62,368 nt of DNA from Myxococcales bacterium (GCA_037441385.1 JBBISH010000023.1:1-62368), one strand, 5' to 3'; counted from the stretch's first letter, positions 1-62,368 are shown. Notes: generated by a model not told the origin, from the sequence alone. Numbers and translations: made by a program.

Positions 1-72
1 CGGTCGAATTCGTCAGCTTCCCGCTGTACAGCTTCGCCTGCGCGTCGGTGGCGGTTCCGGTCGGCCCTGTCC

Positions 73-1149
73 TCAATGAAAATGCGGAGTAGAAAATGCC
101 CCCCAAGGAGAACTCGAGCCTCGCAGGCTCCGCCAAGCGGCCCAGTAGTTGCCGGAGCAGACGCGTTCGACGCGCTCGGCCGTCCAACCGCGGGCGAACA
201 TCGCGGCCACCAGCCGCAAGTGGCCCAGTCCGTCGCGGAGTTCGCGGGGCGGGACGATGGCGCCGTCCAGGTCCGTGCCGATCGCTGCCACCGCCTCGCC
301 GCCGACCTGGATGGCGTGCTCGGCGTGGCGCAGCAGGGCCTGCAAGGTCCCGTCCCCCAAGAAGTTACTCGCGGCCATGATGCCAACCACGCCGCCGCTG
401 TCGGCAATCGCGCGGACCTGCTCGTCGCTCAGGTTTCGCCAGTGCGGGGTGACGCCGCTCAGGCCCGTGTGGGTGGCGATCAGGGGGCGGTCGCGGTCGT
501 GGCAGGCGACGGCGTCCCAAAAGGTCTGCGGGTGCGCGTGCGCCAGGTCCAGCCACACGCGGTGGCGGTCCATCGCGGCGATCACAGCGCGGCCGCGCTC
601 GGTCAGCCCCTTGTCGCGCCGCCAGCCGAGCGGACTCGAGCTCGCCCCCAGATCCGAATCCGTCAGGTGCACCAGGGTCGTGCGCGTCAGCCAACCGTCC
701 GCGAACACCGCGTCGAGGTCCGGCGCCGCCGAGAACGCGTTGGCACCCTGCACCGCTGGCAGGATGGCGTGGCGGCCGCCGGCCAGGATCGCGAGGGCCT
801 GAGCGGCGTTCTGGGCCAGACCGACGGCCTCGGCATGCTCCGCGGCCCAGTCAGAAAATGCCCCCCTATTGTGCAAGTACGTGCGCCAGCGCGATCCCGC
901 CCGCCGAAAGGGATTCGTGGTCAGCGACCAGCCGGCGGCCGTCACCCCCGCCTCGCGCAGGCGCGGCAAGTCCAGATGGCCAAAGAAGTGCCCACGCAGC
1001 AGGCCCAGTCCGTGGCGCTCCGCCGGGTCGTAGCCCCACAAACGCCTGGGAATCCACGTGTCGATGTGCAGATCGCACAGCCCGTGCCGCGTCAGGGCGC
1101 CGCGGGCCGTTTGCAGGTGGCTGGCATCGGTCGCGGGGGTGGGTCGCAT
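73..1149 (-). CDS. Membrane dipeptidase (peptidase M19, amidohydrolase fold)
   Basis: DLHIDT, DLAH, ATHT, RNLSDEQ and IGTDLDG motifs. ATG at 1149 follows AGAGG; the ORF track starts at 1170. Confidence 0.85.
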   Translation of the reverse strand: MRPTPATDASHLQTARGALTRHGLCDLHIDTWIPRRLWGYDPAERHGLGLLRGHFFGHLDLPRLREAGVTAAGWSLTTNPFRRAGSRWRTYLHNRGAFSDWAAEHAEAVGLAQNAAQALAILAGGRHAILPAVQGANAFSAAPDLDAVFADGWLTRTTLVHLTDSDLGASSSPLGWRRDKGLTERGRAVIAAMDRHRVWLDLAHAHPQTFWDAVACHDRDRPLIATHTGLSGVTPHWRNLSDEQVRAIADSGGVVGIMAASNFLGDGTLQALLRHAEHAIQVGGEAVAAIGTDLDGAIVPPRELRDGLGHLRLVAAMFARGWTAERVERVCSGNYWAAWRSLRGSSSPWGAFSTPHFH

Positions 1150-1241
1150 CGCCTCTCTGGGCACTGGCAAGTCGGCGCCGATCGTGCCATGGTCGGGCGA
1201 CCCACGGCTAGCGGCCGCCCACGGCTGCGCCAGAGGTGCCC

Positions 1242-1922
1242 ATGCAGCGACGCGCCGCGACCGTAATTCTGGCCCTACTCACCCAGGCTTGTGGCATCCA
1301 CTACTTGGCGCCGCCGCCCTTGCCGCCGCTGACCCCGCTCCCGGTCCCGCTGGCCGAGCACGCGCCGGCCCAAGGCGAGACCCCGGTCGTGCTCGACGTG
1401 GTCGGCGAGGCGGCCCGCGTCGACCGCATCGTCGGCCGCAGCCAGTACCCGCGCCTCAGCTATTCCGGGCGCGGCCGCTACTCGCAGACCTTGGTCTCTG
1501 GGGTGCAGAGCGTCCCGGTTTGCCAGGCGCCGTGCGTAGTTTCGCTCCCTCCTGGCGATCACGAGCTGCTCTTTACCGCGCTGGACCCCAACTCGCTCTC
1601 CAGCAGCGCCGCGTTCGTGCGGGTCGGCGGCCAGCCGCTCCTGGTCCGCCACGCGATGGGCTTCCGCGAGGAGCACGAAGGGCGGCTCGTAGCCTCGATC
1701 CTGCTGGGTAGCCTTGGGTTTTCCGCGCTCCTTACGGGCGGGTTGCTCGTCGGGATCGACAGTTCGCTGCCGCCCGACCAGAAGGGACTCTCGACCGCCG
1801 GCTGGTCCGTGCTGGGCGCCGGGGCTGCTGCGGCAACTGCCGCCATCTGGCTCGGTTTTAACGCCGAAACCACGGTTCAGCCCGGGGCGACCGCCGTGTA
1901 TCCGCTCGCTGCCGGCAACTGA
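1242..1922 (+). CDS. Hypothetical exported/membrane protein (possible lipoprotein)
   Basis: Hydrophobic signal ending TQAC, Pro-rich linker, two C-terminal hydrophobic helices. Confidence 0.6.
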   Translation: MQRRAATVILALLTQACGIHYLAPPPLPPLTPLPVPLAEHAPAQGETPVVLDVVGEAARVDRIVGRSQYPRLSYSGRGRYSQTLVSGVQSVPVCQAPCVVSLPPGDHELLFTALDPNSLSSSAAFVRVGGQPLLVRHAMGFREEHEGRLVASILLGSLGFSALLTGGLLVGIDSSLPPDQKGLSTAGWSVLGAGAAAATAAIWLGFNAETTVQPGATAVYPLAAGN

Positions 1923-2119
1923 CCCGATCACCCAGGCCAATCGATCGCTGTCGGGTAGCTCGGTGGACGGCGCGCATCACGGAAAGACCAAGAATTATCA
2001 AAGACATACGTGCAAGAAGACAGCGCCCAAGCGAAATTATTTCGCACGACCAACGGAATTTCGCCAGCCGTATACTGCAATCTATTGTTTATAAGTCAAA
2101 TCGTAGGGTGAAGCGCGCG

Positions 2120-3247
2120 CTAAGTCCCCAAATCGTGCTCGCCAGGGCGCGGCTCGTGCCAGCGCGTCGCCGCCAGCATCCCACACGCCGCCTGCCGCTG
2201 CTGGCCCCCCGAGTAGCGCCGCACGATGGGCTGGCCCAGCACCTGCAGCCGGTCGCGAAAGGCCTCCAGCTCTTCCGGTTCGGCGCGCGCGTAGCCGTCC
2301 TCGCGGGCGTCGTTGACGTCGATAAGGTTGATCCGCACCGGCAGGTCGCCCAAGAACCGTTGCAGGGCGTGCACTTCGTCGTCGCCCGTGTTCACGCCGC
2401 CCATCACCACCCACGCCACCGTCAGGCGCTGACCCGTGGCGGCATGCACCGTGCGCAGGGCCGCGGCCAACTCGGCGAGACCGTACTTATGGGTAATCGG
2501 CAGCAGCTGGGCGCGCTTGGCCTCCAGGGCCGAGGTCAGCGACACCACCAGCCGATAGGGCCGCTTTTCGGCCGCGAAACGGAGCATCTGCGGCACCAGC
2601 CCCACCGTGGAGATCGAGATCGCGGCCGCGGCGATGCGCCCCGTGTACGGCTGGGCGATGGCCTGAGCAGCGCGCATTACCTCGTCGTAGTTGTGGAACG
2701 GCTCGCCCTGGCCCATGAACACCGCGCCTGAGACGCGCCCCGGGGCCTCGCTGCGGACGATGCGAAAAGCCTCGACGATCTCCCAGGCCTGGAGGTGGCG
2801 CTGCAGCCCCAGGCGACCGGTTGCGCAAAATGTACAGCCCATCGCGCAGCCGACTTGCGACGAGAGGCACACCGTAAAGCAGCCCTGGGCCAGCAGCGGG
2901 ATGCGCACCGCTTCGTGGAGCGCGCCGTCGGGCGAGCGGAGCAGGTACTTGACGAAGCCGTCATTGGGATCCGTCGTGCGGTCGACGACTTGCAGGGTGT
3001 CGCGGCGGGTCAGCTCGGCGCAGGCCTGGCGCAGGTTGCGGCGCACCGGCCGGGGCGTCTCGCCGGGCACTTCGGGCCTGGCAAAGTGGCTGGCCAGCAG
3101 ACGGCGGGCGTCGGCCGCGCTGGCGCTGGGATCCCGACCGTGCAGCAGCTCGAGCAGCTCGGTCTCGCTCAGGGCGGCTAGGTGCGGCAGGGGCGTCGTC
3201 ACGCCGGCAGTGTAGGGGATGAAGTCGGCCGTGGCCAGCGTTCTCAA
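2120..3247 (-). CDS. RlmN/Cfr-family radical SAM RNA methyltransferase
   Basis: CLSSQVGCAMGCTFC (CxxxCxxC), MGQGEP and C-terminal AACGML. Start may be GTG at 3202. Confidence 0.85.
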   Translation of the reverse strand: MRTLATADFIPYTAGVTTPLPHLAALSETELLELLHGRDPSASAADARRLLASHFARPEVPGETPRPVRRNLRQACAELTRRDTLQVVDRTTDPNDGFVKYLLRSPDGALHEAVRIPLLAQGCFTVCLSSQVGCAMGCTFCATGRLGLQRHLQAWEIVEAFRIVRSEAPGRVSGAVFMGQGEPFHNYDEVMRAAQAIAQPYTGRIAAAAISISTVGLVPQMLRFAAEKRPYRLVVSLTSALEAKRAQLLPITHKYGLAELAAALRTVHAATGQRLTVAWVVMGGVNTGDDEVHALQRFLGDLPVRINLIDVNDAREDGYARAEPEELEAFRDRLQVLGQPIVRRYSGGQQRQAACGMLAATRWHEPRPGEHDLGT

Positions 3248-3287
3248 TCGTTCCGGGCGGGTACCGAGCCCGGTTTGACAGGCGGTC

Positions 3288-3319
3288 TGACACCAAGCAC
3301 CCTTGTGTCAGATCCATGA
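3288..3319. repeat. 32-bp direct repeat, copy 1 (TGACACCAAGCACCCTTGTGTCAGATCCATGA)
   Basis: 30/32 identical to 59345-59376; contains a GACAC-N11-GTGTC inverted repeat. Confidence 0.85.
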
Positions 3320-3349
3320 TCTGCAAACAAAAAACACCCAAGAGGACCC

Positions 3350-4306
3350 ATGCGCGCGCTCGTTTCTTTGTCTGGCAACCAGCCCTTGGCGTGGCGCGAC
3401 TTGCCCCTGCCGGCCCTGGGGCCGAGCGATGTGCGCGTGCGGGTGGCGGCGGCCGGCGTCAACCCAGTGGATTGGAAGATGCGCGACGGCGACCTGCTGG
3501 GCGTGCTGCAGCGGCTGCTTGGGCCGCGCGGGCCGCTGGTGCCGGGCATCGATTTTGCCGGCGAAGTCGAGGCGGTGGGCGCCCAGGTTCGCGACCTGGC
3601 CGTGGGCGACCAGGTGGTGGGCGGCACCAACTTCTCGCGCGGTCAGCACGGCAGCTACGCGAGCCATGTGCAGGTGCGGGCCGACCAACTGGCCAAGATC
3701 CCGGCGGGTGTGGACCTGGCGCAGGCGGCCTGCCTGCCGGTGGCGGCGGGTACGGCGGCGATTGCGCTGTTCGAGGTGGGTAAACTGCGCGAGCGGGCGT
3801 CGAAGAAGGTCTTGATTCTGGGGGCTTCAGGCGGCGTCGGCCACATCGCGCTGCAGCTGGCGCACGCGGCCGGGGCGACGGTGTTCGGGGTGTGCTCGGC
3901 GCGGAACGTCAAGCTGGTCGAAGAGTTGGGGGCTACGGCGGTGGACTACACCCAGGATGGCTGGCGCGAGCGCATCGCCGCGGCAGGGCCGTGGGACATC
4001 GTCGTCGACGGCGTGGGCACGGCGAGCTACCCGGCGCCCCTGTGTCTGAGTTGGCTGGCCAAGGACGGCGCTCACGTGCTGGTGGTGCCTAAAGGTATGG
4101 ATTTCTGGCGGGTTCTGGTGCCGGGCCGCTCGCACACCGTGCTGACGCGGGCGACCACGGAGCGGCTGCAGCCATTGGTCGACGCGCTGGCCGACGGCTC
4201 GCTGCGGGTCCACCTGCAAGAGCGCATCCCGCTGGTCGAGGCCGAGCGGGCCCACGCGCTCTCGCGCCAGGGCAAGGTGGTGGGCAAGCTGGTGCTGGTG
4301 GCGTAG
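3350..4306 (+). CDS. NAD(P)-dependent medium-chain oxidoreductase (quinone oxidoreductase-like)
   Basis: AAGVNPVDWK, PGIDFAGEV, GASGGVG and GKVVGKLVL motifs. Confidence 0.9.
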   Translation: MRALVSLSGNQPLAWRDLPLPALGPSDVRVRVAAAGVNPVDWKMRDGDLLGVLQRLLGPRGPLVPGIDFAGEVEAVGAQVRDLAVGDQVVGGTNFSRGQHGSYASHVQVRADQLAKIPAGVDLAQAACLPVAAGTAAIALFEVGKLRERASKKVLILGASGGVGHIALQLAHAAGATVFGVCSARNVKLVEELGATAVDYTQDGWRERIAAAGPWDIVVDGVGTASYPAPLCLSWLAKDGAHVLVVPKGMDFWRVLVPGRSHTVLTRATTERLQPLVDALADGSLRVHLQERIPLVEAERAHALSRQGKVVGKLVLVA

Positions 4307-4558
4307 GTGCGGCGGCATGGTCGGCCTTTGGGCGTCCCGGGCCGGCGGAGATCGATCTCGCTACGAATTCCAGGCTCCTGCGCCGGCCCGTCGCGCTACG
4401 GGCGCCGGGGCACGTGGATCTGGCCGGGACACCGGGTGCTTGGCCCCGGCGCAGGCGGCGCTACGTCGCGCCACCTCCCTGCGGGCCTGTATCGCTGACG
4501 CAAACTGCACGCGAAGTCGGATGACCGGCAAAAATTACTTGTAGTCTTGGCTGCCTGC

Positions 4559-4586
4559 GGACTTGTTGCGGCGCCACAACTTCCTC
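4559..4586. repeat. Island palindromic site 1 (GGACTTGTTGC GGCGCC ACAACTTCCTC)
   Basis: Degenerate copy of the GTTGC-N6-GCAAC palindrome with the shared left flank (CGGCAAAAAT...GTAGTCTTG). Confidence 0.8.
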
Positions 4587-4692
4587 GCCTCGCCGGCCAA
4601 CTCGGCACTGCCCCAGCCCCACATTGGACCCCGCCCGGCGCCTCGGCTATCCTCGCCCCGGCCCTTTCACCGCCGCTCCTGGACCCGCCGCC

Positions 4693-7518
4693 GTGACCGT
4701 GCCCCAGTCCTCCGCCGCGCCCGTCGCCCCGTCGCCCCTGGCCGCCCGCTGGCCACAGCTGCTGGGCTACTGGCTCGATTGCGTGCGCGAAGACGCCAGC
4801 TTTGACGCCCGCTGCCCGTTCGCCGACCTGGGTAAGGTGTGGCTGCCGCTGGATGGCGCCGACGCGCTGCGGCTGGTGGTGGGTGACCCGCAGGACCCTG
4901 TGCGCCTGCCGCTGGCGGGACCGGGCGAGGCCCTGGCGCGGTTGGCCCGCAAAGAACGCCATAGCTCGCGGGTCTTTGTGGGCCTGCCTTGCTGGCACGA
5001 CGGCAAGTCCGCGCCGCGTGGCGGTGGCAAGACCCTGTGGCCGCTGCTGCTTTACCCGCTGCAGTGGGTCGAAGACGGCCGCCACCTGCTGCTGCGGCGC
5101 GACGGCGACTGGCCGTTTTTCAACGCCCAGGCCCTCGACGCGCTGGCGCCCTCGGTCGAAGAGCGACGGAGCCTGTTTTCGGGCCTGGGGCTGGTCGACT
5201 GCGAGGTCCCGCCGCCGCCGGCCCGGCTGCTGGCGACTCTGAGCCGCTACTTGCCCGGCCCGCAGCCCGTGGACGCCCCCAGCGAAGCGGCGCCCTGGCC
5301 GGCCATGCCCTTGGGCGAGGCTGACTTGGCAGCGGCGGGCTGGCTGACCCAGGCGGTCCTGGTGGCCGGCGACCGTCCAGCGTGGACGCGCGGTTTGGCC
5401 ATCGAGTTGGAACGCCTACAGCGATCGGCCACCCCCGACCTGCTGCGCGGCACTGCCCTGGCGCCTTGGCTCGCCGATGGCCCTGCCGTTCTGCCGGCCG
5501 AAACCCGCGACGACTTCTGGCCAGCGCTGCCGCTGGGCCCCGACCAGTCCGAGGCGGTCCGCGCGGCCCAGCACGCGCCCCTGACGGTCATCACCGGGCC
5601 GCCTGGCACCGGCAAGTCGCAGGTGGTGGTGGCGATCCTGGCCGAGGCCTGGCAGCGTGGCCAGCGGGTGCTGTTTGCCAGCCGCAATCACCACGCCGTC
5701 GACGTGGTCGAAGAGCGCCTGCGCGCGGTGCTGGGGCGGCAGCTGGCGGTGCGCGCCGGTCGCAAAGCCGGCGAGCGCGACCTGCGCCAGGGCCTCATCG
5801 AGCTGCTGCACGCGCTGCTGACCGAGCGGCCCAGCGACGCCGAGCGCCAAGCTCGCGCCAACCTTGCAGAACAGCTGCGCCAGCTGGGGCTGCAGCACGC
5901 CGAGGTGTTTGCCCAGCTGCAAACGGCCGCGCTGGCCCAGGCTGCGCCCAGCGACCCGACCGCGGGGACCTGGCTGCGGCGGGTGCTGGGCCGCACCGAG
6001 CCGGCGGCGACGCTTCCCGACCGATCGCTGGCCGTGACCAAGTTGGCTAGTCTGCAAGGGCAGTTGCAGCAGGTGCAGCGGCAGTTCCTGCGGGCGGCGC
6101 TGGCGACCTTGCCCGATCAGCTGGACGGACCGGCGCGGCGGGCCATCGGCCAGTACCGCGCGACCCTGGAGCGGTTGTCGGGCGACGAACTCGGCGGCGG
6201 CACCTTTGCTTCGCTGCAGCAGGACCTGGAGCGGCTGTTTGCCCAAGTCAGCGCGGTGCTGCCGCTGTGGTGCGTGACCAACCTGTCGGCGCGTTCGTCG
6301 CTGCCGCTGGTGCCGGGGCTGTTCGACCTGGTCATCTTGGACGAGGCCAGCCAGTGCGACATCGCCTCGGCGATCCCGCTGCTCTATCGCGCCAAGCGGG
6401 CGGTGATCATCGGCGACCCGCAGCAGCTGCGCCACATTGCAGGGATGGCGCGCCACGCCGACCAGCTCTTGCAGCAGCGCCACGGCCTGGTGGCGGCGGC
6501 CGATCAGCCGTTTTCCTACAGCCTGAACTCGCTGTTCGACCTGGCCTCGACCTGGGCCGAGCCCGGGCAGGTGCACACGCTGCGCCAGCATTTTCGCAGC
6601 CACCCCGAGATCATCGGCTTTGCCAACCAACAATTCTACGGCGGTCGGCTGGCCATCGGCACCGATTTGGCGCAGCTGGTGGTGCCGGACGAGCAGCGCC
6701 CGGGCCTGTTGTGGACCGAGGTCGAGAGCCGCCTGAAGCGCCCGCCCGATGGCGGCTGCCTGGCGCCCGAAGAGGCCGAGGCGGTGGCGGCGTGGGTGGT
6801 CAAGCTGGTCAAACAGCAGGCCTTTGCCGGCTCGGTGGGGGTGGTGGCGCCGTTTCGCGCCCAGGCGAACCGCATCCGCGCTCTGCTGGCGGCGCGCCTG
6901 GACGGGCGCGAGCTGCAGCGCTGCAGCGTGGTGGTCGACACCGCCCACGGGCTGCAGGGCGACGAGCGCGACGTAGTGGTGTTCTCGCCCTGCGTCGGCC
7001 GCAACATGCCCGAAGGTGCGCGGCGCTTCTTGGCCGACAACGGTCACCTGCTCAACGTGGCGGTTACCCGCGCCAAGGCAGTGCTGCACGTGTTCGGTGA
7101 CCGCGCGGCCGCCCGCTACGGCGACATTGCCCACTTGCGGGCGCTGGCCGAGTGGAGCCTGGATCCGGCGGCGGCGGCTCAAGCTGCAGCGGCAGCGACC
7201 CTGGCCGAGACCGACAGCCCGGCCGAAGCAGCGCTGTTGGCGGCCTTGCGCGAACTGTCGCTGCCGGTGATGGCGCAGTTTGCGGTGCCGCCTTATCGGC
7301 TGGACCTGGCGCTGTGCGAAGGCGAAAAACGCCTGGCGGTGGAAGTGGATGGCGCGCCGTGGCACCAGCTGGGGGCGGCGGCGTGGCGGCGCGACCTGCT
7401 GCGCGATGCAGCGCTGGCGGCCAAGGGCTGGGCGGTGCTGCGGCTGACGGCGGCGGAGGTGCTGGCCGAGCCGGCGCTGGCGGCGGAGCGGGTGCGGCAG
7501 GTTTGGTTGGCCGAATAA
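4693..7518 (+). CDS. SF1 (DNA2/NAM7-like) helicase with C-terminal Vsr/DUF559-type endonuclease
   Basis: GPPGTGKS, DEASQ, IGDPQQL, HFRS, QGDERD and LNVAVTRA motifs; C-terminal DSPAE...AVEVDG..WH...RD..RD...GW. GTG start inferred. Confidence 0.88.
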   Translation: MTVPQSSAAPVAPSPLAARWPQLLGYWLDCVREDASFDARCPFADLGKVWLPLDGADALRLVVGDPQDPVRLPLAGPGEALARLARKERHSSRVFVGLPCWHDGKSAPRGGGKTLWPLLLYPLQWVEDGRHLLLRRDGDWPFFNAQALDALAPSVEERRSLFSGLGLVDCEVPPPPARLLATLSRYLPGPQPVDAPSEAAPWPAMPLGEADLAAAGWLTQAVLVAGDRPAWTRGLAIELERLQRSATPDLLRGTALAPWLADGPAVLPAETRDDFWPALPLGPDQSEAVRAAQHAPLTVITGPPGTGKSQVVVAILAEAWQRGQRVLFASRNHHAVDVVEERLRAVLGRQLAVRAGRKAGERDLRQGLIELLHALLTERPSDAERQARANLAEQLRQLGLQHAEVFAQLQTAALAQAAPSDPTAGTWLRRVLGRTEPAATLPDRSLAVTKLASLQGQLQQVQRQFLRAALATLPDQLDGPARRAIGQYRATLERLSGDELGGGTFASLQQDLERLFAQVSAVLPLWCVTNLSARSSLPLVPGLFDLVILDEASQCDIASAIPLLYRAKRAVIIGDPQQLRHIAGMARHADQLLQQRHGLVAAADQPFSYSLNSLFDLASTWAEPGQVHTLRQHFRSHPEIIGFANQQFYGGRLAIGTDLAQLVVPDEQRPGLLWTEVESRLKRPPDGGCLAPEEAEAVAAWVVKLVKQQAFAGSVGVVAPFRAQANRIRALLAARLDGRELQRCSVVVDTAHGLQGDERDVVVFSPCVGRNMPEGARRFLADNGHLLNVAVTRAKAVLHVFGDRAAARYGDIAHLRALAEWSLDPAAAAQAAAAATLAETDSPAEAALLAALRELSLPVMAQFAVPPYRLDLALCEGEKRLAVEVDGAPWHQLGAAAWRRDLLRDAALAAKGWAVLRLTAAEVLAEPALAAERVRQVWLAE

Positions 7519-7584
7519 GGGCTGCGCAAACTCAGCAGAAGGAACACGTCTGGCCAGAAATCATGCGTCGTCTTGGGCAGGTGT

Positions 7585-7612
7585 GGACAAGTTGCGACGT
7601 CGCAACTTCCTC
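7585..7612. repeat. Island palindromic site 2 (GGACAAGTTGC GACGTC GCAACTTCCTC)
   Basis: Intergenic; the centre differs but remains palindromic. Confidence 0.9.
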
Positions 7613-7711
7613 CCCGTCCGCGCCCACCCACCCAGACGCGCCGCCACCCGGCCCTTGCCAACCCGCATCACCCGTGCCAACTTGCGCGCCGTCTTCGCCC
7701 AAGGCAGCGCC

Positions 7712-10381
<2,670 letters not shown>

Positions 10382-10390
10382 GAGGTCGCG

Positions 10391-11533
10391 ATGGCTCGCT
10401 GGAGCAGCTACGGGTCGATGTGGAAGCCCTACGTGTCGGTGGCCGAGCGCCGCCAAAACGCCCAGAAAGAGGTGCAGAAACTCGCCAAGAAGGGCCAGGT
10501 GGTCGCGCCGGTGGTCGTTGCCGGCCGCGCCATCGCCACCACGTTTTGGGGCAAGGCCTGGTGCGAACAGCTTGAAAAGCACTGCGATTATGCCAACCGC
10601 CTGCCGCGCGGCCGGACTTATGTGCGCAACGGCTCGGTGGTCGATCTGCAGATCCAGCCGGGCCAGGTGCGGGCGCTGGTGAGCGGCTCCGAGCTCTACA
10701 AGGTGGCGGTGCAGGTCGCGCCGTTGCCCGCCGAGCGGTGGGCGGCGCTGGCCAGCGACTGCGTGGGCCAGATCGACTCGCTGGTCGAGCTGCTGCAAGG
10801 CAAGCTGGCCAAGGGCGTGCTGGCGCGGCTGTGTCACCCCAGCCAGGGCCTGTTGCCGCAGGCGCGCGAGCTGACGTTTTCGTGCAGCTGCCCGGATTAC
10901 GCCAGCTTGTGCAAGCACGTAGCGGCGGTGCTGTACGGCGTGGGCAGTCGGCTGGACCAGGCGCCCGAGCTGCTGTTCGTGCTGCGGCAGGTCGATCAGA
11001 CGGAATTGCTGAGTCAGGTGGCGGTGCCGGCGCTGGCCGGGGCGGCGGCCGAGACCGATTGGGGCGACGCGGACTTGGGCGATGTGTTTGGTTTGGATAT
11101 GGAGGCTGGCGTGGCGCCGCTGCCGGTGGCCGTGGCCGAGCCGACGGTTGTACCGGCCATGCGGCGGATCGTGCTGCCGCCCAAGCCTGTGGCCAAGTCC
11201 AAGGCAAGCCGAGCCAAGCCGGCCAAAGGCAAGGTACTTCGCGTCCAGGGAGAACCTGTAGTGCCGCCGGCGACTCCAGCGCAGCAAGTTGCCGACACGC
11301 CGCGCAAAGTGCCCGCAGCCAAGCCCGAGCCGCCGGCGGCCGCCTTTGTGCTTGGGGTGTTGCGGCAGTATCCCGAGCAGGAATGCAGCGTGGCCGACCT
11401 GCACGCCTGGCAGGAGCGGCCCGACCAGCACAGTCGGCAGGCGCTGGCGGCGGCGCTGCTGCACTTGCGGGCCAAGGGGTTGGTGGCGAGCAGCAAGGAC
11501 ATGGACGGCAAGGTGTATTGGCGGGGCGTGTAG
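10391..11533 (+). CDS. SWIM zinc-finger protein (SNF2 partner) with possible C-terminal winged helix
   Basis: RLPRGRTYVRNG and CSCPDYASLCKH motifs; GGAGG RBS. Confidence 0.88.
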   Translation: MARWSSYGSMWKPYVSVAERRQNAQKEVQKLAKKGQVVAPVVVAGRAIATTFWGKAWCEQLEKHCDYANRLPRGRTYVRNGSVVDLQIQPGQVRALVSGSELYKVAVQVAPLPAERWAALASDCVGQIDSLVELLQGKLAKGVLARLCHPSQGLLPQARELTFSCSCPDYASLCKHVAAVLYGVGSRLDQAPELLFVLRQVDQTELLSQVAVPALAGAAAETDWGDADLGDVFGLDMEAGVAPLPVAVAEPTVVPAMRRIVLPPKPVAKSKASRAKPAKGKVLRVQGEPVVPPATPAQQVADTPRKVPAAKPEPPAAAFVLGVLRQYPEQECSVADLHAWQERPDQHSRQALAAALLHLRAKGLVASSKDMDGKVYWRGV

Positions 11534-11633
11534 GGCAGCGGTGCGCGGTGGTTCGGCAGCGGTATTGCTGGCGGAAACTGGACGTATTCGTCGTCAGCGC
11601 GGGCAAGATCGCGTGTAGTCCTAGGCAGGTGGG

Positions 11634-11661
11634 GTACTTGTTGCGGCGCCGCAACGCGCTG
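11634..11661. repeat. Island palindromic site 3 (GTACTTGTTGC GGCGCC GCAACGCGCTG)
   Basis: Perfect 16-bp core at 11640-11655; shared left flank. Confidence 0.85.
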
Positions 11662-12110
11662 CGCGCCGGAGCAGTGGCTAGGCCGGCGTCTTGACTGGAG
11701 GTTCAGCGGAGAATCGGCGTTGACGCGGGTCGATCACATGCTTCGAGCCGCTGTCTGAGGCCGGAAGGCCCGGGTTGGCGCACGCGATGTGAGCGTTGCG
11801 GTGGTTGGTTTCGGAGGCGCTTGCCCTTCCTTTGTGTCAACGTTGATAACGCCGACATATGCACTGCTGCGGCCGCCGCATGGCCCCACAATGACGTCGC
11901 CGCCGGCCAGCAGCGTGGCGGTCGGGCGAGATTACGGCGACGGAAGACCACAGACCCAGGCGCGCGAGTCTGACGCGAATGGTGCAGTGCACCCAACTCT
12001 AGTCTTCCCGCCGTCGCGGCCCGGTCTTGCAGCAAGCCATGGACGAGCGGATGACCAGTGTAGTAGATCGCTTGCTGGGACTCAGTGCAGTCTGCTGGGG
12101 GGCGTAACCC

Positions 12111-12962
12111 ATGACCGATACTCTTGAAGGCGCCGACGACGAGCCAGACCTCGGCCTTGAGCTTCATCCGCCATACCGGAACTACCTCGTCTTCTGCGAC
12201 GAGTCGGGCAGCCACGGAACTCGCTGCTACGCTTTCGGCTCGCTATGGATGCCCAGCCAACGACGCGGGCAATTTGCCGCGCTGATTGCCGACATCCGCC
12301 GCCGTCACCCCTACGGCGCCGAAGAGATCAAGTGGACCAAGGTCAACACGGCGAAGCTGTCCATGTACAAGGAGCTCGTCGACATGTTCTTCAAGCACAA
12401 CTGGTTGATGTTTCATTGCCTGATCGTGCGCAAGGCGGAAGTCGACCCGGCCTTTCACGATGGCGACTATGAACTCGCACGGCAGAAGCACTACACCATG
12501 CTGCTATCGACGAAGATCAAGCAATTCTCCGCCGGCGCCGCGGACAAGCGCTATCACGTCCGCGTGGACGCACTGCCGTTCTCGTACGGCAAGGCGGACG
12601 AGGTAATGCACAAGGTCGCGAACAATCAGGTGCATCAAGCGCTTTCGACGGTGCCCGTGGCCACGTTGCGCGCGTGTGACTCGAAGCTGACGCCCGGCAT
12701 TGGCTTGGCCGACGTGCTGCTCGGCGCAGCGGCTTCGCCGTGGCAGAAGGAGGTTCCTGGCGGGCCGAAGTTGGAGCTCGCTCATTACGTGGCGCGACAC
12801 CTGGGTTGGGAGGACATGGGTGCCGACACGCGACGGGACCAGTGGAAGTACAACATCTGGTTCTTCCATGATCCCGTCAAGGATGGCCCGCGGTTGGTGA
12901 CCACCCGGTCGGTTGTGCATCGCTTCCCGGTGCCAGCATGGACGTCGAGGAGGTCGACCTGA
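12111..12962 (+). CDS. DUF3800-family protein
   Basis: N-terminal FCDESG, EIKW, and C-terminal DSK...IGLADVL (Q/xLAD-type motif). Confidence 0.75.
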   Translation: MTDTLEGADDEPDLGLELHPPYRNYLVFCDESGSHGTRCYAFGSLWMPSQRRGQFAALIADIRRRHPYGAEEIKWTKVNTAKLSMYKELVDMFFKHNWLMFHCLIVRKAEVDPAFHDGDYELARQKHYTMLLSTKIKQFSAGAADKRYHVRVDALPFSYGKADEVMHKVANNQVHQALSTVPVATLRACDSKLTPGIGLADVLLGAAASPWQKEVPGGPKLELAHYVARHLGWEDMGADTRRDQWKYNIWFFHDPVKDGPRLVTTRSVVHRFPVPAWTSRRST

Positions 12963-13063
12963 AGGCTGGTTGGTGCCCGCCGCCACCCCGACTTTGCGTT
13001 CCATGTTCCGCAAAAGGGGCCATGTTCCACATGCTGCGGAACGCGCAAGAACCTGAAACCGAT

Positions 13064-13396
13064 CTACTGGCGCACTTCGACGACGCGCTCACCAGCGGTC
13101 ACTGCGCTCTCGACCGCCGGCCAGACCTGATCAAGCTGCCGCAGAAGTTCGCCGCGCCGGCAATTGCCCAAACGCAACCAGACTATCTGGGGACTGACCC
13201 GGACTTGAGCCGCGCGCAGCGCAAAGTCCTCGTCCTTGGTGACTAGCACGGCGCCGCGTGTCATGGCCGCGCGCCAGATGGTGCTGTCGTCGGCGTCGCG
13301 AAGCCCCAGGTCGCTCACATGCTCGGCACGGACGCCACGGTCCACTAGCCAACGCGCGAGCGCTACAGGCAGCTGGGCGTCGACCAAGAACCGCAC
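13064..13396 (-). CDS. DUF5615 PIN-like toxin
   Basis: RFLVDAQLP...D..IW...LVTKDEDF...WLRLGN; GTG start 1 nt after the DUF433 stop. Confidence 0.88.
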   Translation of the reverse strand: MRFLVDAQLPVALARWLVDRGVRAEHVSDLGLRDADDSTIWRAAMTRGAVLVTKDEDFALRAAQVRVSPQIVWLRLGNCRRGELLRQLDQVWPAVESAVTAGERVVEVRQ

Positions 13397-13397
13397 C

Positions 13398-13628
13398 TTA
13401 GGCCGCCAACACGATCGCGTGGTCGAGCTGCGCGGCGGCGTAATGCAGCGCAGCTGCGATGTCGTTAGCCTCCAGTTCTGGGTAGTCGCTGAGGATTTCG
13501 CCGACCGACGCACCGTGGGCCAGGAGTTCGAGTACGTCGCTGACGCGGATGCGCAGTCCGCGAATGCAGGGGCGACCGCCGCACTTGCCGGCCTGGATGG
13601 TAATACGCTCGAGTTGGGCACTGGTCAT
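13398..13628 (-). CDS. DUF433 antitoxin
   Basis: RITI..GKCGGRPCIRGLRIRV..VLELLA.G....EIL.DYPEL pattern. Confidence 0.92.
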   Translation of the reverse strand: MTSAQLERITIQAGKCGGRPCIRGLRIRVSDVLELLAHGASVGEILSDYPELEANDIAAALHYAAAQLDHAIVLAA

Positions 13629-13804
13629 CGTCGCTCCTCGGGGCCACGCCGCCAGGGCTCGGTGGCACAGGCGTCAGTCTAGCGAGTCGGCGTGGCTGGC
13701 GCCAGGGCCGGCAAGTGGCTTGGGCGTGGAGCAGTAATGCCGATGTGAACTGGGCCTTTTCCTCGCAAGCACGCACAAAATGTTAGTAGTTCTGTGGATT
13801 TGCG

Positions 13805-13832
13805 ATACAAGTTGCGGCGTCGCAACTTCTTG
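13805..13832. repeat. Island palindromic site 4 (ATACAAGTTGC GGCGTC GCAACTTCTTG)
   Basis: Lies between divergent TA modules and heads a short composite element ending at 13972. Confidence 0.9.
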
Positions 13833-13923
13833 CGCCGCGGGCCCGCGTCGAACCCGCAGCGGTCTAGGAACGCGGTGCAGGGAAGGGGCTCCTGTCGGCA
13901 CAGCACGCAAGTGGCAACGAGAT

Positions 13924-13972
13924 CGGGGATCTTCGCGATCTATCCGCTCCCTTACGGTCGCGGTTACTTAGG
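13924..13972. repeat. Hairpin motif B, copy a (CGGGGATCT...TATCCGCTCCCTTACGGTCGCGGTTACTTAGG)
   Basis: 46/49 identical to 15941-15989. Confidence 0.88.
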
Positions 13973-14145
13973 TGTGTTACTACCGTGGGATTCCTACTGT
14001 GCCGCGTAGCCGGCCGCGCCCCCACAGGCAACACCCCACACGCACAGACCTGTTGCGGAGCACAAGCCCAACTAGGTATCCTGCCGTGGGGTGCCGCTCC
14101 GGCCCAGCTCCAGCGCGGCAAGTTGTCGCGATTGCGTGGTTTCCG

Positions 14146-14415
14146 ATGATGCGTCGCAGGCGGCTCAAGCTGCCAGATTGGTACGACCGGGAGTTCGTCC
14201 TCTCAGTGCATGTCGAGCCCCGCATGGACGACCGCGACTTCAACGAGGCGATGTTGCGCCGCATGCTTCAAACCCCAAGGGAGATCCGGCCTGCTGTGTA
14301 CCCAGGACGATTCATCGTCCGCTGCGAGCTTGACGCACGCGCCTGGGTCGTCGTGGTGGAGCCGGACCTGGACGAACATACCGTCGTGGTCGTTACGGCC
14401 TATCGGCCGGGCTAG
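14146..14415 (+). CDS. DUF4258-like (BrnT/RelE-type) toxin
   Basis: SVHVEPRMDDR...WVVVVEPD...VVVTAY pattern, upstream of a DUF2283-like gene. Confidence 0.7.
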   Translation: MMRRRRLKLPDWYDREFVLSVHVEPRMDDRDFNEAMLRRMLQTPREIRPAVYPGRFIVRCELDARAWVVVVEPDLDEHTVVVVTAYRPG

Positions 14416-14423
14416 GGTGATCC

Positions 14424-14693
14424 ATGAGCTCTGTTTTTCTTGAGATTTCCTATCGCCACGGCAAGCCCTTCGCAGCCTATCTGCGTTTGCCGCGGCCGTC
14501 CGGCTCCAAGGTGGCCCGCACGGTCGAAGCGGCGCCAGGGATTCTGGCGGACCTGGACGCCGAAGGGCAGGTACTGGGCGTGGAGATCGTTCATCCTTCG
14601 CCACAAAGCGGGGAAGCGGTGCGGCGAGTCCTGGCCGAACTGCAGGGGCCACTGGTGGCCGAGTCGGAGTTTCAGCCCTTGATGGCTGCGTGA
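14424..14693 (+). CDS. DUF2283-like antitoxin
   Basis: AAYLRL...VARTVEAAPGILADLDAEGQVLGVEI pattern. Confidence 0.8.
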   Translation: MSSVFLEISYRHGKPFAAYLRLPRPSGSKVARTVEAAPGILADLDAEGQVLGVEIVHPSPQSGEAVRRVLAELQGPLVAESEFQPLMAA

Positions 14694-14763
14694 ATTGCCG
14701 GCCAAGGGGTCCTGTGGCGCTGCGTGCCGGAGCTTTGGCTCGGTGTCGATTTTCGGTTGAAAT

Positions 14764-14787
14764 TCAGGGTAACACAAGCTCTTTCAT
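14764..14787 (-). pseudogene. 7-codon stub (MKELVLP*), probable start of a DUF4276-type partner gene
   Basis: ATGA overlap with the ATPase stop, then a stop after 7 codons. Confidence 0.4.
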
Positions 14788-15255
14788 TGTGGGTCGGCTC
14801 CCGTGAAGAAGCCTTGCTTCCAAAGTGAGCCCATCTGGTCGCCGTCGGCCACGTAGGCGTTGATCTGTGGATCGTCGCTGGCGCGGCAAACATGGGTATA
14901 GCCGCCCTTCTTGGCCAACCACAACACCTCGCCGACCGCGCAGGCATTGAGGAAGTCCGGGCAGTGGGTCGAGACCAGCACCTGACCGCCGCGCTGGGAA
15001 TACAGGCGAAATTCCTCGGCCAACTCGCGCATGAGCTTGGGATACAGCTGGTTCTCGGGCTCCTCGACGCACAGCAGCGGGTGGGGCTTTGGGTCGTAGA
15101 GCAGGACCAAGTAGGCGAACATCTTGATGGTGCCATCCGAGACATAGCGGTCCAAGAACGGCGTCTTGAAGGTGCCGTCTTGAAATCGCAACGTCAGGTA
15201 GCCATCGTCCATCAGCAACGGCTGCACCGACTGGACCCCCGGCACTCGCCGCGCC
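14784..15255 (-). pseudogene. C-terminal fragment of an ABC/AAA_21-type ATPase
   Basis: SDGT signature, CVEEPEN Walker B/D-loop and STH motif; no Walker A. The upstream frame runs antisense into the lipoprotein gene. Confidence 0.8.
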
Positions 15256-15423
15256 TGCGTGACCACCCCCCGCAAACAGGTATGTGCTCGTGTGCACACG
15301 CCCCCTGTGCGCCCGGTCAGCGAGGTCGGCAGGGGAGGCCAGGCCGCACGGCAGGGACCGTTCAGCTGCGTCTGTTCTCGCAAACCTGGCTCTTCGCACA
15401 GAAAGGCCCGGAGGATCCACCCC

Positions 15424-15903
15424 ATGAAGTATTTGGCCATTGGCAGCGTCGCCTGCCTCCTCGCGCTCAGCGTCGCCTGCACCAGCAACAGCGGTGGCGG
15501 TGGTGGCGCTGGTGGTGGCGGCGGCGGCGGCGGCGGAACCTCGGCCGACACCGCGACAAACTCGGGCAGCGACACCAAGTCGAGCACGGACACCGCCGCG
15601 GGCACCAAGGAGCGCACCTTCTCGGGTTCGTGCACAGGCAAGGACGGCGTCTGCATGTCGCAGTGGGACGTCCCGGTCGACGGCATGGACATGGCCAAGG
15701 TTTTTGCCAGCGTCTGCAAGACCAACGAGGGCACCTACTCGGCGACCGTGGTCTGCTCGGGCGGCACCCCGGGCTGCTGCACGCTGCCGCCGCAGAGCGC
15801 CGATGGTCCGCGCGTCAAGTACTGCTACAAGGTCACCGACGGCGACCCCGATGGCATCTTGAAGAAGCAGTGCCTGGACGGATTCCAGGGCACTTGGGAG
15901 TAG
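15424..15903 (+). CDS. Cys-rich lipoprotein
   Basis: MKYL...LSVAC lipobox, poly-Gly linker, 8 further Cys. Confidence 0.75.
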   Translation: MKYLAIGSVACLLALSVACTSNSGGGGGAGGGGGGGGGTSADTATNSGSDTKSSTDTAAGTKERTFSGSCTGKDGVCMSQWDVPVDGMDMAKVFASVCKTNEGTYSATVVCSGGTPGCCTLPPQSADGPRVKYCYKVTDGDPDGILKKQCLDGFQGTWE

Positions 15904-15940
15904 GGGCGCTGGCAGCAGAGGGCGCCAGCGGTGTCGTGAC

Positions 15941-15989
15941 CGGGGATCTTCGCGACCTATCCGCTCCCTCACGGTCGCGGTTATTTAGG
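15941..15989. repeat. Hairpin motif B, copy b
   Basis: CGGGGATCTTCGCGACCTATCCGCTCCCTCACGGTCGCGGTTATTTAGG. Confidence 0.88.
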
Positions 15990-16131
15990 CGTGGTGCACA
16001 CTTAGCCTACCTGCGCGGTCGCACAGCCCGCCTGCCGCCATCGCCGCCACCGCAGATGACGCCACCGCCAAAACCCGCTAGGCTGCGCCGCCTTCCACGG
16101 CGCCCGCCACGGGCGCCCCGCGAGCCGCAGC

Positions 16132-19100
16132 ATGTCCACCTCCGCCGACCCGGTTGACGCCTTTCTGTTCGACTTCGACGCTTTGCACGAGCACGCCTCG
16201 GCCGCGGTGGTGCGCGCCGGGTTGCAGGCCTTCAAAGACAACCGCGTCATCGAATTCGCCTCGGACAGCGAGTTTCTGCAGGCGACGGTGGTCGACGAGC
16301 GCGACGCTCACTACCTCGTGGAAGGCGCTCGGGATTCTGGCGGCGCGGCCCAGCTCGACTGCACCTGCGATTGGGACGCCGAGCCCTGGTGTCCACACAT
16401 CGTGGCGAGTCTGCTCGCGCACATGGCTCGCCAGCAGGTCAGCGAAGCGCAAGTGCTTTCGGCCGCAGAGGCTGCGGTGGCCGAGCGCGTGCAGGCCGCC
16501 CGGACCGAGGTCAGCGTCACCCATGTCTCGGGCGACCCGGCGTTTGGCACTTGGGAGGCCAAGTCGGCGAAGTCGTCGGCGGCGGCGCTGCGGCCGTATA
16601 CGGTGGTGATTCGCTCGGTCAGCGAGCGGCTGAACACCTGTACCTGCCCGGACTTTGCTTACAATCGCCTGGGCACCTGCAAGCACATCGAGGCGGTGCT
16701 GATTCGCTTGCGCAAACGCCGCGCCAAGCAGCGGCCGTCCTCGGTGGCGGTGGTGCACCTGGCCTGGGACGTGCCCGAGGCGCCGAGGGTGCGGGTGCGG
16801 CGGCCGCCGGCCTGCCCTAGCGACCTGACGTTGCTGCTGGACCGGCACTTTGACGCGGGCGGGTTCCTGCGCGGCGCGCTGCCCGAGGCGTGGTACGCGC
16901 TGGAGAGCGAAGTGGCCGGGCTGCCCGCGGTGGCCCTGGGCGAAGACGCCGCCCAGCACGCCCGCCGCCTGGCCGAAGACGCCCTGCATGCCCGCCGGCA
17001 GGCGGCGATCCACAGCGAGATCCTGCAGCACGGTCGGATGTTGCCGGGGATGAAACTGCCGCTGCTGCCCTACCAGGTGCAAGGCGCGGCGTTCTTGGCG
17101 GCGACTGGCCGGGCGCTGCTGGCCGACGACATGGGCCTGGGCAAGACGGTACAGGCCATCGCCGCGGCGCATTGGCTCATCCAAAATGCCGGGGTGCGGC
17201 GGGTGCTGGTCGTCGCGCCCACCTCGAACAAGGCGCACTGGAAGAGTGAGGTGCTGAAATTCACGGGCCATCAGGCCGAAGTGGTCGACGGCGGCGCCAA
17301 GCAGCGCGAGGCCCTATACGCCAGCGCGATCCCGTTCCTGGTGGTGCACTACGAGCAAGTCCGCAGCGATCAGAGCCTTTTGTGCGACAAGTACCCGACC
17401 GACGTGCTGGTGCTGGACGAGGCGCAGCGCATCAAGAACTGGCGCACCCGCACGGCGTCGGTGGTCAAGGCGCTGCCGGCGCGCTATGTGTTTGCCCTGT
17501 CGGGAACGCCGCTGGAGAACCGCCTGGAAGAGCTGTACAGCCTGATGCAGCGCATCGACAACCGCGTGCTGGGGCCGCTGTGGCGCTTCAAGCTCGATTT
17601 CTCGGTGACGGATCCCCAGGGCCGCGAGCTGACCTACCGCAACCTGGGCGAGCTGCGCCAGCGCCTGGCGCCGGTGATGCTGCGCCGCGACCGTGCCATC
17701 ATCGCCGATCAGCTGCCGGCCCGCACGGACCAAGAATTGCGGGTGCCCATGACGGCGCGGCAACGCGAGCTGCACGACAGCGCGGTCCACCAAGCGGGGA
17801 CGCTGGCGGCGATCAGCAAGAAGCGCAAGCTGACCAAGTACGAAGAGAACCGCCTGATGGCGGCCCTGCAAACCGCGCGGATGGCCTGCAACGCCGCCGG
17901 GCTGGTGGACAAGCAGACCCAGGGCTCGCCCAAGCTCGACGAATTCGCTCGGCTCATCGAGACGTTGTGCCAAGGCGAGCGGCGCAAGGTGGTGGTATTC
18001 AGCCAGTGGGAACTGATGACGCAGATGGCCGGCGACGTGTTGGACCAGCTTGGCGTGGGTTTTGTGAGTCTGCACGGCGGGGTGCCGGTCAAACACCGCC
18101 CACAGCTGATCGAGCAGTTCGAGCAGGACCCGGCGACCATGGTGTTCCTGTCGACTGATGCCGGCGCCACCGGCCTGAACCTGCAGGTGGCGAGCGCGCT
18201 GATTGTCTTGGATTTGCCGTGGAATCCAGCCGTGCTGGACCAGCGCATCGCCCGCATCCACCGCCTAAGGCAGAACCGCAACGTGCTGGTCATCAAGCTG
18301 ATTGCCGCCGGCAGCTACGAAGAGCGGGTGGCCGAGCTGATCGCCGGCAAGCGCCAGCTATTTGCCGCGGCCATCGAGGAAGGCAGCGACCAAGAGGTGG
18401 TGGGGATCTCCAAGAAGATGATTGCGCTGGCGTTGTCGACGCTGGACGACCTGGGCGAGCGGCCCAAGGGCGCGGCTGACCCCGAACAGGCCCAGGGCGC
18501 AGAAGGGGTGGGCCAGGAGTTGCTGGATCAAGAAGTGCTGGTCGAGACCGCAGCGCCGGACCTGCCGCTTGCCGAAGAACCGCTGCCGGAGCCGCTGGAT
18601 CAGCCCGAGCAGCCCGCAGAACCCGAAGTTGGGCTGCCGGCGCCGGATTCGGCCATGACAGGTCAGTTTGTGCCCACGGATCTGCGAGTAGAGCCGGTGC
18701 TGCAGGCCATCGAGGCGCTGACGCGCGAGCTGGGTGCGGCCCTGGAGCGGGTGCTGGTGGCCCGCAGCGGCGTGGTGGCCATCGTCGACCAGCTAACGGA
18801 TCAGGCGATGCAGGTGGGCGTCTCGATTGGCGAACGCTGCCGGACCGAGGTGGCCGTGCTGGACCCGCGCACCTGGGCCAGTCTGCAGCGCATGGGCGGC
18901 GCGGCGGCCACGGGCGAGGTGGAAGAGCGCTACCGCCGCGAAGAGCCGGCCGCGGTGAGCGAGTCGCCGCTGCTGGCGATGGCGCGTCGCAAAGTCACGT
19001 CGGCGCGGGTGCTTTTGGCCAGCGACTGTGCCGGCGATGCGGCGACCCTGCTGGCCGACGCGCTGCGCTTGGCGCTGGCGGGCCGGGCTGGGCGCGGCGA

Positions 19101-19278
19101 GGCCTTTGATCCGCCGGCGATGATTGGCTGGCTCTACGGCGAGGGCCGGCAGCTGGCGGCGGTGCGTCCGGGCGAGGCGGAAGCCTATTTGACGCTGCAG
19201 GGGCTGGCTGCGGCCGGCGAGGTGCCCGCCGAGGCGGTGGAGCCGCTGCTGGGTGTGGTGGTGGCGGCGGTGGGTTGA
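16132..19278 (+). CDS. SWIM-SWIM-SNF2 helicase/ATPase with C-terminal extension
   Basis: CTCD..CPH and CTCPD..CKH SWIM motifs; LADDMGLGKT, DEAQ, SGTPLEN and WNPAVLDQRIARIHR motifs. Confidence 0.9.
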   Translation: MSTSADPVDAFLFDFDALHEHASAAVVRAGLQAFKDNRVIEFASDSEFLQATVVDERDAHYLVEGARDSGGAAQLDCTCDWDAEPWCPHIVASLLAHMARQQVSEAQVLSAAEAAVAERVQAARTEVSVTHVSGDPAFGTWEAKSAKSSAAALRPYTVVIRSVSERLNTCTCPDFAYNRLGTCKHIEAVLIRLRKRRAKQRPSSVAVVHLAWDVPEAPRVRVRRPPACPSDLTLLLDRHFDAGGFLRGALPEAWYALESEVAGLPAVALGEDAAQHARRLAEDALHARRQAAIHSEILQHGRMLPGMKLPLLPYQVQGAAFLAATGRALLADDMGLGKTVQAIAAAHWLIQNAGVRRVLVVAPTSNKAHWKSEVLKFTGHQAEVVDGGAKQREALYASAIPFLVVHYEQVRSDQSLLCDKYPTDVLVLDEAQRIKNWRTRTASVVKALPARYVFALSGTPLENRLEELYSLMQRIDNRVLGPLWRFKLDFSVTDPQGRELTYRNLGELRQRLAPVMLRRDRAIIADQLPARTDQELRVPMTARQRELHDSAVHQAGTLAAISKKRKLTKYEENRLMAALQTARMACNAAGLVDKQTQGSPKLDEFARLIETLCQGERRKVVVFSQWELMTQMAGDVLDQLGVGFVSLHGGVPVKHRPQLIEQFEQDPATMVFLSTDAGATGLNLQVASALIVLDLPWNPAVLDQRIARIHRLRQNRNVLVIKLIAAGSYEERVAELIAGKRQLFAAAIEEGSDQEVVGISKKMIALALSTLDDLGERPKGAADPEQAQGAEGVGQELLDQEVLVETAAPDLPLAEEPLPEPLDQPEQPAEPEVGLPAPDSAMTGQFVPTDLRVEPVLQAIEALTRELGAALERVLVARSGVVAIVDQLTDQAMQVGVSIGERCRTEVAVLDPRTWASLQRMGGAAATGEVEERYRREEPAAVSESPLLAMARRKVTSARVLLASDCAGDAATLLADALRLALAGRAGRGEAFDPPAMIGWLYGEGRQLAAVRPGEAEAYLTLQGLAAAGEVPAEAVEPLLGVVVAAVG

Positions 19279-19561
19279 AGTTGCCTGCCTTACCGCTTGC
19301 CTCCCACGCAAATGCAGGTGCTGTATCGTCCAGTTAGCCGGGGTCGCCCCCTGTCCGATTCTGCGGCACATGCAGAATCTACGGCAATGCCGGCCAATTC
19401 GGGTGGCCCAGCCGCTGAAGGGGCGGGCTATCATGACGCCGTCCTTCTGCAAGGACGGCTAGGTCAAGAACACAAAAGTACCGGACTATTGCAGGCTTGC
19501 CTGACCATGGATGAAGCCGCGACGCGCCTCCTCCAGCCGGGCCACGGCCCCAACCGCACCC

Positions 19562-19590
19562 TTGACCGCAAGCTGTACGAACCGTACAGT
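19562..19590 (+). promoter_or_regulatory. Sigma70 promoter with overlapping palindromic operator of the phd-vapC pair
   Basis: TTGACC-17 bp-TACAGT; CTGTACG-AAC-CGTACAG inverted repeat at 19573-19589. Confidence 0.75.
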
Positions 19591-19608
19591 TCGATTCGGA
19601 GGTAGGCG

Positions 19609-19848
19609 ATGGAACACTGCGGCGCCGAAGAAGCCCGAGCCAACTTGGCGGTCCTGCTGGAGCGCGCCCACCGCGGCGAGACGACGGTGGTGACGCGCCG
19701 GGGCGAAGCGTGGGCTGCCATCGCGCCCCTCAGCGCCGTACCGCCCGCTGCGGCTCTCTCGCCCGCGGATTTGCGCGGCTCGGGCAAGGGCCTGTGGGGT
19801 GCCGACCCGGCCGCGACCGTGGCGGCCATGCGCGACGAATGGACCTGA
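19609..19848 (+). CDS. Phd/YefM-family antitoxin
   Basis: EEARANLAVLLERAHRGETTVVTRRG pattern; GGAGG RBS. Confidence 0.88.
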   Translation: MEHCGAEEARANLAVLLERAHRGETTVVTRRGEAWAAIAPLSAVPPAAALSPADLRGSGKGLWGADPAATVAAMRDEWT

Positions 19849-20276
19849 GCCTCGACCTGAGCCTCCTCCCTGCGGGCGCCGAGGTGCTGTTCGACAGCGC
19901 ACCGCTCATCTATTGGTTCGAGGACCATCCTCTGGCCGAGCGGTTTGCGCCGCTGTTTCAAGCGGTGGCCGCAGGTCGCCTGCGCGCAGTGGTGACGCCG
20001 ATCGCCGTGGCGGAGGTCGTGGCCGGGCCCCTGCGCGCCGGCAAAGAGGCACTGGCCGAGCGCTACCGCCAGGCGCTGTGCCACGGCCACCACTGGCGGC
20101 TGGTGCCGATCGATGCCGAGATCGCCATGCTGGCGGCCCGCTTGCGGGTGGCGCACCAGCTACGCTTGCCCGACGCCCTCCAGGCCGCGACGGCGCTCCA
20201 CGTCGGATGCGCCGCGTTGGTGAGTCACGACCGCGACTTTCGCGGCATCGACGGGCTTGCCGTGCTGGGAGTCTGA
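19839..20276 (+). CDS. VapC/PIN-domain toxin
   Basis: LFDSAPLIY...AEV...LRLPDALQAATA...LVSHDRDF pattern. Confidence 0.9.
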   Translation: MDLSLDLSLLPAGAEVLFDSAPLIYWFEDHPLAERFAPLFQAVAAGRLRAVVTPIAVAEVVAGPLRAGKEALAERYRQALCHGHHWRLVPIDAEIAMLAARLRVAHQLRLPDALQAATALHVGCAALVSHDRDFRGIDGLAVLGV

Positions 20277-20344
20277 CGCGGACTCAAGTGGACGCACCCT
20301 GGCGCGGTAGGGACGGAAAGTAGCTGCATAGTTCGATGGATGTC

Positions 20345-20372
20345 GAGGGAGTTGCGGCGCGGCAACTTGGGG
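20345..20372. repeat. Island palindromic site 5 (GAGGGAGTTGC GGCGCG GCAACTTGGGG)
   Basis: Degenerate copy with the shared flank (GGAAAGT...ATAGTTC). Confidence 0.75.
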
Positions 20373-20573
20373 CGGTGCGTGGCGCGGAGTGCGGGGGCCG
20401 CGTCGTCGCCAGCAGTCAAGGGCGGCGCCGCCGGCACAGCGGACCCTTGACTTCCGGGGGCGGCGTGGACATTCCCGCAGAACTACAAGAACAGTCGACG
20501 CTTGCGAAGGCCAATTCGATCGGGATTGCCATCAGCACGCGAGCAGGTTACGGTCTGGGCGTGTCTGTCTTGA

Positions 20574-21038
20574 TTGCGCTGGGGCAGTACAGAAGGACTC
20601 CTGGAAACCTACGCCGTTCTGGTGGTGCAGCTGGACCAAGACGTGCTTCGTCTGGCTGAGTTCGCCCCCTACCCATCTGCGCTGGCGCTCTGTGACGAAG
20701 TGCATCGCTGGCTTGGGCTTGGCCAGCGCAAGGCCCAGGTCGTGGTGGCACTGCCAGCGCCATCGACGGATGCGTGGCTGTTGGCGAGGGTGGCCCCAGA
20801 GCTGGCGGTCGAGGAAGTGACCAACCCCAAAGCGCAACTGCTGGGCCTTGGTATTGCCCCAGGAGCGCCCCACTACCAGCGTGCCTGGGCAGGTTCGGCG
20901 GGGTTTCCCGGGGCTGAATTGGCGGCGTTGCAGAGCCGTGTTCCGGAGTTGCGGCGGTTTGTTGCGAAGGTGGCAGGCGTGTTGGCTGGGCGAGGCGGAG
21001 GCCTACCTGACGCTGTAGGGCCTGGCGGCGGCGGGTGA
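20574..21038 (+). pseudogene. 5'-truncated DUF4276-like protein
   Basis: VVQLDQD...PAPSTDAWLLA...NPK...RRF pattern; N-terminal part absent; 3' end runs into a duplicated SNF2 tail. Confidence 0.5.
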
Positions 21039-21104
21039 CGTGCCGGCGGAGGCGGTGGCGGAGCCGCTGCTGGGTGTGGTGGCGGTGGCGGTGGGGTAGG
21101 TTGA
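20988..21104 (+). repeat. Degenerate duplicate of the 3' end (19170-19278) of the SWIM-SNF2 gene
   Basis: GGGCGAGGCGGAGGCCTACCTGACGCTG...GAGCCGCTGCTGGGTGTGGTGG; CAG changed to TAG. Confidence 0.85.
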
Positions 21105-21207
21105 GTGGCATGGCGGCGTGCCGACTCCCCGGGGTCAGTAATACCGATTTAAACTCAGCTTGTCGCCATCCATCGACGAAGAATCTGACCTAGTTTTGAA
21201 TAGCTGC

Positions 21208-21235
21208 CAACAAGTTGCGGCGCCGCAACTTCTCC
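21208..21235. repeat. Island palindromic site 6 (CAACAAGTTGC GGCGCC GCAACTTCTCC)
   Basis: Perfect 20-bp palindrome AAGTTGCGGCGCCGCAACTT. Confidence 0.9.
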
Positions 21236-21256
21236 CCCCGCGTAGGCCTCGGCGTC

Positions 21257-21943
21257 CTACAGCGCCGCCAGCCACGCCTCCAGCGCCGCCCGCGCCGCCT
21301 CCAAGTCCTTGCGCAGCTGCGTGCGGGCCTTGTCGTCCAGGCCCTTGAGCTGCGGCTTCTTGCCCAGCGCCTTGACCGCCCGCCCCACGGCGCCGGCCTG
21401 CTTGACGGTGGCGTGCAGCGGCGGTCGCCCGCCCTTGCCCAAGAGCCCATGCTCATGGCGGAACTGGCTCACCTCCACCTCGGTGCGGTCCAGCGACCAG
21501 CTCTGATCCACGGCGCGCACCGCCAGCTGGGCGCGGTCGGCCACCGAGCCCACCACCGCCAGGGCCTTGAGGTGACTGGGGCTCAGCTGGCCCTGGATGG
21601 CGCGCGGCAGCGACAGGTTGATGTCCCAGGCGCGGATGGCGGCGCGGACTTGGTCGAGCGATACACCCAGAAACGCCAGCCTGTCGCCGTGTTGCTCCAG
21701 CAACAGCCGCAGCGGCGCGTCTTGGGCGGCCGAGCGGTCGCGGGTCGCGGCCAGATCCCCGGCGTACAGCTCTTCCACGGCGGCGCGGCCCAGGGCGAGG
21801 ACGCCAGCGATCAGGTGCTGGGTGCGGATGGTCTCGACGCGGGCGAGGAAGCTCTCGCAGCGGGTAGCGAGGTCGAGTGGCGGTGGGATGCCGGCGTCGT
21901 CTTGGGAGGCGAGGTCTCGATCGATGGTTGGCAGGTTTTGCAT
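21257..21943 (-). CDS. Putative DNA-binding protein with a ParB/KorB-like HTH region and no CTPase domain
   Basis: LAFLGVSLDQV...LPRAIQGQLSPSHLKAL...RAQLAVRAVDQSWSLDRTEVEV resembles the Spo0J DNA-binding domain (also DUF1016 N-terminus); AAGGAG RBS. Confidence 0.6.
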   Translation of the reverse strand: MQNLPTIDRDLASQDDAGIPPPLDLATRCESFLARVETIRTQHLIAGVLALGRAAVEELYAGDLAATRDRSAAQDAPLRLLLEQHGDRLAFLGVSLDQVRAAIRAWDINLSLPRAIQGQLSPSHLKALAVVGSVADRAQLAVRAVDQSWSLDRTEVEVSQFRHEHGLLGKGGRPPLHATVKQAGAVGRAVKALGKKPQLKGLDDKARTQLRKDLEAARAALEAWLAAL

Positions 21944-22119
21944 GGGCGACTCCTTGCGGTGGCGGTTGAGTTTGACCTGGGGATTTTGCGGTGACAAGGG
22001 GCGATGCAAGCTTGGACCTGGTGCCCGCGGCTGACGCGCGCCGACTGACGCGCGCCGACCTCTCGCGGCGGCACTCCGGACCCGCTACACTCGCAGCCGC
22101 CTCACGCCGGAGTGTGCCC

Positions 22120-22989
22120 ATGCCCGCCGCCGACCCGACCTTGCCCGAAGCAGCCCTTGCCGCAGTGGCCACCCAGGCCAAGGCGACCGCCAAAGCCATG
22201 ACCGGGCTCGCCAAATCCGCAACTGCGGCCAAGACTGGCGCCATCGGCGACCTGCGCGCGCTGCAGAAGGCCCTGAATGCCGCGAAAGACGCCGCGGGCG
22301 CAATCGGCACCGCCACCGCCGAGTTGCAGCCGCAGGTAGCCCAGCAGTTGGCTGAGTTGGAACGGCTGCAGCGCTTCGAGTTCGCCAAGACCCTGCAAGA
22401 CGCGCTGGCCACCCAAGGCGCGGTGGCCAAGCGCATCAGCGATACGCCGCTTGAATACCGCGCCGGCAAGCTGACGCTGGTGGTCGACTTCAAGGCCGAC
22501 GCCGTGCGCTTTCGCTATGCCCAGTGCGACTTGCCCAACGCCACCGCCACCACCCAGGCGGCCAGCCTGGCGGCGACCTACCGGCGGGCGAGCACCGAAC
22601 TCGATAAGGCCGCCACCAAGCTAGAGGATTTTGGCGTTGCCCTGGAACGGGCCTACCGCGGTCTGCTGGGCAAACGCAAGCTGGGCTTTGGCGAGCGGGT
22701 GGATCTGGTCGAGCTGCACCGCGAGGTGGCGCTGGAGCTGCGGCCCAAGCTGGCCACGGGCGACGCCAAGAGCGCGGCACCCTATACCAAGGCGATGTTT
22801 TCGCACGATGTCGCCCGGTTGCGCGCCACGGGCAAGCTACTGGTCGGCGGCTATCGCATGAGCCTGACCACCGCCACCGGCGGCACCGCGTTCGAGGCCG
22901 ACAAAGTGCTGGTCGTCGAAGACGATGCGGGCGGGCAAAAATACTTGTCGTTCCAACTCGTCGCGCCCCGCAGCGGCGAGTCAGCGTAG
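22120..22989 (+). CDS. Hypothetical protein, first gene of the ATPase-ATPase-helicase operon
   Basis: Helical N-terminus; ends 11 bp upstream of the ATPase gene. Confidence 0.7.
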   Translation: MPAADPTLPEAALAAVATQAKATAKAMTGLAKSATAAKTGAIGDLRALQKALNAAKDAAGAIGTATAELQPQVAQQLAELERLQRFEFAKTLQDALATQGAVAKRISDTPLEYRAGKLTLVVDFKADAVRFRYAQCDLPNATATTQAASLAATYRRASTELDKAATKLEDFGVALERAYRGLLGKRKLGFGERVDLVELHREVALELRPKLATGDAKSAAPYTKAMFSHDVARLRATGKLLVGGYRMSLTTATGGTAFEADKVLVVEDDAGGQKYLSFQLVAPRSGESA

Positions 22990-23000
22990 CCGGAGGCCCC

Positions 23001-24305
23001 ATGCACGCACCCGCCGAGTCCAGCCAGCCGTCGCGCGGTTTGGCCCTGAAGATCCTGGAGCGCATGGGCGAATCGGGCATTCCACCCGAGCGCGGCATCG
23101 GCTGGGTCAACGTGGGCAACGGCGAGCTGCTGGGGGTGCTTGACCGCGAATACCTGGACTTGCAGTTGGGCGAGGCCGGTGGCTCGACCTTCAAGCTGGT
23201 GCAGGCCACCTACGGCGCCGGCAAGACGCACTTCTTGTATTGCCTGCGCGACCGGGCCTGGCAGCGCGGCTACCTCGCGGCGCTGGTCAACCTATCGCCC
23301 AACGAGTGCCCGTTCCACGAGCCGCTGCGGGTGTACGCCAAGGTCGCCGAGGAGCTGGCGATTCACCCGACTGGCGAGCTGGACGACGCCGTCCGCGGCA
23401 TCCCCGAGGTGTTGCGCGCCTTTGTGGATGGCCAGTTGGAGGCCTGGGGCGACGAGGGCCTGCGCGACTGGCTCACTCAGACCCTGCCGCGGATGCCGGT
23501 GGATCGCGTGTCGCTGCGCAAGGTCGCTCAGCGCTTCATGCTCGCCCATTTGGACGGCAACCAAGACGAGTGCGACCTGCTGGAGGCCTGGCTGCTGGCC
23601 CACGAAGGGATCAAAGCGCCCGACGTCAAGCACTTGGGCATCTTCGAGGTGCCCAGCCGCGACAGCGCCATGCCGCTCTTGCGATCGCTCGTCCAGCTGG
23701 TGCGCCACCTGGACTACAAGGGCACGGTGCTGCTGTTCGACGAGGCCGAAAAAACCCTGTCGATTTCCGGCAGCACCCGGGTGCGCGACGCGACCTTGAA
23801 CAACCTGCGCGAGCTCATCGACCTGTGCGGCAAGTCGCAACTGCCGGGGACGATGATGGTCTACGCGGTTACGCCCGAGTTTACCAATCGGGTGATGATG
23901 GATTACCCGGCGCTGAAGCAGCGCATAGGCCACCCGCTGCAGGCCATGAGCGTGCGCAGCCCCAAGGCGCCGCTCATCGACTTGGAGACGCTGGAGATCG
24001 ACGTCTGCGACATGCTGGAGCAGATCGGCCTGCGCTTGGCCGATGTATTCGCTGTGGCCTACCAGCGCCCTGTGACCGCCACCCAGCGCGACAATGCCCA
24101 GACGCTGGCGCAGGCGACGGCCGACACGGCGCTGGAATTCGCCCACCGGCGCCTGTTCGTCAAGACCTGGATCCGCTGGCTCGACGAGCAGCGCCTGGCC
24201 GGCACCGACGCAAAGCTGACGGCGGCCACGGCGCGGCGGCGGCTCCAGACCGAGTTCGAGCAGCTTGAAACTGGCGAAGAGGACGAGGATTTCAGCGATG
24301 TCTAG
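23001..24305 (+). CDS. DUF2791/BrxD-like P-loop ATPase
   Basis: G.PP..G, ATYGAGKTHFL Walker A, LLFDEAE Walker B, YPALKQRI. Confidence 0.85.
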   Translation: MHAPAESSQPSRGLALKILERMGESGIPPERGIGWVNVGNGELLGVLDREYLDLQLGEAGGSTFKLVQATYGAGKTHFLYCLRDRAWQRGYLAALVNLSPNECPFHEPLRVYAKVAEELAIHPTGELDDAVRGIPEVLRAFVDGQLEAWGDEGLRDWLTQTLPRMPVDRVSLRKVAQRFMLAHLDGNQDECDLLEAWLLAHEGIKAPDVKHLGIFEVPSRDSAMPLLRSLVQLVRHLDYKGTVLLFDEAEKTLSISGSTRVRDATLNNLRELIDLCGKSQLPGTMMVYAVTPEFTNRVMMDYPALKQRIGHPLQAMSVRSPKAPLIDLETLEIDVCDMLEQIGLRLADVFAVAYQRPVTATQRDNAQTLAQATADTALEFAHRRLFVKTWIRWLDEQRLAGTDAKLTAATARRRLQTEFEQLETGEEDEDFSDV

Positions 24306-24356
24306 TCCAACGCCATTCTCCGGGGCGCGAGGCCTACGCACGCAGAAGGGCGCCCG

Positions 24357-25802
24357 ATGAACCCTGGCTTGCGCGTCTGCCACCCGCGCCACGGCGTAGG
24401 GACCGTGCGCATGCGCTTGGGCCGCGAGGTGTTGGTGCACTTCGACGCCAAGCCGGGGCCCGCGCTGAGGGTGTTCTACACCGAGCTGGTGCCGTTCGTG
24501 CCGGGGTCGCCGCGCGAGGCCGCAGGGTCGATCGCTTCGCCCAGCGCAGCCGAGTCGCCCCGCGACACCCGCGTGTCGGACATGCGCCTGCTGGAAGCCT
24601 TGCGGATGGGCGTGGTGCCACACGACAACGCCGACGCCTATACCGTGGGCCGCGCGCCGGTCCTGGCTCAGTTGCGGAGTGACTTGCGCGGCTTGCGCGA
24701 CTACCAATACGGCGCGTTTCGCGTGGTGATGGGCGACTACGGCACCGGCAAGACCCACCTGCTCGAGTGGCTGCGCGAGACGGCGCTGGCCCAGAACTTC
24801 TTGGTGGCCAACGCGACGCTGGGGGCGGGCGACGCCTCGCCGGCGCAGCCCAAACGCCTGTATCGCGCCCTAGTTCAGGGCCTGTGCTATCCCGACGCCG
24901 AGGGCGATAGCCCAGGTTTGCGGCCCCTGTTCGAGCGCCTGGTGCAGACCCGCGGCAAGCCCAAGTCCAGCACACTGCCGGGCTACCACAAGTACCTGGA
25001 CGCAGTGGCGTTCTTGTTCAGCAAGCTCGATCTCGCCGACCAGCCGCCCAGTGAGACGCTCCAGGCGCTGCTCGACTGGATCGAGGGCCACCCCAGCGGC
25101 GACAACCAGGACTGGAATCAGCTGCTGCGGCGGCAGGTGCTGGGCGCGCCCTACCTGTACGCCCTGGCGGATTATCGTACTTTTGCCCATGTCTATGCCT
25201 ACTTGCTTGGCGGTATCGCGGTGCTGGCGCGCGAGTGTGGCTGGTCGGGTCTGGTGCTCTTGCTTGACGAAGCCGACCGCTACAGCGTCTTGAGCCAGCA
25301 CAACCGCGAGTTTGCCGACAACGTTTTTCGCTGCTATGCGCTGGCGGCCCTGGGCCCGAGCGGGGTCAAGTTCCGCGCCGACGCCATCCGCAGCGGCGGC
25401 CACCGCGTGCATCGCGACGTCCCGGTGCAGCACGCCGCGCGCCAGCCGCTGATGTGCGTGTTTTGCATCACGCCGTCGGGGGCCGGTGGGCTGACGGCGC
25501 TGGGCCAGTGCGTGGACCTGGACCGCTACCTGATCGAACTGGGGCCGCTGACGACGGACGACTACCGCGACCTGGTGGTGCGGGTGGCGCTGCTCTTCGA
25601 CCGGTTGCACCCCGGCTGCGCGCCGTCGCCGGCCTCGCTGCAGCGGGTCGCCCAGCACCTGGCGCGCGGAGCCCAGCGTGGCGCCATCCACAACCCGCGC
25701 GCCGCCATCCGCATGGTGGTGGAGTACTTGGACATCCAGCGGTTGCGGCCCGAGCTGGCACCGGAATGGCTGAGCGAGTTGGGCCAGATTCTGGGGGCCT
25801 GA
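24357..25802 (+). CDS. DUF2791/BrxD-like ATPase with N-terminal Tudor-like domain
   Basis: RVCHPRHGVGTV N-terminus; EALRMGVVP, GDYGTGKTH and LLLDEAD motifs. Confidence 0.85.
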   Translation: MNPGLRVCHPRHGVGTVRMRLGREVLVHFDAKPGPALRVFYTELVPFVPGSPREAAGSIASPSAAESPRDTRVSDMRLLEALRMGVVPHDNADAYTVGRAPVLAQLRSDLRGLRDYQYGAFRVVMGDYGTGKTHLLEWLRETALAQNFLVANATLGAGDASPAQPKRLYRALVQGLCYPDAEGDSPGLRPLFERLVQTRGKPKSSTLPGYHKYLDAVAFLFSKLDLADQPPSETLQALLDWIEGHPSGDNQDWNQLLRRQVLGAPYLYALADYRTFAHVYAYLLGGIAVLARECGWSGLVLLLDEADRYSVLSQHNREFADNVFRCYALAALGPSGVKFRADAIRSGGHRVHRDVPVQHAARQPLMCVFCITPSGAGGLTALGQCVDLDRYLIELGPLTTDDYRDLVVRVALLFDRLHPGCAPSPASLQRVAQHLARGAQRGAIHNPRAAIRMVVEYLDIQRLRPELAPEWLSELGQILGA

Positions 25803-25806
25803 ACCC

Positions 25807-27939
25807 ATGGCCACGCCCACCGATTCCGTGCCGGACCGCGATCCGGCGGGCCAAAGCCTGGGCTCGCCTGGATCCGCCCGCCACGCCCGCTTTTCCCAAG
25901 CCTTGGCCGTCCGCGCCCACTTGCCACTGAGTTGGCCGGCGTTTTTTGCCCGCCATGGTGACGTGTTGCCGGTGCAAGCCGCGGCGATCCCGGTGATCCT
26001 GGGTGGCGGCGACGTGCTGGTCTGCGCACCGACCGCGGGCGGCAAGACCGAAGCGGTGGCCGCGCCGTTGCTCGAACGCGCGCTGACCCAGAAGTGGGCG
26101 CCGTTGGCCATCGCAATGGTGTCGCCGACGCGGGCGCTGGTCAACGACCTGTATCGCCGGCTGCAAGGGCCCTTGGCCGCGCTGGGCGCAACGCTGGGCC
26201 GCCGCACGTCCGACCATCGCGAGCGCGTAGCCGACAAGCCACCGCTGCTGCTGCTGACCACACCCGAGTCGATCGATTCGCTGCTGGTGCGCCACCCCCA
26301 GGCGCTGGTGGGCTTGCGGGCCCTGGTGCTCGACGAGATCCACTGCCTGCACGGCGGTCCGCGCGGCGACCAACTGGCAGTGCTGGTGGCGCGCCTGCGC
26401 AAGCTGACCGCAGAACACGCGCCCCACGGCACCCCGGCGCTGCAGGTCGTCGCACTCTCGGCCACGCTGGCCGACCCGGTCGCCGTGGCCCAACGCTATC
26501 TGCACGACGGACAGGTGCTGCGGGTGCCGGGTCAGCGGGCCATCCACGCCACCTTGGGCCGCTTTGGCGCCGCCGAGACCTTTGCCCCGTTGCTCGCCGA
26601 CTCCGCAGTGGCCCAAAATGCCCGCAAAGTCCTGGTGTTTGTCAACCGCCGCCAAGACGTGGAGGCCATCGCCGTGGCCCTGCGCGGCCGGTTGCCGTTT
26701 GGCGAGAACGTGTTTGCCCACCACGGCAGCCTGCGCAAGGCCGAGCGCGAGCGCACCGAGCAGGCCTTCTTGGACGCCGGCCGCGCGGTGTGTGTCGCCA
26801 CGACTACGCTGGAATTGGGCATCGATATTGGCGATATCGACCTGATCGCCCTGGCCGATCCGCCCGCCGACGTGCAGTCCTTCCTGCAGCGCATTGGCCG
26901 TGGCAATCGGCGGCGCCGCGACGGTTGCCGGGTGTTGCTGGGCTGGCGCAGCGAGGGGTTGCTGGAGCTGCAGCGGTTTCTGTTGCAGAGCGCCCAGCGC
27001 GGTGAGCTGCACGGCGACCTGGTGCCGTTTCGGCCGTCGATTCTCGTGCAGCAGGCGCTGTCGCTGCTGTACCAGAATCCCCAGCGTTTCGTGACCGTGC
27101 GGGCCCTGCGGGCGCGGTTGCCGGGCTGGCTGGCTGCCGCCCATGCCGACGCCGATCTGCAGGCCCTGCTGGACCAGGCCGCGGCGACGGGTTGGCTGCA
27201 CGCGGTCTTTGGACAGGCGCGCTACGGCGTGACCGACGCGAGCGAGCGGTTGTTTGAGCGCGGCGAACTGCATGGCAACTTGGCGTCGGAGCCGGCCGGC
27301 GTGGAGGTGGTCGACGACGCCACCGGGGCCGTGCTGGGTCAGGTTGGAGGGGGCACGCTGGTGCAACCGGGCGACAAGCTGACCTTTGGCGGCCGCACCC
27401 ACAAGGTGGCCCAGGCCGGCGCTGGTCGCGTGCGGGTACAACTGGGCGCCAAGGGCCAAGCGCTGCCGATCTTTGCGCCGCGCGGCCGGCCGGTGGTAGC
27501 GGGGGCGCAGGCGCGGGCGTTTGCCGACTACTTGGGCCTGGCCCCGACGGAGGCGCCCGTGCTGCCCCTGTCGGGCGGGGCGTGCCTGTTCCATTTTCGC
27601 GGTTCGCTGGTGGGCGAGGTCTTGGCGGCGTTTGCCAGCCACACGCTGGGCGCCGGGCAGGTGCGCGCCGGGGGGTATTCGCTGGTGTATACTGGCTGCG
27701 ACGCGGTGTGGCGCCCGCCGACGTTGGGCGAGCTGCAAGCCATTCTGGCCCACCAGGCCGCGCGGCTGTGGTCGGTGCTGCAACCGGGGCCTTTTGCCAA
27801 CGCGGTACCGGCCGCACTGGTCGAGCGTTGGCTGGCCGAGGCCTTGGACCTGCCGGCGCTGGTCAAGGATCTGGCGACCTTGACGGCCTGTGACGCGGGC
27901 GCGCGCGCCCAGGTGCTCGCGGGGCTGGTGGGGCGGTAG
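25807..27939 (+). CDS. Lhr-like SF2 DEAD/DEAH helicase
   Basis: PTAGGKTEA, TTPES, DEIH, LSATL, HHGSL, TLELGIDIG and QRIGRGNRR motifs. Confidence 0.9.
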   Translation: MATPTDSVPDRDPAGQSLGSPGSARHARFSQALAVRAHLPLSWPAFFARHGDVLPVQAAAIPVILGGGDVLVCAPTAGGKTEAVAAPLLERALTQKWAPLAIAMVSPTRALVNDLYRRLQGPLAALGATLGRRTSDHRERVADKPPLLLLTTPESIDSLLVRHPQALVGLRALVLDEIHCLHGGPRGDQLAVLVARLRKLTAEHAPHGTPALQVVALSATLADPVAVAQRYLHDGQVLRVPGQRAIHATLGRFGAAETFAPLLADSAVAQNARKVLVFVNRRQDVEAIAVALRGRLPFGENVFAHHGSLRKAERERTEQAFLDAGRAVCVATTTLELGIDIGDIDLIALADPPADVQSFLQRIGRGNRRRRDGCRVLLGWRSEGLLELQRFLLQSAQRGELHGDLVPFRPSILVQQALSLLYQNPQRFVTVRALRARLPGWLAAAHADADLQALLDQAAATGWLHAVFGQARYGVTDASERLFERGELHGNLASEPAGVEVVDDATGAVLGQVGGGTLVQPGDKLTFGGRTHKVAQAGAGRVRVQLGAKGQALPIFAPRGRPVVAGAQARAFADYLGLAPTEAPVLPLSGGACLFHFRGSLVGEVLAAFASHTLGAGQVRAGGYSLVYTGCDAVWRPPTLGELQAILAHQAARLWSVLQPGPFANAVPAALVERWLAEALDLPALVKDLATLTACDAGARAQVLAGLVGR

Positions 27940-28049
27940 GGGCGCGGTGGTGGCTGTGGTTGGGGGTGCGTGCACGGCTGTTTTCGAGCGATGAACTGTG
28001 CGCGACTTCGACAGGCCGGCAAGAAACCTGCGTAGGTTTGACTGGATGT

Positions 28050-28077
28050 GGACAAGTTGCGGCGCCGCAACTTCCGT
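28050..28077. repeat. Island palindromic site 7 (GGACAAGTTGC GGCGCC GCAACTTCCGT)
   Basis: Between convergent genes; left flank CGGCAAGAAA...GTAGGTTTG. Confidence 0.9.
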
Positions 28078-28124
28078 CGTTTTGCCGGTGCGCGCCGACC
28101 TCTGGCGTCTGCGGCAGCAGCGCC

Positions 28125-29342
28125 CTACACCCAGCCAACCGGCACTGCCGTGGCCTCCGGCCCCAAAGCGAGTGGTGCGCGAACCAAACACAAAAGACAG
28201 GCATGACCAAGCGGCTGAGCGCCCTTCGCCAGCGCCGCCAGCCCGCGCAGGTCTGCCACCAGCGGCGTGGCCGAGCGCTTGACCTCCATGGGATACAGCG
28301 TGCCGTCGCGGTGGACCACCAAGTCCAGCTCGCGGCCGTCTTTGTCGCGCACGTGGTAGAGCTGCACCGACCGGCCCGCGTGCCACCAGCTGCGCAGCAC
28401 CTCGCCCACGGCCCACGACTCCAGGATGGCCCCCGCCAACGCGCCCTGCTGCAGGGTCTGCGGGCTGCTCCACCCACCCAGCCAGGCACACAGACCCGTG
28501 TCGAGCATGTGCAGTTTGGGGGCCTTGACCAGCCGACTGGTCGCGCTGCTGTGCCACGGCGGCAGCAACGTGACGAGTCCCGACGTCTCCAGGATCGAGA
28601 GCCACGCCTTGGCGGTGTTGGGCGCCACGTCGGCATCGCGGGCAAGGTTTGCCAGATTCAGAAGTTGCGCTGTGCGGCTGGCGACGGCCCGCAGAAACCG
28701 CAGGAAGGCCATCTCGTCGCCCACCCTGGCCAGATCCCGCAAATCGCGCTGCAGATAGGTTTGCACATAACTGGCGTAGAAGCGATCCCAGTCCAGCTCG
28801 GGCCGGGCACACAGCGCCGGAAAACTGCCGCGCCAAATCAGCTCGTAGAGGGCCGTGGCATCGGCCGGTGCGCCGAGCGGCGGAGGTGCCACGGAGCGGC
28901 CCGGAAGGAACGGCGTCGCGCCCTGACCCTGACCCAGACGCTCGCGTACCGACAGACCGAGCAGCGGAAAGATTGCCACACGCCCGGCGAGCGACTCCGA
29001 CACATGGCGCATCAAGTGAAACTGCTGAGAACCCGACAGCCAATACTGCCCCGCAGTGCCATCGCGATCCACCGCCATCTTCAGGTGCGGCAGCAGTTCA
29101 GGCGCATACTGGAATTCGTCGATCGTCAGCGGTGGCTGCCACTCGCGCAGAAACTGGGCTGGATTCTGCCGAGCGAGCTGCAGCAGGTTGGGGTCGTCGA
29201 GGGTGACGACCTGCCGGTTCCCGCCACTGGCCCGGTGCAGCAGCGTCGACTTGCCCACTTGTCGCGCACCCGTGACGAGGACGACAGGGGCTCCGTGAGC
29301 GCCGGTCGACAGAATTGTTTCTAATGTTCTAGTAAGTTGCAT
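28125..29342 (-). CDS. AAA_14 ATPase with DUF4143 (PD-(D/E)XK-like) C-terminus
   Basis: GARQVGKST, IDEFQ, ESLAGR, GSFP, KAPKL..LDTG and ELDLV...EVK motifs. Confidence 0.9.
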   Translation of the reverse strand: MQLTRTLETILSTGAHGAPVVLVTGARQVGKSTLLHRASGGNRQVVTLDDPNLLQLARQNPAQFLREWQPPLTIDEFQYAPELLPHLKMAVDRDGTAGQYWLSGSQQFHLMRHVSESLAGRVAIFPLLGLSVRERLGQGQGATPFLPGRSVAPPPLGAPADATALYELIWRGSFPALCARPELDWDRFYASYVQTYLQRDLRDLARVGDEMAFLRFLRAVASRTAQLLNLANLARDADVAPNTAKAWLSILETSGLVTLLPPWHSSATSRLVKAPKLHMLDTGLCAWLGGWSSPQTLQQGALAGAILESWAVGEVLRSWWHAGRSVQLYHVRDKDGRELDLVVHRDGTLYPMEVKRSATPLVADLRGLAALAKGAQPLGHACLLCLVRAPLALGPEATAVPVGWV

Positions 29343-29573
29343 GGGGTTTCGGCCAAAGTGCAGTCTGCTTGCATTTTGGCCGAATTTGTCGGAATGGGCA
29401 AGGGGGTTCGCGGGGTTGGGTGCAGGCGATAGGGGGTGGTCGTGGAGGTCGGCTGGGGGGCGGATGCGCTGTGGGAGGCCGCGCTGTCTCCCTGCGCGGT
29501 CGTACCGCTGATGCGAACGGAAATAGCGCGCGATCGATCTGGTGAAAAATAGGATTGATTTTAGACTGTTGGG

Positions 29574-29601
29574 ATACAAGTTGCGGCGCCGCAACTTCCT
29601 C
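29574..29601. repeat. Island palindromic site 8 (ATACAAGTTGC GGCGCC GCAACTTCCTC)
   Basis: Between divergent genes. Confidence 0.9.
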
Positions 29602-29788
29602 GCGGTCGTTGTGCCGCCACGGTGCCGAACCGCGGACTCGGCGGATACCGAGAAGCGAGCTCCGGCCAGCCGTGTTTGAACGCGACAAGCTGTGTCGGAT
29701 TGCCTAAGCCATGTCGCGGCGCCTGCTTGACCTGGTGGTAGCGCGGCGGTACTGGCTGCAGGAACCGACGTTGCGGAGACCGGCCCAG

Positions 29789-30322
29789 ATGCAGCAACCC
29801 CCAAAGACCAGCCCGTCGCTGCCGACCGTGCGTCGCCGCTGGTGGCTGGCTGGCGTGGTGGCGCTGGTCCTGGCCGCCGTCGTTGGGTTCTTTGTGTTGC
29901 GCTCGCCGCCCAGCCAGGCCGCGCGGGTGGTGGCCGTGGCCGATGGCGACACCGCGACCGCGCTGGTTGCCGGTGAGAGGGTCAAGATCCGTCTGTGGGG
30001 AATTGATGCTCCAGAGTCGAGCCAGGAGCACGGTGGCGAGGCCAAGGCGGCGCTTGCGGAACTGGTTATGGGGCGCGAGGTCGAAATCGACGACCGCGGT
30101 GACGACAAGTACGGGCGGCGGCTGGCGGTCCTGCGGGTCGCGGGTGAGTCGGTCAACACGCGGATGGTGCAGCTGGGTTGGGCTTGGTGGTATCAGCGGT
30201 ATGCGCCGAGAGATCGGGAGTTGCGGGCGGCGGAGGAGGCGGCGCGGCAGGGGAAAGTCGGGTTGTGGGCGGAGGCGGCGCCGGTGGCGCCTTGGGTGTT
30301 TCGGCATCGAGGGCGGCCGTGA
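29789..30322 (+). CDS. Thermonuclease (SNase) with N-terminal membrane anchor
   Basis: VADGDT, IRLWGIDAPE, DKYGRRLA and GLW motifs. Confidence 0.9.
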   Translation: MQQPPKTSPSLPTVRRRWWLAGVVALVLAAVVGFFVLRSPPSQAARVVAVADGDTATALVAGERVKIRLWGIDAPESSQEHGGEAKAALAELVMGREVEIDDRGDDKYGRRLAVLRVAGESVNTRMVQLGWAWWYQRYAPRDRELRAAEEAARQGKVGLWAEAAPVAPWVFRHRGRP

Positions 30323-30380
30323 CTTCTCCGTCACGATGCGTCCTTGGCGCACCGGCAGCTCTTGGGTAGAGTCCGGGGCC

Positions 30381-31319
30381 ATGTCCAGACGTCGTCGCCA
30401 CAGCACGTCGAGCGCCCACGGTGAAACCGAGGTATGGCCGGCGTATGTCGACGTGCTGTCGGCCGCGTTTGTCTTTGTGCTGCTGGCGTTTGCGGCGTTG
30501 TTGACTCGGGATGTTGCCCAAGAGGATGACCGAAACGCGGCTCACGCTAGGAAGGTGCAAGACGATTCCGACTTCAGGACGAAACAGGACGAGTGGCTCC
30601 GCAACGGCGCGCAAGCAGTAAGGGACGCGGCCGAGGGGATGAGGGACGACCTCAAGCCGGTAGGCCTTGCTGGTGCATGTACGTTGCCCGATGCGACCCA
30701 GCTTAGCTTGAATCCGTTGCTTGTGGCGTCTTTTTCGGAGAAGCAACTTGAGCTTGACCCGGACCACCGACATCCAGTCACGTTGGTCTGCACGTTCTCT
30801 GAAAACGCTCTCCGTTTTGCGAAGGGTAAGGAGGAGCCTGAACCGCCAAGCAAGCGCGAGTTTGTGCCAAAGCTTCAAGGTTTGGCGACGCGGTCCGCCA
30901 ATCGACGCTGCCAGGCAGCGACCGACAGGCCATCGTGGTGTTGCGCCGGGCTCGAAGTAGTGGGCCATTCCGACTGCCAGCCGTTGCCAGACGACTCAAA
31001 GACCAACTGGGAACTGAGTACGAACCGTGCAGACTGGGTACTTCGCCAGATGGTCTCGGACCTTACAGTTGATCAACTCCGCCAACGGGAGTTTCGCCTC
31101 GGGGCAAGTGGCCGGGCTGACCGAGAGCCTCGCGTGGACACGTCAGCGATTTGCGCCGATAAAGGCAACCTAAAGCGCATACTTGCAGGCCCCGATTCTG
31201 AAGAGAAACGTGTGGTAGACTCTACGCTTAGCCAGAATCGGCGGGTCGAAGTGCTGATCTTCTTGCGCACCAAGGCTCTTGAGCCGCGCCCGATGCGGCC
31301 ACCAGGGATGGCTCCATGA
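30381..31319 (+). CDS. zorB: ZorB-like MotB/OmpA-domain protein
   Basis: WPAYVD + TM helix; GHSD, NWELSTNRA and NRRVEV peptidoglycan-binding motifs. Confidence 0.8.
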   Translation: MSRRRRHSTSSAHGETEVWPAYVDVLSAAFVFVLLAFAALLTRDVAQEDDRNAAHARKVQDDSDFRTKQDEWLRNGAQAVRDAAEGMRDDLKPVGLAGACTLPDATQLSLNPLLVASFSEKQLELDPDHRHPVTLVCTFSENALRFAKGKEEPEPPSKREFVPKLQGLATRSANRRCQAATDRPSWCCAGLEVVGHSDCQPLPDDSKTNWELSTNRADWVLRQMVSDLTVDQLRQREFRLGASGRADREPRVDTSAICADKGNLKRILAGPDSEEKRVVDSTLSQNRRVEVLIFLRTKALEPRPMRPPGMAP

Positions 31320-33625
31320 AAGCAGTATCACGCCTTGCCTCGCTATTGGCGGTCGCGCTAGCCGTCTTGAGTCTGGCCGCAGTTGCTGCCCTGGCAGTAC
31401 TTGGACCGGCACCAGCCAAAGAAGCGGTAGGCGCGAAGGCAATCGCTGGGGCCTCTAGTCGGGACGGAGAACGAGATATCCGTGAGCAGCTAACGGAGTT
31501 CATTCCATGGTGCTTCGGAATTGCTGGGCTCCTGAGTCTAGCAGCTGCGCACAGTAGCGTGCGCTCTGGTCGGCGGGGTGCCGAGGCCATCTCGTCGGCA
31601 GTTGCCGATGCAGGCAACTGGGAGGAATTGGCCGATACGCATGCGGACGTGCGGTGGTGGTCAGAGTTCACGGCCGATGTGAATCGCAAACGGTCGCGAG
31701 GACAACGTCCTGATGTCGAAGGGTGGTGGCTCGCTCAGCACGAGAAACTGGCGCACGAAGGGCTGCATACCACCCTTGTCGGCACGCTGATCGTGGTTGG
31801 TATCGTCTTTACTTTCATGGGGGTACGCGAGAGTACTGGGAAGCTTGTCGATGCTCTCACAAAGGGCTCGCAAACCCAGTCGGTGGGCAGCATACCTATC
31901 GACAAGGCGAGTCCAGGCACGTCGACGGGCGGTAGCCAGACGGAATCGAACTCACAGAAAATGCAGAAGGCCATTGCCGACGCCCTGTACCCTCTGCAAA
32001 ACGCCTTCGGCGCCAACCTCGTAGGCATCGTCTTCGCCCTCGGCCTCATGCTAGGCGGTGGCTGGCTCCGATTCGAAAGGCGCAAGACGCTCGAAGCACT
32101 GCGCCGCTGCCTGCTCGACGAGGTTGAGCCGCTGCTCGACGCGGAATGGGAGGCCGCGCGACAAGCGACTCACCAACAAGAAGCCGGGGAGATGATGGCG
32201 CAACTGGGCGGCTGGCAGGAGCGGGCCTTCCAACAACAATCAGAACATCACGGCCAACTTCTCATCGTTCTTCAAGAATTAGCCCGCACGGCCAAAGCAA
32301 CCCACGCGATCTCAGAGTCCACCGGTGACCGCATGGCCAGCATGGACGAAACCAATCGTGGACTCGCCGAGCACCTGGCGCAGCGCCTGACCACGCAACT
32401 GGCACCCGTCCTGCGCGAGCAGTTGGAGCCCTCGCTTGCCGCCCTCAGCGACTCCCTGCAGCGCATTGCCCAGCAGTCCAACGGGACGGCGCACGAAGTG
32501 GCCTCGGCCGCAGTCAACGCCGTTGCGGATCAAGTCAGGGCCAACTACGACGCTGCCCTGGAGAAGCTGACTGAAGTCGTCCAGGCTCTGGACGATTGGT
32601 CGGCGACCAACTTGCGTGCGCTGCGCGAGTCGAGTGAGTCGATGCGCGAAAGCGCCGTCGAACAGCAGTCCAGTTTCCGCTTGGCGAGTGCCGCCTTCGA
32701 CGGTCTGCGCACGGTGATGCCCGAACTCCAGGGCGTTGTTGAGGGGTTGGATGGCATCGTGACCTCGACCCACGCGCTGCTGCGCCAAGGTGAAGAGGGC
32801 AATGCCCGGGCCGCTGAGGGGCAACAACAGGCTGCGCAGGCACTTGCGGGGAACTCGCAGGCAGTCGCGGAGTCGCTCCAGCAGTTGCAGTCCCTCCCGG
32901 CGCACGTCCGGACAGCGCTCGACGCCAGCGCTAGGCATTTGGAAGGCGTGCTTGCGCGCTCTGATGCCGAGGCGCAAGCCCGGCTCTTGGCCATGCAGCA
33001 CACGATCGACCTGCTGGCCGAGCGCCAGGCCACCCAGGCCGCGACCACCCAGCAGGCGATTCGCGAATTTGCCGAGCAGATGGGGTCGGCGGTCGCTCAA
33101 GTCGTCGATCGAGCACGAGTTGGCCTGGGTGACGCCAGCGCTCAGGTTGCCGAGCAACTTCAGAATCTTGTTGAGCGATCCGGCGACTCTGTCGCAACGT
33201 CGGCCGAGGACCTTTCTGAAACCCTGTCGTCCGGCATCAAGGATCTGCACACGGCGTTTTCCACCTGGCGCGACGCCTTGACGAACATGGCCGGCGCCGT
33301 GCAACGCGAGTCGCTGCAGCAGGAACAGCGCATGGCCGCGGCATCGCGGGCCATCGAGACTACAGCGTCTGCATTGCGCCAATCGTCCGACGCCGTGCAG
33401 AAGCTGCCAGGCGAGATGAACTCGGGTTTTGGCAGGACGAACGACGACTTCCAGCGCCGGGTCAAGGCCGTGCTCGATAGCCTCACAATGGGGATAGACG
33501 GCCACTTGGCGAAATCTGTGGAACTGCTCGCGAGCGCGACTGTGAATTTGGAGGTGGCCGTCAAGCAGCTCGAACGCGTCACCAAGTCGCTTGAACAGAC
33601 GGCCGGCAAGTTGACCCGGACATAG
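31316..33625 (+). CDS. zorA: ZorA-like MotA/ExbB channel protein with long coiled-coil tail
   Basis: TM segments GIVFTFMG and AFGANLVGIVFAL, then ~500 aa helical tail; ATGA overlap with zorB. Confidence 0.78.
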   Translation: MKAVSRLASLLAVALAVLSLAAVAALAVLGPAPAKEAVGAKAIAGASSRDGERDIREQLTEFIPWCFGIAGLLSLAAAHSSVRSGRRGAEAISSAVADAGNWEELADTHADVRWWSEFTADVNRKRSRGQRPDVEGWWLAQHEKLAHEGLHTTLVGTLIVVGIVFTFMGVRESTGKLVDALTKGSQTQSVGSIPIDKASPGTSTGGSQTESNSQKMQKAIADALYPLQNAFGANLVGIVFALGLMLGGGWLRFERRKTLEALRRCLLDEVEPLLDAEWEAARQATHQQEAGEMMAQLGGWQERAFQQQSEHHGQLLIVLQELARTAKATHAISESTGDRMASMDETNRGLAEHLAQRLTTQLAPVLREQLEPSLAALSDSLQRIAQQSNGTAHEVASAAVNAVADQVRANYDAALEKLTEVVQALDDWSATNLRALRESSESMRESAVEQQSSFRLASAAFDGLRTVMPELQGVVEGLDGIVTSTHALLRQGEEGNARAAEGQQQAAQALAGNSQAVAESLQQLQSLPAHVRTALDASARHLEGVLARSDAEAQARLLAMQHTIDLLAERQATQAATTQQAIREFAEQMGSAVAQVVDRARVGLGDASAQVAEQLQNLVERSGDSVATSAEDLSETLSSGIKDLHTAFSTWRDALTNMAGAVQRESLQQEQRMAAASRAIETTASALRQSSDAVQKLPGEMNSGFGRTNDDFQRRVKAVLDSLTMGIDGHLAKSVELLASATVNLEVAVKQLERVTKSLEQTAGKLTRT

Positions 33626-33637
33626 ACAGGAATCGTC

Positions 33638-34831
33638 ATGGCGTTCGAACAGCTAGCCCGGGTTCACCACGAGCTTGCCAGGCGGTGGGCGCACTTGCCG
33701 CCCAAGGCGCCGCTGGCCCAGGCAGTCCCTGCCGACGCTGTGGCCGCGGCGGTTCGTCGTGTCCAGCATGGCCAGGCCGAGGCCATCGATGCGGAATTGC
33801 TGGCCCGATCCCTTGCGCAGGTCACCAAGTTCGGCATTCAGGCTGAGGCAGCCGTTGAGCGCTATTTGCGGAAGGTCGGCGCCGATGGCGAGTATTGGCT
33901 TCTTGGCCTAACGGATCCCGCGTTGCCCGGGGCCAGACGGGTCCCGTGGCTGAATATTGCCGCACAACACGGGTCCCTAACCGCCGCCGAGTTGGCGCTC
34001 GCCAAGTGGGTTGCCCTTCACGAAGAGTTCCGGGGCCCTCCGTCGGGATTCGTTGCTTTGGTCCCGCCAGCGCAGTGGTCAAGTTGGCTCGCCGACCATG
34101 GCCTCCGGGCTAGACTGCTGGTACCCCTTGCTCAATCTTTGCTGTTGTATGCGGAAACGTTTCCGCCAGCAAATCTGACACCGGCTCCGCTTCAGAATTG
34201 GCTCGATTCGCATGACATTCCTCGGATCATGTCCCGCACCCCGCCGAATTTGGCAGAGATCCGGCGCATTGGCGGACGGCTGCTATCAGCTTGCCACGCG
34301 CTTCTGCAAGGGCGGGTCGCCCAGCAGTTTCGAGCAGAGGTGCGCAAGGCCTGGCTCGAGTTGGACCCCGTTGGCCGCGCGTCCATGCGCAAGCTGACCG
34401 CCGCTGCCCTTGGCCTGAGCGACGCGGATTTCGCCCGCTTGCGGCGCCTGGAATCCGACGCGGAGTTCGACGCCTTCTTGGTAGACGCAGATCAGGACTA
34501 CAACTGGCGCGGTATGCGCGGGGACTTCTGGCGGCGTGAGCGATCGCGACTGCACCAACTCGGCTACTACATCGACCGCAGTGCCCACGGCGACCGCCTA
34601 GTGCTCACACTCGACGACGGTCGCTTTGCCGTTGAGTTCCTGGATGCCGGACCGTTGCTGTTTTTCGACGAGGGTCGCGTGTCGAAGGAGCTTGCCGACC
34701 GCGCGCTGGGCCCGATGCGCTCCAACAAGTTCAGGGAGACCTGCATGACCTGGAACAAGGTAGACCACCGTGGCAACTGGTATCCACGGGCGGTTGATGC
34801 ACTGATACAGTTTGCAGGAGCCCGAAAGTGA
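33638..34831 (+). CDS. zorC: ZorC-like EH-signature protein
   Basis: C-terminal R.DFW...VEF...G...H.GNW pattern and operon position. Confidence 0.7.
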   Translation: MAFEQLARVHHELARRWAHLPPKAPLAQAVPADAVAAAVRRVQHGQAEAIDAELLARSLAQVTKFGIQAEAAVERYLRKVGADGEYWLLGLTDPALPGARRVPWLNIAAQHGSLTAAELALAKWVALHEEFRGPPSGFVALVPPAQWSSWLADHGLRARLLVPLAQSLLLYAETFPPANLTPAPLQNWLDSHDIPRIMSRTPPNLAEIRRIGGRLLSACHALLQGRVAQQFRAEVRKAWLELDPVGRASMRKLTAAALGLSDADFARLRRLESDAEFDAFLVDADQDYNWRGMRGDFWRRERSRLHQLGYYIDRSAHGDRLVLTLDDGRFAVEFLDAGPLLFFDEGRVSKELADRALGPMRSNKFRETCMTWNKVDHRGNWYPRAVDALIQFAGARK

Positions 34832-37500
34832 AGTGGATTTCGACGCGCGACGGCATGGCCTGGAAGAAGCCCGGAGCCACAGACTGCGCCGCCAAGGCCT
34901 GGTTGCCGCTGGCTGAGGCAGAATTTTCGCCTTCGTTGCTCCTCGACTCCGAGTTCGCTGACCTAGCTCAACTGGATGCTCTTGCTGGCGAATTCGAGCT
35001 GCTGGAGCCATCAGGGCTCGTGGTCGTGCCGTGGGCAGTCTTGGAGGGGTTGGATGCCGAACGTTCGGACCTGCTTGGTCTTCCTCCGGTTGTTCGGCCG
35101 ACAGTCCGCCTTGTCGAATTCGGCGCCCCGTCGCTTGGGCGCTATCGCATCGAAGCCCGCTTGGACTGCGACCCGAATGGCCGGCTCCGGCGAGACCATG
35201 GCACCGTCTGGGCTGACGAGACTCTCATCGGGGCATTGCCGGCGTTGTGGCTGAGAACACTGGAGTTAGTTGATTCTGTTGTGGACATTCGCGAGCCCGA
35301 AGCCCGGACGGAAGCACTGTTCGCCATCGCGAAAAGCGCCAAGGAGTTCGATTGGCTGCTGCCAGATTCGCTGGCTTCGATGGTCGAGGTGGAACACTGG
35401 CGTCTGGAGCCCGAAGTCAGCACGCCAGATCAAGTAGTCTTGGAGGCAAGTTGGACGGACCCATCTCTTGACCATCTGGACCCGGAGGCGATTGCCACCT
35501 TGGCGCCCGCCGGCGGCCACGTCACCGAGAGAGTCGGCGGCAAGTGGAAGCGAATTCGCATCGGCCAGGCTGCACGGGACTCGATGCGCCAGGGACGGCG
35601 CCGCGTGCTGCGCGGCCAAGATGTCCCCAGGTTCATAGCGAATCCGGAAGCCATCTTGGGCGAACAGGCCGACGCCGTCGACCTGAATGACTTTTCCAAG
35701 CGAGTCAAGGGCCTGCTGCCGGCTGTCTACCGCTCGCGGCCGTACATTCGCGCTGAACCCTCTGGCGTTGACTGGTTTAGCGTCGAGGCAGGCGCGGAGC
35801 TCGAGAACCTCGATACTCCAACCGATTCAGCGGGCGTGTCTACTCCTGGTCCATCGCGCCTAAGGGGCGCGGCGTGGCGAGAATGCGTCGAACAGGCAGT
35901 GGCCGCGGGGGAGTCGTACGTTCAACTGGGTGCAGACTGGGTTCACGTCGAAGACGCGGCGGCAGAGTTCAAGCGGCTTCGCGCTCTTGAGGCCGCTTGC
36001 CCATCGGGCCGGGTGCATGCTTCGCAACTCCGGACCGTTCTCCAAATCTACGAGAACATTCATGAGCTTGAGTACGCCGAGTCTGTGGACCAGGGACCGC
36101 AGAGCCTGCCACCGGTGCTGCTGCCGGAGTGGTTCGCAATTCCACTCAAACAACACCAGGAACTGGGCCTGCGCTGGCTGTACGCCCACTACCAGACCGG
36201 CACGGGAGCAATCCTCGCGGACGAGATGGGCGTGGGCAAGACGGCGCAAATGCTTGCGCTTCTGAGCGTGGTCCGCGGCGACGGCCCGAGTTTGGTCGTG
36301 GCGCCGGCCGCGGTTGTCGCGCAATGGCCCGACGAGGCAGCCCGGTTTGCCCCTGGTCTTCGCGTGCGGGTAATCGAACGCGCAATTGAATTCGACCCGG
36401 CCGACGCCGTACCCGGCACCGTTTGGGTTGTTTCGTACGATGCCTTGCGGCGCGGCCAAGAGTGGCTTGCCCGCGTGCCTTGGTGCGTTGTCGCCTGCGA
36501 CGAGGCGCAGCGGGTCAAGAACAAGACGGCGCAGATCACCCACGTAGTCAAGGCCCTCAAGGCCAAGTTCCGGGTAGCCATATCGGGGACGCCAGTCGAA
36601 AACGGCCTCGGCGAGCTCTGGAACCTGTTTGACCTAGTGCGGCCTTCGCTCCTGGGGTGCTATCGCGAATTCGCCTCTGAATTCGAGGCTCCTATCATGC
36701 GCGGGGCCGATAGTGAAACGGTCCTGGCTCGGCTCACCAAGCGGACGAGCCCGTTTATCCTGAGACGGCTCAAGGCAAATCACATTCCGGGGCTGCCGGC
36801 ATTGACGACCGAGGTTGTGGAGGTGGCCTGCACCGCCAAGCAGCGTGCGATGATCGCCGCCAAGATAGCGGAATTGAAATCGACAGGTAGCCCAGGAATC
36901 TTCCTGGCGTATGCCAACTGGGTACAAAGGTGCCTTTTTGACCCTGCGCTGGTCGGCGGCCCGGACGACGTGTTGGCGCCCAAGCTGGCAAAGACCCTCG
37001 AAATTGTTGAAGAGGCTTGGAGGAAGGGCGAGCGAAGCATCGTCGTTGCCGAACAACTTGATGTGCAAGAACGACTTTCGCGTGCGCTGCTGCAACGCTA
37101 CGGCACCGCGCCTTACATGATCAACGGCGCCGTGGACACCGATGAGCGCCTTCGCCGGGTGAAGGCATTTGCCCATCACGGGTGCCCAGCGCTAGTCCTG
37201 AGTCCAAAGGCAGGTGGCGTTGGTCTGAATATCACCTCGGCAAATCACGTGATTCTGCCGACCAGGCTTTTCAACCCAGCTCCCGAAGACCAATCGATCG
37301 CCCGCGCGCACCGCATGGGCCAGCAGCGCGATGTCCACGTCTACGTGCTGACTGCCGTGGACGACCGCCCCACATTTGACCAAAAGCTGCATGCCTTGCT
37401 CTCGCGAAAGCGTGAACTGGCATCGACCACTTTGTATCCAATCGAGAAACTTGGATTGTCTGAGAAGGAGTTGTCAGCCGCACTGTTGGGCGGTGGCTAG
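34828..37500 (+). CDS. zorD: ZorD-like SNF2 helicase (no C-terminal nuclease seen)
   Basis: LADEMGVGKT, DEAQ, SGTPVEN, SPKAGGVGLNI and RAHRMGQ motifs; GTGA overlap with zorC. Confidence 0.78.
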   Translation: MKWISTRDGMAWKKPGATDCAAKAWLPLAEAEFSPSLLLDSEFADLAQLDALAGEFELLEPSGLVVVPWAVLEGLDAERSDLLGLPPVVRPTVRLVEFGAPSLGRYRIEARLDCDPNGRLRRDHGTVWADETLIGALPALWLRTLELVDSVVDIREPEARTEALFAIAKSAKEFDWLLPDSLASMVEVEHWRLEPEVSTPDQVVLEASWTDPSLDHLDPEAIATLAPAGGHVTERVGGKWKRIRIGQAARDSMRQGRRRVLRGQDVPRFIANPEAILGEQADAVDLNDFSKRVKGLLPAVYRSRPYIRAEPSGVDWFSVEAGAELENLDTPTDSAGVSTPGPSRLRGAAWRECVEQAVAAGESYVQLGADWVHVEDAAAEFKRLRALEAACPSGRVHASQLRTVLQIYENIHELEYAESVDQGPQSLPPVLLPEWFAIPLKQHQELGLRWLYAHYQTGTGAILADEMGVGKTAQMLALLSVVRGDGPSLVVAPAAVVAQWPDEAARFAPGLRVRVIERAIEFDPADAVPGTVWVVSYDALRRGQEWLARVPWCVVACDEAQRVKNKTAQITHVVKALKAKFRVAISGTPVENGLGELWNLFDLVRPSLLGCYREFASEFEAPIMRGADSETVLARLTKRTSPFILRRLKANHIPGLPALTTEVVEVACTAKQRAMIAAKIAELKSTGSPGIFLAYANWVQRCLFDPALVGGPDDVLAPKLAKTLEIVEEAWRKGERSIVVAEQLDVQERLSRALLQRYGTAPYMINGAVDTDERLRRVKAFAHHGCPALVLSPKAGGVGLNITSANHVILPTRLFNPAPEDQSIARAHRMGQQRDVHVYVLTAVDDRPTFDQKLHALLSRKRELASTTLYPIEKLGLSEKELSAALLGGG

Positions 37501-37575
37501 CTTTGGCGCCACCAACTGGTCCTCCGCCGCACGCGCAAGCCATTCCGCAACCTCGGGATCCTCACGGTGCCGCAT
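37474..37575 (-). pseudogene. Truncated HEPN-domain gene
   Basis: MRHREDPEVAEWLARAAED... overlaps the MNT stop and breaks off at the zorD 3' end. Confidence 0.65.
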
Positions 37576-37891
37576 AGATCACCCGCCCCGTAGCCTCCGC
37601 CGCGTGCGCCACGCTACTGCGCCAAGTGCGCAGCCGCGCGTACTCCGCCGGCGTCAACACCACCACCTCGCAGTCGACCCGGCAGTCGGCAGTGGCGCGC
37701 AGGGCCCGCGCGGTGCGACGGATCGCCGACTCCTCGGTCGGCGCCACCACCAGCAAATCCCAGTCGCTATCCGGACTTCCGGTACCTTGGGCGCGCGAGC
37801 CAAACCACACCGCGCGCTGCACATCAAAGACCGCGCGCAGGCGCTCGACCAGCCCTTGGGCAATCTTCTCGTCTTGCAGCAGGTCGGACAT
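37562..37891 (-). CDS. Minimal nucleotidyltransferase (MNT) antitoxin
   Basis: WFGSRAQG...SDWDLLVV motif; GGAGG RBS. Confidence 0.9.
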   Translation of the reverse strand: MSDLLQDEKIAQGLVERLRAVFDVQRAVWFGSRAQGTGSPDSDWDLLVVAPTEESAIRRTARALRATADCRVDCEVVVLTPAEYARLRTWRSSVAHAAEATGRVIYAAP

Positions 37892-38055
37892 GTGGCCTCC
37901 AGCCCTGGAGTCTAGGTTCGACCTTCAGGCGGTGCAAGCAAAACTCGGCGCCGTGGTGCCAGGTTCGCCCCCTTGCGGCCCCTGATCTTGTGGTTGAAAC
38001 CTGGTTGATCCAACGCGTGCAGAACCCAAAAATACCGTGTGTTCAGACTACTGTA

Positions 38056-38381
38056 GGACAAGTTGCGGCGCCGCAACTTGTCCCGCGCCAGGGATGCGAA
38101 CCCGAAGGGCGGCGTGCTACGCCGCTTCCGGCGCCAGTCGCCCCGGTTTCAGCGGCAGCCCCCGTCGCCGGAAGTCGCAGCCCAATCGGCCGTCAGGCCG
38201 AGGCGCCCATATCCGCCGTAGCCACGTCACTGTCGCCCACATCGCCGTCGTAGTGGCGCGGGCGCTCGACGCACGCAAATGCCCCCAGCCGCACCGGACT
38301 CGTGCGCATTCGACGTCGGGGATCTGCAACGGGTATCGGCTCCATCACGGTCGCGGTTATTTAGCCAGATCAACCACTTGG
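38056..38381. repeat. Composite repeat copy 1: site 9 (perfect GGACAAGTTGC GGCGCC GCAACTTGTCC, 38056-38083) through hairpin motif B (38317-38364)
   Basis: Extensive identity with 41037-41348. Confidence 0.9.
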
Positions 38382-38450
38382 GCGACCTTCTGCCAAGTCT
38401 GTTCAACCCCGCACCGCACGGTCCCGCGCCCAGCCGCCGCTCACCCTCAC

Positions 38451-38840
38451 CTACCGCTCCAAAGTCAGTTCGGCAATCCACCCCGACCGAGTCTGACCGG
38501 CGGCCCGCGCCTGCGCATCGAGTCGCGCCAGGATCCGCCGCGGCAGGGTGATGTTGACCCGGTCGACGTGGTCGTCGAGCAGCGCGGGGTCCACGTGCAC
38601 AAGGGCCAGCGTCCAGCCGGCAAATTCCGGGCGGGCGGCGATCTCGCTGAGGGGCGACGGTGCCGGCACGGTCTGGCCCGCGTCGAGCGCGGCGTCGATC
38701 CAAGCCGCAACGGCCTCCTCGGCATTGCCGACGGCTTCGTCCAGCGTGTCGCCGGCCGAAAAGCAGCCGGGCAGGTCCGGAACGACCACGCCCCAAGCCG
38801 TTTGGGCCGAGCCCGCCTCGATCGCGATGGGATATCTCAC
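38451..38840 (-). CDS. hicB: HicB antitoxin with C-terminal ribbon-helix-helix
   Basis: VVVPDLPGCFSAGDTLDEA and RVNITLP motifs. Confidence 0.92.
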   Translation of the reverse strand: MRYPIAIEAGSAQTAWGVVVPDLPGCFSAGDTLDEAVGNAEEAVAAWIDAALDAGQTVPAPSPLSEIAARPEFAGWTLALVHVDPALLDDHVDRVNITLPRRILARLDAQARAAGQTRSGWIAELTLER

Positions 38841-39052
38841 AGCGTCTCCTTCCCAGTATCGCTGGCCTGGCCCGTCAGGCCGGCTTGCTTCCGAATGGCC
38901 GCCACCAGGCCCTTGCCCAGCTCCTTCTTGGGGTGTGGCACCACCACGATGCCGGGCCGCTCGGCGTGCTTGAATACATGGTGCGAACCGCGCACCCGGT
39001 CCAGCACCCAGCCGGCCTTGGTCATTTCCAGGATGAGGGCGGCGCTCGTCAT
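38837..39052 (-). CDS. hicA: HicA toxin
   Basis: GW...RVRGSHHVFKH...VVVPHPKKEL motif. Confidence 0.92.
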   Translation of the reverse strand: MTSAALILEMTKAGWVLDRVRGSHHVFKHAERPGIVVVPHPKKELGKGLVAAIRKQAGLTGQASDTGKETL

Positions 39053-39054
39053 GA

Positions 39055-39088
39055 TGTGTATAATACACACGTGCGGCGGGCTTGGCAA
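39055..39088 (-). promoter_or_regulatory. hicAB promoter and operator
   Basis: TTGCCA-17 bp-TATTAT on the minus strand; TGTGTAT-A-ATACACA palindrome at 39055-39069. Confidence 0.75.
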
Positions 39089-39134
39089 GGAAGTCTGCCG
39101 CCTTGCGGCCTTGCTCGGCTGAGCGCATTCTTGG

Positions 39135-39236
39135 CCTGATCCTGATCCTGATCCTGATCCTGATCCTGATCCTGATCCTGATCCTGAACCTTGACCCGAA
39201 CCCGAACCCGAACCCGAGCCGGAGCCCAAGCCGGAA
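39135..39236. repeat. Hexamer microsatellite: (CCTGAT)x8 followed by 9 degenerate hexamers
   Basis: Read directly from the sequence. Confidence 0.95.
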
Positions 39237-39243
39237 CCGCAAG

Positions 39244-39807
39244 ATGCCGCCACCCTACACCATCGCCGTCCTCGACACCGAAACCACCGGCCTCTCCCCG
39301 TCCTACGACCGCGTAGTCGAAGTCTTCGTCCAGCTCCTCCTCGTCGACGCCGACGGCCAGTTCATCGATTTCCCCGGCCACTACCACAGCCTGCACGACC
39401 CCGGCCGGCCGATCCCGCGCGAGGCCACCTACGTGCATGGCATCACCAACGCGATGGTGCGCGGCCACCGCATCGACGACCGCGCCCTGGCCGAACTCCT
39501 GGCCCGCGCCCAACTCGTGGTGGCCCACAACTCCGGTTTCGACAAGGGCTTCATCCGCCAGCACGTGCCCAGCTGCGACGCGCTGACCTGGGGCTGCTCG
39601 TGCCGCGGCATCCCGTGGAAGACCCTGTATCCCCAGCTGTGGAGTACCTCGCTCCCCGAACTGGCCCAGGCCCTGCGCGTCCCGGCCGGCACCGCCCACC
39701 GCGCCCAGGGCGACGTGGAGACCACCTGCCGCCTGCTGCTCCAGCCTAGCCCCGACGGCGCGCCGCACTTGCGCCACCTGCTGCGGAAAAAGCTCAAGAT
39801 CCGCTAA
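39244..39807 (+). CDS. DEDDh 3'-5' exonuclease (DnaQ-like)
   Basis: LDTETTG, AHNSGFD and HRAQGD motifs. Confidence 0.9.
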   Translation: MPPPYTIAVLDTETTGLSPSYDRVVEVFVQLLLVDADGQFIDFPGHYHSLHDPGRPIPREATYVHGITNAMVRGHRIDDRALAELLARAQLVVAHNSGFDKGFIRQHVPSCDALTWGCSCRGIPWKTLYPQLWSTSLPELAQALRVPAGTAHRAQGDVETTCRLLLQPSPDGAPHLRHLLRKKLKIR

Positions 39808-39929
39808 AAAGTGAGCCGCACCAGCTGGCTGGCCGCAAGGCCGGCTGCGCGGTGGGGCTTCGCAAACTCAGGCGTGGCTTTCAGCCGCCGGCCTTCACAC
39901 ACCCACCACGCCGGCCCACGCCCACCCCG

Positions 39930-40922
39930 TCACCCCACCGCCCGCAGCACCGCCCGGTCAAACTCCGCACCCTTCTGCTCCAACTCCGCCTCGGACCGGC
40001 CAACCCGCCGCTGCAACGCGCGCAACTGTTCGGCCAGCATCGCCAATTCGTGCACGCGCACCTGCGGCACCGTGACCTCTGCCCCGCCCGCCGCGCGGTA
40101 GGCCGACACCAGCTGCGCCAGGCCATCGGCCAGGCCAAAGGGCAGGCGCCGGCCGCGGGTCAGCACCGCCAGGTCGGCGGCGGGGTCGCCCAGGCTGGCG
40201 AATTCCCAGTCGATAAGCCCAGGCGGCTCGTTGCCAAACAAGTCGCGCAGCACATTCTGCCCCAGCAAATCGCCGTGCAGCAGCACTGCGGGCAGGGAGT
40301 CGCGCTGGCCTGGCACGGCATCGGGCAGGTGCTCAGTCGCCCACGCCGCCGCGAGGTCCGCGCTGGGGCGCCCCAGTTCACGCAGCGCGGCCAGCGCTTC
40401 CTCGGCATGGGCGCGGCGGGTGCGCTGGCCGCCGAACCAGGTCCACTCGCTGGCGATGTCTGCAAGGGGCAGCCCATGCACGCCGGCGGCAACTTGCGCC
40501 AGCAATTCCAGGTGCTCGGCCGGCTGTGGCTTGCCCGATACCGGCTGCACGGGCCAGCCTATCACTTGGCTGTAGACGGCCACCGGCCCCTCGCCGCCGT
40601 CCAGCAGGCCAATCGGTTTCGGCGCCCGAAACGGCAGTGCCAGGCCCTGCAAACGCGTCAACAGGGCGAATTCACGGCGGGCCCTCGCTGGATAGTCGTG
40701 GTCGGCGTCCCTCTTGGGCACCAGCACCACCGCGGACTCGAGCAATGCGCCTTGCGGCCGGCTGGCCTCCAAGTGCGCCAGGTAACCGCTGCGCGACAAG
40801 CCCCCGCCCAGCCAAAGCAGCCGGTCAAACGTGACCGACCCCGGCGCAAAGCGTTGGTCCAGGACGCGGCGCAGCGCTTGCCGGGCCCGCAGCAGGTCGG
40901 GGTGGAAGTGGCGCTTGGACAC
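39930..40922 (-). CDS. APH/choline kinase-family phosphotransferase
   Basis: LLHGDLLGQN and IDWEFA.LGDP motifs. Confidence 0.85.
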   Translation of the reverse strand: MSKRHFHPDLLRARQALRRVLDQRFAPGSVTFDRLLWLGGGLSRSGYLAHLEASRPQGALLESAVVLVPKRDADHDYPARARREFALLTRLQGLALPFRAPKPIGLLDGGEGPVAVYSQVIGWPVQPVSGKPQPAEHLELLAQVAAGVHGLPLADIASEWTWFGGQRTRRAHAEEALAALRELGRPSADLAAAWATEHLPDAVPGQRDSLPAVLLHGDLLGQNVLRDLFGNEPPGLIDWEFASLGDPAADLAVLTRGRRLPFGLADGLAQLVSAYRAAGGAEVTVPQVRVHELAMLAEQLRALQRRVGRSEAELEQKGAEFDRAVLRAVG

Positions 40923-41036
40923 GGTGCACCTTGGGACAGGTCAACGTCCTTCCGCCGGAAGGTTGCCGGAATGCGTGGCCTGTGGCTAGATCGTTTTGGC
41001 GACCGCCAAGAAATCGCCTTTTGTCAGTCTATTGCT

Positions 41037-41348
41037 TGACAAGTTGCGGCGCAGCAACTTGTCCCGCGCCAGGGATGCGAACCCGCAGGGCGGCGTCCTA
41101 CGCCGCAGCGGCCGCAGGCAGCCCCGCCGTCCACCAGGACGCTGGTTCGGCCGCTGTCGCAGCCCAATCGGCCGTCAGGCCGAGGCGCCCATATCGCCGT
41201 CGCCCCCATCGCCGTAGTAGTGGCGCGGGTACTCGGGGACAGATAGGGGCCCCAGCCGCACGGCACGCGAGCGCAGTCAAAGTCGGTGATCTACAAGGCG
41301 TATCCGCTCCCTCACGGTCGCGGTTATTTATTCAGATCAAGCACTTGG
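41037..41348. repeat. Composite repeat copy 2: site 10 (TGACAAGTTGC GGCGCA GCAACTTGTCC) through hairpin motif B (41284-41330)
   Basis: Direct repeat of 38056-38381. Confidence 0.9.
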
Positions 41349-41463
41349 CTCAAGCCCTCCCGCGTGGCCCGCGAGTCAAGACCCGCCCCCAAAAAGCCAA
41401 CAGCCGCCCCAGTCTCCCAGGGCGGCCGTCAGCAAGAACAATCTCAGCTCACTCGGTCTGGTC

Positions 41464-43950
41464 CTACATCCCCAGCCCGCTCAGGTTCACCTGCGCAATC
41501 GCCGCCCAAGGCGAGCCCTTCTGCTCCTTGGCGATGAATTCCGAGTACACCTTCTTGGCTTCGTCCCTGTCGCCCTTGTTCTGCAGCGCCAGCGCCAGGC
41601 AGTACAGCGCCCGCGGGTGGTCGCCGCTCGCCTTGCGCGCCGCCGTGAACGCCGTCACCGCCTCTTGCCACTTGCCCTGCTCGGCCGCCAGGATGCCCGA
41701 CACCGTCGCCACCAGCACCTTGTCGGCGCCCACTTCCTGGGCCCGCACCAGGGTTTTCTGCGCGGCTTCGAATTCCTTCAGACCGGTCTGCACCGCGGCC
41801 AGGTTGATCAGCGCGCGGCCGTACTTGGGGTCCAGCTCGATGGCCTTGTTCAGGCTGTCGCGGGCGCGCTCCAGGAACACCACGTCCACCTTGTCGCCGC
41901 GGCGCTTGACCGGCGGCAGCTTCTGCGCCACGGTCTTCTCGATCGACAGCGGCGTGTACCACTTGCTCAGCGGGCTCTTGTCGCCCTGTTCGATGACGCC
42001 GATCTTGGCCTGGGCGATCGCCAGGTTGTTCCACGCCTCTTTGCTGGTGCGGAAGAAGCGGGTGTAGCGGTCCAGTTCCACGATGGCCACGTCGTACGAC
42101 TTGCGCGCGGCGACCAGGTCCTTCTGCTCCAGCTTGGCGGCCTGCTCCAGGGCCTCGGTGCCGGTGTCGAAGGCCTGCCAGGCAAAGCGCACTTCGTTGG
42201 TCCAGAAGTCCAGCAGGAACGACACGCGCTCGTCAAAGGTGGGGTGATCCACGGCCGGCGGCGGGTCGCCGATGTCGCGGGCGGCGCGCTCCATCCACTC
42301 GACCATCGCGTTGGGGTTGTAGCCGGCGGCCAGCATGTACAGCAGGCCCTCGCGGTCGGCCTCGATCTCGCCCATCCGGGTGGTCAGCTGGAACTGGTCG
42401 GGGGTCAGGTCGGTGCCGCCCGCCTGCAAGGCCTTGCGGAACGAGTCGCGGTTGACCACGTGGTTGCGGATCACGTGCACCATCTCGTGGGCCATCACGC
42501 CGGCCATGTACGAGTTGTTCTCGTCCAGCGGCGTGCCCGGCCAGGTCTTCTTCAGGTGGTCCAGGAACCCGCGCGTCACGTAAATGTCGCCATGGGGCGC
42601 GGCAAAGCAGTTGATCATCGAGGTCTTGCCCAGCTTGACCCGGAACGGCACCCGCGCCGACAGGTCGTTGGCGGCGATCAGCTTGCGCATGATCTTCTCC
42701 AGCCACACCACCTCGGTACCCTCTTCGATGCCTTGCAGCCAGGTGTTCTCCAGCGCGACCACGCCCGCCCGGTACCGCTCGGTGTTGAAGACCTTGTCGT
42801 CGGCCGGCGAGTCGATGCGCTGGCTGGCGGCCAGGACGAATTGCGACTGCGGCGCCAGGACTTGCAGCTCGGCCAGCGCGCGGGCGGCGGCGGCGCTCTC
42901 GGGCTGCAGACGCACCACCTGCTCCAAGACCCGCACGGCGTCGTCGCGGCGCTTCTGCAGCTTGTAGGCCACGCCCAGCTGATAGCCGGCTTCGATGAAG
43001 CGGGGTTCCAGGCTCAGCGCCTGCTCAAAAGCCTTGGCGGCGTCCTCCAGCTTGTCCAGCTCGCGGTAGACGCGGCCCATGGCGAACCAGGCGTCCGCGA
43101 TCTTGGGCGCGCGCTTCAGCTCGCTGACCGCGTTCTCCAGGTTGTAGTTGCGCGACTTGACCGAGGCGTAGCACATGCCCAGCAGCGCGTGGCCCAGCTC
43201 GAAGTCGCTTTTCTGGCCCAGCACTTGCTTGAGCAGCGACTCGCTTTTGGCCATCAGCATCGCCGACTGATCGCCGCCGCTCTGGAACGCCTGGAAGTAG
43301 GCCGTGCGCGCCTGCCAGTACTGGGTGCCCAGGGCACCGAACTCGATCTCGAACTGCATCCGCTCGGCGTCGTCCACCTGCTCGGCACCCCAGCTGGCCT
43401 TGTCGGCCAAGAACGTGGCGATGTGAGCCTTTTGCCGGGCCTCGACCGTCTTGTCGCCGGCTTTGCGCTGTTCGTCCAGCAGCTTGGCGGCAAAGTAGTG
43501 CGCCACCACCGGCGTGCCGGGGCGCTTGCACAGGTCTTCCAGCGCCTGCAGCGCGCCCTTCTTGTCGCCCGTTTCCAGCAGGATCGCGGCGCGGGTCTGC
43601 TGCACCCAGGCGTCGCCCGGCTGCTCTTTGGCCAGCTGGTCCAGCACCGCCAGCGCTTCTTTGCCCTGGCCGTCGCGGAACAGCGCCACCGCCAGGATCC
43701 GCTTGGCTTCCAAGTTCTTGGAGTCGGCCTTCAGCGCCTGGCGGGCCTGGTCCGCGGCCAGCTTGTTTTCCTTGGCGTCCAGAGCCAGCTGGGCCATGCG
43801 CACGTTGGGGTTGGTCTTCTCGCCGCCAAAGTTGAAGGCCTTGGCCGACGGGGCGATCTCTTTGGCGCTGGCGGTCAGCGGCGCGGCCAGCAGCGCGGGC
43901 ACGGCCAGGGCGGCGACTACAGCAAAGCGTTGAAAGGTAAAGCGGTTCAT
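41464..43950 (-). CDS. Exported TPR-repeat protein with central M48 metallopeptidase domain
   Basis: Signal peptide, TPRs, NCFAAP.G.I, HEMVH, E.EAD..G and HP...ER motifs. Confidence 0.85.
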   Translation of the reverse strand: MNRFTFQRFAVVAALAVPALLAAPLTASAKEIAPSAKAFNFGGEKTNPNVRMAQLALDAKENKLAADQARQALKADSKNLEAKRILAVALFRDGQGKEALAVLDQLAKEQPGDAWVQQTRAAILLETGDKKGALQALEDLCKRPGTPVVAHYFAAKLLDEQRKAGDKTVEARQKAHIATFLADKASWGAEQVDDAERMQFEIEFGALGTQYWQARTAYFQAFQSGGDQSAMLMAKSESLLKQVLGQKSDFELGHALLGMCYASVKSRNYNLENAVSELKRAPKIADAWFAMGRVYRELDKLEDAAKAFEQALSLEPRFIEAGYQLGVAYKLQKRRDDAVRVLEQVVRLQPESAAAARALAELQVLAPQSQFVLAASQRIDSPADDKVFNTERYRAGVVALENTWLQGIEEGTEVVWLEKIMRKLIAANDLSARVPFRVKLGKTSMINCFAAPHGDIYVTRGFLDHLKKTWPGTPLDENNSYMAGVMAHEMVHVIRNHVVNRDSFRKALQAGGTDLTPDQFQLTTRMGEIEADREGLLYMLAAGYNPNAMVEWMERAARDIGDPPPAVDHPTFDERVSFLLDFWTNEVRFAWQAFDTGTEALEQAAKLEQKDLVAARKSYDVAIVELDRYTRFFRTSKEAWNNLAIAQAKIGVIEQGDKSPLSKWYTPLSIEKTVAQKLPPVKRRGDKVDVVFLERARDSLNKAIELDPKYGRALINLAAVQTGLKEFEAAQKTLVRAQEVGADKVLVATVSGILAAEQGKWQEAVTAFTAARKASGDHPRALYCLALALQNKGDRDEAKKVYSEFIAKEQKGSPWAAIAQVNLSGLGM

Positions 43951-44230
43951 GGTGCTCCTTGGAATCGTTCGGTGGGCGTCGTTCGGGCGACCGACCAGGC
44001 CTGGGCTTGCGCGGCGCAGGGTAGCCGATTGCGGGGGATTCGAGCAACTACGCGAAGTAGCGTCGGTGCTGGCTTCGACGCGCCAGCGCGGCCGGCGATC
44101 TACGGCGATCGCAGACCGGGCAAAACGCTGAAAAGGTGCAGCATCTTCACACCGCGCCAACCGCGGCTTGACCGGCCTGCTCGGCCTGGGCTATGCACGC
44201 AGCCACTGCCCAGCGGCAGCGCGGGTTTTC

Positions 44231-45256
44231 ATGCAGTACCGCAACCTCGGCCGGGCCGGCGTCAAGGTCTCGACCCTTTGTTTGGGCGCGATGACTTTTG
44301 GCGAGGCCAACGAGAAAAGCTTCATGCATCAGGTCGGTTGCGACGTGGCGACCTCCCACGCGCTCTGCGACGCCTTCCTGGCCGCCGGCGGCAACTTCAT
44401 CGACGTCGCCGACGTCTACGGCGAAGACGGCCTGTCCGAGCGGGTCCTGGGCCAATGGTTGGCCCGCGACGGCCACCGCGATCAGGTGGTTCTGGCCAGC
44501 AAGTTCCGTTTCCGCATGGATAGTTCGGTCAACGGCATCGGGGCGTCGCGCTACCGCATCGTCCGCGCGGTCGACGAGTCGCTGCGCCGCCTGCAGACCG
44601 ACCGCATCGACCTGTACCAGATCCACATGCAGGACCTGGACGTGGCCGAAGAAGAGACCCTGCGCGCCTTGGACGATCTGGTCCGCGCCGGCAAGGTGCT
44701 CTACATCGGCTGCTCCAACTACGCTGCCTACCGGCTGGTCGAGTCGATCTACACCTCGCAACTGCAGAACCTTGAAACGTTTGTCACCCTGCAGGCCCAG
44801 TACAGCCTGGTGGTCCGCGACCTGGAGCGCGAGCACGTGCCTGCTTGCCTGCGCCATGGCCTGGGGATCCTGCCGTGGTCGCCGCTGGCCTCGGGTTTCC
44901 TGTCCGGCAAGTATCAGGCCAGCGAGGCGCCGCCACCGGGTTCGCGCCTGGACAAGCGCAAGAAGTCGCTCGAACTCTACGATCGGCCGCGCAACTGGGC
45001 GATACTGAAAGAGATCGAGTTGGTAGCCAGCGAGTTGGGCGCTTCCGTCGCGGCGGTAGCGCTGGCCTGGCTGGTGCAAAAGCCGGCGGTCACCTCGGTC
45101 ATCTTTGGGGCGCGCAACCTGGCGCAGCTCCAAGCGAACCTTCAGGCGGCTGACTTGGTGCTGCCCGCCCAGGCCATGGCCCGGCTCGACGCGGTGTCGG
45201 CGCTGGACCTTGGCTATCCGTATGATTTCATTGCCCGCACCCAGAAGCGTTGGTAG
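44231..45256 (+). CDS. Aldo/keto reductase
   Basis: LCLGAMTFG, DVADVYG, SLRRLQTDRIDLYQIH and PWSPLASG motifs. Confidence 0.93.
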   Translation: MQYRNLGRAGVKVSTLCLGAMTFGEANEKSFMHQVGCDVATSHALCDAFLAAGGNFIDVADVYGEDGLSERVLGQWLARDGHRDQVVLASKFRFRMDSSVNGIGASRYRIVRAVDESLRRLQTDRIDLYQIHMQDLDVAEEETLRALDDLVRAGKVLYIGCSNYAAYRLVESIYTSQLQNLETFVTLQAQYSLVVRDLEREHVPACLRHGLGILPWSPLASGFLSGKYQASEAPPPGSRLDKRKKSLELYDRPRNWAILKEIELVASELGASVAAVALAWLVQKPAVTSVIFGARNLAQLQANLQAADLVLPAQAMARLDAVSALDLGYPYDFIARTQKRW

Positions 45257-45265
45257 GAGGTCGGC

Positions 45266-45874
45266 ATGTTTGTATTGGTTCATGGACAGTTCTTGTCGGT
45301 GCAGCTGAGCGACGGCAGCTACGGTCAAAACGCCTTTTCGGCAGGCTATGCCGGTGCTTCGGCGTGGCAGGCGCAGGTCCACGACCGCATGGTGGCGGTC
45401 CCGGTCGCCCCAGACGCCCAGCAGCAGGCGCAATACAACCAGCAGATCGGTGACTTGCAGGCCCTGGCCGCGCGCCATGCCGCCGAGGCCTATTGGACCG
45501 GCCAGGCGCAGACCGTGGACCTGGGTCGCCTGCAGACCCTGTGGAACGAGGCGCAGAAGAACCAGCTCGAGAAGAACGCAGCGCGGATCCTGTACTTGCT
45601 GCTGGCGGCTCGCCACCGCGGCGCAACCGTGGACGTGGTGGCGGCGGCGGCCAGCCTGCATCGCAGCGTGTGGGAAGTGCTGTCGGCGTGTCAGCTTCTG
45701 TACACGTACGGCGCGATCCGCTTTGGCAATGGCCAGGCGCCCAACCCGGCCGACACCAGCGGCTGGCAGAACACCGCGGCGATCGCGCTGGTCTCGGACC
45801 CGCCGGACCTGTCGCGCCTGGGGCCCTTTGCCGATGCGCTGTGGCGCACGGGCGAAGTGCTGGGAACTCCGTAA
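45266..45874 (+). CDS. Hypothetical protein
   Basis: GGAGG RBS; tightly coupled in the operon. Confidence 0.65.
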   Translation: MFVLVHGQFLSVQLSDGSYGQNAFSAGYAGASAWQAQVHDRMVAVPVAPDAQQQAQYNQQIGDLQALAARHAAEAYWTGQAQTVDLGRLQTLWNEAQKNQLEKNAARILYLLLAARHRGATVDVVAAAASLHRSVWEVLSACQLLYTYGAIRFGNGQAPNPADTSGWQNTAAIALVSDPPDLSRLGPFADALWRTGEVLGTP

Positions 45875-46591
45875 GTGTCCGCGCCCGCCCTGCTGCAAGC
45901 CAGCGACCAATTGTCCTCGCAATTGGCGGACCTGCGCTTTGCCGCGCCGATCGCCTGCGTCTACGACCCGCTGACCTACGCCCGGCCCCTGTGGCAGCAG
46001 TACCTGGAGCGCTACGGCACCAGCCAAGGGCGCGTCCTGCTGCTGGGGATGAACCCCGGCCCGTGGGGCATGGTGCAGACCGGTGTGCCGTTTGGCGCGG
46101 TGGCGATCGTGCGCGATTGGCTGGGTGTTCGCGGTGAGGTAACCCCGCCCGCCGCGCAGCACCCGCGCGTGCCCATCGAGGGCCTGCACTGTTGGCGCAA
46201 CGAGGTCAGCGGCGAGCGCCTGTGGGGCTGGGCGCGCCATCGCTTTGGCACTCCCACCCGATTCTTCAAGCAGTTCTTTGTGGCCAACTACTGCCCACTG
46301 TGCTTTTTGGAACCCACGGGCAAGAACCGCACGCCGGACAAGCTGCCCCGCGGCGAGCGCCAGCTGGTCGAGGCGGCTTGTGACGAGCACCTGCGCAAAG
46401 TCTATGAAATTCTAAAACCCTCCCTGGTGGTCGGCGTCGGCCAGTACGCCGAGGAACGGGCGCGCCAGGCCCTGGGCGACGTGCCCATCGGGCGCATCTT
46501 GCACCCCAGCCCAGCCAGTCCGCTGGCCAACAAGGACTGGAGTGGTCAGGCAGAGGCACAGCTGCGCGCCCTGGGTGTCGTGTTGCCGTAG
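45875..46591 (+). CDS. SMUG1-family uracil-DNA glycosylase
   Basis: GMNPGPWGMVQTGVPFG, EVSG.R, NYCPL and HPSPASP motifs. Confidence 0.92.
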   Translation: MSAPALLQASDQLSSQLADLRFAAPIACVYDPLTYARPLWQQYLERYGTSQGRVLLLGMNPGPWGMVQTGVPFGAVAIVRDWLGVRGEVTPPAAQHPRVPIEGLHCWRNEVSGERLWGWARHRFGTPTRFFKQFFVANYCPLCFLEPTGKNRTPDKLPRGERQLVEAACDEHLRKVYEILKPSLVVGVGQYAEERARQALGDVPIGRILHPSPASPLANKDWSGQAEAQLRALGVVLP

Positions 46592-46610
46592 GAGCGAAGG
46601 AGTCAAGCAC

Positions 46611-47280
46611 ATGCGTTCCAAGGTTGCGGCTTTGCTGGTGTTGGCGGTGGTTTGGGCAGTGCCGGCGCACGCTGCGGGCGCCTATGACATTGGCCTGGGG
46701 GTGGGCTACGCGCTGCCCGTGGGCGACATGACCAAGGGGGCGGCACTTTCCGACCAAGTTGCGGGAGCCGTGCCGATCCACGTCGATGCCGTCTACCGCT
46801 ATACGCACCGCGTTCGGATTGGCGCGACGGGCAGTTACGGGCCCGTGCCCCCCCGGCGCCACCACCGCCGCCGCCCACGCGGCCGCCCAATGGCGCATGA
46901 CCCTTGGGGCGCTGGGCGAGTACCACTGGGCGCCGTTTGCGAGCCAGGATCCGTGGGTCTCGCTCAGCCTGTACTGGACCCAGCTGGACCAGCAGATCAC
47001 CAGCGAGGCGCTGGGCAAATTCGTCAAGACCCAGACCGTGTCGCAGTCGCCGCTGTCGGCTGAAGTGCGCGGAGGTTATCAGTTTTCTCTGATGCCCGAC
47101 CTCTACGTCGGCCCGTACGTCAGCGCCGCGATCGAGAGCTACACCAGCTACACCGCCAGCGCCGCGACCAGCGGTTCCTCGGCCAGCACCGCCACCACCA
47201 CCAGCGCCAACGTGCCCAGCGACCAACAGACCTGGCACGCCTGGTTCGGCTTTGGCATCAGCGGTCGCTACGGGTTCTGA
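46611..47280 (+). pseudogene. Outer-membrane beta-barrel protein frameshifted at a C7 tract (46848-46854)
   Basis: Signal peptide and N-half in one frame; C-half ending GISGRYGF in the +1 frame. Confidence 0.75.
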
Positions 47281-47293
47281 GCGCCGGGCAGGT

Positions 47294-48217
47294 TCACGGC
47301 AGCGCGCCGCACTTGACTAGCCACGCCCACGGGTCGGCCGTTCCCACTTTGCAGTTCGCGCTCGCGTCACAAGTGGCCGGCATGAAGTAGCTGTGGCCAG
47401 TGGCGCTGGGGCCGCCGATTGCCTCAAAATGCTTCACGCAGCAGGGAGCGTACTTTTTGAAGGCGTCGTAGCCCACGCAGTTGCCAAAGCCTTCGACCAA
47501 GATCGCCTTGCAGTAGGCGTAGCTCTCTGTGTCGGTGACCACGCCGCTCCAGTCCAGCTCGCAGGTGCAGGTGCCGTCGGGCTGCTGGACCGCGCCGGGG
47601 CAGGCCCCGCCGTCAGTTGGGGTTGGGCTGGCCGCGACCGCGCAGTAGGGCGAAAAGTGTAGGGTTTCTCCCCAAACTTCATGGTTGGCCGAATCGATTC
47701 CACTGATGGTCAGCGGCTGCCACTTGCCGTTGACCAACGTCGCCATCTTCAGGGTGGCGATCGGAGCACTATCGGGCACTTGCATGACCACGCGCACGGG
47801 CTTGGCAAATTCAGTGCCCTCTGGACCCAGTTGCCAAGCTTGACCCACGCAGCCGCTCGGCAGGTCGCTCGCGGGCACCATCGTCAGCTCCAGCGGCACA
47901 AACAGCGACTGGGCGGGCACCTCGATGCGAATGCCTGGCTGGCTGAACACCTTAGGTTCCATGGTGTTCCAGCCCGGCTTGCGCGCCACATCGGCAGGGG
48001 CCGGCTCGGCCGCGTCGGGCACGGCCGCACTCGCATCCTGTTCGGCGGTCTTGCCAGCCGTGCCAGGCGTGTCGGCGACTTGCGCGTCCGGCGGCACACT
48101 GACCTGGCCCGTCTTGGCCGAGTCGAAGCCCAGACCGGCATCCTGCACGAACAAGCAGCCTGGCGTGGCCACCGTCCAGACGATGCAATACAGCAGAACT
48201 GGCCAAGTTTTGTGCAT
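47294..48217 (-). CDS. Lipoprotein with ZU5-like domain and Cys-rich C-terminus
   Basis: TPGC lipobox; LGPEGTEFAKPV...HFSPY pattern. Confidence 0.65.
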   Translation of the reverse strand: MHKTWPVLLYCIVWTVATPGCLFVQDAGLGFDSAKTGQVSVPPDAQVADTPGTAGKTAEQDASAAVPDAAEPAPADVARKPGWNTMEPKVFSQPGIRIEVPAQSLFVPLELTMVPASDLPSGCVGQAWQLGPEGTEFAKPVRVVMQVPDSAPIATLKMATLVNGKWQPLTISGIDSANHEVWGETLHFSPYCAVAASPTPTDGGACPGAVQQPDGTCTCELDWSGVVTDTESYAYCKAILVEGFGNCVGYDAFKKYAPCCVKHFEAIGGPSATGHSYFMPATCDASANCKVGTADPWAWLVKCGALP

Positions 48218-48512
48218 GGCAATCCTCACCGGGCAGGCGCAGCCACCCTATAGCACTGGCGAGGTATTCAGCCTACGCCCTCCGCCCGGGGTTGGCAATT
48301 GACCCTCGCCCCGGCCAGGCAAAAGGGCCGGCACAGGGTCAGGCCCGTCTTGGTGTGTTACGAACCCCACTTGATTCACGCCTGTACGGCTTCTCTGACC
48401 CGGACTGCAACTCGCGAGAATCAAGCGGGGACCCCGGTTTGGGCCCGGCAAATTGCGCAGCTGTCCCGATCCAATTTTGGCGGATTTGGTACGAGGGCCA
48501 GCGCGGCAAACC

Positions 48513-49031
48513 TCAGGGCCGTGCCAACGGCTTGCGTCGCAGCACCCCCGTCCGCAGGCCGCACAAGCTGCTTCGCGCTTGCGCATCGTCGGCGCTCTGC
48601 TCGAGCAGTCGCGGCGCGGCCGCCGCTGCGACCGCCAGCCCCTTGGGACACGCACTTGGCAGATGCAGAAAGGCCCGATCGGGGTCGATGACGCGCACCG
48701 CGTGGTGCGGCCCGTACAACTGCCCGCGATCATCGGCCAAGAGCAGATCGCAGGCCGTGTGGTGGGCCGGGCGCGCGCCAGGCCAATCCAGCTGTACCGC
48801 GCAGGCGGCCGTGTCCACGCCGTTTTTCCGCAGCCACTGCGCGTGGGTGTGCCGCACCACGGCGGGCTGGCTCGGGCCGGCCTCGCGGTCGCCACTCGGC
48901 TCCACGCCGCCGCCGGGCAGGCACTTCAGCACTTGCGTCACGGTCTGGCCCGCAGGGCTCAACCCGGCCAACTGCGCCATGGACTGCAGCAGCACGCCCA
49001 GCCAGCAGAAAAGACCAGAGATGTCGGCCAC
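48513..49031 (-). CDS. Hypothetical protein
   Basis: GTG overlaps the upstream stop; no motif recognised. Confidence 0.35.
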   Translation of the reverse strand: MADISGLFCWLGVLLQSMAQLAGLSPAGQTVTQVLKCLPGGGVEPSGDREAGPSQPAVVRHTHAQWLRKNGVDTAACAVQLDWPGARPAHHTACDLLLADDRGQLYGPHHAVRVIDPDRAFLHLPSACPKGLAVAAAAAPRLLEQSADDAQARSSLCGLRTGVLRRKPLARP

Positions 49032-50482
49032 TACTGCGCGGTGACCGACCAGTCGTCGATGTACACCGTGGCGCTGCCGGCCCAGGTGCCGCCCGTGGGG
49101 ACCACGTCGTACATGCGGAGCAGGCCGCGCACGCTGGCGACGTCGGCCGGCGCGGTGAACGAGTAGGTGAGTTGCGCCCACGCGGCGCCGTCTACGCTGT
49201 ACGTGCCGCTGTACTGCGACGCGGCGACCGTCGAGCCGTCGGCTTTGTAGAACACTAGGCCCAGACGGGCGCGGCCGGCCGGATCGTTGTCCTTGATCCA
49301 TACGCTGATCGTCGCCTTTTGACCAGCCGTCACAGGCACTTGCAGGCCCGAGAACAGGTCCTGGTTGTCTTGCGAAGTGAGCACGACCTTGGCGCCAGCG
49401 TTGCCGCTGTGGGCGTTGGCGGGGTCGCGCACCACGCTCATCCCGGTGCCGACCTTGTAGAAGTCCGGCGGCGGGTCGGCGCTGCTCGCCTCTTCAAAGC
49501 CCCAGTTGCTGCTGTCGTAGGTGGGTGCCGCGCCGCAGCCCGCCGTGTCCACAGTGCCCAAGTCGGCCGCGCCGTTCATGATCTGGATGCGGAAAGCGCT
49601 GCCGAACTGGGTGAGCACGCCGGACTTCAGCTCAAAGGTCGCGCCCGTGCACAAGGTGGTGGTGCCGTCGACGCGCAGCGTGACGTCGCCAGCCTTGGGC
49701 AGAGTCACGGTGCCGTCGGGACCATTGAGCACCTTGACTTTCAGGCCCTTGCCCGTCAGCAGGCGCGATTCGTAGTCTTCCGCAAAGCTGGCGGCATCCA
49801 CGGTCGCCAGGTTCAGCGCGGTGGTCGAGGCGGTGCCGGAGCCGGTCACCACCAAGCCGTCGCTGGCGGTGACCTCTTGCTGGCCCTGATACGAAGCGTA
49901 CTTGGTGATGTGCAAGGTGATCTCGTCGTTGACGTTGGGCTTGGGGTACGGCCAAGTGGAGCCCACGTAGACGAGCATGCCGCGCGAGCTCGAGGTGTCG
50001 TACACAAAGAAGCCGCTGGGCTCCACGTAGGTGACCAATGCGCCGGTCAGGGTGAAGTCGATTGGCCCTTCCGTGCATTTGACGAGCGAGGCGATGTCGC
50101 CGCCGCTGCCGCAGGTGTTGACGACGGGGACGTCTTTGACCGCGGTGTCGGCCTTGGTGTCGACCGGTTTGCTATCCGTGCCGCCGCCCGTGTCCGATTC
50201 AGTGGTGTCCTGGACCTGGATGTCTGGGCCGGTGCTGGTGTCTTGGACCGTGCTGGTGTCTTTGACCGTGCTGGTGTCGGTCCCGCTGGTCGCGTCCTTG
50301 CCTTGACCGATGTCGCTGGTCAAAGTGGCGTCGTTGCCAAAGGAACTGCCCGTGTCGGGGTCGATGAAGTAGCCGCCGCCCCCTCCGCCGCCACTGGCGC
50401 CACACCCGGCCGCGAGCACGGCCGCAGTCGCCAAGGTAAGGGTCTTGCTTAGGTTTTTAGCCAGTCCGTTGCACAGCAGCAT
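49031..50482 (-). CDS. Lipoprotein with DT-rich linker, OB-fold-like region and CBM4/9-like C-terminus
   Basis: LAAGC lipobox, DTSTV repeats, N.GFE...AHSG...YIDD pattern. Confidence 0.7.
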   Translation of the reverse strand: MLLCNGLAKNLSKTLTLATAAVLAAGCGASGGGGGGGYFIDPDTGSSFGNDATLTSDIGQGKDATSGTDTSTVKDTSTVQDTSTGPDIQVQDTTESDTGGGTDSKPVDTKADTAVKDVPVVNTCGSGGDIASLVKCTEGPIDFTLTGALVTYVEPSGFFVYDTSSSRGMLVYVGSTWPYPKPNVNDEITLHITKYASYQGQQEVTASDGLVVTGSGTASTTALNLATVDAASFAEDYESRLLTGKGLKVKVLNGPDGTVTLPKAGDVTLRVDGTTTLCTGATFELKSGVLTQFGSAFRIQIMNGAADLGTVDTAGCGAAPTYDSSNWGFEEASSADPPPDFYKVGTGMSVVRDPANAHSGNAGAKVVLTSQDNQDLFSGLQVPVTAGQKATISVWIKDNDPAGRARLGLVFYKADGSTVAASQYSGTYSVDGAAWAQLTYSFTAPADVASVRGLLRMYDVVPTGGTWAGSATVYIDDWSVTAQ

Positions 50483-50600
50483 GGTCGCCTCCCCCGCAGG
50501 CGCGGGAACGTCGAAAGTGTAGCGCGGCTTGGAGCGGCCGTCGCGACCCGAGGCGAGCGATTTTGCCTGCTCGTCACCGAGCCGTGACGCGGGGCCCTAC

Positions 50601-51686
50601 CTACAGTCCGCGCTTCTGGATTTCGGCCACCAGGCTGCGGACGTCCTGGCTGCGCTCCAGCGGCAACACCAAGGTCGCGTTCGGCGTCGCCACGACAGCC
50701 AGATCGCGCAGGCCCAGCGCGGCCACGGTCGGCCCCGTGCTGATGACCACGCAGCCCTCGCATTCCTGCACCGCCGCCGCCCCTTTGACGTAGTTGCTCT
50801 GGCCTTCGCCGCGCATGCCCAGCAGCGAATGCCAGGTGCCCACGTCGGACCAGCCCGCGTCCAGCCGCACCACTTCCAGGCCCGACTCGTGCTCCATGAC
50901 ACCGTAGTCGATCGAGATGTTGGGGCAGCGCGGGAAGGCTTGCTCAAAGTGCGCCTGCCACGGGGGCGAACCCAGCGGCAACTCGGCCAGCGGGGCCAAC
51001 TCCTGAGTGATGGCAGGCACATGCTGGGCAATCGCCGCCAACGCCCGCTGCGCGCGCAGCACGAATACCCCGCCGTTCCACAGGTGGCGGCCACCTTGCA
51101 GGTACTGCAGGGCCCGCTCCAGGTTCGGTTTCTCGACGAACTGGGCGACTTGGTGCAGGCCCTGGCCCAGATCCTCGCCCAGCTCGATGTAGCCATAGCC
51201 CGTCTCGGGGTGGCTGGGCGCGATCCCCAAGGTGACGATGGCGCCCGTGGCGGCCCGCTCGGCCGCGCGCAACAGCGCCTGGCGGAACGCCTGGGCATCC
51301 GCGACCCAGTGGTCCGCGGGCAAAAGCACCAAGATCGCATCGGGATCCAAGGCCTGCGCCACCAGCGCCGCCACCGCCATGCACGGCAGGGTGTTGCGGG
51401 CCGCGGGCTCGCCCAGCACTTGAAACGCCGGGACTTGCGGCACATCGGCCTGCACCGCCGCCACCAGGGTGCGGTTGGTGATGACCATCTGCCGCTCGGC
51501 CGGGCAAAGCGGCGCCACCCGGGCCAGGGTCTCGGCCAGCAAGGTGCGTTCGCCCAGGAATTTCAGCAGTTGCTTGGGCTGGGTCGGTGTGGACAGCGGC
51601 CAAAAGCGCGTCCCCGAGCCGCCAGCCATCACGGCGCACACCAGGTGGTCGGCCAAATGGTGGGCCTGATCCTGTGCGGGCGCCAT
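50601..51686 (-). CDS. manC: Mannose-1-phosphate guanylyltransferase
   Basis: MAGGSGTRFWPLS..PKQ, ETGYGYI, FVEKP, SIDYGVME and WSDVGTW motifs. Confidence 0.93.
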   Translation of the reverse strand: MAPAQDQAHHLADHLVCAVMAGGSGTRFWPLSTPTQPKQLLKFLGERTLLAETLARVAPLCPAERQMVITNRTLVAAVQADVPQVPAFQVLGEPAARNTLPCMAVAALVAQALDPDAILVLLPADHWVADAQAFRQALLRAAERAATGAIVTLGIAPSHPETGYGYIELGEDLGQGLHQVAQFVEKPNLERALQYLQGGRHLWNGGVFVLRAQRALAAIAQHVPAITQELAPLAELPLGSPPWQAHFEQAFPRCPNISIDYGVMEHESGLEVVRLDAGWSDVGTWHSLLGMRGEGQSNYVKGAAAVQECEGCVVISTGPTVAALGLRDLAVVATPNATLVLPLERSQDVRSLVAEIQKRGL

Positions 51687-52348
51687 CACGCCTCCACCGG
51701 CAGGATCCGCAAGTCGGCCGCGACCTGCAGCGGCGCCGCCGTCAGCGCCTGTACTTGCTCCACCGTGGTGTCGCTCGCGATCTCGCGCAGCAGCAGGCCG
51801 CTAGCCGTCACCTCGATCACCGCCAGATCGGTGACGATCTGGTTGACCACGGCCTTGCCGGTCAGCGGCAGCGTGCACTCGCTCAGGATCTTGGGCTCGC
51901 CGCCCTTTTCGGTGTGGGTCATCACGATGATGACGCGGCGGGCGCCCGCCACCAGATCCATCGCGCCGCCCATGCCTTTGACCATCTTGCCCGGCACCAT
52001 CCAGTTGGCCAGGTCGCCGTTTTGCGCCACCTGCAGCGCGCCCAGGACGGTCAAGTCCACGTGGCCACCGCGGATCATGGCGAACGACTCGTGCGAGCCA
52101 AAGTAGGCCGAGCCTGGGATCTCGGTGATCGTCTGCTTGCCGGCGTTGATCAGGTCGGCGTCTTCTTCGCCCTCGAACGGAAACGGGCCGATGCCGAGCA
52201 TGCCGTTCTCGCTCTGCAGCACCACGTCCATGCCGGCGGGGATGTAGTTGGCCACCAGCGTCGGGATGCCGATCCCCAGGTTGCAATAGAAACCGTCGCG
52301 CAGCTCTTCGGCGACGCGGGCCGCCATCTGATCGCGAGAAAGTGGCAT
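51686..52348 (-). CDS. scoB: 3-oxoacid CoA-transferase subunit B
   Basis: [13 protein letters not shown] and GMGGAMDL motifs. Confidence 0.93.
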
Positions 52349-52379
52349 AGTATCCTCCTGTTCGATGTCCTGCCCTGGG

Positions 52380-53594
52380 TCAGGGCGCCGCGTCCTTGGC
52401 CTTGGAACCGTCCAACCCGGCGTACTTGCGCCAGGCGGCGAGGTCGGGACCCAGGCGCTGATTGGTCAAATTTTCAAGGGCATAGACAGCGTGGCTGACG
52501 ATGCCGTTGTCGGCGCTGCCCAGGTACGGCACCAGGTCGGGCACGACCGTGCGGTCGCCCAGCTTGGGAAGCGCCTGGAACAGTTCGATTTGCTCGTCGC
52601 GCGGGGCTACGGCCAGCCGCGCCACAAAGACACCGGCGGCGCCGAGCGGCTTGACCTGGGCCAAGGCGTCCAGCACGTAGACCCGCTCGTCGGGGTCGCT
52701 ATCGCCCGCTTTCACGGCCGCCATCAGCTTGGGCCCGGCTTCGGCGCCCATGCGCTCGGCCGCCATCCGCGCCGCCACGCCGCGCCGGCCGGGGGTGTCC
52801 AGCGCCACCAAAACAGCTGGAGCTGTCCACGGTTGCCAGTCGCCGCTCAACTCAGACATAGCCGCGTTTGCCACGTCGCGCGAGCTGTGGTCCGCGAGCA
52901 TGGCGGCGAAGACATGGGCCTGCCAAGCGCCCAACTGGGCCAGCGCCCGCAGGGCCTCTGCGCGGGTCGGTGGGTAGGTCGAGGGCGCCCCCACCAGGTC
53001 GAGCAGGGCCGGCACGGCCGTCTTGTCGCCCAAAGATCCCAGCGCGCGGGCCGCCTCGGCCTGCAGACGCCCCGGCGTGTCGGCGGTGAGCAGCTTCTGC
53101 AACGCCGGAGCAGAGGCCTTGTTGCGCAACAGGCCAAGGCCGGCCACGGCCAGCAGGCGAGCGCGCAGATCATTGGAATCCAACGCTTTTTCTAGGTCGG
53201 CGGCGGCGCGGGCGTCGCCCAGACGGGCCTGCGCCACCCGCACGTCGGTGCGTTCGGTCGAGTCCCCCAGGCTGACCGCCGCTTGCTGCAAGGCGTCCAG
53301 GTGGTCGCGCGCATCCAAACTGGCCAGGGCCTGGGCGAACTTGGCTTTGTGGGCCGGCGGGGTCGCTGGATCCGCCAGCACCTTGGCCAGCTCAGCGACC
53401 GCTCCGGTGCGCGACGCGGCCGCCATCTGCAGGGCGGGGCAGGCCGCGATGTCGATGCTGCGGCACTCGGCGATCTGCTCCGCGAGCGACGCGGTGGTGG
53501 CATGGGCCAACCCAATCATCGCCCACTGCGCGGCTGCGGCGGCGATCGCCCAACGCATGGCCGCGCTCTTCCTCGTGTTCGCCTGACTGCGCAT
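52380..53594 (-). CDS. Exported HEAT-repeat protein
   Basis: Repeated [10 protein letters not shown]...AVPAL units; start uncertain (53594 or 53558). Confidence 0.8.
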
Positions 53595-53706
53595 CGACGT
53601 GCTCCGACTCGGCTTGGCTGGGCAACTGTGCCTGCTCGCCCCACCGCGAACGTGGCAGGGCGCTCCAGCGCCAACACGGGAGTGTGCCACTCACCACCGG
53701 CCAAAT

Positions 53707-55224
53707 CTACTGCAGCCGCGTGACGCCGCCCAACCGGAACACTGCATGAATTTTCGGCTGGTTACCCTGCTCGTCCTGGGGTCCTATCGGCTGCAGAACG
53801 GTGATGACCCAGTGGCCGTCGTGGGTCCGGCCGATGCCCAAGAAGGGCGCGGGCAGGTCCGACATCTCGCCCTCGGCCGGGTGCCAGTGCGGCGACGGCG
53901 CCTCTGGCGTCTGCCCATCGGCCAATTCGGCGATCGCGCCCATGGCCTCGACCACTTCGCGCGGCAAATCCTCGCGCCAAGTCACCAGGGCATCTTCGTC
54001 CAGGCCGGAGCCCACGGCAAAGATCGACGACCACGGCACGCGCAGCGTCGTCAGCTCGCCCTGGTCGTTGGGCATCGTGACCTGCAGGTGGGTCGCGCTG
54101 GTCGTCGCCGGCTCGGCCCAATTCTCTAGGCCGGCGGCCAGGATCGCCACGGGCAGGCTGCGCCAACCTTCTGGCACGTCCCAGCCGGCGTTGCGCGTCG
54201 CGGCCAGCGCCATGACCGGTCCCTTGCGCACGTAGATTTTGAACGTATTTCGCTTTTGCACGCCTGGCGGCGGCGCGAACCGCAGCAATCGCGCCGGCGC
54301 GGCCGCTTGTTCCACTTGGGCCAAGGGCAGACCCGCCAGCTGTTGCACCCGCTTCCACAGGTCGCCTTGCTGGTTGCCGGCTTGCTCCAGGCCCTGCTTG
54401 AGCGGCTCGGGCAGATCTTGCGGCCAGAACCAGCCCTGACGCGTGCGCGGATTTTGCATCGCCCCGATCGCCGCCCACGGCACAAAGCCGCGCCCCACAT
54501 GGTCCGGCGGCTGATCGATGTGCAGCACCACGCCGTCGGCTTGCAGCGTGTAGTCCAGGCGCGGCGGTTGGCTGCCGATCGGAATCTGGATCACCGGCTG
54601 GCGCGGGAAACCTGGCAAGTCCAGCCCAGGATGGTCGCGGAGCAGCACCACGGCGGCATAGGGCGGTTGGCGCAGCAGGCGGTCAAAGGCCTCGCGTTTG
54701 TCCGCACACCAGGCCTCGCGGCCGCGATCGGGGAAAAGCTCTTGTTCCGACAGCTGGATCGACCACTCGACCTCGCGGCTTTCGCTCGCACTGCCGCCGA
54801 TGCCGGCATTTTGCAGGACCGCTTGCAGCCCCGCTTCGGCCTGGGCGTCCGTGCCAAAGCGCTGCGCATCGCAATGTTCAGGCCACAAGCGGATCAGCGG
54901 GCCCTGCCCCGGCTGCCCCAGGCGCTGCAGCGGGCCGACCTGGGCGACCACCGCGGCCCACGGCACGGTCGCCAGGTGCGTCTCCCCCACATGGTCCACC
55001 ACAGCCCACGGAAAAACGTCTGGATCAGCGCAGATGTTCGCCGCGTCCTCGGCATCCAGCAGCTCGACGCCCACGAGCACATCGGCCGGGAGCTCGGGCG
55101 GCCAGCCACTGCTCTGGGGGTGATGCGGATCGACCACCAGCAACACCGGGCCCAAGTTGGCCAGCTCGCGCGTCGCCACGCAGGCATTGGGGGCTTGGAC
55201 GGCGGCGGCAAAAGAGTCCCACAT
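53707..55224 (-). CDS. Protein with three tandem SspB-like repeats
   Basis: Three VPW(A/S)(A/S)(V/I) units: VPWAAV, VPWAAI, VPWSSI. Confidence 0.55.
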   Translation of the reverse strand: MWDSFAAAVQAPNACVATRELANLGPVLLVVDPHHPQSSGWPPELPADVLVGVELLDAEDAANICADPDVFPWAVVDHVGETHLATVPWAAVVAQVGPLQRLGQPGQGPLIRLWPEHCDAQRFGTDAQAEAGLQAVLQNAGIGGSASESREVEWSIQLSEQELFPDRGREAWCADKREAFDRLLRQPPYAAVVLLRDHPGLDLPGFPRQPVIQIPIGSQPPRLDYTLQADGVVLHIDQPPDHVGRGFVPWAAIGAMQNPRTRQGWFWPQDLPEPLKQGLEQAGNQQGDLWKRVQQLAGLPLAQVEQAAAPARLLRFAPPPGVQKRNTFKIYVRKGPVMALAATRNAGWDVPEGWRSLPVAILAAGLENWAEPATTSATHLQVTMPNDQGELTTLRVPWSSIFAVGSGLDEDALVTWREDLPREVVEAMGAIAELADGQTPEAPSPHWHPAEGEMSDLPAPFLGIGRTHDGHWVITVLQPIGPQDEQGNQPKIHAVFRLGGVTRLQ

Positions 55225-55244
55225 GGGCCGACTTCCTTGGGCCT

Positions 55245-56729
55245 CTAAGGCACGGTCGCGGCCGCCGCAGGCGCGTCGGGGCCGCCGAAACGGTAGCCAA
55301 CCGTCCAACTGACCAGATCAAAGCTGCTGTCAAAGGTGCCGGCGTTGGCGGGGATGGCGTGATTGCCGTCGCACCCGTCGGGGCAGGCGCTGAGCGGCCG
55401 CTGGATGTCGACCTTGCCGTAGTCTTCCGTGACTTTGCGGGTCATCTGGAACAAGTGGCTGTAGCCCACCGAGGCGATGAGGTTGCCGTGGCTATAGCGG
55501 GCGCCCACGCCCAGGCCGTACCGCTCAAAGCTGGGGAAGTCCAGATGCGAGTAGTTGAGCGGAGTTGCTGCCTGTTCCCAAAGCGCACCGGCCGACACTT
55601 GCAGGTCCTTGGCCACTTCGGCCGAGCCGCCCAGGCGCACGGACCACGTGTCGTTCCAGCGCTTGGGGATGGCCACCGTGGGCATCGGGGTGGCGGCGAA
55701 CAGGTTGATCGAGCCACTGGTCTTGACGGTGTAGTCGTTCATGACGCGCCAGCCTTCCCACACCGCGTCCAACTCGACGTCCCAGGCTGTCTTGCCGTCG
55801 GCCTTGGGCTGCAGGTAGCGCACCGCAAACGCGGCGGTGGGTGCTAGTTTCATGTCCAGTTCGGCGTGCGAGCCCGTGATCGACAATTCCTTTTCGCCAA
55901 ACTGAGCGCCCGCGCCCGCGCGATCGTTGGTCATGGTCACGTCGCCCGTCGCGTGGAAGCTGACCGGCACAACGCGGCCCGAGGCCGCGACCTCGATATT
56001 CTTGTGCGGCCGCCACCAACCACCCAGGATCGCCGAGAACGAGCCCCCCATGTCCTTTAGGCGAATCGTCGCGACCACGTCGTTGGGGCCGTAGTACGGG
56101 TTTTGCTGGGGACCGGTCGAGGCGTCGACCACCAAGCTCATGTCTGTCTTGGGCATCGTGGCCCACTGCAAGGTCGCGCCGATGCCGAAGTGATCTTCTT
56201 TGCCATACGCCGCCGAAGCGCTGAGGTAGGCCACCAGCGCGTCCAACTTGGTGAGCATGTAGCGCTGGCCGCCCTGGGTGTCGTATTCCTTGTAGCCGCT
56301 GGACGACGGGCCGTAGCCGCCCAAGGCAAAGACCCAGTCCTTCAGCCCAAAATCGTGGCTGGCCACCAGCATGGCGCCCAGCGGGAACAGGGCGCTTTGA
56401 TTGCTAGACGGCTGCAAGGCCTCGGCCGAGCTGGTACCGGCGATGGTGTCTTGGGCGATCGCCGATTTGCTGCGGGTAAACGTGCTGTTGTCCCACAGCA
56501 ACTGGTGCTGGTAGGTGAGCCGCAGACCCTTTTGCCGCGTCAGGGCGCCCGGGTTGTGGGCCAGGGCCGTGCCGTCGTCGACTGCAGCCGTCCACGCCAT
56601 GCCGCGCCCGATGCCGCCGGCGGAATTGCCAGGCACCTCGAAACCGGCTGAAAATGCTGGTGTAGCCAGCAGTTGACCGGCGACGACAAGGGCCGCCAGG
56701 CGGCGGGCGTTCAGAGCGACCTTGGGCAT
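55245..56729 (-). CDS. FadL/OmpP1-family outer-membrane transporter
   Basis: Signal peptide, AGF...GRGMA.TA..DD..ALAHNPGAL motif, C-terminal GYRF. Confidence 0.85.
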   Translation of the reverse strand: MPKVALNARRLAALVVAGQLLATPAFSAGFEVPGNSAGGIGRGMAWTAAVDDGTALAHNPGALTRQKGLRLTYQHQLLWDNSTFTRSKSAIAQDTIAGTSSAEALQPSSNQSALFPLGAMLVASHDFGLKDWVFALGGYGPSSSGYKEYDTQGGQRYMLTKLDALVAYLSASAAYGKEDHFGIGATLQWATMPKTDMSLVVDASTGPQQNPYYGPNDVVATIRLKDMGGSFSAILGGWWRPHKNIEVAASGRVVPVSFHATGDVTMTNDRAGAGAQFGEKELSITGSHAELDMKLAPTAAFAVRYLQPKADGKTAWDVELDAVWEGWRVMNDYTVKTSGSINLFAATPMPTVAIPKRWNDTWSVRLGGSAEVAKDLQVSAGALWEQAATPLNYSHLDFPSFERYGLGVGARYSHGNLIASVGYSHLFQMTRKVTEDYGKVDIQRPLSACPDGCDGNHAIPANAGTFDSSFDLVSWTVGYRFGGPDAPAAAATVP

Positions 56730-56898
56730 AGCGACCTCGCGGCGGGCAAAAGGGGGCCTGCCGACCATAGACGGCGGCGCGGATTCGCGCAAGACTGCAA
56801 GGAGCTGAACGGGTCGGGCCAGGGCTGGACACACCGGGCTGGACACACCGGGCTGGCGGGTTCTCAAGGCAGGCGGGTTCTCAAGGCTGGAGGGCGCA

Positions 56899-57879
56899 AT
56901 GGACAGGATTGGGCAGCGGGGGTTGGGTGTGGTGTTGGCCGCCTTGCTGGGTCTGCTGGCCTTGCCGGGCTGCAATACCCTGGCGGGCGTGCTCACGGGT
57001 GTGGATCAGCCCAACGACGTGGACGAAAGCAAGAACAAGTTGCCCAGCGCCGATGCGGCCAGTGGCGACAGCGTCAACCTGGCCGACGGCGCCAGCGCCA
57101 CCAACGACTGCGGCTGCCTGCAAAAAGGCATGGCGTTCCGCTTCAGCACGCTGCAGATCAAGTCGCTCGACGGCGGGCCGCACCTGGTGATCAACACGCT
57201 CAATTCGCTGTGGTCCGGTGACATCAAGAAGCAGGAGTTGAACTTCTACTTGGAGATCGTCGATGTCGCGGGCGACGAGTTCACCATGCGCATCGTCAAC
57301 GGCGCGCGCATCGCCAACTCGACCGATGTCTGCACCTTGCCGGTGACCGAGAGCACGGTGGTCATGCACCGCAACGGCTGCAAGATCAGCAACGCCCAGC
57401 TCACCGGCCTGAACGTGTACGCTGGCACGGTGGCCAATCCCAAGAACTGCACGACTGCGCTGGCGATCCCCAACTCGATCCCGGTGCGCAACGCCAAGTT
57501 CGAGGCCGAGATCGCCCCGCAATGCACCGGCATCGTCAACGGCTTGCTCGTCGAAGGCTCGATTGGCAAGGCGGCCCTGGACGCGACCTGCACGTGCATG
57601 ACCATCTCGCCCACCGCCAAGGCCGAAGACTGCGGCACCCTGGATCCGAACTTCAAGGGCTACCCCAGCAGCAAGAACAAGGATGGCCAGCCGCCCGAGT
57701 TCTGCACCGAATGCTGCAAGGGCTGTGCGCCGACCAAGTACACCAATCTCAAGGAGTTGCTGGTGTCGTTCGGCGCGCTGAAGTACTTGTGCAAGGACGA
57801 GGCGGGCGGGCCGGCGGTGTGTTTGTCGGCCACGTTCGAGGCTCCGCGCGTCGACGCCGCGCCGGCGCCGTGCCAGTGA
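56899..57879 (+). CDS. Cys-rich lipoprotein
   Basis: LPGC lipobox, many Cys, GGAGG RBS. Confidence 0.75.
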   Translation: MDRIGQRGLGVVLAALLGLLALPGCNTLAGVLTGVDQPNDVDESKNKLPSADAASGDSVNLADGASATNDCGCLQKGMAFRFSTLQIKSLDGGPHLVINTLNSLWSGDIKKQELNFYLEIVDVAGDEFTMRIVNGARIANSTDVCTLPVTESTVVMHRNGCKISNAQLTGLNVYAGTVANPKNCTTALAIPNSIPVRNAKFEAEIAPQCTGIVNGLLVEGSIGKAALDATCTCMTISPTAKAEDCGTLDPNFKGYPSSKNKDGQPPEFCTECCKGCAPTKYTNLKELLVSFGALKYLCKDEAGGPAVCLSATFEAPRVDAAPAPCQ

Positions 57880-57892
57880 GCTTGCCGGGCAA

Positions 57893-59347
57893 GTGACTCT
57901 ACCTACGGCAATTCTTGGCTGTATCCTGGCCGGTGGTCGCTCTAGCCGCTTTGGCCGCGACAAGGCGCGCGCGCTACTGCACGGTCGCCCGTTGCTCCTG
58001 CACGCCGCCGACGCGCTGCGACCGCTGTGTCCCTCGGTCGTGGCGGTGGCCGACCGGGCCGGCAAGTACGATGACCTGCAGGTCGAAGCGCTGGTGGACT
58101 TGCAGCCTGGGCGCGGTCCCCTGGCCGGGCTTGAGGCGGCGCTGCTGCAGGCGCAAAGCCGTTACGGTGCGGGGGCCTGGGTGCTGATGGCGCCGTGCGA
58201 CACCGTGGGCGTGCCGGCCGAGTGGCTGATGCGGCTGCGCGATGCCAGGCAACCCGATGACTTGGCTGTGGCTTTTCGCGATGCTTCTGCGCCGACCGAC
58301 GCCAAGGCCCAGGGCTGGGAGCCGCTGCCGCTGCTGGTGGCGGTGGCGGCGCTGCCGGCCGTGCAACAGGCACTGTCTCCTGGCCAAACGGCGGCTGGGC
58401 AAACGGCCTTGTGGCGGCTGCTGGAGGCCCTGCCGGCGCGCGCGCTGCCGCGGCCGCCGGAGTGGCGCGAGCGGGTGCGGCGCCTGGACCGCCCCGAAGA
58501 GCTGCAGGCCCTGCACGAGGCCGACCCCGTCCGCCAGGATCTGCCCGTCGCGCTGCAGCGGTGGTCGCCGCAGGGGGCGCAGCCGGCCGACGACTGGCTG
58601 GCCATCGAAGAACCGTTGGAAATTCGGGTGGAATATGGGCCGAACGGCCGCCGACGCAAGGCGACCCTTGGGGTGGTCCTGCGCACGCCGGGGCACGAAG
58701 TCGAGCTGGTCGCCGGGCTGCTGTGGGCCGAGGCGGCCGTTTTGCACAGCGACGATATTCTGGAAGTCGGCATGGTCATGGGGGAACTTGCGGTGGTGAC
58801 CGCGCGCCTGCGCCCAGGCCTGGCCTTTGACCCCAAGCGCTTGAGCCGCCACATGGTGACGAACGCTGCCTGTGGCGCCTGTGGCTCGCCGCTGCTGGAT
58901 GCAGGCTTGCCTAAGGATCGCGGGCAGTTGCATGGTCTGGGGCGCGCGATGCCCTGGTCGGTCTTGGCTGGCCTGCCGGCCCAACTGCGCAGCCTGCAGA
59001 CCACCTTTGACCGCACCGGCGGCCTGCACGCGGCCGGACTGTTCCGTGCCGACGGGGCGCCGCTGCTGGTGCGCGAAGACATCGGCCGGCACAACGCGCT
59101 GGACAAGCTGATCGGCCACCTGGTTTTGGAGCAGCAGCTGGACCCCGCGGCGGTGCTGGTGCTGTCGGGCCGCATCGGCTACGAGCTGGTGCAAAAAGCG
59201 GCGATGGCCGGGCTGCCGCTGCTGGTGGGGGTCGGCGCGCCCACCTCGCTGGCGGTGGACCTGGCCGATCGCGCCGGCATGACCCTGGTCGGCTTTGTCC
59301 GCGGCGGCTGCGGCAACGTCTACACCAGCCCGTGGCGGGTGGTGTGA
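57893..59347 (+). CDS. fdhD: MobA-FdhD fusion (Mo-cofactor guanylyltransferase + formate dehydrogenase accessory sulfurtransferase)
   Basis: ILAGGRSSRFGRDKA and GPLAGL; then EEPLEI, CGACG, TGGLHAA and REDIGRHNALDKLIG. Confidence 0.9.
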   Translation: MTLPTAILGCILAGGRSSRFGRDKARALLHGRPLLLHAADALRPLCPSVVAVADRAGKYDDLQVEALVDLQPGRGPLAGLEAALLQAQSRYGAGAWVLMAPCDTVGVPAEWLMRLRDARQPDDLAVAFRDASAPTDAKAQGWEPLPLLVAVAALPAVQQALSPGQTAAGQTALWRLLEALPARALPRPPEWRERVRRLDRPEELQALHEADPVRQDLPVALQRWSPQGAQPADDWLAIEEPLEIRVEYGPNGRRRKATLGVVLRTPGHEVELVAGLLWAEAAVLHSDDILEVGMVMGELAVVTARLRPGLAFDPKRLSRHMVTNAACGACGSPLLDAGLPKDRGQLHGLGRAMPWSVLAGLPAQLRSLQTTFDRTGGLHAAGLFRADGAPLLVREDIGRHNALDKLIGHLVLEQQLDPAAVLVLSGRIGYELVQKAAMAGLPLLVGVGAPTSLAVDLADRAGMTLVGFVRGGCGNVYTSPWRVV

Positions 59348-59376
59348 CACGAAGCACCCTTGTGTCTGATCCATGA
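59345..59376. repeat. 32-bp direct repeat, copy 2 (TGACACGAAGCACCCTTGTGTCTGATCCATGA)
   Basis: 30/32 identical to 3288-3319. Confidence 0.85.
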
Positions 59377-59486
59377 ATTAACTAGAGAATAGTTGGGCTG
59401 CCGGACACACTGGCCGCCAAACGTGACGCCCACCCGCCATCGCGCTACGCTTGCCCGCCCGGGGCCCGTGCCCCCAGGTTCTGCCC

Positions 59487-61040
59487 ATGCGCTGGTTCAC
59501 CCGCGGCGACCTCGACGGCTTCTTTGGCCTGGCCCTGGACAACCTGGTGCAGCTGCTCCTGATCGACGCGCTGTGCCGCTATGTGCTGGGGATGACTCCA
59601 GACTTGCTGTACGGCCGCGTGCTGCCCGGCGCCGCGATGTCTCTGCTGGTGGGCAACGCGTTCTACAGCTGGCAGGCCATGCAGCTGGCCAAGAAGACTG
59701 GGCGAACCGACGTGTGCGCGCTGCCCTACGGCATCAACACCGTGTCGCTGTTCGCCCACGTGTTCTTGATCATGCTCCCCGCCAAGCTGGCGGCCGAGGC
59801 GGCGGGCCATCCGGACCCGGTGCGGGTGGGCTGGCAGGCCGGTTTGGTGGCGACGCTGGCTTCGGGCGCCATCGAGCTGGTGGGCGCGGCCGTCGCTGAA
59901 AAGATTCGCAAATCCACGCCGCGCGCCGCGCTGTTGTCCACCCTGTCGGGCATTGCCCTGGGCTTCATCTCGCTCGGCTTCCTGTTTCGCACCTTTGCCC
60001 ACCCGATCGTGGGCCTGGCCACCTTGGGCGTGGTCCTGCTGACCTACTTTGGACGGGTGAAATTCAAGGGTTCGCTGCCGGGCGGTGCGGTCGCCATCGC
60101 CCTGGGCACGTTGCTGGCCTGGGCCACCGGCCTCGCACCCAACGGCCCCGCGCCCAGCACCGGCGGACTGCACTTGCCTGTCCCCGTAGTCGGCGACGTG
60201 ATCGACAGCCTGACCGGCGGCCACATGCTCACCTACCTGTCCGTGATCGTCCCCATGGGCTTGTTCAACGTGCTGGGCAGCCTGCAGAACATCGAATCCG
60301 CAGAGGCTGCCGGCGATTTGTACCCCACCGGGCCGTCGTTGGCCGTCAACGGCATCGGCTCGCTGGTCGCGGGCCTGTTCGGCTCGGCGTTCCCCACCAC
60401 CATCTACATCGGGCACCCCGGCTGGAAGGCGTTGGGCGCGCGCGCCGGCTACTCGGTGTTGAACGGCCTGTTCGCGACGATCGTCTGTCTTACCGGCACC
60501 TTGGGCCTGATCGCCTGGGCGGTGCCGATCGACGCCGGCATGGCCATCGTGCTGTGGATCGGCCTGGTGATTACCGCCCAGGCATTCCAGGCGGTGCCAC
60601 GCGAAGAAGCCCCGGCGGTGGTGGTCGGCATCCTGCCCGCTGTGGCGGCGTGGGGCGCGTTGTTGGCCAAAAACGGGATGCGCGCCGCGGGCTTGGGCGC
60701 TCCGGGCAAACCGTTCACCTCGGCGGTAGTGGCGGCCTTCGAGCGCAGCGACACCTGGATCACGGGCGCGTTCGCCTTGGAGCAGGGCTTCATCTTCTCG
60801 GCGATGTGCCTGGCGGCCTGCACCGTCGAGATCATCAAAAAGCGCTTCCGCCACGCCGGGCTCTGGTGTCTGGGCGCGGCCGCCGCCTCGGCCCTTGGGC
60901 TGTGCCACAGCTGGGCCTTTACCCCGGGCGACACTACGTTCGTGCTCACACCCGCTTGGCACCACGCGGCCGGCTACACCGCCATGGCTTTGCTGCTGTT
61001 CTTGGCGCCGTGGCTGACTGAAGACAGCGCCGGGCACTGA
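59487..61040 (+). CDS. NCS2/AzgA-type nucleobase permease
   Basis: GDLDGFFGL, ALPYGIN, QNIESAEAAGD and YIGHPGWK motifs; many TM helices. Confidence 0.88.
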   Translation: MRWFTRGDLDGFFGLALDNLVQLLLIDALCRYVLGMTPDLLYGRVLPGAAMSLLVGNAFYSWQAMQLAKKTGRTDVCALPYGINTVSLFAHVFLIMLPAKLAAEAAGHPDPVRVGWQAGLVATLASGAIELVGAAVAEKIRKSTPRAALLSTLSGIALGFISLGFLFRTFAHPIVGLATLGVVLLTYFGRVKFKGSLPGGAVAIALGTLLAWATGLAPNGPAPSTGGLHLPVPVVGDVIDSLTGGHMLTYLSVIVPMGLFNVLGSLQNIESAEAAGDLYPTGPSLAVNGIGSLVAGLFGSAFPTTIYIGHPGWKALGARAGYSVLNGLFATIVCLTGTLGLIAWAVPIDAGMAIVLWIGLVITAQAFQAVPREEAPAVVVGILPAVAAWGALLAKNGMRAAGLGAPGKPFTSAVVAAFERSDTWITGAFALEQGFIFSAMCLAACTVEIIKKRFRHAGLWCLGAAAASALGLCHSWAFTPGDTTFVLTPAWHHAAGYTAMALLLFLAPWLTEDSAGH

Positions 61041-61055
61041 GGCAGGCGCCGTCTG

Positions 61056-62368
61056 CTACGGGCTGACCTTGCCGACCGGCCCGTCCCAGATCGCGTTCAG
61101 CTTGTTGTCGGCCACGCAGGCGGCGTCGCCCCAGCACTCGTCGTCCAGCACGCGCGTGCCCAGCGAGTGGAAGTAGCTGACGATCAAGTTCCGGTGGAAT
61201 TCCGTAAAGGTGCCGCGGTACGGCTTGCCGGTTGCCGCCGACTTCCCGGCCACGGGCGGGAAGCTGTCGCTGTCGTTGGCCTGGGCGATGTACTCGTGGA
61301 CGCCGTGGACGTCGGCCAGGCACAGGCCTGACACGCCGCCCGGCTGGCCCGGTCCGCTGGGCACCAGATTGCACAGCTTCTGCATCGGCTTGGCGGCGTT
61401 CGGCGACAGCAGCGGCGGCGGCACGTCCTTGCCATTCAGCAGACCCGAGTCGATGGCCTGCTCGAACCAGCCGCGGTAGGGCGCGTCGGGGCTGTAGATC
61501 TTGTCGCGGCCGAATAGCCCGGTGGCGCGCGCCAGGGTCACGCCCGTGGTGAACGGCACGGTATGGTCGTTGACGGCGAGCATCATCAAGATGTTGGTGC
61601 CCTGGTTGCCGGCCAGCGGGTTCAGGATCACCTTGTCGGCGGCGGTGATAGCGTCGGCCCCTTCCAGAACGTTGGCGGCGAGCTGAACGAACTTACGGAA
61701 ATCCGGCGTGTTGCGCTCTTTGGCCAGGCCTTCTTTGGGGGCCACGGCCTCGACCACCGCGGCGGGGGGCCCGCCCGGCATTCGCACGGTCAGCCTTAGC
61801 TTGTCGCCCTGATCGGTGGGCACGGCCAGGGCAAAACCGCCGTCGTCGGCGATGGCTTCGGTCTTGGTGTTGCCATTGACGGTGTTGGTCAGCACCACCT
61901 CCGCGCCGGCCGGGACGCTGATTTCCTTAAACCACGTCGGCACTTCCACGGCGTGGTCCAGGCAGCCCTGGGTCTTGGGATCGCGGTAGACCTTGCGGGT
62001 CTGGGCGTTGCAGCCGTCCGAGTCGTCGTTCCAGCTGAGGCGCACCTTGCCGGGCTGACCTGGCACCGGACAGCCGACGATCATCGGGCCGCCTAGCGAC
62101 AGGAACAGGGCCGTCACGCGGTCGTGCAGCTTGGTGCGCATGAAGATATCCGCCAGCCCGGCGCCCGGTACCACCGGCGCGGCCGCCACGATGTAGGGCT
62201 CGAGCGGCGCCGTCAGCGCGGTGTGGATGCCGCCCAGCGAGACGCCCATCATGAAATACGGCACCGTCGGTCCGCCCGCGTCGACCTTGCCGTCCAAGTC
62301 AAAATCGCCCGCCAAGAAGCTGGGCATCAACGGTCCTGCGCTGGCCGTGTGGGGATCGATGGTGGGCG
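61056..62368 (-). CDS. Alpha/beta-hydrolase-like protein, 5' end outside the window
   Basis: GVSLGG nucleophile elbow, D.TVP, H. Confidence 0.65.
   Translation of the reverse strand, partial: PTIDPHTASAGPLMPSFLAGDFDLDGKVDAGGPTVPYFMMGVSLGGIHTALTAPLEPYIVAAAPVVPGAGLADIFMRTKLHDRVTALFLSLGGPMIVGCPVPGQPGKVRLSWNDDSDGCNAQTRKVYRDPKTQGCLDHAVEVPTWFKEISVPAGAEVVLTNTVNGNTKTEAIADDGGFALAVPTDQGDKLRLTVRMPGGPPAAVVEAVAPKEGLAKERNTPDFRKFVQLAANVLEGADAITAADKVILNPLAGNQGTNILMMLAVNDHTVPFTTGVTLARATGLFGRDKIYSPDAPYRGWFEQAIDSGLLNGKDVPPPLLSPNAAKPMQKLCNLVPSGPGQPGGVSGLCLADVHGVHEYIAQANDSDSFPPVAGKSAATGKPYRGTFTEFHRNLIVSYFHSLGTRVLDDECWGDAACVADNKLNAIWDGPVGKVSP

Follow-up and report, generated by a model that had tools for sequence, protein, structure and literature searches.

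Ten copies of an asymmetric element, all in the same orientation, mark the joints between cassettes of a defence island in the window, by which we mean the whole analysed stretch of 62,368 nucleotides. We propose that these copies belong to a lineage-restricted family of junction elements, whose conserved cores are the ten palindromic sites listed in the initial annotation. Tentatively, and with somewhat less than an even chance in our estimate, the sites are directly repeated targets of a site-specific recombinase whose gene lies elsewhere in the genome, each site having a one-sided accessory arm.

How defence islands come together is an open question, and in two genomes with reshuffled cassettes a conserved, oriented element marks the joints. 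Apart from integrons and from hotspots of phages or satellites, there is, to our knowledge, little evidence for a dedicated joining of whole defence systems. Should the recombination reading be true, the elements would represent a second way to build cassette arrays, able to carry multi-gene systems, and they would serve as a practical flag for new defence genes in this lineage. The exact core 16-mers were absent from searchable papers, and searches on integron-like arrays of defence cassettes, on defence islands of Myxococcota and on ParB-like regulators of islands gave no description of the element.

Core motif and extent of the element

The pattern GTTGCNNNNNNGCAAC has nine exact matches in the window (the cores of elements 2 to 10 in Table 1). 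In 100 shuffled sequences GTTGC-N6-GCAAC was found 0.17 times on average and twice at most, and a count of nine was reached in none of them. The tenth site is the core of element 1, GTTGCGGCGCCACAAC, with one mismatch. Thus, the ten cores claimed initially are present, on stronger grounds than reported. The central hexamer is GGCGCC in six of the ten sites, and GACGTC, GGCGTC, GGCGCG and GGCGCA occur once each, which are the same five variants as listed before. The best copy is indeed a perfect 28-mer palindrome with 11-6-11 geometry, at 38062. In about 26 kb of flanks neither the pattern nor the profile detected a copy, as the initial annotation had stated, against ten copies in 36.6 kb; within the window, this count also serves as the comparison with REP/BIME repeats. 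Across 16 copies from two genomes 13 of the 16 core positions are invariant, and ACAA and TT beside the core are kept as well. The CG at the core centre is found in 16/16 copies. The outer arms of the 11-6-11 core are unlike each other (GGACAA versus TTCCTC).

The initial annotation took the 28-mer as the unit. The palindrome stands, but it is the right-hand terminus of a larger, asymmetric element, about 110 bp long, or about 260 bp in a long form represented by element 1. The element consists of a left arm, an 11-bp arm (G)GACAAGTTGC, the spacer GGCGCC and an 11-bp arm GCAACTTCC(TC). Conservation beside the palindrome extends to the left over ~95 bp (~240 bp in the long form) and ends sharply after ~8 bp on the right. 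The extra module of the long form comprises ~150 bp (4327-4471 in element 1), and its sharp left end is the same in all four long copies.

Since the palindrome is symmetric, it cannot prove co-orientation alone, and the orientation was therefore read from the conserved left flank. A profile of the 114-bp element gave ten full-length nhmmer matches, all on the plus strand, with E-values from 7e-22 to 4e-11 and all inside 4479-41066; the model was trained on the same ten copies, so that the result speaks to the absence of further copies. Matches on the minus strand were limited to the palindrome, and the rest of the window gave nothing better than E = 1.7. The co-orientation noted initially is thus borne out by the one-sided conservation of the flank (10/10 on the plus strand). 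It is independent of the orientation of the flanking genes, which are tandem, convergent (28056) or divergent (29580, 38062).

Table 1. Junction elements and associated features in the window. All positions are counted from the first nucleotide of the window.
Feature	Position	Strand	Core	Left neighbour	Right neighbour	Remarks
Element 1, long form	4327-4588	+	4565-4580	alcohol-dehydrogenase-like gene (ends 4306)	helicase gene 4624-7518	one mismatch in core; extra module, then common arm
Element 2	7508-7614	+	7591-7606	AAA_11/AAA_12 helicase with MTES_1575/DUF559 nuclease (ends 7518)	SNF2/DUF3670 + SWIM pair	spacer GACGTC
Element 3	11552-11663	+	11640-11655			sole copy without TT after core
IS91-family (Y2 HUH) transposase 3'-end remnant and downstream sequence	11645-11819	+				72% identical over 177 bp to 3527-3701 of MAG locus L004
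Element 4	13725-13834	+	13811-13826	start of minus-strand DUF433/DUF5615 pair (13628)	DUF4258/DUF2283 pair	spacer GGCGTC
Second IS91-family remnant	14717-14772					
Element 5	20263-20374	+	20351-20366	PIN gene (ends 20276)		spacer GGCGCG; weakest copy
Cassette after element 5						863 bp; relics only; 20988-21091 79% like SNF2 3' end 19170-19273
Element 6	21129-21237	+	21214-21229			
ParB/Noc-type helix-turn-helix gene	21257-21943	-				228 aa; stop codon 28 bp from end of core 6
Element 7	27971-28079	+	28056-28071	helicase (ends 27939)	AAA_14/DUF4143 (ends 28125)	convergent genes
Element 8	29491-29603	+	29580-29595	AAA_14 start near 29342 (-)	SNase start 29711 (+)	divergent genes
Element 9	37975-38085	+	38062-38077	start of MNT (nucleotidyltransferase) gene, 37891 (-)	HicB, exonuclease and kinase genes	perfect 28-mer palindrome
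Element 10	40960-41066	+	41043-41058			spacer GGCGCA

Cassettes between the elements

With plausible gene starts, all sites are intergenic, as had been claimed. At maximal length the ORFs 7583-10381 and 28125-29804 overrun a site, and domain or profile matches put their starts near 7655-7712 and 29342. Domain searches broadly support the modules named in the initial annotation, but four points need correction. HicB is encoded on the minus strand, from 38451 to about 38834, and the toxin-antitoxin pair of cassette 3, likewise on the minus strand, is DUF433/DUF5615 (13064-13628). In 20367-21213, a DUF4276 relic is unsupported, with no Pfam match in 12 ORFs. After the last site, where no separate cassette had been noted, the start of cassette 9 recurs in degenerate form (290 bp, 77% identical) directly behind element 10, at 41059-41348; beyond it, 41396-41433 is the TPR gene's own canonical terminator with a T-run. 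The duplication runs across the core, because 38025-38381 is repeated at 41006-41348. Several cassettes carry more than one module, and joints without a site exist.

A related genome with reshuffled cassettes

Among 185,579 species genomes the element family was found in one groundwater 'Deltaproteobacteria' MAG, using the exact pattern, which matches seven of the ten window sites and misses diverged cores. The MAG contains four exact matches on three contigs and two more copies detected by the profile. So far the family is known only from a poorly sampled high-GC lineage, Deltaproteobacteria according to the MAG record. In plasmid collections, no real match to the element was found. One MAG locus, L009, is an array of four sites, all co-oriented, and each cassette between its sites (700 and 840 bp) consists of one toxin-antitoxin module.

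The comparison of the two genomes covers two shared modules, with 74-82% nucleotide identity up to the element; there, the arms are 24-32% alike, and the neighbours on the far side differ. In the cassette that opens with the ParB-type gene, a 275-bp stretch starting just right of the core (21214 in the window, 5624 in L009) is 82% identical, and a second comparison of the window with the MAG gives 79% over 485 bp. To the left of this cassette the arms are 24% alike, and upstream lies a relic in the window and HicBA in the MAG. For the MNT module, 386 bp align at 74% identity; the adjoining arms are 32% alike, and no match continues past the core. Since the modules are shared while the arms have collapsed and the partners differ, we interpret the elements as junctions between shuffled cassettes. 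Together with the independence of gene orientation, this break in homology supports the earlier suggestion of cassette borders rather than ordinary promoters or operators.

Mean left-arm identity is 41% among the window copies, 54% among those of the MAG and 36% across the two genomes; these values were taken from the multiple alignment, as pairwise global alignments gave unstable values. The core has remained near-invariant while the arms diverged, which indicates that selection acts on the core. Repeated half-sites in the arm are weak: a scan found a poor copy at -15 in five of the six elements of the MAG, and no such copy in the window.

In L009, the cassettes at 4084 and 4784 share a 61-bp relic of the ParB-type gene at their start, and a third cassette has a further relic. 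Here, as in the copy of 38025-38381 in the window, the repeated unit spans the core. Consequently, plain duplication or gene replacement explains these repeats as well as an exchange at the core does.

Proposed recombination at the sites

If the elements are recombination sites, the 28-bp core would bind the enzyme and strands would be exchanged at the invariant central CG. The one-sided arm may be an accessory sequence that gives the site a direction, comparable to res, cer/psi or attI. When two direct repeats recombine, the cassette between them would be released as a circle with one site; the same reaction run backwards would integrate it. Entire defence systems and toxin-antitoxin modules, in cassettes of 0.7-8.5 kb, would in this way enter, leave or change place in the array.

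We infer the action of a recombinase, the position of the cut and the accessory role of the arm from several features. The copies lie on one strand in the window (10/10) and in L009 (4/4), whatever the orientation of the genes, and a near-invariant core with 11-6-11 geometry is combined with one-sided conservation. Homology between the genomes ends at the element for both the ParB-type-led and the MNT cassettes, and single toxin-antitoxin modules form cassettes of their own in the MAG. In addition, the GC content differs between cassettes (63.3% to 72.2%), an IS91 remnant has its breakpoint at the edge of a core, and the flanks are free of copies.

Other findings weaken the recombination reading. 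Neither in the window nor in the MAG loci L004, L008 and L009 did the scanned ORFs include the co-occurring tyrosine recombinase looked for after the initial annotation. Domains of tyrosine recombinases, serine recombinases and DDE enzymes were absent from these ORFs (43 + 33 + 14 + 47 proteins with Pfam, 22 with NCBIfam), whereas an integron would hold its integrase beside the array. The ten sites have five spacer variants, and spacer variation usually limits exchange between sites. Furthermore, multi-module cassettes mean that sites are missing at some joints, and two genomes with two common modules were compared. Of the alternatives put forward initially, recombination sites or operators, the cassette-border reading is supported, recombination itself is a prediction, and the regulator reading stays in consideration, joined by a transposon reading; both are discussed below. 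The ParB-type gene, the IS91-family remnants and the duplications across the core had been missed in the initial annotation.

The island looks like a cassette array without integron-type sites. As in sedentary chromosomal integrons (IntI, attI, attC), co-oriented repeated sites bound the cassettes (all sites in the window and in L009), the cassettes contain defence genes and toxin-antitoxin modules, and the site sequences are similar within a genome and different between genomes. Toxin-antitoxin cassettes are typical of chromosomal integrons. Unlike in integrons, however, no integrase gene lies by the array, and the cassettes reach 8.5 kb, contain several genes on both strands and have their own regulation. 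The site also does not fold as attC, an imperfect inverted repeat of 57-141 bp (R''-L''...L'-R') that forms one long hairpin: single-strand DNA folds of 8/10 elements give the short palindrome only, with z-scores of 0.1 to -2.1, and the consensus fold of 16 elements has seven pairs, all of them in the palindrome. Integron cassettes with defence genes are reported in a preprint (bioRxiv 10.1101/2024.07.02.601686).

Xer sites (dif, pdif, cer/psi) share the 28-bp core with 11-6-11 geometry, and for the elements as for these sites the enzyme would be encoded elsewhere. In cer and psi a long accessory region is present on one side of the core only. Modules of the pdif type are flanked by oppositely oriented sites, whereas all sites here are direct repeats. 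The earlier statement that the sequence is not dif is correct, since the core GTTGC-GGCGCC-GCAAC is unrelated to dif of Myxococcales. The motif GATAA-N6-TTATG, which dif sequences of Myxococcus and Anaeromyxobacter keep (PMC2731167), has no match in the window with up to one mismatch; this is the dif of other Myxococcales and may not be that of the host. With a total of ~110-120 bp and the core at one end, the elements also resemble Tn3 res and Tn4430 IRS. In these sites a palindromic crossover core lies at one end of a one-sided accessory sequence, a feature shared by the elements and by cer and psi, and direct repeats give deletion. In contrast to res and IRS, no resolvase gene adjoins the elements, clear arm subsites are lacking and there are ten sites per array instead of one.

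A possible but doubtful extension of the recombination reading is a platform distinct from integrons, in which an unlinked recombinase would act on the double-stranded 28-bp core with its accessory arm, instead of on folded attC sites, and would accumulate and shuffle entire multi-gene defence systems and toxin-antitoxin modules. In such a platform the ParB-type protein may mark or organise the junctions.

A ParB-type protein as candidate regulator

The operator alternative of the initial annotation is kept alive by the ParB-type gene at core 6, while a simple promoter or operator fits less well. This gene is the first in a cassette with two BrxD-like ATPases and a BrxHI/SngC-like helicase (21991-27939). 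Its protein-family profile matches the ParB DNA-binding domain in solved structures (6s6h, E 1.5e-4; 6t1f, 5.8e-4), and the best ten Foldseek matches are all ParB or Noc chains, with probability 1.0 and E of about 0.02. Pfam HTH_ParB scores 14.7 bits on the 228-aa protein, below the cut-off of 22.6, and gives weak matches in 5 of the 24 relatives scanned. The protein has no match in phage or plasmid collections.

The cores might thus be candidate sites for this protein, resembling parS or KorB operators, through which it would silence, insulate or co-regulate the cassettes. The co-orientation would then merely record the growth of the array by duplication. We consider this combination unlikely. 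Besides the ParB-type domain, it draws on the end of the gene lying 28 bp from a 16-bp perfect palindrome, and on the gene or its relics following 4/4 sites in L009: a homologue with 78% amino-acid identity follows one site and 3'-end relics follow the other three. In P1 parB-parS and F sopB-sopC the site is likewise placed just after the gene. In the window, however, the gene or a relic of it lies beside 1/10 sites. A further relic suspected after 7591 was unsupported by comparison. The site at 28056 lies between convergent 3' ends, and a symmetric operator needs neither a one-sided conserved arm of 95-240 bp nor strict co-orientation. As only the DNA-binding part aligns (residues 69-176), the N-terminal CTP-binding ParB domain is unmatched; the first about 68 residues match nothing in the profile or Foldseek comparisons. 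The protein may instead be a component or a local regulator of its own BrxD/helicase cassette.

KorB, VirB and BisD are reported as regulators of the ParB-like kind, each with numerous sites on a single mobile element, and a Myxococcus defence island is reported to be under an island-wide regulator (PMC11506125). Like KorB-OB on RK2, VirB and BisD, the island combines a gene for a ParB-type domain with an adjacent 16-bp palindrome that recurs across an accessory region. It differs from them in the short protein without a matched CTP-binding domain and in the armed, co-oriented sites, and binding is here a prediction. Binding of the protein to the sites would make it an organiser of immunity genes across the whole island.

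IS91-family remnants

Remnants of the IS91 family are the sole transposase traces found near the elements, and they occur in both genomes. In the window, the first remnant begins directly after GCAAC of element 3 (11655), i.e. the breakpoint is located exactly at the core edge. In L004, 3589-4227 is a C-terminal fragment of an IS91-family transposase, 5.7 kb from an element. Full-length relatives have 549 aa and contain PF14319 and PF04986.

These traces raise the possibility that the elements are a non-autonomous kind of mobile DNA, or that they serve a strand-specific single-strand transposon (IS91-family rolling-circle or IS200/IS605-like) as ends or preferred targets. Cassettes would in this case accumulate by one-ended transposition beside an existing end. 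Strict co-orientation suits strand-specific insertion, and the sharp right end ~8 bp past the palindrome, the hairpin near this end and the variable left extent with short and long forms fit as well. The conserved CAAG and GAAC motifs of the element are presumably the target tetranucleotides of IS91. We nevertheless judge a transposon origin, including the one-ended growth of the array, to be improbable. The arms are only 41% alike within the window beside a near-invariant core, unlike recently amplified MITE copies, and the elements have a low copy number and are limited to the island in the window. The shared orientation of the units, their single sharp end and the IS91-family remnants in the island are reminiscent of gene capture by IS91/ISCR rolling-circle elements, but gene fragments were seen instead of an intact transposase, and no complete Y2 HUH transposase gene of the same element adjoins. 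The end of the remnant differs as well: the sequence past its stop codon is unlike the element, and nhmmer detects one element in L004, far from the fragment.

RNA-level readings of the palindrome

At E up to 10, Rfam gave nothing relevant at 4200-4700 or, apart from an intron, in L004, L008 and L009, and no family reached its gathering score in the window. The window contains no tRNA or tmRNA that could provide an attachment site, and in 27000-42000 no sigma-70 promoter was detected within an element. An ECF-like GGAAC with a possible -10 (TCGAC) ~17 nt downstream was noticed by eye, but it is poorly conserved (only ~6/16 copies). On the minus strand, GC-rich hairpins are predicted for the long form; the covariation term of 0.46 comes from three sequences only and is uninformative.

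It is very improbable that the palindromes are transcription terminators or RNA-stabilising hairpins, with the arm as leftover intergenic sequence copied along with the modules. Such a function needs neither 22-28 near-invariant bases in two genomes nor a conserved arm. The sites at 29580 and 38062 lie between divergent gene starts, and those at 13811 and 41043 follow the starts of minus-strand genes. Five of the ten sites (4565, 7591, 11640, 20351, 28056) are nonetheless found 73-260 bp after the end of a plus-strand gene, and the spacers GGCGTC and GACGTC would keep base pairing. The site at 28056 matches the terminator scan, but it is the only one of the four sites in the scanned region 27000-42000 with a T-run, which belongs to the cassette-specific flank. 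In L008 a group II intron sits inside the element, and group II introns often target hairpins.

The palindrome as part of a larger element

The 62,368-base window contains nine exact copies of GTTGC-N6-GCAAC, against an expected count of 0.17 (mean of 100 dinucleotide-preserving shuffles, none of which reached nine), and a tenth core at 4565 departs from the pattern by a single base. The site positions of the initial annotation are thus confirmed. Its list of central hexamers is also correct, with GGCGCC in six of the ten cores and GACGTC, GGCGTC, GGCGCG and GGCGCA in one each. Core 38062 is palindromic without a mismatch over 28 bases, and core 3 is the sole one without TT directly after it.

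Alignment of the ten sites revealed a larger, asymmetric element, of which the palindrome forms just the right end. Conserved blocks reach about 95 bp to the left of the core (Table), and to the right of the palindrome similarity ends after about 8 bp. An nhmmer profile of the 114-bp unit found ten full-length copies within 4479-41066, all on the + strand; minus-strand palindrome-only matches aside, the rest of the window gave nothing better than E = 1.7. Therefore, the co-orientation previously claimed for the palindromes is real and resides in the arm. With regard to REP-type dispersal, the copies in the window are confined to this stretch. Element 1 is a long form, whose extra module of about 150 bp (4327-4471) has a sharp left end and is also present in three elements of a related MAG. 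The exact core sequences are absent from searchable papers, and topical literature searching yielded nothing describing such an element.

Features of the window and of three loci (L004, L008, L009) of the related groundwater MAG. Positions in these loci are locus-internal, intervals of the window are given by the starts of their bounding cores, and blocks are placed relative to the core.
Feature	Position	Strand	Content
Arm block	near -85		...GCTGA.GC.AAACTG
Arm block	-45 to -20		A-rich stretch, then GTAGTTTTGAC
Arm block	near -12		TG.GG
Core block	after TG.GG		ACAA-GTTGC-GGCGCC-GCAAC-TTCC
Interval 1	4565/7591		AAA_11/AAA_12 helicase with MTES_1575/DUF559 nuclease (Pfam, PADLOC)
Interval 2	7591/11640		SNF2/DUF3670 and SWIM (Pfam, PADLOC)
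Interval 3	11640/13811		IS91 remnant, DUF3800 (PDC-M04A), DUF433/DUF5615 pair (-)
Interval 4	13811/20351		DUF4258/DUF2283, truncated AAA_21 gene, SWIM-SNF2, PIN pair
Interval 5	20351/21214		relics only
Interval 6	21214/28056		ParB-type gene, unknown gene, two BrxD/SngB-like ATPases, BrxHI/SngC-like helicase
Interval 7	28056/29580		AAA_14/DUF4143 (PDC-S01)
Interval 8	29580/38062		SNase, Zorya-like genes including ZorD, MNT nucleotidyltransferase
Interval 9	38062/41043		HicB, DEDDh exonuclease, APH-like kinase
IS91 remnants	11645-11819, 14717-14772
AAA_21/HEC-01B gene	14784-15734	-	interval 4
Relic	20988-21091		copy of SNF2 3' end at 19170-19273
ParB-type gene	21257-21943	-	228-aa product
Duplication across core	38025-38381		recurs at 41006-41348
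DEDDh exonuclease ORF	39082-39807
Hexanucleotide run	39123-39236		CCTGAT about nine times, then CCCGAA-like units
TPR gene terminator	41396-41433		with T-run
Second repeat family	13954-13970, 15971-15987, 38347-38363, 41314-41330	+
L004 IS91-family fragment	3589-4227		C-terminal part of transposase
L008 arm parts	1941-2035, 4022-4164		long left arm
L008 group II intron	2036-4025		Rfam D1-D4 at 2120-2291, D5/D6 at 3946-4019
L008 intron ORF	2320-3960		reverse transcriptase/maturase
L009 interval	1609-4084		2475 bp, CotH-like gene
L009 interval	4084-4784		700 bp, MNT with small partner
L009 interval	4784-5624		840 bp, HicB-HicA
L009 small MNT partner	4107-4336	-

The defence island

According to Pfam and PADLOC, a defence and toxin-antitoxin island lies between an alcohol-dehydrogenase-like gene (ending at 4306) and a TPR/M48 gene (ending at 41464). 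Its nine core-to-core intervals measure 863-8482 bp with a GC content of 63.3-72.2%, and the tenth core is followed on its 3' side by 290 bp that repeat the start of interval 9 in degenerate form. The AAA_21/HEC-01B gene is decayed, only the C-terminal half of the HEC-01B model being matched. The relic in interval 5 is a 104-bp copy, 79% identical, of an SNF2 3' end. The DEDDh exonuclease ORF contains, toward its 5' end, an in-frame hexanucleotide run, which may act as a variable linker or be prone to slippage.

Conservation of the element between genomes

Relatives were sought with the pattern ACAAGTTGCGNCGNNGCAACTT, which covers seven of the window's own ten sites, across 185,579 species genomes; 11 stretches were obtained, and the window's own source genome had no match in this collection. 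A profile search of the fetched loci found the whole element in one genome only, a groundwater MAG labelled Deltaproteobacteria, and the palindrome alone in the remaining stretches. Locus L009 of this MAG carries four co-oriented sites (1609, 4084, 4784 and 5624), and L004 has a single element flanked by an adenylate cyclase gene and by unknown genes.

Two junctions can be compared directly. Directly to the right of window core 6, the ParB-type gene encodes a product sharing 78% identity with that of its counterpart on the right side of L009 core 5624, and the flanking DNA is 82% identical over 275 bp and 79% over 485 bp, whereas the left arms are only 24% alike and the upstream cassettes differ. 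The MNT modules on the left of window core 9 and of L009 core 4784 share 74% identity over 386 bp, but the arms between gene and core are 32% alike and no match was found beyond the core. Arms are more alike inside one genome (53-81% identity among L009 and L008 copies, mean of 41% in the window) than between genomes (36%), and the core is nearly invariant in all 16 copies. Conserved modules, diverged arms and a nearly invariant core show that the element forms an independent unit, situated at joints of modules that have swapped partners, and that its core is under strong constraint.

Proposed recombination sites and alternative explanations

As the best reading we tentatively favour recombination sites arranged as direct repeats and equipped with an accessory arm, at somewhat less than even probability. 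Four observations match what such sites predict: all copies face one way regardless of gene orientation; they occupy joints of tandem, convergent and divergent genes; the 11-6-11 core is constrained, its central CG is invariant, and the arm is present on one side only; and cross-genome homology breaks at the element. Co-orientation, joint position and homology break speak for the cassette borders proposed in the initial annotation. The scanned ORFs of the window contain no recombinase or transposase domain other than IS91 fragments. The recombinase would then be encoded elsewhere in the genome, the same arrangement as in Xer-dependent modules. Besides this missing recombinase, the duplications spanning a core, seen in the window (Table) and among L009 cassettes that share a relic of the ParB-type gene, are a real weakness of the recombination reading.

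Several known site types do not account for the element. In single-strand folds of eight of the ten window elements, and likewise in the consensus fold computed from 16, only the short palindrome pairs, so the element is not an attC site. Neither Rfam families nor tRNA or tmRNA matched. The core is unrelated to the Myxococcus and Anaeromyxobacter dif sites tabulated in PMC2731167, and the window holds no dif-like motif; as far as that table goes, dif identity is rejected, as the initial annotation had stated. The cores are not normal terminators, and a terminator role is unlikely: a scan of 27000-42000 flagged one of the four sites there, solely through its flank, and sites 29580 and 38062 each separate the starts of two divergent genes. 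The adjacent TPR gene has a proper one. The element lacks what defines integrons, Xer/pdif sites and terminators, and behaves most like a cassette array. Group IIC introns target attC sites or terminators, and the group II intron of L008, which splits the long left arm at, or next to, a GC-rich hairpin and runs antisense to the element, may recall them in its position.

A serious rival, to which we assign a rather low probability, is that the ParB-type protein binds the cores. Its gene is tied to the core, and its product has a ParB/Noc-like DNA-binding part. Among PDB entries, the family profile hits the DNA-binding domains of ParB (E 1.5e-4), and the ten best fold matches of the predicted structure (mean pLDDT 78) are ParB and Noc, the alignment to ParB being limited to the DNA-binding part. 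The family (the window protein and relatives P0012-P0160) comprises free-standing proteins, about 210-250 aa long, that carry a ParB-type helix-turn-helix, and has no Pfam model of its own. Close members are rare (10 matches among 5.8 billion clusters); at profile level it is broader (336 representatives). One 599-aa relative also matches a Cas6 domain, and another is weakly similar to DUF1016_N. Two L009 cassettes share, at their start, a 61-bp relic of the 3' end of this gene, and a third holds another relic. The reading frame of the small MNT partner gene continues into the 61-bp relic, which supplies its final residues, QLDAWLAAL; therefore, a cassette gene ends within sequence that travels with the junction.

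A strand-specific transposon reading, built on IS91 traces and the sharp element ends, is an equally serious rival, likewise of rather low probability. L004 carries a C-terminal fragment of an IS91-family transposase, and full-length relatives have 549 aa with PF14319 and PF04986. The 3' end of the fragment and its downstream sequence (within L004 3527-4227) recur twice in the window, one copy beginning immediately past core 3. These remnants are pieces of an IS91-family rolling-circle transposase gene plus its downstream end.

A second repeat family, with no Rfam match, no convincing consensus fold and no copy in the ten fetched loci, has four copies in the window (none expected by chance), all within the island. 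Each shares a conserved block of about 50 bp inside 90-120 bp of similarity. The copies lie upstream of DUF4258 and of SWIM-SNF2, and at hicB downstream and antisense.
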